This document shows, in pieces, positions 1 through 32,000 of a DNA stretch of 32,000 nt. Under the pieces are notes generated by a model. That model did no database searches and was not told the origin of the DNA. It saw only the letters and a list, made by a program, of their open reading frames with translations. The stretch comes from Rhizobium helianthi. Lineage in GTDB: Bacteria > Pseudomonadota > Alphaproteobacteria > Rhizobiales > Rhizobiaceae. The stretch covers positions 88,804 through 120,803 of the forward strand of contig NZ_JBHUEQ010000003.1 of NCBI RefSeq assembly GCF_042680945.1, in the 5' to 3' direction. The position numbers and the translations under genes were made by a program. How positions within the stretch are numbered: the first letter of the stretch is position 1; each line of letters starts with the position of its first letter.

Positions 1-267
1 TATGCAGGCCTGAAGAAGTACTTCATCCTGCGCCTTCCGCAGCGCCCCGGTGCCTTGCGAGATTTCCTGAACCTTCTTGGCCCGCAGGATGACATCGCAC
101 GGTTCGAATACCTGAAGAAATCGGCACGTAACTTCGGCTCCATTCTCATCGGTATCGAGACAACGGACTCTGCCAATTTTGCGGGACTGATTGAACGGTT
201 CGATGCCGCGGGTCTTGGCTTCGAAGACATTACCGACAATGAAATCCTGGCGAACCTAATCATCTAA
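1..267 (+). CDS. ilvA: threonine ammonia-lyase (threonine dehydratase), C-terminal ACT-like regulatory domain; 5' end lies outside the window
   Basis: Frame 1 is open from nt 1 to TAA at 265-267. The translation YAGLKKYFILRLPQRPGALRDFLNLLGP..FEYLKK..LIGIE..GFEDITDNE fits the conserved pattern of the IlvA C-terminal regulatory domain (recognised by eye). Confidence 0.7.
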   Translation, partial: YAGLKKYFILRLPQRPGALRDFLNLLGPQDDIARFEYLKKSARNFGSILIGIETTDSANFAGLIERFDAAGLGFEDITDNEILANLII

Positions 268-289
268 CCAAGCTTGAGCGAGGCGCAGC

Positions 290-613
290 ATGCCATCCAT
301 TTTTTCGAAGATTGCCTCCATGTTTTCCGGTGGGGAAAATGCAGGGGCCAAGCCTGTGGCACAGGCAGAGCCACAGGAACATGCAGGTTGCAGAATATAT
401 GCGGAGCCTCTTCGCGAGGGCTCGCAATTGCGCCTTGCCGGACGAATTGAGAAGGATGTGGAGGGAAAGACACTGGTTCGCACCTTTATCCGTGCCGATA
501 TGTTCACGTCACAGGAAGACGCCCTGGAATGCACCTTCCGTAAGGCAAGACAGATCATCGATCAGAACGGATCGTCGCTTTTCGCGGACGGGGCGGAACA
601 GCGCACGACCTGA
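290..613 (+). CDS. small conserved protein of the type annotated 'HlyU family transcriptional regulator' in Rhizobiales
   Basis: 107-aa ORF. The C-terminal block GRIEKDVEGKTLVRTFIRADMF..EDALE....KARQIIDQNG..LF resembles the roughly 100-aa Rhizobiales HlyU-like family as I recall it. It is followed by a strong terminator. Confidence 0.55.
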   Translation: MPSIFSKIASMFSGGENAGAKPVAQAEPQEHAGCRIYAEPLREGSQLRLAGRIEKDVEGKTLVRTFIRADMFTSQEDALECTFRKARQIIDQNGSSLFADGAEQRTT

Positions 614-632
614 ATGGAATTGCCCAAAACGA

Positions 633-671
633 GGAAAGGGCCGCAACATGCACTGCGGCCCTTTCCTTTTT
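633..671. terminator. rho-independent terminator between convergent genes (bidirectional hairpin)
   Basis: A 12-bp perfect stem GGAAAGGGCCGC (633-644) / GCGGCCCTTTCC (655-666) with a 10-nt loop, followed by TTTTT (667-671). It lies between the HlyU-like stop (613) and the azoR stop (693). Confidence 0.8.
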
Positions 672-692
672 ACGCTTTAGGGGAAGCGTTTC

Positions 693-1307
693 TCAGGCGG
701 CTTGCGCCAGTTCCTTGGTGCGGCTTTCTGCTGCTGCCATTGCCTTTTCGACAGCTTCCGGCCCGAAGGCGAGACCTTCAACATAGACCACTTCAACATC
801 GGTCATGCCGAGGAAGCCGAGAACCGTCTTCAGGTAGGGTACTGCGTGGTTCAGCGACGCTGCCGGGCCATCGGAGTAAACGCCGGCTGCGGCCAGAACG
901 ATGTAAACCTTCTTGCCCTTGACCAGGCCTTCCGGGCCTGCTTCCGTGTAGCGGAAGGTCACGCCAGCACGCGCAACGTTATCGATCCAGCTCTTCAGGC
1001 CGGAATAGATGTTGAAGTTGATCAGGCCCGTGCCAATGACGATCTGGTCGGCCGCGAAAAGCTCGGCCACCAGCTTGTCGGAAACCTCGGCAGCGGCAGC
1101 TTCTTCCGCGTTGCGCTCAGCGGGAGACTTGCGGATAGCGTTGGTGGTGACTGTGTCCAGGTGAGCAATTGGGTTGCTGGCGAGGTCGCGGCGAATGATT
1201 TCCGCGCCGCTCTTTGCAGCCAGCGCTGCAGCCAGATCAGCAGAAACCTTGTTGGAGATGGATTCTTCGCCGCGCGGGCTGGACGTGATGAGAAGAAGCT
1301 TGGACAT
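693..1307 (-). CDS. azoR: FMN-dependent NADH-azoreductase
   Basis: 204 aa. It has the N-terminal MSKLLLITSSPRGEESIS flavodoxin-like motif, and its length and layout are typical of AzoR/AcpD-type azoreductases. Confidence 0.8.
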   Translation of the reverse strand: MSKLLLITSSPRGEESISNKVSADLAAALAAKSGAEIIRRDLASNPIAHLDTVTTNAIRKSPAERNAEEAAAAEVSDKLVAELFAADQIVIGTGLINFNIYSGLKSWIDNVARAGVTFRYTEAGPEGLVKGKKVYIVLAAAGVYSDGPAASLNHAVPYLKTVLGFLGMTDVEVVYVEGLAFGPEAVEKAMAAAESRTKELAQAA

Positions 1308-1420
1308 CCTGAATTCCTTAAATATTCCGCCTTCATTGAGAAGTTGGATTGCCTGACGAAGTGCCGGAGGTCCGGCCTTTGCGGTGCAACATAGGGATAG
1401 ACAGTCATCAAGAAAATCGA

Positions 1421-1438
1421 GATAATATCGAAGTTATC
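1421..1438. promoter_or_regulatory. putative LysR-type binding site (inverted repeat GATAA-N8-TTATC containing a T-N11-A core)
   Basis: The sequence is GATAAtatcgaagTTATC. It sits in the 145-bp divergent azoR/LysR intergenic region, just upstream of the LysR start. Confidence 0.35.
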
Positions 1439-1452
1439 CATCGAAACTATGG

Positions 1453-2430
1453 ATGGTTATTATGGACGCCAATCCCACCCTCGATCAGTTGCAGGTTTTT
1501 CTTGCTGTGGCTGAAACCGGCAGTTTCTCAGCGGCGTCTCGCCAGCTCAACCGGGCGCAATCTGTTGTGAGCTATACGATCGCCAATCTGGAGAGCCAGC
1601 TTGAGGTGGTGTTGTTCGAGCGAAATGGCTCGCGGCGTGCCCAGTTGACAGAAGCTGGCAGGGCTATTCTGGCCGATGCCCGTCGACTGGTTTCTGATTT
1701 GCAGGTGATGCGGGCACGGGCGAAATCGCTGAAGCAAGGGCTGGAAGCGGAGGTATCTCTTGCCATCAGCAACATGGTGCCCATCGAGGCCGTCATCGAA
1801 ACGTTGTCGGAGTTCGGAAAGCGGTTCCCATCCGTATCACTCAGTCTCGGCTCCGGTGAACTGGGCATGGTGATGGACATGGTGTCCACCGGTCGCGCCT
1901 CGGTCGGCGTGGGTGGTTCGCTGCCGAAAGCCGACGACCGGCTGGCGGTCGAAAAGCTCGGCCACTCCTTCATGATACCTGTCGCAGCTGCACAGCACCC
2001 ACTGGCGCAGATCGGGCGGCAGATCGAATTGCGTGAGGTGCGGGAGGAGGTTCAGCTTGTCGTGACCGATGCGTCGGGTTTGACGCAGGGCAAGGATTTC
2101 AATGTTCTTTCCTACAAAGTATGGCGCGTCGGAGACATTGCGACAAAGCATCAACTGATCAGGGGCGGGCTTGGCTGGGGCGGTCTACCCGCGGCCCTTA
2201 TCCGTGAAGATCTCGCCAGCGGCCGTCTCGTGGCCCTGGATATCGATGCTTACGAAACCGGCGAATATCCGCTTTATGCAATCCATAAGATCGCAAGCCC
2301 TCCCGGCCCTGCTACGGCCTGGCTGATCCAGGCGCTGGCCACCCGGTTGAGGCAGTGCCCCGACAAACGGGAAATGACTTCCCTTTTGCATCAATCGCGT
2401 GCGCCGCAGGCAAAAGCCGCGGCGGAATAG
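1453..2430 (+). CDS. LysR family transcriptional regulator (divergent from azoR)
   Basis: 325 aa. The N-terminal HTH LDQLQVFLAVAETGSFSAASRQLNRAQSVVSYTIANLE is canonical for LysR, and the C-terminal part fits a substrate-binding domain. An alternative ATG start lies at 1462. Confidence 0.85.
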   Translation: MVIMDANPTLDQLQVFLAVAETGSFSAASRQLNRAQSVVSYTIANLESQLEVVLFERNGSRRAQLTEAGRAILADARRLVSDLQVMRARAKSLKQGLEAEVSLAISNMVPIEAVIETLSEFGKRFPSVSLSLGSGELGMVMDMVSTGRASVGVGGSLPKADDRLAVEKLGHSFMIPVAAAQHPLAQIGRQIELREVREEVQLVVTDASGLTQGKDFNVLSYKVWRVGDIATKHQLIRGGLGWGGLPAALIREDLASGRLVALDIDAYETGEYPLYAIHKIASPPGPATAWLIQALATRLRQCPDKREMTSLLHQSRAPQAKAAAE

Positions 2431-2741
2431 ACCTGTCTCTGGAACAATATTTCTAATGTGTGATTTGAGGTAACGGCTTTTGGCAACTCGGATTAACGGA
2501 CATTGTTCTTGGAATGCCCAGTGATCCGGCCACGGCCAAAAGTGCCGTGCCACGGGTGTCGTTCGTTGGCATTTCCTATTTTTTCAAGCGTCGGTACTTT
2601 GGAAGACGAAACAAGTCGCTCCTGTAATTGTCTTCTGATAGCTCTGGTTTTTCGTCCGGTTGACGTCCCTTTGCCCCTAGGGGAAGCGGTAAAAGTGCCA
2701 CGCAAGGCTGATCCGATATCGAAGGCTCGACGTAATTATGG

Positions 2742-3140
2742 ATGACGTCCAAAGCCGAGGAGGCTTTATTCAAAGTGCCGCGCTTCGAAATTATCGTCGT
2801 TGGACCTCCCGACTTCATCTCAGAGCAGGTGCGCACTGCCTGGCTTGCTCTCGGGGCCGTGCTTGTCGGTCCGATTGCATGCCATGATCTTCATGATGAA
2901 ATGGCGAGACGCGCAGGCGGTGTGCTGATGGATGTCAGCCTGGATGCGGCCGAGCTTTTCGATATTTCGGAACGCCTGATGATGTTCGATGTGCCTTTTT
3001 TGTTTGTCATGAATTCACGGCTTCCGACAGGCGCAAGCCAGCCGTATTTGCTGACGGAAAAAGAAAACGACATCAGGGCGATCATCTCGGCTCTTATTGT
3101 CGAGAGTGCTGGTGAGGAGCGGGATCGCGCGCTCCATTAG
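2742..3140 (+). CDS. hypothetical protein with a receiver-like (CheY-fold) pattern that lacks the N-terminal acidic pair
   Basis: 132 aa. The order FEIIVVGPP...GAVLVGP...GVLMDVSLD...FDVPFLFVMN follows the beta-alpha layout of single-domain response regulators. The usual DD/ED pocket after beta1 is absent. Confidence 0.45.
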   Translation: MTSKAEEALFKVPRFEIIVVGPPDFISEQVRTAWLALGAVLVGPIACHDLHDEMARRAGGVLMDVSLDAAELFDISERLMMFDVPFLFVMNSRLPTGASQPYLLTEKENDIRAIISALIVESAGEERDRALH

Positions 3141-3429
3141 GTTTTGGGTCCAGCCTTGCACGAGCCGCTTCGTGCATCAACCTGAAGAGCCAATATCGCA
3201 AGCCCGGCGATGCAGGCAGGTTTTCAAAATTTTCCCCGGTGGAAATGAACTTTCTTGCCGCTTCCAGCGTTTCTGCGCTGAGACGTGTGGCATCGGAAGG
3301 AGACTGAAAATAGCGAGATGCCATTCGTTGCACGACTGGGAGGGAACTTTCCAGAAGGTCCAAGAGTTCTTGAGATCGTCGAGGGTCTTGATCGGCGGTG
3401 CCGCGTGTCATCGTCCACTCCTTGTTCAT
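3094..3429 (-). CDS. hypothetical protein, weakly resembling sigma-70 region 2
   Basis: 111-aa ORF whose 3' end overlaps the convergent ORF 2742-3140 by 47 nt. The segment RYFQSPSDATRLSAETLEAARKF....YWLFRLMHEAA loosely recalls ECF-sigma/PhyR region 2. No clear SD was identified. Confidence 0.35.
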   Translation of the reverse strand: MNKEWTMTRGTADQDPRRSQELLDLLESSLPVVQRMASRYFQSPSDATRLSAETLEAARKFISTGENFENLPASPGLRYWLFRLMHEAARARLDPKPNGARDPAPHQHSRQ

Positions 3430-3540
3430 TCCGTTAATGGAACCGGAAATCGGAGGTTCCGGTACGGTAGCGTACGGAGGCGGTAGGATGCGGTTTCCGA
3501 GGGGGGCCGGCCTTTTCCGCCGCCAAGTGGAGGTGAAACG

Positions 3541-4287
3541 ATGCTACAGTTGAACCCGCAATCGTCGCGGAACTACCTGCTATCGGCCCTGCCAGCGGCA
3601 GAATTGAACATGCTTTCCGACGCGCTGGAACTGGTCGAGCTTCCGCATGGGGCTATGGTGTGCAAACTCAACTCCCTAAGCGATCTCGTCTACTTCCCCA
3701 CCTCCGGCATCGGGTCGGTTGTCGCGGTCTCTCCCAAGGGCAAACGCGCAGAGGCTGGATTGATCGGTCGCGAGGGTTTCTTTCCTCCCTGGATTGCGGG
3801 GGGCATTGCACGCAACATCAATGAAATCACGATCCAGATCGAAAGCAGCTGCTGGGTGATGCCGGTTCCCCGTTTCCACCGTGCGATGACAGAATCGACG
3901 GTGTTTCAACACCTCATTCAAACCGCAACCATGGCTTACGCCACGCAAGTCACCTCCACTGCCTTGTCAAATGCGATTCATTCTGTCGAGGAGCGGCTCA
4001 CCCGCTGGCTCCTTATGTGCCACGACCGCGTGGATACCAACGAGATCGCACTGACGCACGAGTTCATTGCCATCATGCTGGCGGTGCGCAGACCAAGCGT
4101 GACAACTGCGCTGCACATGCTGGAGGGGCGGGGCTTCATCAGGTCGGAACGTGGCTTGATTACCATTCGCAATCGGCCCGCAATGGAAAGCTTTGCAGCC
4201 GATGCCTACGGCGAGGCTGAACGCCATTCCTATATCTTTGAAGGCATGGGTGCGCGCACCGAGACCCTCGAGCTCGTGAAGCACTGA
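3541..4287 (+). CDS. Crp/Fnr family transcriptional regulator (cNMP-binding-like domain plus C-terminal HTH)
   Basis: 248 aa. The C-terminal EIALTHEFIAIMLAVRRPSVTTALHMLEGRGFI is a Crp-type HTH. It is a paralog of the adjacent gene. Confidence 0.85.
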   Translation: MLQLNPQSSRNYLLSALPAAELNMLSDALELVELPHGAMVCKLNSLSDLVYFPTSGIGSVVAVSPKGKRAEAGLIGREGFFPPWIAGGIARNINEITIQIESSCWVMPVPRFHRAMTESTVFQHLIQTATMAYATQVTSTALSNAIHSVEERLTRWLLMCHDRVDTNEIALTHEFIAIMLAVRRPSVTTALHMLEGRGFIRSERGLITIRNRPAMESFAADAYGEAERHSYIFEGMGARTETLELVKH

Positions 4288-4292
4288 TCCTC

Positions 4293-5045
4293 TCAGGTCA
4301 GCAAAGAAGGGACTTTCACCTCTGGCTCGGCCAGAAAATCGCCGATCAACCGGTTGTACTCTTGTTCCGGCTTGCCATAGGCATCTCCGGCGAACGTTTC
4401 CAGTGCGGCTCGATCCCGGATCGAGATGCGACCGCGCTCGGCCCGGATGAGTTTCTGCCCCTCCAGAATGTGCAGCGCGGTGGTGACGCTCGGTCGCCGA
4501 ACCGCCAGCATCAGCGATATGAATTCGTGCGTCAGTGCGATTTCGTGCCCATCCATTCTGTCGTGGCACATGAGAAGCCAGCGCGCCAGTCTTTGGTCGA
4601 CCGTGTGAACGGCGTTCGAGAGCGCAGTGAAGGAAATCTGTGATCCAAAGACATGAATGAACCTGGCCAGCAGGTTAGAGAAGACGGGACATTGCGGTAG
4701 TAGCTTCGTGAGGGTGCCAGCAGAAATGCGTATTCCTTCGCCCTCCATCTGCATAAGGACCTCATGGATGCTGATTGTGCCGCCGACACCTGCGGATGTG
4801 GGGGCAAAGCCCTCGCGGCCAAACATGCCTGCTTCCGCCTTGTGCCCTTCCGGTGAAATGGTGACGACAGAGCCGATGCCGGAAGAGGGAAAGTAAACAT
4901 AATCGATAGGGGCATCGGAGCGCACGATGACAAAGCCGCGCGGGAGGGCCACTTTCTCGAACTGAGCCGCGAGCAGTTCAAATTCAGACGCCGGTAAGAG
5001 TTCTATGAGTCTGTTCGGGATTTGTGACTGACGAATGACGGACAT
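4293..5045 (-). CDS. Crp/Fnr family transcriptional regulator, paralog of 3541-4287
   Basis: 250 aa. It shares long identical runs with its neighbour (YFPSSGIGSVV, EIALTHEFI, MLAVRRPSVTTALH, TALSNA). The two stops are 5 bp apart. Confidence 0.85.
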   Translation of the reverse strand: MSVIRQSQIPNRLIELLPASEFELLAAQFEKVALPRGFVIVRSDAPIDYVYFPSSGIGSVVTISPEGHKAEAGMFGREGFAPTSAGVGGTISIHEVLMQMEGEGIRISAGTLTKLLPQCPVFSNLLARFIHVFGSQISFTALSNAVHTVDQRLARWLLMCHDRMDGHEIALTHEFISLMLAVRRPSVTTALHILEGQKLIRAERGRISIRDRAALETFAGDAYGKPEQEYNRLIGDFLAEPEVKVPSLLT

Positions 5046-5171
5046 GGCTCTCGCTGGCTGGCCGCGAGCAAATGCTCTGACCGGATGCGCTCTTTGATTT
5101 CAGATAGTTATTCCCTATAGCACCCCCTGATTGCCGTGGTTTTTGGGTACGGTGGCAGACGAAAAAAATGC

Positions 5172-5200
5172 CATAAAAAAGCCGTCGGCATGCCGACGGC
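5172..5200 (-). terminator. rho-independent terminator downstream of cpdB
   Basis: The perfect palindrome GCCGTCGGCA/TGCCGACGGC (5181-5200) is followed on the minus strand by TTTTTTAT (complement of 5173-5180). It lies about 95 nt after the cpdB stop. Confidence 0.6.
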
Positions 5201-5294
5201 TCCGGGTAAAATTGTGTTGTGTCAAGAATGCCGTGTCACAACGACATATTTCCACAAGGGCCGAAAGGTTAGGCCGGTTTAATGATCGCTCGTG

Positions 5295-7283
5295 TCAAAG
5301 AACCAGGCGGAATTTGGCAAAGCCTTCCGCGCCCTCACCAGCATCTTCAATTTTGGCTCCTTTGACAGCGGCAGTATATTGCCGTCCTTTCGGTCCGCTG
5401 TCGAAGATTGCCGTAGTGTCTGCCAGCGGCTTGAATGACCAGTTTGCATCGGCGGATGGATTGATCGTGCCCTGTTCGATGATATAGCGCACGATGACAT
5501 CCCTGTTGGTATCCGGCGCAACCAGGATAACTTTATCAGCTGCGATTTCCGGGAATTTGCCACCGCCGCCGGCGCGGTAATTGTTGGTGGCGACGACGAA
5601 CTTCTGGGCCGGATCGATCGGCTTGCCCTCGAATTTCAGGTCGACGATACGGTGTGAATCGGGGTTTGCGAGCTTGCCGTCGTTGTCGAAGCGTGCGGGC
5701 TTTGACAGGTCGATCTGGTAGGTCACGCCGTCGATTACATCGTAATTGTACGATGGAAACTTATTGTTGAGGAGCGGAGCATCCTTGGCGCCCAGCGGGA
5801 TCTGGTTGAACATGCCCGCAGACATTTCCAGCCAGTTCTTCACCTGTTCGCCGGTAACAAGAACAGCCTGAACCGTGTTTGGATAGAGGTAGAGGTCAGC
5901 GACGTTCTTGATCGCAATGTCACCGGCAGGGACATCGGTGAAGTAATCAGGTCCGTTGCGCCCGCCTGCCTTGAAGGGGGCGGCGGCGGAAAGCACCGGA
6001 TAGTCCTTGTACTCACCATCCTTCAGAAGGTTCTTCACATACCAGATCTGGGCATTTGCCACGATCTGCACGGAGGGATCGTCCGCCACCAGAGCGAAAT
6101 AGGAGTAAAGCGGTGCAGAGGTCTTGCCTACGGGGCGGCGCACATAGGCAAGCGTTGCCTCATGCTCCGGCTTGACTGCGGCGACGATCTCCGGTCGGTC
6201 CTTGGCATCGGCAACGATCTTCTTGTTCTCGTCACGATGATAGATCGGGCGTGCTTCCGTTGTGAAATCGACGACCTTCCAGGTCTTGCCATCCTTTTCC
6301 AGCAGCAGATCGATCAGGCCCATATGGGAGCCCCAGAAGCCTGCCATGACAGCGGGCTTGCCCTGCAGCGTGCCTTTCTTGGCGTCTGCGCCGGCAACGC
6401 CTTCGAAATCTTTGGGGCCGGGGAATACAAGATGCTGGTGGCCTGTGAAAATGGCATCGATACCATCCACGCCCGCGAGGTAGAGCGAAGCATTCTCCAT
6501 GCGCTCGGTCTGGCCTGTCGCATCGATGCCGGAATGGGAGAGGGCGATCACGATATCCGCCCCCTCTTCCTTCATCGCGGGAACCCAGGCCTTCGCAGCC
6601 TGTACGATATCACGTGTCTGGGCTTTGCCTTCCAGGTTCTTGGCATCCCACACCATGATCTGCGGAGGCACAAAGCCGATAAAGCCGACCTTGATCGGAG
6701 ATACGGTGCCGGCTCCATCCTTGATCTGCTTCTCAAGAATGACATAGGGCTTGAAGAACAGCTCGTCCTTCTTCGGGACCGATGCCAGCTGTCCCTTGGT
6801 CAAGTTGGCGCAGACAATGGGAAATTTTGCGCCGTTCAGCGTATTGAACATGAACTCAAGACCATAGTTGAATTCATGGTTGCCAAGCGTGCCGCAGTCA
6901 TAGCCCAGTGCGTTCATGGCCTTCATGACCGGGTGAAGATCGCCGGCTTTCATGCCCTTTTCATAGGCCATGTAATCGCCCATCGGATTTCCCTGCAGCA
7001 GATCGCCATTATCGACCAGCATGGAATTGCCCGCTTCAGCGCGAACCTGTTCGATAAAGCTCGCCGTGCGTGCCAGTCCCATCGTGTCGTTGGGCTTATC
7101 GGCGTAGTAGTCGTAGGGCATGATATTCACATGAATATCAGTGGTCTCCATGATGCGCAGATGTGCCTGATTGGCGGCAGCGCGGGCCGCGAAGGGGTGG
7201 AGCATGACGAGCGCTGAACCGGCGGCAATGCCGCTCAGAAGCGAGCGTCGGGTCATGGCGGGTGTGTTGATCAGGAAAGACAT
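5295..7283 (-). CDS. cpdB: bifunctional 2',3'-cyclic-nucleotide 2'-phosphodiesterase / 3'-nucleotidase, Tat-exported
   Basis: The start is set at ATG 7283 (MSFLINTPAMTRRSLLSGIAAGSALV, a twin-arginine signal), preceded by AGGGAG. It carries the metallophosphatase motifs (ETTDIH, DNGDLLQG, GNHEFN) and a 5'-nucleotidase C-terminal domain. Confidence 0.9.
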   Translation of the reverse strand: MSFLINTPAMTRRSLLSGIAAGSALVMLHPFAARAAANQAHLRIMETTDIHVNIMPYDYYADKPNDTMGLARTASFIEQVRAEAGNSMLVDNGDLLQGNPMGDYMAYEKGMKAGDLHPVMKAMNALGYDCGTLGNHEFNYGLEFMFNTLNGAKFPIVCANLTKGQLASVPKKDELFFKPYVILEKQIKDGAGTVSPIKVGFIGFVPPQIMVWDAKNLEGKAQTRDIVQAAKAWVPAMKEEGADIVIALSHSGIDATGQTERMENASLYLAGVDGIDAIFTGHQHLVFPGPKDFEGVAGADAKKGTLQGKPAVMAGFWGSHMGLIDLLLEKDGKTWKVVDFTTEARPIYHRDENKKIVADAKDRPEIVAAVKPEHEATLAYVRRPVGKTSAPLYSYFALVADDPSVQIVANAQIWYVKNLLKDGEYKDYPVLSAAAPFKAGGRNGPDYFTDVPAGDIAIKNVADLYLYPNTVQAVLVTGEQVKNWLEMSAGMFNQIPLGAKDAPLLNNKFPSYNYDVIDGVTYQIDLSKPARFDNDGKLANPDSHRIVDLKFEGKPIDPAQKFVVATNNYRAGGGGKFPEIAADKVILVAPDTNRDVIVRYIIEQGTINPSADANWSFKPLADTTAIFDSGPKGRQYTAAVKGAKIEDAGEGAEGFAKFRLVL

Positions 7284-7433
7284 GGAGAACTCCCTCAGTC
7301 GTTTGCGGCGCAAGTTTAGGGTCCTTGCCACGCCAACGCATCAGGAAAATGACAGTTATTGCTCTCTAATTCAGAGGTCTCTTCTGGCGGGAAACATCAC
7401 GCCCGATGAGGGGCATTCTGGTGTGATCTGCCA

Positions 7434-7793
7434 TTATCTTCGCCCAGCTACCATCCTTGCCGGTGCCGCAACAACAGGCATCTGAGGCTTGTAATAATGC
7501 TTGAAAAACGAGGCGACCTGGGCCTGCGTATTGGAGCTCTCAGCGAGCTTGATGCCCATCTTGCCCGCCCGATACCAGCGTATCGTTCCTTCGATAAGCC
7601 CCAGTTCATTACAGCGCAGTTGTATGGTGGCGCCGGGTTTCGCTGAAAGCCAGCCCCTCAAGTTCAGGCAGAGACCGGTTTTCGAAATATCCGAAACCGA
7701 GGCATCAACAATTTCATCCATGAAATAAACAATACTGCGGAAGTTACAACGCATGCGCTCAGCGCGCCGTCCATCGCCTTGTCCATGTGCCAT
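7434..7793 (-). CDS. PilZ domain-containing protein (putative c-di-GMP binding)
   Basis: 119 aa with RRAER...DISKTG, matching the RxxxR / (D/N)xSxxG PilZ signature. Confidence 0.65.
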   Translation of the reverse strand: MAHGQGDGRRAERMRCNFRSIVYFMDEIVDASVSDISKTGLCLNLRGWLSAKPGATIQLRCNELGLIEGTIRWYRAGKMGIKLAESSNTQAQVASFFKHYYKPQMPVVAAPARMVAGRR

Positions 7794-8105
7794 ATATGAA
7801 AAATTCCTGTTTTAAATCAGTCTCTTCCGCCTAAGCCTGTGGAATGCGAATGAAACCTGGGTAAATTAAAAGCGTAAAATTCGATCTATGTCTTTAGATA
7901 TGCTGTGTTTTCTACTGGATTGTTCTGTGGTTGTGGTGGTTTTTTGCTTTAGGTTGAAGCATTCAATGCTATTGTTTATTATGATTTGCGCATGATATGG
8001 CAAATATTCTCGAATCAATAATATTAATGTATTCGAATATATTGCGCTGCTGCGCCGAGCCTCCTCAGCGCAGGGTTGCAATTTCATCGGATGGGAGCAG
8101 CTGCT

Positions 8106-8567
8106 TTACAGGCCGATATTGGGCCGATCAATGACTTCGCGCAGCGCAAAGCTCGAGTTTATCTTCACGACATGGGGGAGGGCAGAGAGCCAGTCGCGGT
8201 GGATGCGCTCATAGTCGGCCAGATCCTTTGCCGCCACTCTCAGGATGTAATCATATTCTCCTGACATCAGGTAGCAGACGAGAATATTCGGACAGAGTTT
8301 CACCGCTGCTTCGAACTCGGCCAGAGCCTTGGCGCTTTGGCCGGAAAGAGAGATGTGAACCACAGCCATCAGCGTGTAATTCAGCGCCTTGTGCGAAAGG
8401 CGTGCGTGATAGCCGCTGATAATTCCCGTCTTCTCCAGAATGTCCAGTCGGCGTGAACAGGCCGAAGCAGAAAGGCCAACTTTCTGGGCCAGCTCCGCAT
8501 TGGACATCCGTCCATCCGCCTGCAATGCCTTCATGATCGCAAGATCTATAGTATCGAGATCGGGCAT
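8106..8567 (-). CDS. Lrp/AsnC family transcriptional regulator (divergent from ald)
   Basis: The start is set at ATG 8567 (MPDLDTIDLAIMKALQADGRMSNAELAQKVGLSASACSRRL), a canonical AsnC HTH followed by a RAM domain. The longer ORF to 8828 runs into the ald gene. Confidence 0.9.
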   Translation of the reverse strand: MPDLDTIDLAIMKALQADGRMSNAELAQKVGLSASACSRRLDILEKTGIISGYHARLSHKALNYTLMAVVHISLSGQSAKALAEFEAAVKLCPNILVCYLMSGEYDYILRVAAKDLADYERIHRDWLSALPHVVKINSSFALREVIDRPNIGL

Positions 8568-8724
8568 TCGAATAATCCACGAAAAAAGGGCTGACATACG
8601 CAAATACTGACGAAAACAGATACTCTTACCCGCCATCTTCGCAAGGACATTGTCTGGTTTTTTTGATGCACTTGTTTGGGTAGCCGGGAGGAAGAGGCTG
8701 CTGTTAAACGGGAGAGGATTGTCT

Positions 8725-9843
8725 ATGCGTGTGGGATGCCCCAAAGAGATCAAGAACCATGAATATCGAGTTGGCCTGACCCCTGGCGCGGTGCGCGAAT
8801 ATGTGGCGCATGGGCATGAAGTGATCATCGAAACGCAGGCTGGCGCCGGTATCGGGGCCGATGATTCCTCCTATATCGCGGCGGGCGCAAAAATTGTCGG
8901 TTCCGCCAAGGAGATATTCGAGCGTTCCGACATGGTGGTGAAGGTGAAGGAACCTCAGCCAGCCGAGTGGGCGCAGCTTCGCGACGGACAGATTCTCTAC
9001 ACCTACCTGCATCTTGCGCCGGATCCCGAGCAGACGAAGGGGCTTCTCGCTTCCGGTGTGACAGCCGTTGCTTACGAAACGGTGACCGATGAGCGCGGAG
9101 GCCTACCCCTGTTGGCGCCCATGTCCGAGGTTGCGGGCAGGCTGGCTATTCAAGCCGGTGCCACCGCACTGCAAAAGGCAAATGGCGGCCGAGGCATCCT
9201 TCTCGGCGGCGTTCCGGGCGTGCTTCCTGCCAAGGTGACTGTCATCGGCGGCGGCGTTGTCGGGCTTCAATCAGCGCGAATGGCGGTCGGTCTCGGTGCC
9301 GATGTTACCATTCTCGATCGTTCGCTGCCGCGCCTTCGCCAGCTGGACGAGATGTTCCATGGCCGTATTCACACCCGCTATTCCACCATCGACGCATTGG
9401 AGGAGGAGGTCTATTTTGCGGATCTCGTTATCGGTGCAGTTCTGATCCCCGGTGCAGCTGCCCCCAAACTCGTCACGCGGGAGATGTTGACGGGCATGAG
9501 GAAGGGCGCGGTGATCGTGGATGTTGCAATCGACCAGGGCGGTTGCTTCGAGACATCTCACGCGACCACGCATTCTGACCCCACTTATGAAGTGGACGGC
9601 GTCATTCACTACTGCGTGGCGAACATGCCCGGTGCTGTTCCTGTTACCTCTGCTCATGCTCTCAACAATGCAACGCTGGTGCACGGCCTGGCTCTAGCGG
9701 ATCGCGGCTTGCGCGCCATCGCCGAAGATCGCCATCTTCGCAACGGGCTCAACATTCATCGCGGCAAGGTGACAAACAAGCCCGTGGCCGAAGCGCTGGG
9801 TTATGACGTGACGGCGCCGGAGAGCGTGCTGAACGTCGCCTGA
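8725..9843 (+). CDS. ald: alanine dehydrogenase
   Basis: The start is set at ATG 8725 ([20 protein letters not shown]). It has the Rossmann motif VIGGGVVG and the typical Ald length of 372 aa. Confidence 0.92.
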
Positions 9844-9908
9844 TATCGAGAGCGAACCGCCAATTGAGGGGCGGTCCAAGCAATCGCTTATGCCGACTTG
9901 CAGCCTTG

Positions 9909-9950
9909 GAAAAACCGCTGCGGCCATTGCGGCCTCAGCGGTTTTTATTT
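9909..9950. terminator. bidirectional rho-independent terminator between ald and sseA
   Basis: The sequence is AAAAACCGCTGcGGCCattgcGGCCtCAGCGGTTTTTATTTT. The stems are CCGCTG/CAGCGG plus GGCC/GGCC, flanked by an A-run and a T-run. Confidence 0.75.
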
Positions 9951-9957
9951 TCCATTC

Positions 9958-11379
9958 TCAATCTCGCTTTGCCAGGGCCAGCAGTTCTGCATCAGACATG
10001 GGTTCAATCCAGGCTTCGCTGGTGCTGACAGGCGCAAAGCCCATCATCTGGTAGAGAGGCAGGGCGCGCGGATGATCGAGTGTATTCGTCGAAACCGTCA
10101 CCTTCTTCGGGTTCATCTGCCATGCGGAGTAGAGGGCCTGCAGCAGGAACCATTTGCCGATGCCAAGGCCAAGCGCGTGTTCGAAGAGGCCAAAATAGGA
10201 CAGCTCAACCAAGTCGTCTCCGATCTGGTTGAGTTCGAACATGCCTGCCGGTGCGCCATTCACATAGAGGACTGTCAGGCAAATCTTGTCATTGTGCAGC
10301 AGCGCGGAAAGCTCTTCATCGCTCATCCGCAGCCGGTTGTACCAGTGCCAGCGTTTACCGATCTGGCGATAGAGGTATCGGTAGTAGTGCAGGGGGATAT
10401 CCTGTGTCCGCATGAGGGCGGTATGCAAGTTCACCGGCATCGGCAGGCTCTGCCGCGGCGGGGACGTCATTTCCAGCTGCGTAATGCGTGTCTTGATCGG
10501 GCCGTGCACAGGCTTCTCGATCGCATCCGCAGGGCCTGTCACAATCGGGGTATCATCCCGACCGCCCCATTCCGACCAGGAGCCGTCATAAAGAGAGTTG
10601 TTGGTGTGGCCCAGAGATTCCAGCGCCAATGTCACCACCGCAGCCGTTACGCCCGAACCGCAGCTGGTGACCGCGGGGCGCGTGAGATCTATTCCCGCCT
10701 CATCCATCATGGAACGGAGCGAATCCAGATCCTTCAAGTGGCCGTTTTCGGAGAGCGATCCGGCGGGAAGACTGCGAGCCCCCGGCATATGGCCGGAGCG
10801 CATGCCTGCGCGTGGCTCCGGCTCCTCGCCGGTAAAGCGACCCGCACCGCGGGCATCGATGATCTGCGCCGAGCCGTTGTCCACGATATCGCGCATTTCG
10901 GTGAGACTGGTCACGCGGCGTCCGCGGAAACGAGGCGTGAACGTGGTGGCCTCCGGCCTCGGGCTCTCCGTTTCGAGCGGTAGCCCTTCATGTTTCCAGC
11001 CGTCCAGACCGCCATCCAGCACATAGACCTTCTCGGCACCCATGGCCCGCAGCATCCACCAGACGCGTGGCGCGGAGAAGAAGCCGGGTCCATCGTAAAC
11101 GACGATCACGTCCGTTTCGGAAATTCCAAGCTTGCCCATCTCGGAGGCGAAGAATTCCGGCGAGGGAAGAGAGTGTGGCAGGCCGGTGGAGTGGTCTGCA
11201 ATGGCATCCTGATCAAAGAACACGGCGCCGGGAATATGACCTTCGGCATATTCTGCAGCTCCATTCCTCTTTTGCGCGGGCAGGTACCAGGATGCATCGA
11301 TGACGCGGAAGTTGGGGGTTCCGAGCTGCTTTTGCACCCAATCGCTCGATACGACAAAACGGCTCTTTTCAGCGCTCAT
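9958..11379 (-). CDS. sseA: 3-mercaptopyruvate/thiosulfate sulfurtransferase (tandem rhodanese) fused to a C-terminal GNAT acetyltransferase domain
   Basis: 473 aa. The first ~285 residues have the SseA pattern (HIPGA..., active-site loop TSCGSGVTA, DGSWSEWG). The last ~185 residues have a GNAT-like core (LSYFGLFEHALGLGIGKWFL). The ORF is continuous, with no stop between the two parts. Confidence 0.8.
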   Translation of the reverse strand: MSAEKSRFVVSSDWVQKQLGTPNFRVIDASWYLPAQKRNGAAEYAEGHIPGAVFFDQDAIADHSTGLPHSLPSPEFFASEMGKLGISETDVIVVYDGPGFFSAPRVWWMLRAMGAEKVYVLDGGLDGWKHEGLPLETESPRPEATTFTPRFRGRRVTSLTEMRDIVDNGSAQIIDARGAGRFTGEEPEPRAGMRSGHMPGARSLPAGSLSENGHLKDLDSLRSMMDEAGIDLTRPAVTSCGSGVTAAVVTLALESLGHTNNSLYDGSWSEWGGRDDTPIVTGPADAIEKPVHGPIKTRITQLEMTSPPRQSLPMPVNLHTALMRTQDIPLHYYRYLYRQIGKRWHWYNRLRMSDEELSALLHNDKICLTVLYVNGAPAGMFELNQIGDDLVELSYFGLFEHALGLGIGKWFLLQALYSAWQMNPKKVTVSTNTLDHPRALPLYQMMGFAPVSTSEAWIEPMSDAELLALAKRD

Positions 11380-11412
11380 GCTCTTCCTCCTGATGGGAAG
11401 GAGAGGACGCTA

Positions 11413-12150
11413 TCATGCCGTTTCGGCAGGTGTACCGAAGCGAATGCGGAAGCGACGATTCTCCTTACCCTTTTTCTCGATCTTCGCGATGTGAATCGCT
11501 CCAACCTCTTGGGTTTCGGAAACATGTGTGCCGCCACAGGGCTGGCTGTCAACGCTGGAGTCCTGTCCGATGCAGATGAGGCTGACCCGGCCGAGGCCAA
11601 TTGGCGGGCGAACGTTCTTCGACTTCACAATCGACGGGTTGGCCAACAGCTCTTCGTCCGTGATCCATTGCGTGTAAACAGGATGATTATCCGTGACCAG
11701 CTTCATGAGCTGAGCGGTTACCTCATCCTTGTCTATCGTCTCGCTCATGTCGAAATCGACGCGGGACTCGTCTTCGCCAACGGCTGCGCCTGTGATTGGG
11801 TATTCGCATACGACCGAGAGCAGATGGCAGGCGGTGTGCATGCGCATCAGCTTGTAACGTCTTGCCCAATCCACATGCAGCACAAGTTTCTCACCGACCA
11901 GTGGCTGAGGCTGGTCCGGCAGGGGAACGTGGATGATGATGTCCTTGCTCTCGCCATGCCGGGTGGGGGCGAGGCCAATTCTTGTGCCATCCGCGCGCTC
12001 AAGAAAGCCGGTATCGCCAGGCTGACCGCCGGATGCGGCATAGAAACAGGTCTGGTCCAGCTCGATGCTGCCGCCCTCATGGATGGCGGTAACCGTGCCC
12101 TCTGCCGTCGAAAGATAAAAATCGTCTCGGTAGAGGGCAACGGTTTTCAT
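11413..12150 (-). CDS. alanyl-tRNA editing protein (AlaX-M type, threonyl/alanyl tRNA synthetase SAD)
   Basis: It has the zinc-binding motifs HTACH and CGGTH, and the N-terminal FY..SGGQPGD pattern. ATG 12150 is preferred as the start. A GTG at 12165 that abuts the upstream stop is an alternative. Confidence 0.8.
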   Translation of the reverse strand: MKTVALYRDDFYLSTAEGTVTAIHEGGSIELDQTCFYAASGGQPGDTGFLERADGTRIGLAPTRHGESKDIIIHVPLPDQPQPLVGEKLVLHVDWARRYKLMRMHTACHLLSVVCEYPITGAAVGEDESRVDFDMSETIDKDEVTAQLMKLVTDNHPVYTQWITDEELLANPSIVKSKNVRPPIGLGRVSLICIGQDSSVDSQPCGGTHVSETQEVGAIHIAKIEKKGKENRRFRIRFGTPAETA

Positions 12151-12165
12151 GATAATCGAACTCAC

Positions 12166-13209
12166 TCAGGCTGGCTGAAACGGAACAGTGATCTCGCTTT
12201 TCTGCACCAGCCATTGCGGGATCGGCAAGCCCTTGGACTTTAGAAAATCCGCATTGAACAGCTTTGATTGGTAGCGATTGCCATAATCGCACAGAATGGT
12301 CACGATGGTGTGGCCGGGGCCAAGCTCTTCCGCAAGCCGCATGGCACCCGCGATGTTGATGCCTGAAGAGCCGCCAAGGCATAGGCCCTCTTTCTCGACG
12401 AGATCGAACACCAATGGCAGGGCCTCTGCATCAGGGATGCGGTAGGCGAAATCCGGCGCGAAACCTTCGAGGTTAGCGGTGATCCGCCCTTGCCCGATGC
12501 CCTCGGTGATGGAGGAGCCTTCCGACTTCAGTTCGCCATTCTTGTAGAATTCGTAAAGTGCGGCACCCTCAGGATCTGCAATTCCGATCTTCACATTGGG
12601 GTTCTTTGCGCGCAGCCCCATGGCTGTGCCAACAAGCGTTCCACCTGAACCGACGGCGCAGATAAAGCCATCGACTTTGCCGCCGGTCTGTTCCCATATT
12701 TCCGGTGCCGTCGTCTGTATATGCGCTTCACGATTGGCAACATTATCGAACTGGTTTGCCCAGATGGCGCCGTTCGGCTCCGTCTTTGCCAGCTCTTCCG
12801 CCAAACGGCCAGACACCTTCACATAGTTGTTCGGGTTCTTGTAGGGGACAGCCGGAACCTCAACCAGTTCTGCACCCAGAAGGCGCAGCGCATCTTTCTT
12901 TTCCTGGCTTTGCGTCTCGGGAATCACAATGACGGTGCGATAGCCGAGTGCCTTTGCAACCAGGGTCAGGCCGATCCCGGTATTGCCTGCCGTACCTTCC
13001 ACAATGACGCCGCCGGGCTTCAGGAGGCCTTTGCGTTCTGCATCGCGAATGATGAACAGCGCCGCACGATCCTTCACCGACTGGCCGGGATTGAGGAATT
13101 CTGCCTTGCCCAAGATCTCGCAGCCCGTCCGCTCAGACGGCCCCTTGAGCCGGAGCAGGGGCGTGTTGCCAATTACGCTGAGCACGGATGAATGGACGGT
13201 CATCGACAA
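12166..13209 (-). CDS. cysK: cysteine synthase family PLP-dependent enzyme (CysK/CBS-like)
   Basis: 347 aa. It has the PLP-lysine motif NPGQSVKDR, the TAGNTGIGL loop and the GSGGT loop. It is the first gene of the minus-strand operon with alaX and sseA. Confidence 0.8.
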   Translation of the reverse strand: MSMTVHSSVLSVIGNTPLLRLKGPSERTGCEILGKAEFLNPGQSVKDRAALFIIRDAERKGLLKPGGVIVEGTAGNTGIGLTLVAKALGYRTVIVIPETQSQEKKDALRLLGAELVEVPAVPYKNPNNYVKVSGRLAEELAKTEPNGAIWANQFDNVANREAHIQTTAPEIWEQTGGKVDGFICAVGSGGTLVGTAMGLRAKNPNVKIGIADPEGAALYEFYKNGELKSEGSSITEGIGQGRITANLEGFAPDFAYRIPDAEALPLVFDLVEKEGLCLGGSSGINIAGAMRLAEELGPGHTIVTILCDYGNRYQSKLFNADFLKSKGLPIPQWLVQKSEITVPFQPA

Positions 13210-13335
13210 ATCCTTCGTATCAAATTCAATCTCACTGCTTTTTCATGCTATCCGCGCTTCGGCAAGCAAATCTATACCCCCCAAACCCCTCTCCAGCGCA
13301 AATTCATAGTCGTTTTGAAAAGACGCATCTCACGC

Positions 13336-13360
13336 AAAAGGGGTGGCCAGCGGCCACCCC
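13336..13360 (-). terminator. rho-independent terminator after the small secreted protein gene
   Basis: Stem GGGGTGGCC (13340-13348) / GGCCACCCC (13352-13360) with a 3-nt loop. On the minus strand it is followed by TTTTG. Confidence 0.55.
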
Positions 13361-13385
13361 TCCAAGGGAATGCGAAAATGAGATG

Positions 13386-13700
13386 TTAGCACTGGGTGCG
13401 ATCGACCGGGCTTGTGGACGAACCCTCGGTCGGCGTGGCGGAGGGAGCCGCACAAGGGCTGTCCTGCGTCGTCAACTGGCCGGGAGGATTGGTGCCACTG
13501 TCACGGTTGGTGCTGTAGGTCATGTTCGGGTCGATAACCTGACCGCCCGCGGCATTGTTGTTTGCACCATAGGTGCCCGTACCGCTCATATTGTCCGTGT
13601 TGGTCATCGTCCGATCATTCGGTGTCATCGCCGTCTGCGCGACTGCACCGGTGGCAAGACCAAGGGTAAGAACGGATACGCTAAGAATCTTCGAAAGCAT
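13386..13700 (-). CDS. small secreted Thr/Asn/Gly-rich protein of unknown function
   Basis: The start is set at ATG 13700, preceded by GAGGAGGAAG. It has a Sec signal (MLSKILSVSVLTLGLATGAVAQ). The mature part is low-complexity, with two Cys near the C-terminus. Confidence 0.6.
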   Translation of the reverse strand: MLSKILSVSVLTLGLATGAVAQTAMTPNDRTMTNTDNMSGTGTYGANNNAAGGQVIDPNMTYSTNRDSGTNPPGQLTTQDSPCAAPSATPTEGSSTSPVDRTQC

Positions 13701-13785
13701 GTGCTTCCTCCTCGTTTTTTTGTTGGAAGGCTTTTCCGTCGCCCGAGGAAAGAACACATGAGCCGCAGAGCTGTTCCCGAAAAAG

Positions 13786-14001
13786 TTAACCATGATTTGT
13801 GCGGGGTTTTGGCGGCTCCAGGCCGGGATCGATGAGGTCCAGCCGCATTTGGACCCCCTTCGGCACATAGAGCGGCTTGCGGCTGGCAAGCTGAATTCTC
13901 TGAAATGTCTTGCGGCGCTCTTCGGCATCGCGCTGGCGCATTGCACGCGAGGCGGCAACGGCGGCGAGGGCATTCTTGACGGCTTCTTCTGCACGGGTCA
14001 T
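13786..14001 (-). CDS. small hypothetical protein (71 aa), candidate SOS-regulated
   Basis: ORF MTRAEEAVKNALAAVAASRAMRQRDAEERRKTF... with GGAG 6 nt upstream of ATG 14001. A promoter plus LexA-type box lies immediately upstream. Confidence 0.5.
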   Translation of the reverse strand: MTRAEEAVKNALAAVAASRAMRQRDAEERRKTFQRIQLASRKPLYVPKGVQMRLDLIDPGLEPPKPRTNHG

Positions 14002-14019
14002 GAGCATCTCCGATAGAAT

Positions 14020-14059
14020 GTTCTTGCTTTGTTCTAGTTGATTTTCAGCCGTTTGTCAA
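14020..14059 (-). promoter_or_regulatory. putative sigma-70 promoter overlapped by an alphaproteobacterial LexA (SOS) box
   Basis: Read on the minus strand the promoter is TTGACA (14054-14059), a 17-nt spacer, then TAGAAC (14031-14036). The direct repeat GAAC-AAAGCAA-GAAC (14020-14034) overlaps the -10 element. This matches the GAAC-N7-GAAC / GTTC-N7-GTTC consensus known for Rhizobiales and Rhodobacter LexA. Confidence 0.55.
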
Positions 14060-14218
14060 CGAATCGGTCCTCCCTGTGAAATCGGGCTGTGAAGTCGGGC
14101 TTTGAGACTGAGCGGAGGGCTGTCTATGTGCCCGGGCTGAAGAGGCGGAACTTCGCCCGGCATCGGTTGTTTCTTGATCTCACGGTCGAACTGACCGCCA
14201 TAGTGAGGAGAAACGAAT

Positions 14219-14500
14219 ATGGCTTACAGCCCAAACGATCGCGGCCCGGATATTCCACCGACACGCCGCTCATCACGTTCCACAGCCGTGTGGCTAGGTG
14301 TCGTGGCCGTATTGCTAATAGGTGGAATCATCTGGTCCCAGATGGGGCGCAGCACGGATCCCACCACAACATCGTCGACAACGCAGCAGCAGACGCTGCC
14401 GGCATCACCAGGGCCGGAGGCTCCGGCCAGCACCCAGACAGCGCCCGCGCCGGGCACTGCAGGCCAGGCTCCCGCTACTCAGGGTCAGACCCAACCGTAA
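14219..14500 (+). CDS. small single-pass membrane protein with a Thr/Pro/Gln-rich tail
   Basis: 93 aa with GAGGAG 8 nt upstream. It has one TM helix (AVWLGVVAVLLIGGIIW). It is preferred over the overlapping Arg-rich ORF 14089-14517. Confidence 0.5.
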   Translation: MAYSPNDRGPDIPPTRRSSRSTAVWLGVVAVLLIGGIIWSQMGRSTDPTTTSSTTQQQTLPASPGPEAPASTQTAPAPGTAGQAPATQGQTQP

Positions 14501-14526
14501 CATCGCGATGGGGATAAAACAGAAAA

Positions 14527-14550
14527 GGTCCGGTTCAAAAGAACCGGACC
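14527..14550 (-). terminator. hairpin terminator, probably the native tRNA-Asn terminator now separated from its gene by the insertion
   Basis: Perfect 10-bp stem GGTCCGGTTC / GAACCGGACC with an AAAA loop. On the minus strand it is followed by TTTTCTGTTTT, and on the plus strand only by TTCAT. It lies 24 bp outside attL. Confidence 0.6.
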
Positions 14551-14573
14551 TTCATCCGTCAGCCTTCGCTGAG

Positions 14574-14591
14574 AAACTGGCTCCCCGGGCC
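14574..14591. repeat. attL core: 18-bp direct repeat AAACTGGCTCCCCGGGCC (duplicate of the tRNA-Asn 3' end)
   Basis: It is identical to 31623-31640, and the flanks diverge immediately on both sides. Confidence 0.85.
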
Positions 14592-14736
14592 TGAGATTTT
14601 GTAGCAACCAAGATAACCATTGCATCAACAGTGGAGTCTAAAACGCTATATTTTTCAACGGGTAGCTTGTCCATTGCGTCCATTCGGCCTATCTACATAC
14701 CGCCACCCAATAGTGGGAAAAAAGCGGGGAAGGTCA

Positions 14737-15915
14737 ATGGGGAGCCATACTCGGAACGTGCTGACTGTGAAGGGAATCGCGGCGAGCAAATCTAAGAAAT
14801 TGCGCGACGGTGGCGGGCTCTGGCTCGTTCAAAAAGGCGATGGTCGGTATTGGATCTTCTCATACACGCTCGCCGGTCGTCGTCGCGAGATGGGTATCGG
14901 CCCGCTTCATTCGGTCGGCCTTGCTGAGGCGCGCGAACGGGCCGCCAAGGCAAGGGAGATGGTCAAGGAAGGTAAAGACCCGATCCGTGACAAACGCCAG
15001 GCACTCGCCGAGCAGCCGAAGCCAAAGACATTCGGCGAGTACGCTGACAGCTTCATTGACGCAGCGGTGAAGGCTGGCCGCTGGCGAGGCGCGAAGACCG
15101 AAGCGCGATGGCGCAATCTGCTGGAAAATCACGCGAAGCCGATCCGTCACCGACCGATAGCGGACATAGACATTGACGACGTGAAGACTGCGCTGAAGCC
15201 GCTTTGGTGCATCAAGCAGGAAAGCGCCGAAAAGCTAAGGGAGTGCATCGAGCGGGTGCTGGATGCGGCCAAGGTGGAGAAGCTGCGGACGGGCGACAAT
15301 CCGGCTGCATGGAAAGGCAACCTTGAGCATGTGCTGCACAAGCCGGCCAAGGTGGAGGGCGAGGGGCACCATGCAGCTATGCCGCACGACCAGATCAGTG
15401 ACTTCATGAAGTCACTGGCCAGTGTCCAAGGCGTGTCGGCTCGCTGCCTTGAATTCGCGATACTCACAGCGGCCCGCGGCGGCGAGGCGAGGGGAGCGGT
15501 TTGGGCAGAATTCGACATGAAGGCGAAAGTCTGGACCGTTCCAGCCGCAAGGATGAAGACAGGCAAGACGCATCGCGTGCCGCTATCCAAACCCGCGATT
15601 GCGCTCTTGGAGCGCATGAAGGCGCAGTCTGTTAGCGAGTACGTTTTCCCGAGCGTCCGCAGCGGCAAGCCGTTGTCGGATATGTCTCTGGCGAAGGCGC
15701 TCACGACGGCGGGCGGGGGCGCCTATACTCCGCACGGGTTCCGCTCAACGTTCCGCGATTGGGCAACAGACGTCGCGCACGCGCCGCGAGAGATTGCAGA
15801 GGCGGCCTTGTCTCATGCCGTTGGTGATGCGGTGGAAAGAAGCTATGCGCGCTCAGATGCGTTGCAACGGCGCCACACTTTGATGGAGGAGTGGGGTAGA
15901 TACTGTTTCGGCTAA
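14737..15915 (+). CDS. int: tyrosine recombinase/integrase, P4-like with an N-terminal DUF4102-type arm-binding domain
   Basis: The start is set at ATG 14737 (MGSHTRNVLTVKGIAA..LRDGGGLWLVQKGDGRYWIFSY). The C-terminal catalytic region includes HRVPLS, HGFRSTFRDW and ERSY (catalytic Tyr). Confidence 0.92.
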   Translation: MGSHTRNVLTVKGIAASKSKKLRDGGGLWLVQKGDGRYWIFSYTLAGRRREMGIGPLHSVGLAEARERAAKAREMVKEGKDPIRDKRQALAEQPKPKTFGEYADSFIDAAVKAGRWRGAKTEARWRNLLENHAKPIRHRPIADIDIDDVKTALKPLWCIKQESAEKLRECIERVLDAAKVEKLRTGDNPAAWKGNLEHVLHKPAKVEGEGHHAAMPHDQISDFMKSLASVQGVSARCLEFAILTAARGGEARGAVWAEFDMKAKVWTVPAARMKTGKTHRVPLSKPAIALLERMKAQSVSEYVFPSVRSGKPLSDMSLAKALTTAGGGAYTPHGFRSTFRDWATDVAHAPREIAEAALSHAVGDAVERSYARSDALQRRHTLMEEWGRYCFG

Positions 15916-16040
15916 GGCAACCAAAGCGGCCGCGTTGACAACGGGCAATGTAACCGCCATCAATAACTACACCGGCGGAATAATTCACCGTCTGGATAGC
16001 ATCGGTTACAAACCCCTGTCAACACCTATTGGAGGAAAAA

Positions 16041-16253
16041 ATGAAATCAGACAACGATAATACCCCCGCACTCATTTCGCTAAACGACGCATGCCGCATG
16101 ACGTCCATGTCTCGCACCATGCTGAACCGTTACCGCGCGGAAGGGCGGTTCCCTGTTGCCGTTGATCTCGGCGATCGTCGCATTGCCTTCGTGCGGGAGG
16201 AAGTTACCGCCTGGATTGCCGCGAAGATTTCGGCGCGGCAGGTGGCGGCATGA
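16041..16253 (+). CDS. alpA: AlpA-family HTH protein (putative excisionase/regulator)
   Basis: GGAGG lies 5 nt upstream of ATG 16041. The segment LISLNDACRMTSMSRTMLNRYRAEGRFPVAVDLGDRRIAFVREEVTAWI fits the AlpA / phage Xis HTH_17 pattern. Confidence 0.8.
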   Translation: MKSDNDNTPALISLNDACRMTSMSRTMLNRYRAEGRFPVAVDLGDRRIAFVREEVTAWIAAKISARQVAA

Positions 16254-16570
16254 GCTCGGAGACGGATCAACCTAACGACATTCTGGATCTGGTAGACGCT
16301 GCAACTAGAGCGTTCCGAGGAGCAGCTTCGGTTGAGGATACAGCAGTCGGATGGGACTACTTCTCCCGCGTTGAAAGCTATGTTGAGATGACATGGCCGA
16401 ATGACAAGGATCTTTTGGATGTTCTTTATCAAGCGAAAAGGTACTTAAGTCAGTTCACGCTGGATCTGCGAAACGGAGTGCCGTCTCCGTTCAACGGATG
16501 GGCTTCCACCATGGGTCGCCTTAGGGCCATGGTGGATACTCCATATGGCCTGGACGGCTACCCCAAATAA
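16250..16570 (+). CDS. hypothetical protein
   Basis: 106-aa ORF whose start overlaps the alpA stop (ATGA). The composition is acidic and plausible for a protein. No family was recognised. Confidence 0.5.
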   Translation: MSSETDQPNDILDLVDAATRAFRGAASVEDTAVGWDYFSRVESYVEMTWPNDKDLLDVLYQAKRYLSQFTLDLRNGVPSPFNGWASTMGRLRAMVDTPYGLDGYPK

Positions 16571-16594
16571 CCCCACCACCAAAAGGAAACCCAG

Positions 16595-16855
16595 ATGAAA
16601 ATTCTCTCAATCCGCCCTTGTGACGAGGGCGGAAACACACTCGCATTGTTTGATGCGCAGTTGTCCGACGATATCCGAATGTTCGGGCTGAAGCTGGTGA
16701 AGACACCGCGCGGCCCGCGTGTTTATGCGCCATCCACGCGCGCCAGCAACGTTGCCACCTTTGCACCAGATTTTGCCGCAGCCCTAGCTCGCGCCGCTCA
16801 GGCAGCACTTTACGGAGAAGCCGAACACAATGTCAGCACTTGCAAAGCAGCCTGA
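16595..16855 (+). CDS. hypothetical protein
   Basis: 86-aa ORF with AAGGAAA upstream. Its 3' end overlaps the start of the next gene by 26 nt, so it sits in an operon context. Confidence 0.45.
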   Translation: MKILSIRPCDEGGNTLALFDAQLSDDIRMFGLKLVKTPRGPRVYAPSTRASNVATFAPDFAAALARAAQAALYGEAEHNVSTCKAA

Positions 16856-18089
16856 TGCTTCACCATTGCAGCCGGGTGACGAAGTTACCCATGAGACATT
16901 CGGCCCCGCCACAGTCGAGCGCGCCGGTTCATTCACCTCTCTAATTGTGACGGTCGGCGGCACAAAGGAAATTGTTGCCAACAGCGGGCTGAAGGTCGTC
17001 AAACTGAAGGCGGCAAACGACAACACGCGGGCCGCCGACACATTTCCCTTGGTTAATCCGGCGCAATGGCATGGCCAGCCAATCCCGCCGCGGCAGTGGT
17101 TTATCGAGGATCTTATCCCGATGGGCCAGGTCACCTTACTTTCGGGGGACGGTGGTGTCGGCAAGTCGCTGCTGGCGCTTCAACTTGCAGCAGCCGCGGC
17201 CATGTCGCTGGACACCTTAAATCTTGAACCGTGGGCAGGTCGCGCCTTGTATGTCGGCGCTGAAGACGATCAGGACGAGTTCCTGCGGCGCCTGGCCGAC
17301 ATCACCAAGGCGCACGGCAAGGATCTGGACCATTTGCTTTTGCTGCGGCTGGTTCCGCTTGCCGAGCGGGACGCGCTGCTCTCCGTTCCCAACAAAAGTG
17401 GCACGATGGAGCCGACTCCTCTTTGGCGCGGCATCGCTTCCTTTGCGGCGGAATTCACGCCGCGTCTTATCGTGTTGGATACGAGCGCGGATTTGTTTGG
17501 CGGCGACGAGATCAAGCGCGCGCAGGTCCGCCAATTCATCGCAATGCTTCGCAAGCTTGCCATTGAGCTGCAGTGCGCCATCGTTCTGCTGTCACACCCA
17601 TCGGTACAGGGAATGCAGACCGGCACCGGCATTTCCGGGTCCACCGGCTGGTCCAATAGCGTTCGTTCGCGGCTGTATCTGACGCGGGACAAGGACGACG
17701 CCGACTTGCGAATTCTGAAGGTTATGAAATCGAACTATGGCGAAGCCGGCAAGGAGCTTCGACTACGCTGGAAGGATGGTGCTTTTGTCCTAGACGATGG
17801 CAAGCCGAACGTTGGATCAATGCTATTGGCTGCAAAGGCCGACCGCGTTTTTATTGAAACGCTCGCAAAGCTATTTCAGCAAGGCCAGAAGCTGAGCCCT
17901 AGCCCATCAGCAACTTATGCACCGAAGCTCATCGCCGCGCACCCCGATGGCGCTGGAATATCGAAAAAGGAACTGGTGGCGGCACAGCAGCGACTACTTG
18001 ACGCGAGACGAATCCGAATCGTCGAGGACGGTCCAGCATCGCGCCGCACGCGGCATCTTGTGGTGTCTGAAAGCGAGATTTCAGACTGA
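16830..18089 (+). CDS. RepA-like / AAA_25 (RecA-DnaB superfamily) replication ATPase with an N-terminal Tudor-like (UvrD C-terminal-like) segment
   Basis: It has Walker A LLSGDGGVGKS, Walker B RLIVLDTSADLF, and the SHPS motif typical of RepA/AAA_25 proteins. The N-terminal GDEVTHETFGPATVE resembles the GxxVxHxxFGxGxV motif of PcrA/UvrD C-terminal Tudor domains. Confidence 0.75.
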   Translation: MSALAKQPDASPLQPGDEVTHETFGPATVERAGSFTSLIVTVGGTKEIVANSGLKVVKLKAANDNTRAADTFPLVNPAQWHGQPIPPRQWFIEDLIPMGQVTLLSGDGGVGKSLLALQLAAAAAMSLDTLNLEPWAGRALYVGAEDDQDEFLRRLADITKAHGKDLDHLLLLRLVPLAERDALLSVPNKSGTMEPTPLWRGIASFAAEFTPRLIVLDTSADLFGGDEIKRAQVRQFIAMLRKLAIELQCAIVLLSHPSVQGMQTGTGISGSTGWSNSVRSRLYLTRDKDDADLRILKVMKSNYGEAGKELRLRWKDGAFVLDDGKPNVGSMLLAAKADRVFIETLAKLFQQGQKLSPSPSATYAPKLIAAHPDGAGISKKELVAAQQRLLDARRIRIVEDGPASRRTRHLVVSESEISD

Positions 18090-18129
18090 CCTTCAGACTA
18101 CCTTCAGACCCCTTCAGACCCCTTCAGAC
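18080..18129 (+). repeat. iteron-like direct repeats: five TTCAGAC cores (four as CCTTCAGAC); candidate origin
   Basis: The cores start at 18080, 18092, 18103, 18113 and 18123, giving spacings of 12, 11, 10 and 10 bp. The array straddles the stop codon of the RepA-like gene. Confidence 0.7.
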
Positions 18130-18164
18130 TGCCCTGTCCACACACCCCCTTGTACCCCCTGTAG

Positions 18165-18202
18165 GGTGTGAAGGGGTTTCACACCCGCCCCTGACGGGCG
18201 GG
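18165..18202 (+). terminator. two overlapping GC-rich hairpins after the replication gene (possible terminator or origin structure)
   Basis: The first hairpin is GGTGTGAA (18165-18172) / TTCACACC (18178-18185). The second is CCCGCCC (18184-18190) / GGGCGGG (18196-18202). No T-run follows either. Confidence 0.35.
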
Positions 18203-18289
18203 CTTACCCTTCACGCCCATAGCCGACCCGCCGCCAAGAGCGGGCGGCCCGCAACAACCAACCGGAGGAGATTACCAGGATGAAAACAA

Positions 18290-18499
18290 ATGTTTGCAGT
18301 GACACCATATATCGCCGAGCGCCCCATGTGGGTGGAGCAACCTAACGGCAAGGTCAAACAAGAATGGGCGCCCTGCCGTGTCATCGGCATCACCAAGGAC
18401 GATGACGGCGACCCCGCGTTCGTCGTGGAATTCGCTTCAAGCGGCTCGGTCTTCCTGGCCGTTGAAAGTGAAATCAGACGGCGGGGTGATGTTCTGTGA
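18290..18499 (+). CDS. hypothetical small protein (69 aa), uncertain
   Basis: The ORF has plausible codon usage. However, the nearest SD (GGAGGAG, 18264-18270) better serves an out-of-frame ATG at 18279 that opens only a 21-codon ORF. Confidence 0.35.
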   Translation: MFAVTPYIAERPMWVEQPNGKVKQEWAPCRVIGITKDDDGDPAFVVEFASSGSVFLAVESEIRRRGDVL

Positions 18500-18607
18500 T
18501 TGCGGCCCGACAATCTCGCGCGAGCAATCAAGAATTATGTGGCGTGACTGTCCCTTTCTTCATTTCCGCAGGGTGTAACAGTGAAGGTGTCGCGCCGCGA
18601 CCTTGCC

Positions 18608-18630
18608 GCCTGAGTACGGACTGGCACACC
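18608..18630 (+). repeat. 23-bp perfect direct repeat, copy 1 (GCCTGAGTACGGACTGGCACACC)
   Basis: It is identical to 18818-18840, exactly 210 bp downstream. Confidence 0.9.
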
Positions 18631-18817
18631 CCGCGGCGCGGTAGGTGTGGGAAGCAATTGCTTTCAGAAATCCCACCCCCATTGCTACCTGAGTGTACAC
18701 TCAAACCGCGACGCCACGGGCAACATAAAGCGAAGCCAGTTGGCGTGACGCATGCGCCGAATGTCGCCAGAGTGACTAGGGGCAGGAAGCAAACGCTTCC
18801 AGAAATCCCCCATAGCA

Positions 18818-18840
18818 GCCTGAGTACGGACTGGCACACC
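18818..18840 (+). repeat. 23-bp perfect direct repeat, copy 2
   Basis: It is identical to 18608-18630. Confidence 0.9.
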
Positions 18841-19100
18841 TCCCGACTGACTAGGGGTGAGACCACCGGCATCGGTGCGAGTACGTACCCAAACCCTGAA
18901 TTTGCGGGCAGTATTATAGACGCAGCATAGGGTCCGCCACGCGCACTGAAGTCACCAAGGGGTGAGCCGTCTTTTTTCTTTTGCCGCTCCCGGATGTACG
19001 GACGGCAATTAGATCCGCCAGCGCGCTGCGCGCTGCTGGTGTCGATCGAGCCGCAGCGGTGGTTATTCCTTTTCACCGCTGCGGCCACCGTTCCAGATCA

Positions 19101-19137
19101 CCGCCCAGCCTCTTTTGGGGTTGGCGGCTTTATTTTT
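19101..19137 (+). terminator. putative rho-independent terminator immediately upstream of the morphogenesis operon
   Basis: Stem CCGCC (19101-19105) / GGCGG (19123-19127) with additional imperfect pairing, followed by CTTTATTTTT. A 10-bp hairpin precedes it, GCCGCAGCGG (19050-19059) / CCGCTGCGGC (19076-19085). Confidence 0.45.
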
Positions 19138-19174
19138 GCCCAATCGAAAAACTAACCGTTGATAGGAGGCCTCA

Positions 19175-19594
19175 ATGGCCTGGACTTCTCGCGACTTCAG
19201 TGTCGCAGAGGCCGCGCAATGCGTTGGCCTCCACCGCACGCACCTTGACGTCATCATCTCTCGCGCCAACCCGCTCGCCACGCTCTTTTCCGAAAAGCGG
19301 AAAGGGCGGCGCTGGTTTTCGGTGCGCGATATCACAGTTCTCCGGATTGCCTACGAACTGGAACGCGCCGGACGTGCCTGGAATACGGCGATTGCGCAGG
19401 CTTTCGAACACACCGGCACGCAGCCGCCCCCGGACGCGCTTCTGGTGGTTCCTGTCGCCAGTGTGTCGGCAACGTCAGGACGCGTTCTAACGGGCCTCCC
19501 TGACCCGCTGCCGTCGTCGTCTTTCATCACCGTTCCCATAGGGCGCATTGCCGCCGAAATAATGGAGGCAATCGATGCCCTGGCCATTCAGTAA
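19175..19594 (+). CDS. MerR-like HTH protein (possible late-gene regulator)
   Basis: GGAGG lies upstream of ATG 19175. The segments FSVAEAAQCVGLHRTHLDVIIS and WFSVRDITVLRIAYELERAG fit a MerR-type HTH-wing pattern. The 3' end overlaps the portal start by 20 nt. Confidence 0.55.
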   Translation: MAWTSRDFSVAEAAQCVGLHRTHLDVIISRANPLATLFSEKRKGRRWFSVRDITVLRIAYELERAGRAWNTAIAQAFEHTGTQPPPDALLVVPVASVSATSGRVLTGLPDPLPSSSFITVPIGRIAAEIMEAIDALAIQ

Positions 19595-20765
19595 GCCGGC
19601 GCCTGCCGTAGTCATCGAAGAGAAATCCCTTGGCGATCCAACCGCCGAACTGCTCGAATTGTTCGGCGCCATCCCCGCCGGCACGACGATCAGCAACGCG
19701 GAAGCCTTGTCAGTGCCAGCCGTGTCCGCTGCCGTTCGCATCATCTCGGAAGCCGCGGCAAGCCTGGACGTCAAGTTGAAGCGGAAAGTCGGCGGTTCCG
19801 AAACGGACGTTGAAGACCATCCGGCGATGAAGCTTCTAACCGGGCAAGCGAACGGCTGGACGTCCGGATTCGAGATCATCCGCGATTTGGTGGCCGGCGC
19901 GCTCACCAAGGATCAAGGCGGAGTTGCCTACGTGACGAAAGTCAACGGCGAACCGCGCGAAATCATCCAGTATCGCGACGGCGTTTTCACCGTTGATTAC
20001 GACGACGTAACAGGCGAGCCGAAATACAGGATAAGCGGCCAGCCGGTTGCTGCGGGCTACGTGCTGCATGTTCGCGGGCCGTTCACGAAGTGTCCCCTTA
20101 CGATGGCCCGCAGCGCGATTGCCACGGCAAGCGCAATGGAGGCGTACGCCAATGGCCTGTGGTCGAATGGTGCGCGTCCGGGCGGGGTTATCGAAAGCCC
20201 TAAGGCCATTGGTGCAAAGTCGGCCCGCGAAATCTTGGCCGGTTGGAAAGCCGCTTTTGGTGGTTCCGCCAACGCAGGAAAGACCGGTCTGCTTTGGGAC
20301 GGAATGACCTACAAGCAAATGGCGCTGACGTCGGTTGACGGCGAGTTCACGGCCAGCCGCACGTTCCAGATTTTGGAAATTGCCCGCGCCTTCCGTGTGC
20401 CGCCAGGCATGCTTTATGAGCTCTCTCGCAATGTCTGGGGTAATTCCGAGCAACAGGGCAAAGAGTTCATTTCATACACACTAATCCCATGGCTGCGGAT
20501 CCTTGAGGGCGCATTTAACCGCGCGCTGCTCACCGATGCCGAGCGTGTCGAATATCGGTTCATGTTCGATATCGATGACACCAGCCAAGCAGATCTAACC
20601 GCTCGCGCCACTTCGATTTCCACGCTTATCACGGCACGCGTGATGAACCCCAACGAAGCGCGCGAATGGCTTGGCATGCCACCTCGCGACGGTGGCGACG
20701 TTTTCGCAAATCCCGCCATCGACACCGCGCCAGCCAATGACAATCAACCAAAGGAGGCGGCGTGA
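19575..20765 (+). CDS. phage portal protein, HK97 family
   Basis: 396 aa with typical HK97-type portal blocks (..PAVSAAVRIISE.., GGVIE.P, LLWDGMTYKQM, LEIARAFRVPP.ML, PWL..LE). Confidence 0.9.
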   Translation: MPWPFSKPAPAVVIEEKSLGDPTAELLELFGAIPAGTTISNAEALSVPAVSAAVRIISEAAASLDVKLKRKVGGSETDVEDHPAMKLLTGQANGWTSGFEIIRDLVAGALTKDQGGVAYVTKVNGEPREIIQYRDGVFTVDYDDVTGEPKYRISGQPVAAGYVLHVRGPFTKCPLTMARSAIATASAMEAYANGLWSNGARPGGVIESPKAIGAKSAREILAGWKAAFGGSANAGKTGLLWDGMTYKQMALTSVDGEFTASRTFQILEIARAFRVPPGMLYELSRNVWGNSEQQGKEFISYTLIPWLRILEGAFNRALLTDAERVEYRFMFDIDDTSQADLTARATSISTLITARVMNPNEAREWLGMPPRDGGDVFANPAIDTAPANDNQPKEAA

Positions 20766-22294
20766 CCGTCGAATTTCTAGAGTTCAAGGCCGCCTTCACG
20801 GCGGATGACACCGGCCTCGTCGAAGGCAAGGCCTGGGACTTTTCCAGCGCTGACCGCGTTGGCGACATCATTGAGCCTGCAGCCTTCGCCAGTGCCATCG
20901 GCAAGTCTCTCCCCATGCTCTTCGCTCATGACCAGGCGCAGGTCGTCGGCACGTGGGAAAGCGTCGCCGTTGAGGCGGACGGCCTGAAGGTCAAAGGCAG
21001 GCTGCTCGTCGACGACGTCGCACGGGCCAAGGAAGTTCGTGCGCTTCTGCGTGCGAAGTCGGTCACGGGGCTGTCTGTCGGCTTCATGACGAAAAAGGCG
21101 GCGCCTCGCAAAGGTGGCGGCCGCACCATCACCGACCTGGACCTCATGGAAGTGTCCCTCGTCGCAATCCCCGCGCACCCAGGCGCGCTAATCTCTTCCG
21201 TGAAGGAATTCCCCATGACCACCGAAACCAAGACCATTGAAGATCTGGCCGTCGAGCTCAAGGCTGCAAACGACAACATCCTGGCCGTTACCAAGCGGCT
21301 CGAAACCGCCGAAACCGCATTGGCACGACCTAACATTCTCCGCGCTGCGAACGACAATGAACCCACTCCGGAACGCAAGGCCTTCACCGGCTTCCTGCGT
21401 CATGGCGTCGAACGTATGGACGCAACCGAGGTCAAGGCGCTTGTCGTGTCCGACGACACCCGCGGCGGCTATTTGGCGCCTGCAGAGTTTCAGACGGAAA
21501 TCCTGAAGAACCTTGTTGAATACAGCCCGGTTCGCATGGCAGCCCGCGTTGGTTCTACCGCTGCCTCGTCGGTCATCCTGCCGAAGCGCACCGGCACGCC
21601 GACGGCAAGCTGGGTCGGAGAAGTAGAAACCCGCAGCGAGACCAACTCGACATATGGTCAGGTTGAGATTCCCGTTCACGAAATGGCCGCCTATGTCGAC
21701 GTGTCCGTCCAACTTCTTGAGGACGCGGCCATCAACGTCGAAGCCGAAGTCGCCAGTGACCTCGCAGAAGAGTTCGGCCGTCTTGAAGGTGTCGCACTGG
21801 TCAACGGCAACGGCTTCAAAAAGCCCACAGGCATCATGTCCGCGGCCGGCATCACGGAGGTTATCTCTGGTTCCGGCACCGCTATCACTGCGGATAGCCT
21901 CATCAGCCTCATGTATGATCTCCCGGCATTCTATCGCAACAACGGCGCTTGGATGATGAATGGCACAACTCTTGCCGCCATCATGAAACTGAAGGACTCC
22001 ACGAACCAGTATTTGTGGCAACCAAGCTATCAGGCAGGCCAGCCGTCGCTTCTTCTCGGGCGTCCCATTGTAGAAGCAATCGACATGCCGGACATTGCCG
22101 CCGACGCGTTCCCGATCGTTTTTGGCGACTTCAACCGTGCTTACCGAATTTATGACCGTGTCGCGATGTCGATGCTGCGTGATCCATACACGCAGGCCAC
22201 CACCGGGAAGGTTCGGTTCCATGCACGGCGCCGCGTCGGTGCCGACGTCGTGATGGCTGAAGCGCTGCGCAAGCTGAAGGTTTCGGCATCCTAA
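20762..22294 (+). CDS. HK97-family prohead protease (S78) fused in frame to an HK97-family major capsid protein
   Basis: The GTG start overlaps the portal stop (GTGA). Residues 1-150 carry the protease motifs LFAHD (His) and GLSVGF (Ser). The region from residue 152 (MTTETKTIEDL...) has a coiled delta-like segment and then the HK97 MCP pattern. An internal GAAGGA plus ATG at 21215 could also start the capsid protein separately. Confidence 0.88.
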   Translation: MTVEFLEFKAAFTADDTGLVEGKAWDFSSADRVGDIIEPAAFASAIGKSLPMLFAHDQAQVVGTWESVAVEADGLKVKGRLLVDDVARAKEVRALLRAKSVTGLSVGFMTKKAAPRKGGGRTITDLDLMEVSLVAIPAHPGALISSVKEFPMTTETKTIEDLAVELKAANDNILAVTKRLETAETALARPNILRAANDNEPTPERKAFTGFLRHGVERMDATEVKALVVSDDTRGGYLAPAEFQTEILKNLVEYSPVRMAARVGSTAASSVILPKRTGTPTASWVGEVETRSETNSTYGQVEIPVHEMAAYVDVSVQLLEDAAINVEAEVASDLAEEFGRLEGVALVNGNGFKKPTGIMSAAGITEVISGSGTAITADSLISLMYDLPAFYRNNGAWMMNGTTLAAIMKLKDSTNQYLWQPSYQAGQPSLLLGRPIVEAIDMPDIAADAFPIVFGDFNRAYRIYDRVAMSMLRDPYTQATTGKVRFHARRRVGADVVMAEALRKLKVSAS

Positions 22295-22341
22295 TCAGCC
22301 ATCGGGCGGCCTAGCGCTGCCCTTCCTCCGTTTGGAAAGGA

Positions 22342-22734
22342 ATGACCATGCGCGATCTTTCGCATAATCTAGGCGTCGTTCAGGCGCTCGCCCCCCAGGT
22401 GCTTTCGGCTACCGACACCAGCGCGGCCATCGACCTAATCGGTTTCGATTCCGCTGCCGTCGTCATCAGTACGGGCGCCATCGTTTCCTCTGGCAATTTC
22501 ACTGCGAAGCTCCAGGAGTCGGACACGACGACTTCCGGCGATTTCAGCGACGTTGCTGCTGCCGACCTGATTGGCACGCTGCCCACCGCGCTGGCTGCGT
22601 CGTCTGTCTACAAGCAAGGATACGTCGGCAACCGCCGTTACATCCGCCTGGTGACCACGAAGAATTCCGGCACGTCCATTGCGGTCGGTGCCGTGGTCGT
22701 TAAGGGCCATGCTGCTTCGCGGCCTGTAGCATAA
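22342..22734 (+). CDS. hypothetical head-module protein
   Basis: 130-aa ORF directly after the capsid gene with GGAAAGGA upstream. An alternative ATG lies at 22348. No family was recognised. Confidence 0.55.
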   Translation: MTMRDLSHNLGVVQALAPQVLSATDTSAAIDLIGFDSAAVVISTGAIVSSGNFTAKLQESDTTTSGDFSDVAAADLIGTLPTALAASSVYKQGYVGNRRYIRLVTTKNSGTSIAVGAVVVKGHAASRPVA

Positions 22735-22916
22735 CCTATCGGCGGGGGTATCCGAGGTTGCGCCGCGCGACCTAAAGAACGTGCGCGCCCGCCATCGACA
22801 TCATCGCGCGCGTTTACGCGGAAGTGGGGAGTTGTGACCCCTGCGCACGAGGCGGCTGCTTCGCCTCGCTGGCCGTCAGGGTGATCCTGGCGGCCTTGCA
22901 CCTAGAGGATCAATCA

Positions 22917-23270
22917 ATGGTCAACGTCATCTGTCCGTGCGGCTTTGCGGTACCGAAAGGCACGCGCTGCGACTGCAGCCAACGACGCGCCACAGCACGA
23001 CAGAAGGCCGCTGATGCGGCCCGTGGTAGCGCGGCGGCTAGAGGATACACCGGCAAGTGGGCTCAAGAGTCCAAGGCGTGGCTTGCTGCGCTTGGAAGCC
23101 CGCTGTGTGCCTGCGGATGCGGACAGGCTGCGAATATGGTGGACCACATCATAGCGCCGAAAGGTGACAAGCGATTGTTCTGGTCACGCTCCAATTGGCA
23201 GCCTTATCGCGATACATGCAACCGTCGGAAGGCGATCAAGTCTGAAGGTGCGTTTGGGCGAAAGCCGTGA
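22917..23270 (+). CDS. HNH endonuclease (phage packaging-associated type)
   Basis: The start is set at ATG 22917 (MVNVICPCG...), preceded by GAGGA. It has Cys-rich zinc motifs (CPCG, CDC, CACGCG) and the HNH core VDHIIP..G......NWQ..C..CN..K. Confidence 0.8.
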   Translation: MVNVICPCGFAVPKGTRCDCSQRRATARQKAADAARGSAAARGYTGKWAQESKAWLAALGSPLCACGCGQAANMVDHIIAPKGDKRLFWSRSNWQPYRDTCNRRKAIKSEGAFGRKP

Positions 23271-23414
23271 CGCTGGTTTGCATCCAAGGCCAAACAGGCC
23301 CAGGCGGGTCGACCAACGCCACAACCGGGGGGTCGGTCGTCAATTTCCCGCAAACCACCTGGGACCAGCGTGGGCACGTCGCTCTCGATTCACTCTAAAT
23401 GGGAATTTCAACCT

Positions 23415-23705
23415 ATGGCAATCGTCTCTTTGGCTGACGTAAAGGAGCATCTGCGTCTGCTCCATGACGACGACGACGCACTAATTGAGGACCAGATTCC
23501 GGCTGCCGTCGCTCACCTTGAGACGCTGCTGGGATATGTCATCGAAGAAGAATTTACCACCGTTCCCGACGATCTGAAACAGGCCGTTCGCGCGCTGGTT
23601 GCTCACTGGTACGAAAACCGGGAAGCAACTGGCGAAAACCTATTCGAAGCGCCGTTCGGAGTTTGGGAAATCGTGCGCGAACGGCGCAGCTACGCATGGG
23701 AGTAG
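23415..23705 (+). CDS. gp6-like head-tail connector protein
   Basis: The start is set at ATG 23415. MAIVSLADVKEHLRLLHDDDDALIEDQIPAAVAHLE...AVRALVAHWYENRE is the characteristic Phage_gp6 (DNA-packaging/head-tail connector) pattern. Confidence 0.8.
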   Translation: MAIVSLADVKEHLRLLHDDDDALIEDQIPAAVAHLETLLGYVIEEEFTTVPDDLKQAVRALVAHWYENREATGENLFEAPFGVWEIVRERRSYAWE

Positions 23706-23709
23706 GCCG

Positions 23710-24117
23710 ATGACACGAGGACGTAAGCCCGATTTCGTCACGATAGACGGCGCGCTCACAAAGGCGCCAGCCGCTCCCTCGTGGCTGCCTACGCATGCCA
23801 AATCCGAATGGCGACGCATCATGCCGCGCCTCGTGCAGGGAGGCCGGATCGCGAACCATGAGCTCTCTACGGTCGAAGACTATTGCCTCTGCGTGGCCCG
23901 CAAGCGCGAGGCTGAAGCGGTCCTGCAGGCCGAGGGGCTGACCTACCTGTCGCCCACGGGCGAGCTCAAGCGCCGGCCAGAAACAACCATTATCAAAGAA
24001 GCAATCGAGGCCAGCCGCCGGCTCGCCAGCGAGCTCGGACTTACGCCTGCAGCGCGGGCGCGAAATAAGGGAGGCGCCGCAATCGATGACGAAGACGACG
24101 CCTTATCTTCCATCTAG
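23710..24117 (+). CDS. terS: phage terminase small subunit, P27 family
   Basis: The start is set at ATG 23710, with GGGAG 7 nt upstream. MTRGRKP......AP.WL...A..EW.R..P.L...G......D...L..YC is the typical P27-family TerS pattern. Confidence 0.85.
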   Translation: MTRGRKPDFVTIDGALTKAPAAPSWLPTHAKSEWRRIMPRLVQGGRIANHELSTVEDYCLCVARKREAEAVLQAEGLTYLSPTGELKRRPETTIIKEAIEASRRLASELGLTPAARARNKGGAAIDDEDDALSSI

Positions 24118-25708
24118 TCACCCGTCCTGGCTCTTTGACGATTCACCAATTCCAGATCCGCACGGCAAAGGGCAGCGCGCCGTTGATTTTCTTCGCGCGC
24201 TGAAGCACCCCAAGAGCACCGCGCCTGGTCGAGCATTTCAGCTAGATCCGTGGGTCGAAAGGCTTGTGCGAAAGGTCTATGGCGACACAAAGCCGGACGG
24301 CACCCGCCGCATCAAGACGGTTTTCGCCCTCATTCCTCGCGGCAATCGCAAGACGACACTTGGCGCTGCTTTGTGCCTGCTGGCGCTAGGGCCGGAGCGC
24401 GTTCCGGGGTCGCAGGTGGTTAGCGCAGCCGTTGACCGCGATCAGGCGCGTATCGCGCTTGAAGAGATGAAGGGCGTGATCGCGGCTCATCCAAGGCTCG
24501 AAGCTGCGTTCCATGTGCAGGACACCAAGAACCGGATAACGCACCGAAAGTCTTCGGCATTTTACCGCGCCATGTCAGCGGATGCCGCAACCGCTCACGG
24601 ACGCACGCCAGTTTTCGCACTGGTGGACGAATTGCACGCCTGGAAAAAACGCGACCTTTGGGACGCTATCAAGACAGGCCTTGTGAAGACGCCGGGCAGC
24701 TTGCTGGTAGTTACGACCACGGCAGGCATAGGCCACGAGAACATCGCGTATGAGACGTACAAATATGCGAAGGCAGTAGCGACCGGTCAGATTGAAGACG
24801 ATGCCTTCTTGCCCATTATATTCGAGGCGGATCCGAAGGAAGACTGGCGCGACGAGGCCGTGTGGCATCGCGTGAATCCTGGCCTATCCTGTAACCCGCC
24901 CTACCCGGACATTGTCGGCTTGCGCCAGATGGTGCGGGAAGCCGAACACAGGCCAGCCGATCGCGAAATGATCCGTCAACTGCACTTGAACGTGTGGCTG
25001 GACGGCGCTGCTAACCCGGAGTGGTCCCTCGACGTTTGGGACGAGAACGCAGGCGAGCTTGATCTGTCCGAATTGGAGGGGCGGCCCGCTTGGGTGGGTG
25101 TCGACTTGGCAAAGAGAATTGACCTCTGCGCAGTCGCCATTGCCATCCCCATGGAGGACGGACGGACGGCGTTGCACGTTCAATCGTTCTGTCCGGCTGG
25201 CACAATTCGCAAACGCACTGACGGCGTTCCTTATCCGCTATGGCGCGACCAAGGCTACCTCACGGAATGCCCTGGAGACGCCATCGACCTCGAATTGGTG
25301 GAAAACTACATCCGCGGCCTCTGTGAGCGGTTCCAAGTCGAAGAAATCGCTTTTGACCGGTGGCACGCTCAAGACGTGATGAAGTCGCTTGAGGCGGATG
25401 GACTGCCGGTGGCGGAGTTTCCGCAGAACATCGCCACTTTCGCCCGCCCTGTTATTGACTTCGAAGCGGCCATGTTTGACCGAAAGCTTGTTCATGGCGG
25501 AAATCCGCTGCTGCGTTGGGCTGTAGGCAATGTCGTGCTTTACACCGACGGCAGCGGAAACCGGCGCCCGCTGAAAGAGAAATCAATCGACAAGATCGAC
25601 CCCGCAGTTGCCGCCATCATCGCCAACGGACGCGCCGCGCAAGGCGTTTCAGGCCGCTCAAGCTACGACGATGCGGATTTGTCCGATTTGTCGTTGTTTG
25701 CGGTTTAA
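24086..25708 (+). CDS. terL: phage terminase large subunit
   Basis: 540 aa. It has a Walker A-like PRGNRKTT, a Walker B VFALVDELHAW, and a C-terminal nuclease domain. The start overlaps terS by 32 nt. Confidence 0.92.
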   Translation: MTKTTPYLPSSHPSWLFDDSPIPDPHGKGQRAVDFLRALKHPKSTAPGRAFQLDPWVERLVRKVYGDTKPDGTRRIKTVFALIPRGNRKTTLGAALCLLALGPERVPGSQVVSAAVDRDQARIALEEMKGVIAAHPRLEAAFHVQDTKNRITHRKSSAFYRAMSADAATAHGRTPVFALVDELHAWKKRDLWDAIKTGLVKTPGSLLVVTTTAGIGHENIAYETYKYAKAVATGQIEDDAFLPIIFEADPKEDWRDEAVWHRVNPGLSCNPPYPDIVGLRQMVREAEHRPADREMIRQLHLNVWLDGAANPEWSLDVWDENAGELDLSELEGRPAWVGVDLAKRIDLCAVAIAIPMEDGRTALHVQSFCPAGTIRKRTDGVPYPLWRDQGYLTECPGDAIDLELVENYIRGLCERFQVEEIAFDRWHAQDVMKSLEADGLPVAEFPQNIATFARPVIDFEAAMFDRKLVHGGNPLLRWAVGNVVLYTDGSGNRRPLKEKSIDKIDPAVAAIIANGRAAQGVSGRSSYDDADLSDLSLFAV

Positions 25709-25714
25709 GGGAAT

Positions 25715-25740
25715 GCCACGCCCATAGCTCAGGGCGTGGC
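25715..25740. terminator. hairpin between convergent terL and lipoprotein genes
   Basis: A 9-bp stem GCCACGCCC (25715-25723) / GGGCGTGGC (25732-25740). There is no T-run, and the right arm overlaps the lipoprotein 3' end. Confidence 0.35.
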
Positions 25741-26127
25741 AGGCGGAGCACGCTTGAAAGCTATGCCCGTTGCGATAACAGCCGACCAGCAATTCTTAAC
25801 TATTGCGCCCGGGTCCGGCACGACTTGCACGGAATGCACGGTGTCAAAGCCTTTTGCCGCTGCGTCCTGCTTCATCAATGCGGTAGCGTTTTCTGGGCTT
25901 GGGTCTGGATCCCAAAGCTTGTTCTTGCATGAATGGCCGGACACACGAGCGGTAGCGGCGCCGAGTGGCGGGCCAGTGTCAACGATAGCAACGGCCACTG
26001 TATCGCGCACGTCCTTCTTGGGCTCAACCCAAGTGCGCGTCAGACTTACATCAGAGTTTTGCGCAGTCGTGCCGCATCCGGCAAGGGCAAGCGCAGCCAC
26101 GAATGGCACCAGCAACTTCGACTTCAT
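25729..26127 (-). CDS. lipoprotein on the opposite strand inside the structural region (moron), RcsF-like pattern
   Basis: It has a lipobox (MKSKLLVPFVAALALAGC). The segment VSGHSCKNK..DPDPS...A..LMK..AA.KG...V........PG....C....I..G.AF aligns by eye with the E. coli RcsF C-terminal domain (VSGDSCQAS..DSPPS...). Confidence 0.65.
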   Translation of the reverse strand: MKSKLLVPFVAALALAGCGTTAQNSDVSLTRTWVEPKKDVRDTVAVAIVDTGPPLGAATARVSGHSCKNKLWDPDPSPENATALMKQDAAAKGFDTVHSVQVVPDPGAIVKNCWSAVIATGIAFKRAPPATP

Positions 26128-26277
26128 CGATCATCCCCCACACGCAACTCAACTTCCGATGGCGTGCGGGCGAAGTCAATAGGCCGAGACCACAGCCCGC
26201 CACTGAGCGGGCTTTTTCACACCAACCACACACGAGACCAACCAAACCGCCGGTCGCACCGGCTGGAGGGAAGAACC

Positions 26278-26490
26278 ATGTCAAATTCCACTGCATATGT
26301 GCTCAGCGTGTTTGCTGGAAACCTCACTGATGCGCTCGTCAAATCGGGTGCGCTAACGCCCGCGGCAGCTCGCGAAGTTTTTGCCGAAGTTGTCAACCGC
26401 CGAGATGCTGTGGTGGATGAAGAAGCGGCGAATCTAACTAAGTATTTTTCTTGCGGCTCAACTGAGTTTTGGCCGGAGGAGGCGCGCTAA
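26278..26490 (+). CDS. hypothetical small protein translationally coupled to the tailspike gene
   Basis: GGAGGG lies upstream of ATG 26278. The protein is 70 aa, and its stop overlaps the next start (TAATG). Confidence 0.5.
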
Positions 26491-29162
26491 TGGCACTGCT
26501 TTCCTACCAGTCACAGGATATCTTTGCGCCTGCCAATGAAAACGGACAGCTGCGCTCGCCGTCTTTGCAGGAAGTGCAGGTTTGGGGCACGGAAATTGAG
26601 GCGCTTGTTGACTCCATTGCGACCTCAGCGGCAATCTTTGACACGCGCGCAAACCTTTACTCGTCGCTTGCCTATGCGGCCAACACGTTGGCGTGGGTGG
26701 TGAATGACGCTACGGCGGCATACAACGGCATCTATCGCAAGTCGGGCGCTTCCGGCTCTGGTTCATGGACGCGCGTTGCTGATCTGCCTTACAGCTTGAT
26801 TGTGGCGAGCAATTCTGGCGCCGGTACGGCAAACGCCATCGTAGCCACCACGGCTATTCCAGTCTCGGAATCCGCTCTTGTGCTGCTGAATGTTGCGGCA
26901 AACAACACGGCAAGTCCGGTGACAGTAGCGTTCAACGGTGGCTCCGCCCTGACCGTGAAGGCCAACAGCGGCAACGACATCGTACCAGGCGGCTTGGTCT
27001 CCGGCATGTTGTTGCTTGGTCGTGTGTCTGGTTCTACATTCAGGCTTGTTAGCGATCAGGCTAGCTCTGCGATCCAAGCCGCCGCCGAAGCGGCTGCAAA
27101 TCAAGCCGCGGCGGAGGCTGACCGTGCAGAAGCTGCGGCGACGGTTGCGTCTGGCGCGATGACCACCGTGCTCGATCCACAGTTCGCCACGCTTGCGGCT
27201 GCCTCTGCGTTCTCTCCTGCTGTGGCCCCGGACTACATACGCACGGCTGGCTATTCCGCTGCTGGAGATGGTGGCGGCGCTCTTTACAAGAAGGTTGCAT
27301 CCGGGCCAAGCCACGCCGGAAAGTTCTCCATCACACTAAGCGGTGGCGGGACAGCGTGGTATGAGTTGGCTAACGGTCAACCGATCTATGCGGAGATGTT
27401 CGGTGCTGTGGGTCACCAGACGGATGCTGCGGCTCTTGCAGATGACGGGACGGTTACCACGCAGGCGATCATCAATGGGCGAGCCTTCCTTCGTGGTAGG
27501 TCAACCGCCCTGAGTACGGATGGTATCAGCGGCAAAGCGATCACCGCCTATGCCTCCGGTGTTCTCAATCTCGGAAGAGGAATTTTCTGCGTTAAGCCAG
27601 ATATGCTCGCTACGGATCAAGATATTGGCTTCATCATCCGAGGACAGGGCAATTCTGGTCGCACCAACTATATGCGTGGGCTGACCACCCTGCTTATTCG
27701 GGGAGCTTCTTCTGGATATGGTCTACGCTGGTATGGCAACGGCGGGCGAAGCGGCGGACTTGAAGATTTAGACCTCTGCTACGAAAGCGCATCGTTCACA
27801 GGTGACATGCTTGACATCATGGGTGGCGTTGGCACGTCCCCGCGGCGCGTAAGTTTTGACAGTTTCGGCAAGACGGGCGGGACAGCGCTATTTACGGCGC
27901 GCTCCAACGTGTCAATCGCGTACGAAGAGTTCTTCCACCCGAAAGATTGCACCTTCAGTGGTGCCAATATCAGCGTCTACTCCCCTTCTACTAACGGGGA
28001 GAAAGTCGTATCTAGACTGACTGGTTCCATCAGCGGAAATACCTTGACTGTGACAGCCCTTAACGAGGGCAATCTTGACGTAGGGCAAAGGCTATACGGC
28101 ACAGGTGTTGCTGAGGGAACCGCGATCACCGAACTTGGCACTGGATCTGGAGGGGTTGGCACGTATACCGTGAACATCAGCCAGTCGGTGTCTTCCCGTG
28201 CGATGACGACTGATATCTCTTTCGGCGGAAGTTGCACGGAGATCGACGCAACCAACGTTTTTTACGATTGCGGCGCCAAGTACGTAGAGCATCGAGCCGA
28301 TAAGGCTCGCTATAACTTCCAGTTCAGTGGGGTAATCAATCCGATACGCAAGGCAAGTACGACAGCAATTGATCTGAGAAACGTAAACACTGTAAGCTTA
28401 GTCGGAATTATGATGCACGGTTCTGTCGGGTTCGGTGCGTCGGATCGCTGGATTTATCTGGAAAATTGCACAGGGAGCCTGTGTGATAATCAGTTTGGTC
28501 CTGGGGCGCCGGAAGCTGCTTATGTTCTGAACTGTCAAATGGAAATCAGTAGTAACTTCCTGCACAATGAAGCCCTAGGATTTGTTTTGCTTGGGGGTGT
28601 AATTAACGGCAAGTCAAACCGCTTCAGTGGATCGGGCATTGGTTGGCGTGTTGCACCTGCCGCGAAGTTAACGGGTCAGATTGGTCCCGACGTGTTCGAC
28701 GCAACGATGACGACCTCCTATCTCATTGACCCGCCGAGCAGTCTGGCGCAAATGCGTGTTAACTACGATAAAGACCTCGATCGCAGCACAGGAAAGTTCA
28801 GTATCGCTTCAGGTTCACGCAACGTGCAAATACTTGGCAGTGGCGAGCGTGAGTACACTGATACTACGGGAAATTACTCAACGTTTGATACTGGCAAAAC
28901 GCTGATTATGAACGCGTCTGGGGCCATGAATTATACTGTCCCCCCACCATTTCACAACTGTGAACTTATGATCTACAAGCCGGTTGGTTTCAGTCTCACA
29001 CTCAACACCAGTTCCGCAAACAGGTTCAGTATCGGGTCGGGCGGAACCAAAACGCAGTTAACGAGTGCCGCTACTGATATCGGTGCATTCGCTAAGCTCA
29101 GGGGATTAGGAACTTCTGACTGGATTGTTGAGAGCCTTGTGGGGACTTGGACATCCGCCTGA
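26490..29162 (+). CDS. tail fiber / tailspike-like protein with a pectate-lyase-type beta-helix (putative depolymerase or receptor-binding protein)
   Basis: 890 aa from ATG 26490. After an N-terminal anchor region comes an Ala-rich coiled coil ([24 protein letters not shown]). This is followed by the motif [20 protein letters not shown], typical of Pectate_lyase_3/tailspike domains, and then long beta-helix-like repeats. The 3' third is visibly lower in GC. Confidence 0.78.
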
Positions 29163-29222
29163 TTGGAGTCGTCGGGCGGCGAGGCTTCTTACAGCCAGAG
29201 CCGCCCAAACCGCCTAGATGAG

Positions 29223-29723
29223 TTAGCCAGACCGTCTACGGAGCCGAGCCTTCAAGCCGTTGCCTGGTGGCGCAAGCACGATGATGCTGATGTCAACAAA
29301 ACCGTTATCTCCGACCCAGACTGCATAGAGTTCGCCCGCCACGGGTAAACCTTTATCGATCAGGTCGCGATTTATCTCTCTGGCTAGATCCCTTTCGAGG
29401 TAGCCGATTTGCCATTCACGTTGGCCAGCGAATCCCATCACAGCGATGGCGTTTGCGTCATATCTATTACTGGGCTCGGGAATGAGCCTCACGCCGTATA
29501 TCAATCCGCCCCTTTCCGCTGCTCTGACCGCAGCTATGAAAGCGGAAACGTCCCTTTTTCGGTGCTGGACACCAGCAACTTTCACAACGGTCGTTGTCTG
29601 CACCCAATTCCCATCGGGCATGTGACGATGCTGCCCAAAACGCCCCGAAGCTTGCGCACCTAAAGGCGCCGTTTCGTTCGCATTCGGTGAGCTATATCCG
29701 AACAGCCAACCCCACAGGCTCAT
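29223..29723 (-). CDS. HIRAN domain-containing protein
   Basis: The start is set at ATG 29723 (MSLWGWLFG). The core VKVAGVQHRKRDVSAFI....GVRLIPEPSNRYDANAIAV......IGYLERDLA fits the HIRAN pattern (VGxxxy...L.REP.N.yD.nAI.V....G.iGYl). Confidence 0.7.
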   Translation of the reverse strand: MSLWGWLFGYSSPNANETAPLGAQASGRFGQHRHMPDGNWVQTTTVVKVAGVQHRKRDVSAFIAAVRAAERGGLIYGVRLIPEPSNRYDANAIAVMGFAGQREWQIGYLERDLAREINRDLIDKGLPVAGELYAVWVGDNGFVDISIIVLAPPGNGLKARLRRRSG

Positions 29724-29832
29724 AACGTTCCCCCAGCGCCATGTACGTAGGGTTGCGTATAGTGTGGGGATAGTCAACCGTACTCTGCCCCGAAAGCGAC
29801 CGGCTAGGCGGCGAGGCTTCTATGCGCAGACA

Positions 29833-30429
29833 TCAGGAACGGGTGCGCCACGTCCGTTCGCGGTAGATTTCCGTGCGGCCTTCGTCGGTGATGTGCCAAT
29901 GCTGCCTTCCGTCCGCATCCTTGCCGCCAGCGCGCACGCAGCCGACCTTGGCTATGTATTCCATCGTTTTCACGCCGGCATCGGGTATCACGTCGGTCGT
30001 AGTGCAATCGGGGTGGTCGATCATAAAGGCGAGGACGCGCAGCTGCACCGCATTCAGCCCGTGCCGCGGCTTGAGTTTGTCGCGTTCCGCCTTGCGTGCT
30101 CGCCAGCTATCCACGGTGCCGCGCTTGGGATTTGGGTTGGGCGTGCGTGGTGGGGAAAAACTGCCGCTGCCGAACTTGCCGTGTTCACGTTCCCATCGGT
30201 CAAATTCGTCCTCTTGATTGTGGTTCACGGCGAGCCCGCCGATGGCGTTAAGTTTGTCTTCAATTGCCGCCTTGTCCCATCTACGCGTGCCGGGAATAGG
30301 CGGCGGCATGATGTGGGTGCGCACCCACATTGAGAACGTGGATGGGGCAATACCGCAAAGCGCTGCGGCTTGTGGGCGGGACAGGAGGCGGGGCTCGATC
30401 TTCATTGGCGGGTTCTTCGGCGCTTCCAT
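29833..30429 (-). CDS. DNA-binding protein: N-terminal AlpA/Xis-like HTH plus a C-terminal winged-helix-like domain
   Basis: The segment LLSRPQAAALCGIAPSTFSMWVRTHIMPPPIPGTRRWDKAAIE is excisionase/AlpA-like. The C-terminal LNAVQLRVLAFMIDHPDCTTTDV...HWHITDEG looks MarR/wHTH-like. Confidence 0.55.
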   Translation of the reverse strand: MEAPKNPPMKIEPRLLSRPQAAALCGIAPSTFSMWVRTHIMPPPIPGTRRWDKAAIEDKLNAIGGLAVNHNQEDEFDRWEREHGKFGSGSFSPPRTPNPNPKRGTVDSWRARKAERDKLKPRHGLNAVQLRVLAFMIDHPDCTTTDVIPDAGVKTMEYIAKVGCVRAGGKDADGRQHWHITDEGRTEIYRERTWRTRS

Positions 30430-30651
30430 TCGCCTAGCCTTTCTTCTCCGTCAGGCGCGGCAGCCGCGAAGCCAAAAAATTTGGTGTATCTTTTCGTCGG
30501 ATTAGTTTCAGCGGCACGGCTCACCTTCCACAATTGGCGCCGCCGAGAGGCGGAGAGTTACCCATTCGTTGGTGGGCCGGGCTGGGGGAGCCGCGTGGCG
30601 TTGGTGAAGCGCAGTTGAAAGCTAACGCGCTGAAATGCCCCGAGTCAATGT

Positions 30652-30888
30652 TCAATCGGAAGGATTGCGAAGGCGAACGCCCAAGCCGCCCGTAGTCGTT
30701 TCGCCATCAGCTAGAAAGATAACATGTGTTTCTAGCACCTTGCGCAGTGCTTCCAGAGTCGATTGCTTCGCGTCCGCTCCGTTCTCGATTCGTGTGATTG
30801 TGTTCGCAGTTACGCCAGCAAGCCGGGCCAACTCGCGAACCCCTAGACCCACCGCGGCCCGCGCCATTTTTAATTGAACAGCCTTCAT
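30652..30888 (-). CDS. XRE-family HTH transcriptional regulator (cI/Cro-like; candidate master repressor)
   Basis: The start is set at ATG 30888. The segment LKMARAAVGLGVRELARLAGVTANTITRIENG is a canonical HTH_XRE. Confidence 0.8.
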   Translation of the reverse strand: MKAVQLKMARAAVGLGVRELARLAGVTANTITRIENGADAKQSTLEALRKVLETHVIFLADGETTTGGLGVRLRNPSD

Positions 30889-30891
30889 TTT

Positions 30892-30958
30892 GGTACCTTG
30901 TACAAATATGTATTGACACGGAACCAAAAATAGCTATCGTGTCGGTACAGTGTACAAA
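30892..30958. promoter_or_regulatory. divergent promoter/operator region with two 15-bp direct repeats
   Basis: The repeats GGTACCTTGTACAAA (30892-30906) and GGTACAGTGTACAAA (30944-30958) match at 13 of 15 positions and start 52 bp apart. They flank TTGACA (30913-30918), a 16-nt spacer, and TATCGT (30935-30940) on the plus strand. Confidence 0.45.
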
Positions 30959-30992
30959 CACACTGATACGAAATCAACAGCGAGGCGCAAGG

Positions 30993-31391
30993 ATGCGAAC
31001 CGACCCGATTGGACAACCCTCCGACAGACTGCTCCTGCCAAGACGGCTTGTCCCAAGACGTGGGGCGCAGCTCGCCAATATTCAAAGCGCGCCTCGCGCC
31101 GATTTTCACCATCGCGTTACTGACGACGCGATGGCCCCGACTTACCGCCTGGACGATATTCTGTGCTGCGTCGCCGTTGACGCATTTTGCTGTGAGGGTG
31201 TCTACGTGATGGCACGCTCAGAAGTATTTCGATGCCGACGCGAGGGCGGTGTCATCGTCATGACACGCGACAACCCGGATTTTTTTAGCCGACGATGCGA
31301 CGTAAACTCTTTTGTCGACCTTGCGCCCGCGCTCGTGGTCGCGGACGTTCGCTTGTTACGTCCCGGTTGCTATCGCGACCTACAAAACTAG
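30993..31391 (+). CDS. S24 (LexA/cI C-terminal)-like protein with degenerate catalytic residues
   Basis: The start is set at ATG 30993. VTDDAMAPTYRLDDIL aligns with the V.GDSM.P....GD motif, with Ser replaced by Ala. No Lys is evident at the expected position (FRCRRE). The protein has no HTH domain. Confidence 0.45.
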   Translation: MRTDPIGQPSDRLLLPRRLVPRRGAQLANIQSAPRADFHHRVTDDAMAPTYRLDDILCCVAVDAFCCEGVYVMARSEVFRCRREGGVIVMTRDNPDFFSRRCDVNSFVDLAPALVVADVRLLRPGCYRDLQN

Positions 31392-31574
31392 AGCAAATTA
31401 CAGATTTCATGCCGCCTCGGCACCACCCTTGGGGCAATCCGGCCCATAGGGCGGCATGAGCGAACCAGCGCGGCCCACCAACTTCCGCAAGGAAGCGCAG
31501 CAGGTCAGCCCAAACCGTCGGTCTCAGGATCGGCGGTTTGCGGCGTTTTAAAGCGGGGAGAAAAAGTGGGGAAG

Positions 31575-31615
31575 AAGCACCTGTCCTCGGATTATCTCAA
31601 CGAAAACAGGTGCTT
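31575..31615 (-). terminator. 10-bp inverted repeat just inside attR; element-supplied hairpin downstream of tRNA-Asn
   Basis: AAGCACCTGT (31575-31584) / ACAGGTGCTT (31606-31615) with a 21-nt loop. On the minus strand it follows the tRNA 3' end by about 11 nt, and a TTTTT run comes 9 nt after the stem. Confidence 0.4.
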
Positions 31616-31622
31616 ACTTCTC

Positions 31623-31640
31623 AAACTGGCTCCCCGGGCC
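31623..31640. repeat. attR core: 18-bp direct repeat AAACTGGCTCCCCGGGCC
   Basis: It is identical to 14574-14591 and covers the last 14 nt of tRNA-Asn plus 4 nt downstream. Confidence 0.85.
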
Positions 31641-31701
31641 GGATTCGAACCGGCGACCTATCGATTAACAGTCGAGTGCTCTACCGCTGAGCTACCAGGG
31701 A
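31627..31701 (-). tRNA. tRNA-Asn (anticodon GTT), with encoded CCA
   Basis: The reverse complement is TCCCTGGTAGCTCAGCGGTAGAGCACTCGACTGTTAATCGATAGGTCGCCGGTTCGAATCCGGCCCGGGGAGCCA. It folds by hand into a 75-nt cloverleaf: a 7-bp acceptor stem with one G-U pair, D arm GCTC/GAGC, anticodon loop CTGTTAA, and T arm GCCGG/CCGGC with a TTCGAAT loop. Confidence 0.9.
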
Positions 31702-31729
31702 AAACCGCGTCGCCGCGGCGGTGAGCGGG

Positions 31730-31758
31730 GTAATACTCAGGCTGGTTCGATTTGCCAA
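31730..31758 (-). promoter_or_regulatory. putative sigma-70 promoter of tRNA-Asn
   Basis: On the minus strand it reads TTGGCA (31753-31758), a 17-nt spacer, then TATTAC (31730-31735). It sits about 28 nt upstream of the tRNA 5' end, and an A/T-rich tract (31763-31778) lies upstream as a possible UP element. Confidence 0.5.
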
Positions 31759-32000
31759 GAGCTTTTTTCAAAAAAAATTCGTCAGCTTGTTTTATCCACA
31801 TCCCTTTCCCATCTGCCGCTGAGGCCAATCAACAGCAAGAGGTGCCTTTTGCAAGGGAATGAGCATAGGCGAAGCTTTGGAATAGATCAGCGCACCGGGC
31901 GCCTTCATCTCGGTCGCGCCAGCATGCCTTTGCCCCGGTCAAAGGCGGGCCGGGTCAGCATCGGCGCAGGTCTGGTTGCTGGTGGTTGCCTTGGTTTCCT

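Follow-up and report, generated by a model that had tools for sequence, protein, structure and literature searches.

The 17-kb integrative element of Rhizobium helianthi is probably a functional cf-PICI-like (capsid-forming) phage satellite. Its gene content points to a distinct alphaproteobacterial lineage that would spread with tails borrowed from a helper phage. The element occupies positions 14,574 to 31,640 of the window, the 32,000-nucleotide stretch of DNA that was analysed. It belongs to a large alphaproteobacterial family, of which no description was found in the literature.

Boundaries, integration and replication

The element is bounded by a repeat of 18 exact nucleotides (21 nt with one mismatch). 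The sequence AAACTGGCTCCCCGGGCC is present at 14574-14591 and 31623-31640, exactly two copies in the window, and was absent from 100 shuffles. The left copy (attL, 14574..14594) is a displaced tRNA-Asn 3' end; the right copy (attR, 31623..31643) overlaps the 3' end of the integration target itself, tRNA-Asn(GTT) (31627..31701, minus strand). The copies lie 17,049 bp apart, start to start, which is the unit length. Both the att repeats at tRNA-Asn and this length had been proposed in a first, sequence-only reading, and both are borne out by the repeat, the shuffles and the tRNA overlap. The 14.5 kb upstream are ordinary host DNA (LysR, Crp, 5'-nucleotidase, AsnC, alanine dehydrogenase and a PLP enzyme). 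The element is thus a discrete chromosomal island with a terminal integrase and flanking att repeats, within the ~10-20 kb typical of cf-PICIs.

The P4-type tyrosine integrase (14737..15915, plus strand) lies 140 bp from attL and combines Arm-DNA-bind_3, Phage_int_M and Phage_integrase domains (PRK09692, E 5e-43); its ORF opens at 14620, with the ATG at 14737 as the likely start. Beside it, as in Gram-negative PICIs and cf-PICIs, stands an AlpA-family regulator or excisionase-like HTH protein (16029..16253, plus; Phage_AlpA, E 6e-10), 33% identical to the HTH protein of EcCIEDL933, the prototype cf-PICI. Two small ORFs follow, one of 106 aa (16250..16570, plus), with no match in Pfam or PHROGs, and one of 86 aa (16595..16855, plus), weakly conserved in some relatives. 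The predicted replication initiator-helicase is a RepA-like AAA_25/DnaB-type ATPase (16830..18089, plus; AAA_25, E 7e-34; primase/helicase PHROGs). At its 3' end, five copies of (C)TTCAGAC with a spacing of 10-11 nt (18080..18129) form a candidate origin: CTTCAGAC occurs four times at 18091-18129, at that spacing, and a fifth, degenerate copy at 18080 overlaps the repA stop codon. Over the whole window, the motif was counted five times, where 0.74 occurrences would be expected. Iterons adjoining repA had been noted, as had a replicon of this kind rather than a Pri-Rep one. The module is analogous to the Pri-Rep module of cf-PICIs, and the ATPase gave no match to the DUF927 protein of EcCIEDL933. 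Further on, a 1-kb non-coding stretch contains two imperfect direct repeats of ~80 nt (18605..18862), which are not conserved in relatives.

Regulatory genes are also found at the opposite end. These encode a 198-aa HTH or excisionase-like regulator (29833..30429, minus; phrog_66, E 3.5e-7), an XRE-family repressor candidate (30652..30888, minus; HTH_31, HTH_3) and, divergent from the latter, a 132-aa protein (30993..31391, plus) with weak similarity to the LexA/S24 C-terminal domain (E 0.04), in which a DDAM motif was seen by eye. The integrase, AlpA, ATPase and XRE assignments of the sequence-only reading all agree with the Pfam, PHROGs and NCBIfam matches.

P4-like satellites and classical PICIs likewise have a P4-type integrase, AlpA, tRNA/att integration and iterons beside the gene for a replication protein. 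These, however, lack an MCP, portal and TerL of their own and remodel helper capsids. No homologues of sid, psu, delta, cpm or rpp were seen in the element. The hallmarks of a P4-like satellite (alpha primase, sid/psu/delta/epsilon, no own capsid) are missing, and the overlap is limited to the integrase type and AlpA.

Head and packaging core

The conserved core (19126-25709) is surrounded by swappable integration, replication and cargo arms, and its genes all lie on the plus strand. The first encodes a putative MerR-like HTH protein of 139 aa (h139, 19175..19594; UniRef name), a candidate late regulator. It is followed by the portal (19575..20765; Phage_portal, E 1.5e-76) and by a single 510-aa ORF (20762..22294) in which an S78 prohead protease is fused to the HK97-fold MCP (Peptidase_S78 and Phage_capsid). 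The ORF after the MCP, initially taken for the connector, encodes a capsid decoration or cement protein (22348..22734; phrog_5707, DUF2190-like). In the predicted structure (pLDDT 88.9), this only conserved unknown gene of the module folds as a phage-cement-like jellyroll, with structural matches to the BPP-1 cement protein (3j4u_H) and the Carin1 capsid (8cjz_A). Next comes an HNH endonuclease, a packaging accessory (22914..23270; phrog_2323, E 2e-15, PHROGs only). This ORF is under purifying selection (dN/dS 0.05-0.10) and conserved in relatives, although it is missing from the Logan gene calls; gaps in the locus-tag and accession numbering suggest that it is missing from PGAP as well. A non-coding block just upstream of gp6 (23320..23414), with 72-77% identity in eight relatives, is a candidate cos or late regulatory site. 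The core ends with the gp6-like head-tail adaptor (Ad1, 23415..23705; Phage_connect_1, PHROGs, NCBIfam), a P27-family small terminase (23710..24117; Terminase_4, E 1e-22) and the large terminase (24086..25708; phrog_9, E 2e-138). Apart from the connector position, the HK97-type set listed beforehand is confirmed by Pfam, PHROGs and NCBIfam, and the genes overlap at start and stop codons in the tight packing described.

Like a cf-PICI, the element thus carries its own portal, protease and MCP, and its own HNH, TerS and TerL. The similarity with EcCIEDL933 extends to the layout: a 15-17-kb island opens at the left with int and an AlpA-type HTH gene, continues with a replication module and morphogenesis genes, and closes the core on its right with HNH, P27-family TerS and TerL; tail-shaft and lysis genes are absent. 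Homology between the two is detectable for the portal, MCP, protease, gp6-type connector, TerS and TerL alike. The gene order had been regarded as permuted relative to cf-PICIs; since EcCIEDL933 and other proteobacterial cf-PICIs share the order of the blocks (morphogenesis first, then hnh-terS-terL), this does not hold, and it is the order inside the blocks that differs. In the element, the portal comes first, the protease is fused to the MCP, the set includes a jellyroll decoration protein, and gp6 follows HNH instead of preceding it. Furthermore, an AAA_25 RepA with iterons takes the place of the DUF927 Pri-Rep, the element carries a 5.8-kb cargo arm that includes a tail fibre, and its host belongs to the Alphaproteobacteria, which were not found mentioned in cfPICI surveys.

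Identity to EcCIEDL933 is only 25-33%, no closer than to true phages; for capsid and TerL, the pairwise values (27-31%) are likewise not above those to phages, which argues against membership of the gammaproteobacterial cf-PICI clade. No deposited phage has a TerL more than 34% or an MCP more than 42% identical to that of the element. A similar argument has been made for cf-PICIs, as deep lineages of their own apart from phages, and the packaging cores of the element and of the EcCIEDL933 type each sit on a branch distant from sequenced phages. The rhizobiophage with the closest MCP, RHph_X2_25, shows the canonical HNH-TerS-TerL-portal-protease-MCP order, with protease and MCP separate. Compared with the relatives, gp6 diverges more than any other core protein. 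The adaptor is also the fastest-evolving core protein in cf-PICIs, where it is reported to be highly divergent and to set tail specificity (bioRxiv 10.1101/2025.02.11.637232).

The protease-capsid fusion had been considered a departure from cf-PICIs. The fusion itself is real, but it is no departure, because it has already been noted in Firmicutes cf-PICIs and has its own NCBIfam model. Compared by description, the Lactococcus/Enterococcus and Bacillus/Staphylococcus groups have a capsid merged with the prohead protease, like the element, in another phylum and with other regulators. The lifestyle is regarded as having arisen independently in these groups.

Tail-less layout and relatives

Tail-tube, sheath, tape-measure, baseplate, terminator, holin and endolysin genes were searched for among all ORFs of the element with Pfam, PHROGs and NCBIfam, and no ORF matched. 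These sensitive HMM searches agree with the first impression that tail and lysis ORFs are absent, and tblastn of the neck and tail proteins of relatives against the element returned only noise at E<=10. Eight small ORFs could not be assigned. The tail tube, tape measure, distal tail and lysis cassette of a complete temperate siphophage are thus lacking. SatelliteFinder forbids tail and holin/lysis components; the element is without shaft, baseplate and lysis genes but has an intact tail-fibre gene, which the cfPICI model may count as a forbidden 'tail' component.

cf-PICIs are defined by two head-tail joining proteins, an adaptor together with a connector or closure protein, and these set tail specificity. 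In the element, gp6/Ad1 is the sole joining gene. No match to the head-closure protein of EcCIEDL933 or to the Phage_HCP of related elements (class B, below) was obtained at E<=10, and gp6 abuts terS with no space for a gene between them. The proposed fit to a capsid-forming PICI stands for the capsid genes and the lack of a tail shaft, and fails for the joining pair.

At least seven close relatives in Rhizobium, Hoeflea and Mesorhizobium share the core. In four of them, att repeats were mapped at tRNA-Asn, -Ser, -Thr and -Lys, delimiting units of 17.4-18.1 kb. In the TerL tree, the closest clade, from these three genera, is tail-less throughout, and tail-less forms also occur on several branches. 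In the wider family, neck, tail-tube and tape-measure genes are also found in 75 of the 113 scorable loci, still within ~17 kb; hence, the family is a continuum and not uniformly tail-less, and the clade of the window element may represent a state of recent tail loss. The class B elements (Rhodobacterales and some Hyphomicrobiales; for example, L085 of Cereibacter sphaeroides and L086 of Ancylobacter polymorphus), which bear tail-shaft genes, have the same core order, with the fused protease::MCP, decoration protein, HNH, gp6, P27 TerS and TerL, a terminal int, an AAA_25 or DUF3987 replication module and a size of ~17-18 kb. Unlike the element, they encode a tail assembly chaperone, two major-tail-protein paralogues, gp10-like, gp17 and head-closure proteins and a tape measure of 650-780 aa. 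Dit, Tal, fibre and lysis genes were not recognised in them.

Such relatives raise the question of whether the element is a cryptic, non-functional remnant of a class B element, which has lost its neck and tail genes and at most excises, with no packaging or transfer. L086, the sister lineage by TerL, indeed has gp10-like, gp17, head-closure and tape-measure genes, most scorable loci of the family carry tail-shaft genes, and the head-closure protein missing here is present in class B elements as well as in EcCIEDL933. Moreover, in PHASTER-style rhizobial surveys, small phage-related regions end up among the incomplete prophages (PMC11476347). We nevertheless consider a remnant unlikely. All core ORFs are intact, and dN/dS for the head and packaging genes is 0.04-0.25, measured where synonymous sites approach saturation (dS ~0.6 or more), values that indicate strong purifying selection and make a decaying prophage improbable. 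The tail-less layout is common to three genera and recurs on several TerL branches. The units have independent att sites, and their integration, replication and cargo modules have been swapped, which would not occur without continued mobility. Pseudogenes, truncation, relaxed selection and strain-specific remnants, the marks of a defective prophage, were not found; instead, at least four other genomes carry this architecture with att sites of its own. No ~40-kb parent prophage, of which the element could be a deletion derivative, was found among the relatives, which are discrete 17-18-kb units. The earlier judgement, a candidate cf-PICI-type satellite and not a decayed prophage, withstood all the computational tests applied.

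The complete head and packaging set could also suggest a self-sufficient system: a tail-less capsid with another route of DNA transfer, or a host-domesticated, GTA-like particle maker. Gene transfer agents are well known from Alphaproteobacteria, and tail-less cf-PICI capsids have been reported to be released free in nature (bioRxiv 10.1101/2025.02.11.637232). This explanation is, however, highly improbable. A gene transfer agent is fixed in its host and has no integrase, att site or replicon, whereas the element has all three, with variable cargo and integration at different tRNAs in different genomes, as expected of a selfish mobile element and not of a domesticated host locus. Lysis genes are absent, and the retained portal adaptor and fibre make sense only with a tail.

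Cargo arm, tail fibre and proposed life cycle

The 5.8-kb cargo arm begins with an antisense gene for a 132-aa lipoprotein (25729..26127, minus; signal/lipobox, weak RcsF match), which stands between the late operon and the fibre gene. No phage homologue was found for it; it may have a surface or exclusion role. A 70-aa ORF (26278..26490, plus; gene call, no homologue found) overlaps with its 3' end the start of the fibre gene, probably at 26490. What had been described as a tailspike-like gene is indeed a long ORF, now identified more precisely as a mosaic tail fibre of 890 aa (26490..29162, plus; phrog_38233 'tail fiber', E 5e-92). Its N-terminal ~190 aa are 56-64% identical to products of 16-3/phi3LM21-type rhizobiophages, encoded last in the tail module (56-61% for p023 and p48 of 16-3 and phi3LM21), and also match a fibre in an S. 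meliloti prophage with a complete tail module. The C-terminal part resembles Pseudomonas phage fibres. A protein search with the anchor did not return a second R. helianthi protein. The tail-fibre role of 16-3 p023 is annotation-based, and another paper calls p023 a kinase.

No close match to gp6 was found among known rhizobiophages, which leaves the fibre anchor as the sole link to a helper. Judged by sequence similarity, this anchor offers the best clue to the helper, and its identity to 16-3-type phages would indicate the helper type. Unlike the element, 16-3 and phi3LM21, compared here in their tail regions, are complete temperate siphophages of 41-60 kb.

The fibre gene lies in the hypervariable cargo arm, outside the core and behind the antisense lipoprotein gene, and only two or three of ~12 close relatives have one: the window element and L084 (and L091, maybe the same element), where the anchor is found 3' of TerL with another C-terminus. 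A small, capsid-less integrative element (L181) bears the same anchor domain, which shows that the anchor module moves independently. The gene may be incidental cargo. cf-PICIs are reported to encode tail-assembly interference, and a satellite could also carry a fibre that is no structural part of its particle: as lysogenic-conversion or exclusion cargo together with the lipoprotein, as an interference factor that poisons the helper's tail tip, or through recent capture from a 16-3-type prophage. We regard this as improbable, since the ORF is full length and the anchor is conserved between the two satellites (55% identity) while the C-termini differ, the usual pattern of a working receptor-binding protein.

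For a satellite with a structural fibre, we infer every functional step of the life cycle from the observed anatomy. A helper phage would probably relieve repression through the XRE/AlpA circuit, whereupon the 17-kb unit would be excised from tRNA-Asn by the P4-type integrase, together with either AlpA or the second Xis-like HTH protein. The RepA-like AAA_25 helicase would replicate the circle from the iterons at the repA 3' end. The operon from h139 to TerL would produce small HK97-fold capsids, made of the portal, the self-processing protease::MCP and the jellyroll cement protein. HNH, the P27-type TerS and TerL would package unit-length DNA, cut probably at the conserved non-coding block that immediately precedes gp6-terS. 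The filled heads would present the Ad1 adaptor alone, and a co-resident siphophage would supply head-closure, neck and tail parts, as well as lysis. Heads without a stopper may fail to retain their DNA unless the helper provides a compatible one. The satellite fibre would be mounted by its N-terminal anchor on the tail tip of a 16-3/phi3LM21-type helper and would determine which receptor the chimeric particle recognises.

Downstream of the fibre gene, the cargo arm also encodes a HIRAN-domain protein (29223..29723, minus; Pfam match).

Boundaries and gene content

The left 14.5 kb of the window consists of ordinary host genes. The element itself extends from 14574 to 31643 and is bounded by a direct repeat (18 nt exact, 21 nt with one mismatch), the right copy of which is the 3' end of tRNA-Asn(GTT). 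This repeat occurs at two places only in the window and is absent from all shuffles of it; its start-to-start spacing is 17,049 bp, the unit length already proposed from the sequence alone. Several of the window's proteins have identical R. helianthi records, among them the TerL (WP_377395337.1) and the fibre (MFD1744061.1, annotated as 'hypothetical'). An Rfam scan of the window returned the tRNA only, and promoter and terminator scans gave no more sites than the shuffles.

The gene content was read from Pfam, PHROGs and NCBIfam. At the left end, a P4-type integrase and AlpA are followed by two small ORFs without assigned function and by a RepA (AAA_25/DnaB-like), whose stop codon lies among (C)TTCAGAC iterons that recur with a phase of 10-11 nt. 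The sequence has one other assembly only, the Logan contig L001, whose break at window position 18124, where the contig starts, falls within the iterons. Between the replicon and the late operon lies approximately 1 kb without coding sequence, in which larger imperfect repeats occur. Two imperfect direct repeats of ~80 nt (18605-18690 and 18777-18862) are visible between 18500 and 19170, together with GAGTACGGAC/GAGTACGTAC motifs. The non-coding repeats of the 18.1-19.2-kb region have no Rfam counterpart and lack conservation in the relatives.

The late genes form a tightly packed operon: h139 (a 139-aa HTH protein), portal, a fusion of the prohead protease with an HK97-type major capsid protein (MCP), a 128-aa phrog_5707 protein, HNH, the gp6/Ad1 head-tail adaptor, a P27-family TerS and TerL. 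The phrog_5707 protein is the sole conserved unknown within this structural block. Its AlphaFold model, built on 28 homologues (pLDDT 88.9), exhibits a jellyroll fold with PDB neighbours that include the cement protein of Bordetella phage BPP-1 and a Carin1 capsid chain, and its homologues are named 'DUF2190' and 'head decoration protein' in the databases; hence, it is predicted to be a capsid decoration protein and neither a tail nor a neck part. PDB sequence searches with this protein, the fibre and h139 returned nothing meaningful. The HNH ORF (22914-23270) is 74-89% identical in the relatives, with a dN/dS of 0.05-0.10. It is missing from the Logan gene calls and, judging from gaps in the locus-tag and accession numbering, from the PGAP annotation too. 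Its C-terminal motif is ...CNRRK, the usual form being ...CH..K.

Among the core proteins, gp6 shows the greatest divergence between close relatives, with 56-62% identity versus 81-93% for the rest. This echoes the cf-PICIs, the adaptor and connector proteins of which are reported to be divergent and to set tail specificity (bioRxiv 10.1101/2025.02.11.637232). Compared with phages, gp6 gave only marginal matches to mEp235-type adaptors, and the helper is therefore not identifiable via the adaptor. A non-coding block of ~95 nt directly upstream of gp6 (23320-23414), reading GGTCGTCAATTTCCCGCC...GGACCAGCGTGGG...TAAATAGGAATTTCAACCTATG, retains 72-77% DNA identity in eight relatives, although gp6 itself, encoded just downstream, has only 56-62% protein identity among the close relatives examined. 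For this block, we infer at most a candidate cos or regulatory site.

The 5.8-kb right arm carries an antisense lipoprotein, a 70-aa ORF, an 890-aa tail-fibre protein, a HIRAN protein, an excisionase-like HTH protein and a divergent gene pair (30652-31391) composed of a 78-aa XRE HTH protein and a 132-aa protein. The latter is weakly similar to the C-terminal (S24) domain of LexA/CI (PDB LexA, E 0.04). It carries DDAM in place of the expected GDSM. The pair has the look of a CI-like repressor that is split in two and non-cleavable, and L084, a Rhizobium relative, has similar genes at its right end.

No ORF matched a tail-tube, sheath, tape-measure, terminator, baseplate, holin or endolysin family in Pfam, PHROGs or NCBIfam. 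Furthermore, tblastn of the element with the neck and tail proteins of its relatives and with the head-closure protein of EcCIEDL933, the prototype cf-PICI, produced noise only. The sequence-only reading of a tail-less, capsid-encoding, att-bounded 17-kb element without tail-shaft or lysis genes is thus borne out by both boundaries and gene content. PADLOC, run on the cargo and unknown ORFs, identified no defence system, only generic HTH and sub-threshold HIRAN/PDC-M03B matches.

Close relatives and described satellites

MCP homologues are abundant in Alphaproteobacteria. Loci were fetched from genomes (80) and from IMG/VR (80), some being present in both collections. The order portal - protease::MCP - (decoration) - HNH - (gp6) - TerS - TerL is preserved in every complete locus. 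In the TerL tree, the window element groups with elements of Rhizobium, Hoeflea and Mesorhizobium, all without neck or tail genes. Four tail-less relatives are bounded by att repeats of their own: L083 at tRNA-Asn (15-nt repeat, 17.4 kb), L082 at tRNA-Ser (14 nt, 17.7 kb), L084 at tRNA-Thr (50 nt, 18.1 kb) and L004 at tRNA-Lys (48 nt, 18.1 kb). In DNA comparison, the core from h139 to TerL (19126-25709) is conserved, and the integration, replication and cargo arms around it are exchanged. Pairwise dN/dS is 0.04-0.25 at a dS of ~0.6 or more for portal, MCP, decoration protein, HNH, gp6, TerS and TerL. The att repeats of the relatives, the conserved core with exchanged arms and the low dN/dS fit a mobile element under selection and speak against a prophage in decay. 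Derivation by deletion from a ~40-kb prophage, which at tRNA-Asn the sequence-only reading had named as contrary to its own proposal, was rejected, as no such larger relative was seen among the ~160 loci. Three of the close relatives contain a tRNA-Arg(TCT) gene just inside the right end (L082, 19624-19700; L083, 18458-18534; L084, 20458-20534); no such gene occurs in the window element.

To date, the biology of capsid-forming satellites has been elucidated in enterobacteria and Firmicutes. In those of Proteobacteria, the morphogenetic genes come first, followed by hnh-terS-terL (cf-PICI paper). EcCIEDL933, located in the EDL933 chromosome, reads int, HTH, DUF927 Pri-Rep, MCP, protease, portal, head closure, connector, HNH, TerS (P27 family), TerL. 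This is also the block plan of the window element, whose order had been called permuted. In the rhizobiophage with the nearest MCP, the genes are separate and follow the canonical HNH-TerS-TerL-portal-protease-MCP order. The packaging proteins of the window element and EcCIEDL933 are distant homologues (portal 31% identity, MCP 27%, TerL 29%, TerS 29%, gp6 29%), and the window element is no closer to EcCIEDL933 than to true phages (closest phage MCP 36-42%, closest phage TerL 32-34%).

Several features differ from those of the cf-PICIs. The window element has a single head-tail joining protein where cf-PICIs have two, lacks a head-closure gene, and possesses a decoration protein, a RepA-iteron replicon and a tail-fibre gene. 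It would work like a cf-PICI, but it lacks one defining feature (two joining proteins), is ambiguous on another (absence of a tail component) and lies outside the clade of the prototype; it is therefore not assigned to a described cf-PICI lineage. A candidate capsid-forming satellite, as first proposed, is the best-supported reading and a fairly probable one, with the permuted order of that proposal corrected. Readings as a GTA or as a P4-like element were rejected.

The wider family

Of 113 scorable loci, 29 are head only, 75 belong to class B, which also carries neck, tail-tube and tape-measure genes, and 9 are intermediate. The additional genes of class B encode a tail assembly chaperone, two major-tail-protein paralogues, gp10-like and gp17 proteins, head-closure proteins and a tape measure of 650-780 aa with its chaperone. 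Where bounds could be judged, these elements still measure only ~17-18 kb; genes for a distal tail, a fibre or lysis were not recognised in them. Examples are L085 of Cereibacter sphaeroides (~5750-22700) and L086 of Ancylobacter polymorphus (~2550-20500). Class B has an unusual gene order: the tape measure follows TerL, and a chaperone lies between portal and MCP. Class B elements may be satellites that steal tail tips only, or minimal phages. Head-only forms occur at scattered positions in the TerL tree, and the window element's clade has a class B sister; tail-shaft genes have therefore been lost or gained repeatedly.

Among the IMG/VR contigs, a terminal-repeat test revealed a 95-nt terminal direct repeat in L156 (IMGVR_UViG_3300001605_000437, 17,292 bp), a metagenome contig of a family member, indicating a circular assembly of ~17.2 kb. 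Frameshifts interrupt both its MCP and its TerL, which makes it poor evidence, and its tape measure lies on the opposite strand.

Marine VEIMEs were rejected as relatives, as they encode no major capsid genes. No description of the family as satellites was found in the literature on cfPICIs and phage satellites in Rhizobium, Rhodobacterales and Alphaproteobacteria. We advance tentatively, as a possibility short of an even chance, that Alphaproteobacteria hold a large family of satellites of ~17 kb and graded autonomy, apparently undescribed so far. Its members would range from head only, like the window element, to head, neck and tail shaft, stealing only tail tip and lysis; some head-only members would bring their own fibre with a helper-compatible anchor, so that the satellite, not the helper, chooses the infected cell. 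If true, the capsid-forming lifestyle would reach rhizobia and other Alphaproteobacteria, where hundreds of related loci were retrieved. The natural series from head only through head plus tail shaft to full phage would then bear on the origin of satellites from phages, or their reversion toward them. For rhizobial ecology, the element would be a vehicle that probably transfers genes at high frequency and whose cargo arm varies. Regions of this kind are at present filed as 'incomplete prophages'; rhizobial surveys place small phage-related regions among the incomplete or questionable prophages (PMC11476347).

The tail fibre

The 890-aa fibre is matched by phrog_38233 'tail fiber' (E 5e-92). 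Residues 1-190 are 56-64% identical to the fibre N-termini of the temperate rhizobiophages 16-3 (p023) and phi3LM21 (p48), of NV1.1.1, RHph_X2_25 and others, and residues 273-888 share ~31% identity with fibres of Pseudomonas phages. The gene matching the N-terminal anchor closes the tail modules of 16-3 and phi3LM21, where it immediately follows the central fibre gene h; the anchor is also encoded in S. meliloti, within a prophage tail module that is complete. For p023, the assignment as a fibre is annotation-based, and another paper labels this protein a kinase. With the model of the fibre N-terminus, Foldseek returned one weak tail-fibre/baseplate match (9b45, E 8e-3, TM 0.25), which is suggestive only.

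The fibre gene belongs to the variable arm, and most relatives lack it. L084 (Rhizobium sp. NXC24) carries a 727-aa fibre after TerL, sharing the anchor at 55% identity with a different C-terminus, and the IMG/VR element L091, maybe the same element as L084, likewise has an anchor fibre after TerL. The anchor shared with 16-3-type fibres, while the C-termini differ, suggests a working receptor-binding protein that would dock on a 16-3-type tail. In cf-PICI work to date, host range follows whichever tail is hijacked; a satellite bringing its own tail fibre would, if true, add a new means by which satellites determine their host range. The anchor would also give a concrete helper guess, temperate phages of the 16-3/phi3LM21 type. 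As a proxy for a resident helper, a second fibre-anchor protein was sought in R. helianthi, and none was present among the few candidates listed. A phage-derived cassette of fibre and exclusion lipoprotein is unsupported, as neither the lipoprotein nor the 70-aa ORF matches the phage databases.

A fibre anchor of the 16-3 type is also present in L181 (Rhizobium sp., JAVTIX010000001.1, ~3000-16800), a small integrative element with int, an HTH_17 protein, many small ORFs and no capsid genes. Here, the anchor is part of a 255-aa protein, followed by ORFs of 424, 280 and 212 aa. L181 may represent another type of element that is equipped with fibre parts compatible with a helper.

Follow-up and report, generated by a model that had tools for sequence, protein, structure and literature searches.

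Among described systems, those closest to the locus reported here are the late leaders controlled by antitermination, namely PR'-qut-6S-tR' of lambda with Q, P_bgtA-K of BaGTA with BrrG, the leader of CcGTA with GafYZ, and the system of P. aeruginosa AlpA. AlpA and Q-like proteins are processive antiterminators, and P. aeruginosa AlpA is cited as one. The capsid operons of BaGTA and CcGTA are controlled by a long non-coding leader containing a terminator, and experimentally shown precedents of leaders controlled by antitermination are found in Alphaproteobacteria; in the case of BrrG, the native terminator was exchanged for a synthetic one. To our knowledge, little is known about how alphaproteobacterial phage satellites time the expression of their capsid genes and sense a helper.

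The locus lies within a stretch of 32,000 nt of Rhizobium helianthi DNA (the window, to which all coordinates refer). The region 18500-19174 resembles the Q, BrrG, GafYZ and AlpA systems in being a long non-coding leader that precedes capsid and packaging genes in an element of phage origin, with an intrinsic terminator just 5' of the first structural gene and a regulator gene upstream, of the AlpA family in the island and sigma-region-4-like in related phages. With BaGTA and CcGTA it also shares an alphaproteobacterial host. It differs from all of them in carrying a repeated, partly covarying RNA-like module, undescribed in those systems, while no promoter or regulator-binding element was located in the region, which is known here from its sequence. 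A second likeness is to the put RNAs of HK022, pairs of stem-loops that together span about 70 nt: the region, too, would be a cis-acting structured leader RNA 5' of terminators, with stem-loops bearing conserved unpaired nucleotides. However, put acts without a protein and directly after the promoter, whereas the modules described here are repeated, decayed and, in phages, linked to a regulator. As in P2/P4, where Ogr/Delta act on late promoters, the satellite may carry control elements responsive to a helper regulator, and repeated short elements in a leader recall the CI RNA immunity of P4. Yet there is no homology, the P4 elements are DNA promoters for zinc-finger activators, and no equivalent of the CI RNA seqB pairing with seqA/seqC was found.

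The satellite island and its non-coding stretch

Positions 14574-31643 (plus strand) hold an integrated satellite of 17.05 kb, flanked by 21-nt direct repeats at 14574-14594 and 31623-31643; the right copy is the 3' end of a tRNA-Asn gene (31627-31701, minus strand), which marks the right border. The island genes include int, AlpA, rep, portal, protease-capsid, HNH, TerS and TerL, and no tail tube or tape-measure gene was seen among them. By its int/alpA/rep genes, its full capsid and packaging set including HNH, its att repeats and its lack of tail genes, the tRNA-Asn island looks like a capsid-forming PICI. PICIs of this type, exemplified by EcCIEDL933, similarly measure 15-17 kb, carry int/alpA/rep together with portal, protease, capsid, connector, HNH, TerS and TerL, do without tail genes and are integrated between direct repeats. 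The island differs from them in its alphaproteobacterial host, in the order of its late genes, with portal and capsid preceding HNH, terS and terL, and in an additional 897-aa ORF, Gly/Ala/Ser-rich, tail-fibre-like and without a Pfam match.

From alpA to the tail-fibre-like ORF, every gene lies on the plus strand. At the head of this row stands the AlpA-family gene (16029-16253, plus strand; Pfam PF05930 Phage_AlpA, E 5.7e-10; phrog_66), whose product is, by its family, a candidate element-encoded regulator or antiterminator. The region 18500-19174 is the sole long non-coding stretch of the island, 3' of rep and 5' of the packaging and head genes, at the junction of early and late genes, where it had been placed by the initial annotation. 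The same annotation denied any credible coding frame in 18500-19137, and this is borne out: GC content by codon position is flat in the 144-aa and 186-aa ORFs (0.58/0.59/0.57), while the real genes of the island give 0.65/0.45/0.66, and neither ORF has a Pfam match. The folding energy of the two strands gives z-scores close to each other (-3.1 and -2.4), which speaks against the RNA reading preferred below.

The first late gene, at 19175-19594 on the plus strand, codes for a 139-aa protein, p139, which is by structure prediction a MerR-type winged-helix DNA binder (AlphaFold2 pLDDT 86.5), its top Foldseek matches being CvkR, RacA, HiNmlR and GlnR. Homologues of p139, 61 in number, were found in Rhizobium, Sinorhizobium and Mesorhizobium, many of them on contigs of about 17 kb; a scan of genome contigs with the 139-aa protein gave 2 loci. 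In the satellites, p139 always occurs together with this upstream region.

The region had not been recognised as any named RNA family, and Rfam likewise returned nothing at gathering thresholds, with only noise at E values up to 10. In the whole window, the tRNA-Asn was the sole match above threshold in Rfam 15, a collection presumed to include P4 C4/CI RNA, tmRNA, riboswitches and ribozymes; a permissive scan of 18200-19400 gave IR_84 as its best match, at 28 bits for a threshold of 51, and ten related loci returned tRNAs only. No similarity of the region to the P4 immunity RNA was seen, and blastn against phage and plasmid collections gave no match. A relationship to tmRNA, prompted by AANDN...AA protein tails, was dropped because neither ARAGORN nor Rfam finds a tmRNA. 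A hammerhead-like core, GGUGAG..CUCAAAC, was also discarded, its invariant hammerhead nucleotides being missing and Rfam giving no match. The reading of TATAG-purine boxes as T7-like promoters, with the 897-aa ORF as RNA polymerase, was rejected because of the composition of that ORF, its tail-fibre-like character and its lack of a Pfam match.

A structured RNA of 16-3-like phages

Relatives were recovered by a motif scan, and related sequences led to a structured RNA of about 124 nt, carried by no fewer than 36 phage contigs of Rhizobiales, Sinorhizobium phage AP-16-3 (60223-60348) among them. Three models were used: R1, to which 36 phage copies align; R2, built from satellites only and without the window; and R3, the family-wide model (alignment A4). 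In the R1 alignment, 98% of the cells pair, compared with 33-47% once partners are shifted by 1-3 columns. The three helices P2, P3 and P4 covary strongly: each of their 18 pairs varies, compensatory changes are seen in 17, and several pairs are often G-U, which places the RNA on the strand of the late genes. The RNA includes P2/P3, a closing stem and a variable hairpin with a UGAR internal loop, as well as P4 and an invariant 3' domain of 50 nt, CCCGYCGYYAUGCUGCA-loop-UGCAGCCGCUGA-loop-GCGGGUAACUA. A block TGCAGCCGCTG-N4-8-GCGGGTAAC was found in phage loci only. The possibility of a small ORF within the invariant domain was dropped, since indels in the hairpin loops break the frame in L059. 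Rfam 15 has no match for this RNA, which is a candidate new family, apparently undescribed.

The gene order regulator, RNA, HNH, terS, terL is kept in AP-16-3 and in the 36 phage loci, wherever these genes fall within the part of the locus covered, and the RNA is taken to begin where the regulator gene has its stop codon. An initiator-like tRNA-Met lies 2-4 nt 3' of the full RNA in many phages, a distance at which RNase P would release the RNA as a discrete species. The 5' box of the RNA, placed directly upstream of P2, occurs in types which track the type of regulator: type a with AP-16-3-like regulators (UYE95812 in AP-16-3), types b and c with those resembling the regulator of L097. In type-c phages a -10-like CTTAAT/CATAAT is found just 5' of the RNA. 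The C-terminal domain of the phage regulators has weak sigma-region-4-like matches (ECF) and no Q-like fold; p107, the counterpart in 16-3, is annotated as sigma-factor-like.

Repeat array, box copy and terminator

On the evidence of sequence similarity, one part of the 16-3-like phage RNA recurs in the region as tandem copies, now decayed, and the region ends in a conserved terminator. Common to the two are the type-a 5' box CCACGCGCAYTSAAGTCMCCRAGGGKTGAG, a hairpin after the box, the position ahead of the late genes and a GATCG.GC-terminator downstream. Missing from the window are the 3' domain (CCCGCCGYCAUGCUGCA..UGCAGCCGCUGA..GCGGGUAACUA), helix P4 and the tRNA next to the phage RNA; where the phage has one complete RNA, the window has several partial tandem copies.

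The array 18597-18900 appears to consist of diverged duplicates of the 5' part of the phage RNA; its A and B copies are too diverged to score with R2. The A element is the 23-nt repeat GCCTGAGTACGGACTGGCACACC, whose two exact copies, reported initially at 18608 and 18818, were found again. No further copy exists in the window at up to 3 mismatches, 0 of 100 shuffles gave one, and the exact repeat has no copy in the viral contigs scanned. The B module was correctly described as repeated; its copies lie at 18642-18674 and 18777-18809 (82% identity), with inner hairpins that differ in sequence and both pair, and its 3' flank, CCCCCAT(T/A)GC..CCTGAGT, recurs at 18676 and 18807. The modules at 18642-18679 and 18779-18809 have a closing stem and an inner hairpin, which may correspond to P2/P3 of the phage RNA. 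The third reported unit, TGACTAGGGG followed by a hairpin, is indeed repeated, at 18767 and 18842. Of five matches to GAGTACGGAC-like cores in the whole window, for 1.1 expected, three lie inside the region. The repeats are real, but a more fitting description than the alternating A-B-A-B array originally proposed is a series of tandem units, 75-135 nt long, in each of which an A-like 5' segment is joined to a B hairpin.

Three such units lie on the plus strand. Unit 1 (18597-18709) contains the A copy 18608-18630 and the B hairpin module 18642-18679, in which GUGGGA/UCCCAC closes AGCAAUUGCU, followed by a AAAUCCCACCCCCAUUGC box and then by a GAGUGUACACUC hairpin with CUCAAAC (18691-18706), covered by a partial R2 match at 18690-18709. 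This GAGU-N4-ACUC-AAAC hairpin is also found 3' of the box in other satellites, and the satellite hairpin is a conserved palindrome, TGAGT-N4-ACTCA. Unit 2 (18713-18840) begins with a weak box-like GCCACGGGCA at 18713 and continues with TGACTAGGGG (18773-18782), a GGAAGC/GCUUCC hairpin (18785-18800), a AAAUCCCCCAUAGC box and the A copy 18818-18840; R1 gives a weak partial alignment at 18713-18778 (E 0.43), and the segment GACGCATGCGCCGAA is common to the window and to the satellite L089. Unit 3 (18842-18897) comprises TGACTAGGGGTGAG (18848-18861), a CACCGG/CGGUG hairpin (18864-18877) and GAGTACGTACCCAAACC (18879-18895). The stretch 3' of it, GAGTACGT.C..AAACC.TGAATTTG.GG.CAGTATTATAG, has a near base-for-base match in L070.

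The single well-kept copy of the phage type-a 5' box, GCAGCATAGGGTCCGCCACGCGCACTGAAGTCACCAAGGGGTGAG, follows at 18922-18968 (plus strand) and is matched by both R2 and R1. The R2 model scores 36.1 bits on 18936-18994 (E 4.4e-8) and R1 scores 23.9 bits on 18936-19045; the type-a box itself occupies 18936-18968, where the 3' strand of P2 and P4 are absent. The family-wide model fails, R3 reaching 12.3 bits on the window (E 0.35), and of the invariant 3' domain of the phage RNA only a degenerate palindrome aligns. By these alignments, the window retains only the type-a 5' box of the phage RNA and its 3' domain is degenerate; with the invariant domain lost, the role of the complete phage RNA may not be performed here. 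Within the box copy, a short hairpin, UCACC-AAGG-GGUGA, followed by a U-run forms a weak terminator-like structure (18952-18984, plus strand), and a T-run also follows the box in L003. A scan of metagenomes with the box pattern retrieved 4 loci only.

Immediately downstream, at 18992-19016, lies an imperfect palindrome without strand, GGATGTACGGACGGCAATTAGATCC, kept only in satellites with the MerR-like gene. Its motif GGATGTAC-N4-5-GGCAA-N-CATCC is conserved in the window, L096, L089, L003, L097, L093 and L094 and had no counterpart in the phage leaders inspected. The GATGTACGGACGGCA at 18994, initially taken for a degenerate repeat copy, is hence not a decayed A element, being part of this satellite element GGATGTAC-N-GGCAA-N-CATCC, which is a candidate DNA site for the adjacent MerR-like protein. 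The palindrome previously noted at 19019-19035 is present, as CCAGCGCGCTGCGCGCTGCTGG, in the segment 19017-19049 (plus strand), where a conserved GTCGATCGAG box comes after it. This palindrome corresponds, in degenerate form, to hairpins P5/P6 of the phage RNA; R1 aligns it to CCCGCCGC...GCGCUGCGGG. The GTTGATCGAG box is conserved in satellites, and a similar GATCGTGC box is found in phages.

Two further hairpins, noted initially, lie on the plus strand. The one at 19050-19085 is a perfect 12-bp hairpin without a U-run. The other, at 19101-19137, is an intrinsic terminator-like hairpin, CCGCCCAGCC...GGUUGGCGG, with a T-run (U-run in the transcript), directly 5' of the first late gene and 38 nt before its ATG at 19175, and stands between the leader and the first structural gene. 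In the island scan it is the top-ranked plus-strand terminator-like site; apart from this conserved one, such sites are no commoner in the island than in shuffles (21 found, 19 expected). A hairpin with a T-run occupies the same position in all satellites examined, and precedes HNH in the phages examined; the stems differ, and those of relatives do not align (MAFFT, proximal 200 nt). The last segment, 19138-19174 on the plus strand, contains a conserved TTTTGCCCAATCGAAAA.CTAAC spacer and a Shine-Dalgarno sequence, AGGAGG. A link between the region and the XRE operators through TGTACA, also suggested by the initial annotation, is not above chance: the motif occurs 3 times in the window for 2.3 expected, and 37 of 100 shuffles reach 3.

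The regulator gene which precedes the RNA in phages has no counterpart in the window: tblastn with seven regulator proteins found nothing, so that a decayed regulator gene in the region was discarded as well. A GCAGCATAGG remnant is the sole resemblance to the stop-codon region of the regulator, the region lying, as in phages, 5' of the late operon. Among satellites, boxes were found in 7 of 8 without a regulator gene of their own and in 1 of 8 with one.

Candidate functions of the leader

The explanation tentatively preferred here is that 18500-19174 is a cis-acting leader which keeps transcription out of the late genes until RNA polymerase becomes resistant to termination, the repeats being modules recognised by a regulator. 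Plus-strand transcription of the long gene row that starts at alpA would pass through it as the untranslated leader of the operon for capsid and packaging. Three diverged tandem duplicates and one well-kept copy of the 5' part of the phage RNA, that part being a single-stranded box followed by a closing-stem hairpin, precede the palindromic DNA element specific to satellites, to which the neighbouring MerR-like protein probably binds, and hairpins ending in the position-conserved intrinsic terminator. Transcripts arriving from upstream would halt in the leader, at the latest at 19101-19137, and the capsid genes would in consequence be silent. They would be turned on once RNA polymerase is termination-resistant, through either the AlpA-family protein of the island or a late regulator of the helper, with the box-plus-hairpin modules, copied from a helper-type phage leader, acting as cis elements for factor recognition. 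A structured RNA gating late read-through had been suggested initially; we infer termination and antitermination in the leader, a factor acting there and modules working as RNA from the partial homology to a covarying phage RNA, its location at the same junction and the position-conserved terminator, while the loss of the invariant half speaks against this role. Also in its favour are the fixed gene order around the phage RNA, the plus-strand gene row in which no sigma-70-like promoter was found within the region, the AlpA-family candidate antiterminator, the phage regulator that looks like a transcription factor, and the boxes of satellites that have no regulator gene; the divergence of the A-B copies and the differing content of this slot in close relatives weigh against it. 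No sigma-70-type promoter, which together with a factor-binding element and a pause site would open a leader of this kind, was found in 18100-19300, and loading may take place at a promoter upstream of alpA. A more specific version, in which the modules sense the helper, is unlikely; in it, satellites that lost their own late regulator copied and then multiplied the part of the helper late-leader RNA, or of its DNA, that is read by the sigma-region-4-like regulator.

The same elements could work as DNA. The modules would then be sites or regulator-dependent promoters for the sigma-region-4-like regulator of the helper (ACTCAA(A/G), TA..AG), for the MerR-like protein (GTAC-N-GGCA) or for both, and late transcription would start in the array during the late phase of the helper, as P2 Ogr activates P4. 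This is a somewhat unlikely reading, to which the resemblance of the regulator C-terminal domain to ECF sigma region 4, the domain that binds the -35 element, lends weight, along with the -10-like sequences 5' of the RNA in type-c phages, the enrichment of boxes in satellites without their own regulator, and the co-occurrence of GGATGTAC...CATCC with p139, predicted to be of MerR type; the palindrome TGAGT-N4-ACTCA could equally be the DNA site of a dimeric protein. The correspondence between box type and regulator type in phages also fits, but may reflect plain physical linkage. In P2, P3 and P4, however, sequence and length vary while pairing is kept, with many G-U pairs, a behaviour expected of RNA and not of operators. 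Moreover, the distance between -35-like and -10-like boxes varies between 13 and 17 nt, and that from GGACC to TCAA between 11 and 16 nt; for such varying spacings ECF-type and sigma-70-type promoter readings of the box were set aside, and no sigma-70-like promoter was found in 18100-19300. It is distinctly unlikely that the array is mostly debris, that is, a fragment of a helper-type leader captured by recombination at the junction of regulator and late genes, duplicated by slippage and now decaying, with only the proximal 180 nt (p139 site, GATCGAG box, terminator) being functional. Besides the failure of the window copy with the family-wide model and of the A-B units with R2, this account is favoured by the mosaic state of the slot, which has largely different content in the close relatives L096 and L089, and by L093, where the box is deleted and the remainder kept, so that the array could be dispensable or decaying; in addition, conservation throughout the satellites is limited to the proximal part. 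Against it, the two 23-nt copies are identical in diverged flanks, both B hairpins still pair with different sequences, multi-copy arrays are found independently in L003, L013, L035 and L070, and the concentration of arrays in satellites without a regulator argues for selection on copy number.

A role in trans is very unlikely. Under it, the modules would be small RNAs, either decoys titrating the helper regulator or an RNA-binding factor, and so interfering with the helper, or immunity RNAs of the P4 CI type, pairing with target sites that are repeated. Repeated units do end in hairpins, some with U-runs (18952-18984 and the L003 copies), release by RNase P is suggested in phages by the tRNA-Met 2-4 nt from the RNA, and CACACC, with which A ends at its 3' side, can pair with GGUGUG at the 5' side of B; but this complementarity is short (11 nt at 91%) and could arise by chance in a G+C-rich repeat, no promoter was detected before the units, Rfam gave no match of any kind, and the rest of the island yielded no target sites. 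The least probable of the readings weighed, and a highly unlikely one, is that of a packaging site (cos or pac, with repeats bound by terminase or p139) or of a replication origin with iterons. The location in the only long non-coding stretch of the island, between rep and the packaging and head genes, would suit either. The MerR-type fold of p139 is also that of the DNA-binding domain of lambda Nu1, and the lack of a non-coding gap between HNH and terS in the island means that cos must lie somewhere unusual. Yet in phage 16-3 the cohesive end is mapped at 60186-60195, 3' of HNH, while the RNA is 5' of HNH in every phage locus with both located; this annotation contradicts a cos function for the homologous phage element, and covarying hairpins of variable length are not expected of terminase sites. 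The origin reading was rejected because the modules stay with p139 and the late operon in satellites whose rep genes are unrelated (AAA_25 helicase, Prim-Pol), adjoin terL in L013, L035 and L070, and lie in a region that is not A+T-rich (58.1% GC, 58.3% in the island). Of the multi-site protein-binding locus initially proposed, binding of GGATGTAC...CATCC by the product of the MerR-type gene is possible, cos is not supported for the homologous phage element in view of 16-3, and a partition site or origin is contradicted by modules tracking the late operon and not the type of rep.

The region is the obvious candidate for the control point of a satellite family widespread in Rhizobium, Sinorhizobium and Mesorhizobium, and points to a testable connection with the region controlling the late genes of 16-3-like temperate phages. 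The well-supported structured RNA with which the late operon opens in no fewer than 36 phage contigs, and which is absent from Rfam 15, is a candidate new family. If the modules do sense the helper, the late regulator of the helper would turn on the capsid and packaging operon of the satellite, and the operon may in turn titrate that regulator; the parent element would itself be a new class of structured phage RNA, with three covarying helices and a 50-nt invariant domain, often fused to an initiator-like tRNA-Met. If, instead, the region is a plain leader bearing a terminator, the control of capsid operons by antitermination known from BaGTA and CcGTA would be extended to rhizobial satellites.

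The island and its non-coding region

The non-coding region (18500-19174) is contained within an island of 17.05 kb, bounded by att sites in the form of a 21-nt direct repeat (14574-14594 and 31623-31643, 20/21 identical), the right copy of which is the 3' end of a tRNA-Asn. On its plus strand the island encodes an integrase, an AlpA-family protein (16029-16253, PF05930) and an AAA_25 replication helicase, the last located 5' of the region; p139, a 139-aa MerR-like protein, the portal and a protease-capsid fusion, located 3' of it; and an HNH endonuclease, a head-tail connector, TerS and TerL. This gene content fits the published description of capsid-forming PICIs; no tail tube or tape-measure gene was seen in the island. 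A Gly/Ala/Ser-rich ORF of 897 aa (26469-29162, plus strand), without a match in Pfam, resembles a tail fibre or spike, which is unexpected in an element having no other tail genes.

A Rhizobium helianthi protein matches p139 at 100% identity, and the 61 homologues of p139, many of them from contigs close to 17 kb long, are spread over Rhizobium, Sinorhizobium, Mesorhizobium and Hoeflea; its AlphaFold2 model (pLDDT 86.5) resembles the MerR-type winged-helix DNA binders CvkR, RacA, HiNmlR and GlnR. Prohead protease and major capsid protein form one 510-aa fusion in the window (20762-22294) and in the related loci L089, L093 and L096, and are encoded separately in L094, L097, L101 and L102.

The repeat array described in the initial annotation was recovered. 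The 23-nt repeat, module A (18608 and 18818), was evident both on reading 18200-19400 and with a repeat finder, which also detected two copies each of module B (18642 and 18777) and of the flank on its 3' side (18676 and 18807). No further copies of the 23-nt repeat occur in the 32 kb at up to 3 mismatches, and none was obtained from shuffled sequence. A third TGACTAGGGG unit at 18848, the palindrome at 19019-19035, the hairpin at 19050-19085, perfect over 12 bp, and the hairpin with a T-run at 19101-19137, 38 nt ahead of the p139 ATG at 19175, are present as well. The two long ORFs, already regarded as non-coding, have a flat codon-position GC (0.58/0.59/0.57, vs 0.65/0.45/0.66 in the real genes of the island) and no Pfam match. 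The proposed TGTACA link to the XRE operator region, instead, is not above chance, with 3 occurrences in the window against 2.3 expected. The divergent region beside the XRE/S24-like gene (30890-30960), where a promoter-like TTGACA-16-TATCGT site occurs together with two repeats that include TGTACA, GGTACCTTGTACAAA and GGTACAGTGTACAAA, is probably the operator region of the repressor, unrelated to the late leader.

A structured RNA of 16-3-like phages

Neither an Rfam scan of the region nor its blastn comparison with phage and plasmid collections gave a match. The upstream region of L003, the closest viral relative, has repeats of its own; AAGTCACCAAGGGGTGAG and GAGTACGGACTG are common to it and the window. 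Viral contigs scanned with AAGTCNCCNNGGGNTGAG yielded 75 loci, chance matches for the most part, about 10 of which were recognized as true relatives by tblastn. In the satellites among them, the motif precedes the 139-aa gene by 300-480 nt; in the larger phages, it lies about 1.5 kb upstream of terL and is the 5' part of a far longer conserved block. A second scan, with the most conserved 3' block, enlarged the set to 34 phage loci. R1, a covariance model built from 6 sequences, recovered the element at full length in 34 of 36 loci, the remaining 2 copies running off contig ends; in Sinorhizobium phage AP-16-3 the match is at 60223-60348.

The conserved phage element is a structured RNA. In an alignment of 34 distinct sequences, fitted to the model itself, standard pairs fill 98% of the cells, vs 33-47% after the partners have been shifted by 1-3 columns. 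Each of the 18 pairs in helices P2, P3 and P4 is variable, and compensatory changes are seen in 17. P2, for instance, occurs as AAGGG/CCCUU, ACGGG/CCCGU, UCUUA/UGAGA, ACUCUU/AAGAGU and CAGUG/CACUG. The RNA was placed on the late-gene strand because several pairs are often G-U. Its 3' domain hardly varies: in CCCGCCGYCAUGCUGCA-loop-UGCAGCCGCUGA-loop-GCGGGUAACUA, substitutions and 1-nt indels are confined to the two loops. On sequence grounds, the stop-codon region of the upstream regulator gene (GCAUGAC) could possibly form a long-range pairing with GUCAUGC in type-a sequences; this candidate pairing is GGC/GCC in AP-16-3 and absent in types b and c.

Gene order is fixed wherever these genes fall within the sequence retrieved: regulator (230-350 aa), RNA, 300-1700 nt, HNH, terS, terL. 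In at least 9 phages a tRNA-Met(CAU) begins at most 4 nt past the RNA end (L109 3550-3626, L111 8517-8593, L130 7324-7400 and others). tRNA-Pro and tRNA-Thr are sometimes also found after the RNA (further loci: L133 1426-1881, L073 7191-7433); the tRNA-Met of L018 appears to have its first base C opposite A at the acceptor-stem end, as in initiator tRNAs.

Neither Pfam nor PHROG has a family for the regulator; its C-terminal domain matches ECF sigma region 4 weakly but consistently, and p107, which corresponds to it in phage 16-3, carries a sigma-factor-like annotation. Phage 16-3 itself (L137, NC_011103) lacks the RNA: the homing-endonuclease gene p108 (58664-59413), between p107 and HNH, occupies the interval where AP-16-3 and its relatives have it, and similarity between 16-3 and AP-16-3 restarts precisely at the 3' terminus of the RNA. 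The cohesive end of 16-3 has been mapped to a position downstream of HNH, and a role of the RNA as cos was therefore rejected.

A short motif, AANDN, resembling the start of the alphaproteobacterial ssrA tag, is present in 1-3 copies in the regulators of L041, L093, L094, L096, L097, L101, L102 and L105 and in 16-3 p107 (L137 476-1168). It is also found in the Rep helicase and the protease-capsid fusion of the window, in both of which K-AANDN is encoded by a 41-nt DNA repeat (16994-17034 and 21247-21287, respectively). A C-terminal -AA is present in many proteins of these elements (regulators, portal, TerL, capsid, Rep); motif and ends may represent a common signal recognized by a protease or adaptor.

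What the satellites retain

R2, a model of the box (the type-a 5' segment of the RNA) and its short hairpin built solely from other satellites, matches the window at 18936-18994 (36.1 bits, E 4e-8). R1 aligns end to end to 18936-19045 (23.9 bits), with a near-perfect 5' box and the palindrome CCAGCGCGCTGCGCGCTGCTGG in place of the P5/P6 hairpins. The family-wide model R3 scores only 12.3 bits (E 0.35) on the window, and the invariant 3' block is absent in every satellite; the window copy is therefore a fragment of the phage RNA, not a family member. The upstream A-B units and the box region are alike in layout, GCCUGA...GGGGUGAG plus a hairpin, comparable copies in L003 being GCCUGGCCGUAUGCCACGCGAAUUCAGGUCGCCAAGGGUUGAG. 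The units, too diverged to score with R2, are read from this layout as older tandem duplicates of the box segment. Phage leaders also have the AAUCCCCAUUGC box that follows the B hairpins and the GATCG.GC box that precedes the terminator.

The proximal part, shared by all the satellites, comprises in this order GGATGTAC-N-GGCAA-N-CATCC (18992-19016 in the window), a hairpin, GTTGATCGAG, the terminator, whose stem differs in each element, TTTTGCCCAATCGAAAATCTAAC and the ribosome-binding site. A GATCG.GC-terminator arrangement likewise precedes HNH in the phages. None of the phage leaders read showed the CATCC element, and those phages also lack the MerR-like gene; it is therefore a plausible candidate site for p139.

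Boxes matching R2 at E below 1e-5 were found in seven elements without an upstream regulator gene (the window, L003, L013, L035, L052, L070 and L087) and in L097, despite its regulator gene. None was found in L089, nor in the carriers of regulator-like genes L093, L094, L096, L101, L102, L001 and L002. The box is thus present in 7/8 elements without the regulator vs 1/8 with it, elements which are not phylogenetically independent. Multi-copy arrays were seen only in regulator-less elements. In the more distantly related satellites L013, L035 and L070, the gene for the 139-aa homologue is preceded by some 700 nt that directly follow terL and hold arrays larger than that of the window, with 6-9 short modules (TA..AG-purine-run, hairpin, CTCAAAC) at an irregular spacing of 13-17 nt. 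L093 (about 3700-3740) and L097 (3600-3700) have 91% identical regulators; a deletion in L093 removes the 5' box and joins the regulator frame to the next module, the new C-terminus again being ...KIAA.

Proposed role of the leader

A promoter scan of the region found none, the genes from alpA onward are co-oriented, and 19101-19137, at the end of the region, is the highest-ranked plus-strand terminator-like site in a scan of the island. In BaGTA, a constitutive promoter and a non-coding leader of 860 nt, which contains a terminator, precede the capsid operon, and the antiterminator is the Q21-like BrrG; CcGTA uses GafYZ, and Pseudomonas aeruginosa AlpA is a processive antiterminator. Taken together, these features and precedents lead us to favour, tentatively, a cis-acting leader, at which transcription would stop short of the late genes as long as RNA polymerase is unmodified. 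Modification would come from the AlpA of the island or the late regulator of a helper, and recognition would take place through the box-plus-hairpin modules, copied from a helper-type leader.

The main rival, that the modules act as DNA sites or as regulator-dependent promoters, seems rather unlikely to us, and we give still less credit to a decayed region devoid of function. That the modules work as trans-acting small RNAs is improbable, and a role as cos, pac or ori slightly more so; an ori is contradicted by the modules keeping to the late operon in elements whose rep types are unrelated, and by the region not being A+T-rich.

For the cis-acting leader, the functional steps are offered as proposals. 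Gating by a terminator leader is known for capsid operons of alphaproteobacterial phage-derived elements, and a leader with a terminator ahead of such an operon is an already-known architecture. The structured RNA has no description in the literature searched. What is new is a repeated module derived from a structured RNA absent from Rfam 15, and its pattern of occurrence in satellites without the regulator.

Follow-up and report, generated by a model that had tools for sequence, protein, structure and literature searches.

A complete tail-fibre gene, encoding an 890-residue protein, lies within a tail-less genomic island of Rhizobium helianthi, so the island may choose its target cells and not inherit the host range of the tail donor. 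Judged by its gene content, the island is a tail-less, capsid-forming phage satellite of the cf-PICI type, and the fibre-carrying island is a variant of a known satellite kind not previously described. [quoted passage not shown] On balance, we think that this island probably equips hijacked 16-3-type tails with a receptor-binding fibre of its own, whose swappable C-terminus sets the target.

Organization of the island

The window (the whole 32,000-nucleotide stretch analysed, from contig NZ_JBHUEQ010000003.1) contains the island at positions 14574–31643 (17,070 bp), integrated in a tRNA-Asn gene, with housekeeping genes occupying the left flank (1–14573). The attL site (14574–14594), a copy of the 3' end of the tRNA located 26 nt upstream of the integrase ORF, is identical at 20 of 21 positions to attR (31623–31643), the repeat inside the tRNA 3' end, and the exact core measures 18 nt. 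The integration target itself, tRNA-Asn (GTT; 31627–31701, reverse strand), was identified by ARAGORN and scores 69 bits in Rfam, where it is the sole match.

Unless stated otherwise, the genes of the island are on the forward strand. Next to attL are a P4-type tyrosine integrase (14620–15915; Arm-DNA-bind_3, Phage_int_M, and Phage_integrase domains), an AlpA-family regulator (16029–16253; PF05930, E = 5.7e-10), and a RepA-like AAA_25 replication ATPase (16830–18089; PF13481, E = 7e-34) that is conserved in sister islands and in which no primase domain was detected. At the stop codon of this gene, 4.7 copies of a ~10-nt unit (18080–18130) form iterons, a candidate origin. A 139-aa protein with no family match (19175–19594) is always encoded upstream of the portal gene in the island family and is 42–71% identical in L004, L005, L006, L008, L012, L021, and L110. 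It is followed by the portal (19575–20765; PF04860, E = 1.5e-76), a prohead protease (S78) fused to an HK97-type major capsid protein (20762–22294; PF04586 and PF05065), and a 130-aa head-module protein (22342–22734; phrog_5707), also conserved in sister islands. The best phage-database match of the portal, only 32% identical, is a 16.5-kb cf-PICI-like 'induced prophage', and no deposited phage has a closely similar head module.

The packaging module includes an HNH endonuclease (22824–23270; phrog_2323, E = 2.3e-15). The adjoining gp6-like head-tail connector (23370–23705; PF05135, E = 1.7e-16; likely true start ATG 23415) is the only head-tail joining protein recognised in the island, and it has no match among deposited phages. 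The small terminase TerS, of the P27 family (23599–24117; PF05119, E = 1.1e-22), probably has its true start near 23710, because homologues align from residue ~37; it is followed by the large terminase TerL (24086–25708; TerL_ATPase and TerL_nuclease domains). Beyond TerL, a lipoprotein gene on the reverse strand (25729–26127; weakly RcsF-like, with the lipobox LAGC) accompanies the fibre gene. Two further reverse-strand genes lie past the fibre, encoding a HIRAN-domain cargo protein (29223–29777; PF08797, E = 1.8e-7) and a 198-aa HTH/excisionase-like regulator (29833–30429; phrog_66 and phrog_597).

Profile searches of the ORFs inside the island returned the fibre as the sole match to tail families; they revealed no genes for a tail tube, tape measure, or baseplate and none for a holin or endolysin. 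An earlier note on this DNA had described a satellite-like, tail-less element, and the att-bounded island, with capsid and terminase genes and without tail genes, bears this out. An ordinary phage was ruled out, as the att-bounded 17 kb offers neither space for nor matches to tail genes and the flank is housekeeping.

Like cf-PICIs, the island has a terminal integrase gene, an AlpA regulator, and a replication gene, here accompanied by iterons as a candidate origin; it encodes HK97-type head proteins (portal, protease, and capsid), a gp6-like head-tail connector, and the packaging proteins HNH, TerS, and TerL; it spans about 17 kb and carries accessory cargo next to its packaging genes; and it lacks tube, tape-measure, baseplate, and lysis genes. 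It differs in adding a full-length tail fibre and a 70-aa partner, in having only one recognised connector, and in placing the portal and capsid genes before TerS and TerL. Furthermore, its host is alphaproteobacterial, whereas reported cf-PICIs come from gamma-Proteobacteria and Bacillota, and its portal shares only about 32% identity with the portal of a cf-PICI-like element from enterobacteria. The 890-aa fibre sets the island apart from the usual definition of cf-PICIs, which excludes tail and lysis genes. Tail-associated and holin/lysis profiles are forbidden components in SatelliteFinder, and current satellite finders would miss fibre-carrying elements by design, because tail genes count as disqualifying.

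Architecture of the tail fibre

The cargo slot downstream of TerL is a two-gene cassette that encodes a 70-aa protein and the 890-aa tail fibre, both on the forward strand. The 70-aa ORF (26278–26490; ATG at 26278, TAA at 26488–26490) is preceded by GGAGGG and is translationally coupled to the fibre gene (ACFSE1_01170; 26490–29162; start ATG 26490) through a TAATG overlap, which is real, as had been proposed. The long ORF is extensible to TTG 26469 (897 aa); the public annotation P0001 (890 aa) and the sister island L106 use the ATG. Neither protein was matched in Pfam (at E up to 10), NCBIfam, or PADLOC, and a promoter/terminator consensus scan around the cassette performed no better than on shuffled sequence. 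Only two homologues of the 70-aa ORF were found among 5.8 billion proteins, both encoded directly upstream of, and overlapping, a fibre gene, and its dN/dS against L106 is 0.13. By these comparisons, it is a conserved fibre partner under purifying selection.

The 890-aa protein belongs to PHROG 38233 'tail fiber' (E = 5.3e-92, res. 1–227) and, on this homology, is a real tail fibre. Its anchor, or tail-attachment domain (res. 1–190; 26490–27059, forward strand, as are all parts of the fibre), is β-rich and modelled with a pLDDT of 89.9. The N-terminus (res. 1–189) is 54–64% identical to the fibre N-termini of the Rhizobium/Sinorhizobium phages 16-3 (a Sinorhizobium phage), phiLM21, phi3LM21, and NV1.1.1, with res. 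2–189 being 56% identical to p023 of 16-3. The attachment domain of ~190 aa proposed earlier agrees with this fibre-anchor homology, although in many relatives the N-terminal homology extends to about residue 310. An Ala-rich helix, presumably a trimeric coiled coil, follows (res. 191–226; 27060–27167); both structure models, which are monomers, place a helix at residues 191–223 with 50% Ala, in keeping with the Ala-rich segment that had been noticed after the N-terminal region.

The remainder of the fibre models as a tailspike-like right-handed β-helix. It starts with res. 227–508 (27168–28013), including an 18-residue motif at 252–269, is interrupted by an inserted ~65-aa β domain (res. 509–576; 28014–28217; phrog_21413, E = 4e-18), and ends with the distal β-helix and a C-terminal β domain (res. 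577–890; 28218–29162), the low-GC part of the gene. The inserted domain is also found in PF11134 phage proteins and in large proteins with up to 24 matched stretches per protein. With the AlphaFold model of the fibre (pLDDT 83.7) as query, Foldseek returned 6c72, 6w4q, 8iq9, and 4ru4 at a probability of 1.00, and the β-helix also matches viral EPS depolymerases; a PDB sequence search with the fibre gave only noise (E > 0.5). Family membership and the predicted structural match to tailspike depolymerases together uphold the earlier identification of an 890-aa β-helix tailspike. The Pectate_lyase_3 hallmark claimed for its start fared less evenly: the motif is present and is followed by β-strands to the C-terminus, but Pfam calls no family, with no match of the fibre to Pectate_lyase_3/Pect-lyase_RHGA_epim (PF12708) at E ≤ 10. 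Relatives that share fibre residues 230–310 or the motif segment carry PF12708.

The tailspike depolymerases Fri1 gp49 (Acinetobacter), CBA120 TSP2, K2-2 TSP (Klebsiella), and LKA1 gp49 (Pseudomonas) likewise combine an N-terminal particle-binding module with a right-handed parallel β-helix of similar length. However, they are only 9–13% identical to the island fibre, on which Pfam β-helix models score nothing and in which the 65-aa domain is inserted. No catalytic residues were identified in the island fibre. The C-terminal 600 residues are closest (about 31% identical) to fibres of Pseudomonas phages such as Ab31, JBD44, and YA3. Among full-length relatives, P0002 and P0003 are the nearest; their contigs are too short to reveal gene context.

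The same β-helix fold is common to EPS depolymerases, GH110 enzymes, and alginate epimerases, and the fibre gene adjoins the lipoprotein gene and, in L012, an O-antigen acetylase gene, both typical surface-modifying morons. The protein could thus be an enzyme acting outside any tail, as a free depolymerase or by lysogenic conversion, on the exopolysaccharide or capsule of its producer or of neighbours; its release during lysis might help particles to get free, or it might strip receptors. We regard this as very unlikely, given that the fibre N-terminus has no signal peptide and that a conserved 190-residue virion-attachment module would be purposeless in a free enzyme. An autotransporter or secreted host enzyme was ruled out, since a signal peptide is missing and the N-terminus is a phage-fibre anchor.

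GC content declines along the gene, with successive 300-nt windows at 0.57, 0.58, 0.62, 0.56, 0.56, 0.53, 0.47, 0.52, and 0.51. The fibre segment at res. 576–890 has a GC of 0.50 and a GC3 of 0.53; GC3 of the island core genes is 0.65–0.71. In 600-nt windows, the low-GC part lies about 2.3–2.6 sd under the window mean. The fall toward the C-terminus described earlier is therefore real, but its floor is about 50% and not in the mid-40s, as GC values of 0.42–0.48 are reached by single 60-nt lines only.

The anchor domain in phages

[quoted passage not shown] The only significant PDB fold match of the anchor is the Pa193 baseplate/tail-fibre complex (9b45). These positions and alignments identify the first ~190 fibre residues as the attachment module of fibres that follow h in 16-3/phiLM21-type siphophages. 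Exchange with real phages is seen in island L004, whose anchor shares 87% identity with the anchor of the true phage L098. Fibres of PHROG 38233, which include 16-3 p023 and those of phiLM21, phi3LM21, AP-16-3, and RHph, share this N-terminal domain followed by a helix, have a modular C-terminus, and, in many members, have the same β-helix start. They differ from the island fibre in gene context and receptor end: the phage gene ends a complete tail module after h, whereas the island gene is located after TerL, the lipoprotein, and the 70-aa ORF, and the C-terminal 600 residues of the island fibre are unlike those of rhizobiophage fibres. Homologues of the lipoprotein, 52–55% identical, are encoded in the retrieved loci of true phages as well: in L122 at 0.2–1.5 kb beyond the fibre, and in L061/L121 at ~10 kb downstream.

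Head spikes decorate the capsid of the Rhodobacter gene transfer agent. Tail-less capsids are released by cf-PICIs (10.1101/2025.02.11.637232), and a fibre decorating the island's capsid or connector would give such particles an adsorption device. This role is extremely unlikely in view of the position of the anchor after the tail-tip gene and of its single solved-structure match, a baseplate/tail-fibre complex. The anchor also occurs in small elements without a recognised portal or major capsid gene, whose ORFs are only partly annotated and one of which carries a prohead-protease-like ORF. As for what the N-terminal anchor binds, a question raised in the earlier note, the evidence favours the tail tip and not the neck or capsid.

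Sister islands and exchange of the receptor end

Sister island L106 (TerL 94% identical) keeps the lipoprotein (93% identical), the 70-aa ORF, and the fibre N-terminus, and its gp6 is 100% identical over 96 aa. The DNA of L106 and the window is 82% identical over 23415–26940 and unrelated beyond this point, which falls inside the fibre gene. Because similarity ends within the fibre, the alignment shows that the receptor end was swapped between the two islands, as expected for the exchanged receptor-recognition module that had been postulated. Against L106, the dN/dS of the anchor is 0.18, and the genes neighbouring the cassette have a dS of 0.5–0.7; at this level of comparison, both cassette genes are shown to be under purifying selection.

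A fibre-type gene lies right after TerL in five of the eight assessable elements (TerL at least 85% identical). The islands of the window, L004, L012, and L106 combine the same anchor with four different C-termini, and L013 has Mtd_N-type fibres after TerL. The fibre is absent from L019 and from the distant islands L005, L006, L015, L021, and L023. In some sister islands the post-TerL slot holds a tape-measure-like gene or an unknown gene instead, which indicates that the fibre is not essential to the island family. L010 shares the head module (TerL 86%); on its contig of 56.8 kb, TerL is followed by tail-like genes. The TerL scan of genome contigs returned three loci, none of them from R. helianthi itself, and a metagenome scan added L110 and L111, near-identical copies of one further close island.

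Fibre genes recombine promiscuously, and this, together with the relatives that have no fibre and the arrangement in L010, would suit a passenger or remnant with no role in the life cycle, either a decayed prophage or a satellite that gained its fibre by illegitimate recombination. Such an origin is distinctly unlikely. The fibre ORF is intact and its model is of high confidence, and the synteny TerL–(lipoprotein)–70-aa ORF–fibre recurs in the sister island, where dN/dS is 0.13–0.18 and the neighbouring genes have a dS of 0.5–0.7. Furthermore, islands of ~17 kb with the same gene set occupy different tRNAs in different species, and the order portal–major capsid protein…TerS–TerL–fibre is no simple deletion of a canonical prophage.

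Enterobacterial cf-PICIs have immune cargo in the slot that matches the position of the island's fibre, and a defence or interference role is therefore possible. Specifically, the matching anchor, common to the island fibre and real phages, could displace the fibre of the helper or of a competitor and leave the phage mis-targeted or non-infective, serving defence and not island spread. [quoted passage not shown] Tai resembles the fibre in being satellite-borne cargo that acts on another element's tail, but Tai proteins are unrelated to fibres, and the island cargo is a complete structural tail component. A decoy would need neither a complete, well-folded 600-residue β-helix nor swaps to other complete receptor modules, as seen in the sister islands, and PADLOC gave no match, all of which makes this role unlikely. 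Interference and re-targeting are mutually compatible.

Proposed role of the fibre

In the re-targeting that we favour, a helper siphophage whose tail tip is of the 16-3/phiLM21 type would replicate in the same cell, island DNA would be packaged into the island's own small heads, and these heads would be joined to helper tails via the gp6-type connector. The island would supply its fibre, whose N-terminal ~190 residues would dock at the p023-type fibre site of the helper, beside the tail-tip protein h, and the β-helix would bind, and probably cleave, an island-specified polysaccharide of the cell surface (EPS, CPS, or LPS). The island would thus determine, at least in part, which hosts its particles recognise, and a C-terminal swap would change the target. 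The helper, the incorporation of the fibre into tails, its enzymatic activity, and its effect on the host range of the island are features that we infer. Infection by 16-3-type phages may additionally require their central protein h, in which case a side fibre alone would have limited power to re-target.

Published cf-PICIs are described as taking their tails, and hence their host range, wholly from phages, and as broadening that range only by joining to the tails of different phages through altered adaptor/connector proteins. Our literature search found no description of a satellite-encoded tail fibre for PICIs or cf-PICIs, and, among the titles retrieved on satellite receptor-binding proteins and retargeting, none concerned a satellite-encoded fibre. 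If the proposed role is true, host range would be determined at two levels, the second of them under satellite control, and detection rules that forbid tail genes would hide a class of elements. It would also bring capsid-forming satellites into Alphaproteobacteria of soil and plants, in which satellites have received virtually no study. The idea is directly testable, since the receptor end of the fibre is all that separates natural sister islands, and a small self-packaging element with a swappable fibre could serve naturally as a template for the targeted delivery of DNA to rhizobia.

Tail-tip parts in other small elements

It is conceivable, though somewhat doubtful, that rhizobial satellites more widely bring their own fibre: the capsid-forming family and a second family of ~17-kb elements would carry tail-tip parts in the cargo slot and fit them onto hijacked siphophage tails, with host range set by the satellite and evolving by receptor-module swap independently of the helper. 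By tail-tip parts we mean either a fibre whose anchor matches the helper, in some cases accompanied by a 70-aa partner, or a tape-measure-like protein. Exchange with real phages is also seen in L043, an element of the second kind: its genome contains two complete prophages, and their fibres share 92% identity with the L043 fibre. Compared with L045/L046, the fibre anchor of L043 is 92–98% identical, well above the family background of 50–60%. The type-B element L105 carries RepB_primase and AAA_25. Homologues of the 198-aa regulator are present in L019, L043, L055, L067, L105, and L106, near the right end of small elements of both kinds.

Proposed role and gene content of the island

The att-bounded island (window 14574–31643) is, on balance, probably a satellite of the cf-PICI type (capsid-forming and tail-less) that supplies its own fibre to helper tails. 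Upon helper induction, it would fill its own heads, which would be joined to helper tails, and would contribute the 890-aa fibre, docked at the tail tip via a shared N-terminal anchor (residues 1–190); the fibre would recognise, and probably cleave, surface polysaccharide. The borders and gene content, the family and fold of the fibre, its modular exchange, and the selection are observed, whereas the helper, the tail incorporation, the enzyme activity, and any effect on host range are inferred.

Two copies of a 21-nt att repeat, AAACTGGCTCCCCGGGCC(T/G)GA, at 14574–14594 and 31623–31643, share an exact 18-nt core and enclose 17,070 bp. The right copy forms the 3′ end of tRNA-Asn(GTT) (31627–31701, minus strand), and a P4-type integrase ORF begins 26 nt downstream of the left copy. 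The integrase is followed by AlpA, two small ORFs, an AAA_25 RepA-like ATPase, and a 139-aa protein, and then by a head and packaging module consisting of portal, S78 protease–HK97 capsid fusion, phrog_5707 protein, HNH, gp6-like connector, TerS, and TerL. To the right of TerL lie a lipoprotein gene (minus strand), the 70-aa and 890-aa ORFs, and, on the minus strand, genes for a HIRAN-domain protein and an HTH/excisionase-like protein. None of the remaining ORFs matched a tail or lysis family in family searches within the att-bounded island. The left flank (1–14573) is housekeeping DNA encoding LysR, Crp, and AsnC regulators, a 5′-nucleotidase, alanine dehydrogenase, and a PLP enzyme. No close relative of the head module was found among deposited phages: all 1,752 portal matches fall below 60% identity and the gp6 connector has zero matches, and the module is not borrowed from any of them. 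The best-ranked portal match (32%) comes from the 16.5-kb 'induced prophage' vB_KppS-Ant, the map of which resembles that of a cf-PICI.

The stop codon of the ATPase gene falls within 4.7 copies of a 10-nt iteron (18080–18130). These iterons belong to a 1.1-kb stretch between the rep and 139-aa genes (18080–19170), mostly lacking convincing ORFs and with no Rfam match, that also holds a 48-nt direct repeat (18605–18652 and 18815–18862, 79% identical). The HIRAN-domain protein (29223–29777) has weak PADLOC PDC-M03B matches and adjoins the 198-aa HTH/excisionase-like protein (29833–30429).

The fibre cassette

The 70-aa ORF runs from ATG 26278, with GGAGGG seven bases upstream, to TAA 26488–26490, and its stop overlaps the ATG of the 890-aa ORF (26490 to 29162), just as the earlier note had read the cassette. 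A mechanical ORF listing places the long-ORF start at TTG 26469; the ATG is preferred, being the start annotated publicly for the identical protein (Rhizobium helianthi ACFSE1_01170, 890 aa) and used in the sister island L106. GC content is 0.57–0.62 over the first 900 nt of the long ORF and 0.47–0.52 over the last 900 nt; residues 576–890 have a GC of 0.50 and a GC3 of 0.53, against a GC3 of 0.65–0.71 in the island's integrase, rep, portal, capsid, and TerL genes. The drop in GC claimed in the earlier note is real, at ~2.3–2.6 sd under the window mean, though it goes down to ~50% and not to the mid-40s. Equally low values occur elsewhere in the window only at 7300–7900, the window's lowest-GC segment (0.45–0.48), which lies outside the island between 5′-nucleotidase-like and AsnC-type regulator genes.

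A search of 5.8 billion proteins returned only two homologues of the 70-aa ORF, both immediately upstream of, and overlapping, a same-anchor fibre. One belongs to L106 and the other to a distinct small element of Affinirhizobium pseudoryzae, ordered RepB_primase/AAA_25, S78 protease, TMP_3 protein, 227-aa protein, 70-aa ORF, 786-aa fibre, HTH protein, integrase. The ORF is a genuine gene linked to the fibre; an assembly factor or an adaptor are candidate roles for its product.

A GC-rich hairpin (GCCCGC-cactga-GCGGGC) followed by TTTTT lies on the plus strand at 26196–26222, between the lipoprotein gene start and the 70-aa ORF, and is not among the entries of a promoter/terminator consensus scan. 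The lipoprotein gene (25729–26127, minus strand), between TerL and the cassette, encodes an LAGC lipobox and has a weak RcsF-like match. Homologues (52–55%) occur in fetched true-phage loci, 0.2–1.5 kb past the fibre in L122 and ~10 kb downstream in L061 and L121. Other phages encode receptor-masking, superinfection-exclusion lipoproteins beside receptor-binding genes, a position that the island gene resembles.

Mosaic architecture and fold of the fibre

Pfam, NCBIfam, and PDB sequence searches with the fibre gave no match, and PHROG 38233 'tail fiber protein' matches it (E 5e-92), chiefly over residues 1–227. Compared with deposited phages, the protein is a mosaic: residues 1–189 are 54–64% identical to fibre N-termini of the Sinorhizobium/Rhizobium phages phi3LM21, 16-3 (p023), NV1.1.1, phiLM21, and the RHph phages, and residues 273–888 resemble, at ~31% identity, those of the Pseudomonas phages Ab31, YA3, and JBD44. 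Among 842 relatives of the N-terminal part in a large protein database, C-terminal domains vary (PF12708, PF13229, PF05048, SGNH, Peptidase_S74). The predicted 18-residue beta-helix motif is present at residues 252–269, and in many of these relatives conservation continues past it to about residue 310. Modules are likewise shuffled in two full-length relatives: P0002 joins the fibre's C-terminal module (59% over residues 264–889) to a different N-terminus, and P0003 has residues 22–744, but not the tip, in common.

An AlphaFold model (pLDDT 83.7) contains a beta-rich domain (residues 1–190), a helix (191–223), and a long beta-solenoid with a small inserted beta domain (~509–576). Foldseek groups the solenoid with the tailspike depolymerases Fri1 gp49 (6c72), CBA120 TSP2, K2-2 TSP, and LKA1 gp49, bearing out the tailspike beta-helix proposed earlier; further matches are to GH110 and AlgE4 beta-helices, viral EPS depolymerases, and tail fibres. 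A free depolymerase or conversion enzyme is quite improbable, as the fibre has no signal peptide and a free enzyme would have no use for the anchor. Modelled alone (pLDDT 89.9), the anchor has a single significant solved-structure match, a chain of the Pseudomonas phage Pa193 baseplate/tail-fibre complex (9b45, E 4.7e-4).

The inserted domain (~65 aa, window 28014–28217) corresponds to phrog_21413 and is covered by no Pfam family. A single protein can contain as many as 24 matched stretches of this unit, the largest such proteins reaching 3,744 aa, and hundreds of PF11134 (phage stabilisation) proteins have it as well.

The anchor in phage tails

In Sinorhizobium phage 16-3, p023 is the final gene of the tail module, immediately after the host-range gene h. 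An anchor profile search of IMG/VR, whose contig ends are predictions, recovered 279 loci. Among the best 80, which were fetched, a homologue of 16-3 h or a related 715-aa tail-tip protein (of L003) directly precedes the fibre gene in 76, with p021, p020, p018, and tape measure farther upstream. The anchor thus serves as the attachment module of a side or terminal fibre on 16-3/phiLM21-type siphophage tails. Its genomic location argues for docking at the tail tip, as in the helper-tail account, and against the neck or capsid decoration entertained in the earlier note; a head or neck fibre, contradicted by the places where the anchor occurs, is very improbable.

Modular exchange and selection after TerL

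L106 offers the most informative comparison: it and the window share gp6 (100% identity), TerL (94%), lipoprotein (93%), and the 70-aa ORF (87%), including its one-base overlap with the fibre. Their DNA is 82% identical over 23415–26940, ending inside the fibre; at the protein level, identity is ~80% for residues 1–130 and 52% for 1–318 as a whole, with no match further on. dN/dS between the two is lowest in TerL (0.06) and the lipoprotein (0.065), followed by the 70-aa ORF (0.13) and the anchor (0.18). Together these comparisons indicate that selection has kept the cassette in its island setting even as the receptor end was replaced, which agrees with the composition shift and upholds the earlier suggestion of an exchanged receptor module. 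A functionless passenger or prophage remnant is unlikely, being contradicted by the conserved synteny and these ratios.

TerL searches gathered relatives with TerL at least 85% identical, eight of which, the window included, could be assessed downstream of TerL. The window and L106 carry the 70-aa ORF and a fibre (890 aa, and 754 aa with PF12708, respectively). L004, a Rhizobium leguminosarum CC278f island ending at tRNA-Met, carries a 614-aa fibre with the same anchor, and L012 a 727-aa same-anchor fibre with an endosialidase/S74-type end, followed by an O-antigen acetylase. L013 has two fibres with Mtd_N anchors, L010 and L110 have a tape-measure-family protein and a 231–268-aa protein, and L019 has a 402-aa protein of no known family. 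No fibre was seen in more distant islands (TerL ~49%). The position after TerL is thus a cargo slot in which parts of the tail tip recur. An interference or decoy role through the same tail docking has a small chance of being correct: the slot is known for immune cargo, but complete, swappable receptor modules would be left unexplained. Supply of the fibre to helper tails is the reading we retain.

The tape-measure-family protein in the fibre's place belongs to phrog_8892/19914 (E down to 1e-156; L110 11684–15557, L111, L010 11635–15513), and L110 has an additional 357-aa protein after it and its 231–268-aa neighbour. In vB_KppS-Ant (2036–4333), an enterobacterial element, a gene annotated as tape measure directly follows TerL. 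Such a gene may be common in tail-less capsid-forming islands. L010 itself could be a true phage with the same head module. The L012 acetylase (14080–16041, minus strand; Acyl_transf_3 and SGNH; phrog_6705, E 6e-120) comes right after the fibre, and in 16-3 an acetyltransferase (immX region) likewise directly follows p023, which looks like a pairing of fibre and surface-modifying enzyme. In L013, a ~1.77-kb insertion (11014–12780) splits TerL, whose residues 5–342 and 341–540 match on its two sides.

Comparison with cf-PICIs

The island has the gene set described for cf-PICIs (10.1101/2022.09.08.507074; PMC10085698). By function and layout it is a cf-PICI, but it departs from the strict definition on one point: a cf-PICI should lack tail-associated genes, a rule that SatelliteFinder enforces through forbidden tail profiles (PMC10085698). 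The cf-PICI papers derive host range from whichever tail is hijacked, with adaptation via adaptor/connector genes, and make no mention of an island-encoded fibre (including 10.1101/2022.09.08.507074); cf-PICIs have been placed in gamma-Proteobacteria and in Bacillota, and soil systems are described as unexplored. A full-text literature search of incomplete coverage revealed no published fibre of a PICI or cf-PICI. We therefore file the fibre-carrying island as a variant of the cf-PICI kind, described here from sequence and structure models.

Small elements sharing the anchor

The L004 island anchor shares 87% identity with the anchor of contig L098, which has a full h-type tail module, and 90% with that of L118, one of a second kind of small integrated element. 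In L043, another such element (IMG genome 2928991799), the fibre is 92% identical over its full length, and 96–98% in the anchor, to the fibres of L045 and L046, both of them complete 16-3-like prophages in that genome; the family background is 50–75%. Such likeness would be expected of small elements that match the tails of their co-resident phages.

Elements of this second kind (L043, L055, L067, L105, L118; for example L105 1–16392 and L055 195–16854; UViG contigs of 17–28 kb) carry a replication initiator or RepB_primase/AAA_25, a Neck1-like protein, and sometimes an S78 protease. No h-type tail-tip, tail-tube, portal, or major capsid gene was recognised in these five. A 465–650-aa tape-measure-family protein lies upstream of the same-anchor fibre, directly or with a 227–240-aa ORF between, and an HTH protein and integrase follow the fibre. 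Homologues of the island's 198-aa HTH/excisionase-like protein lie near the right end in both kinds of small element.
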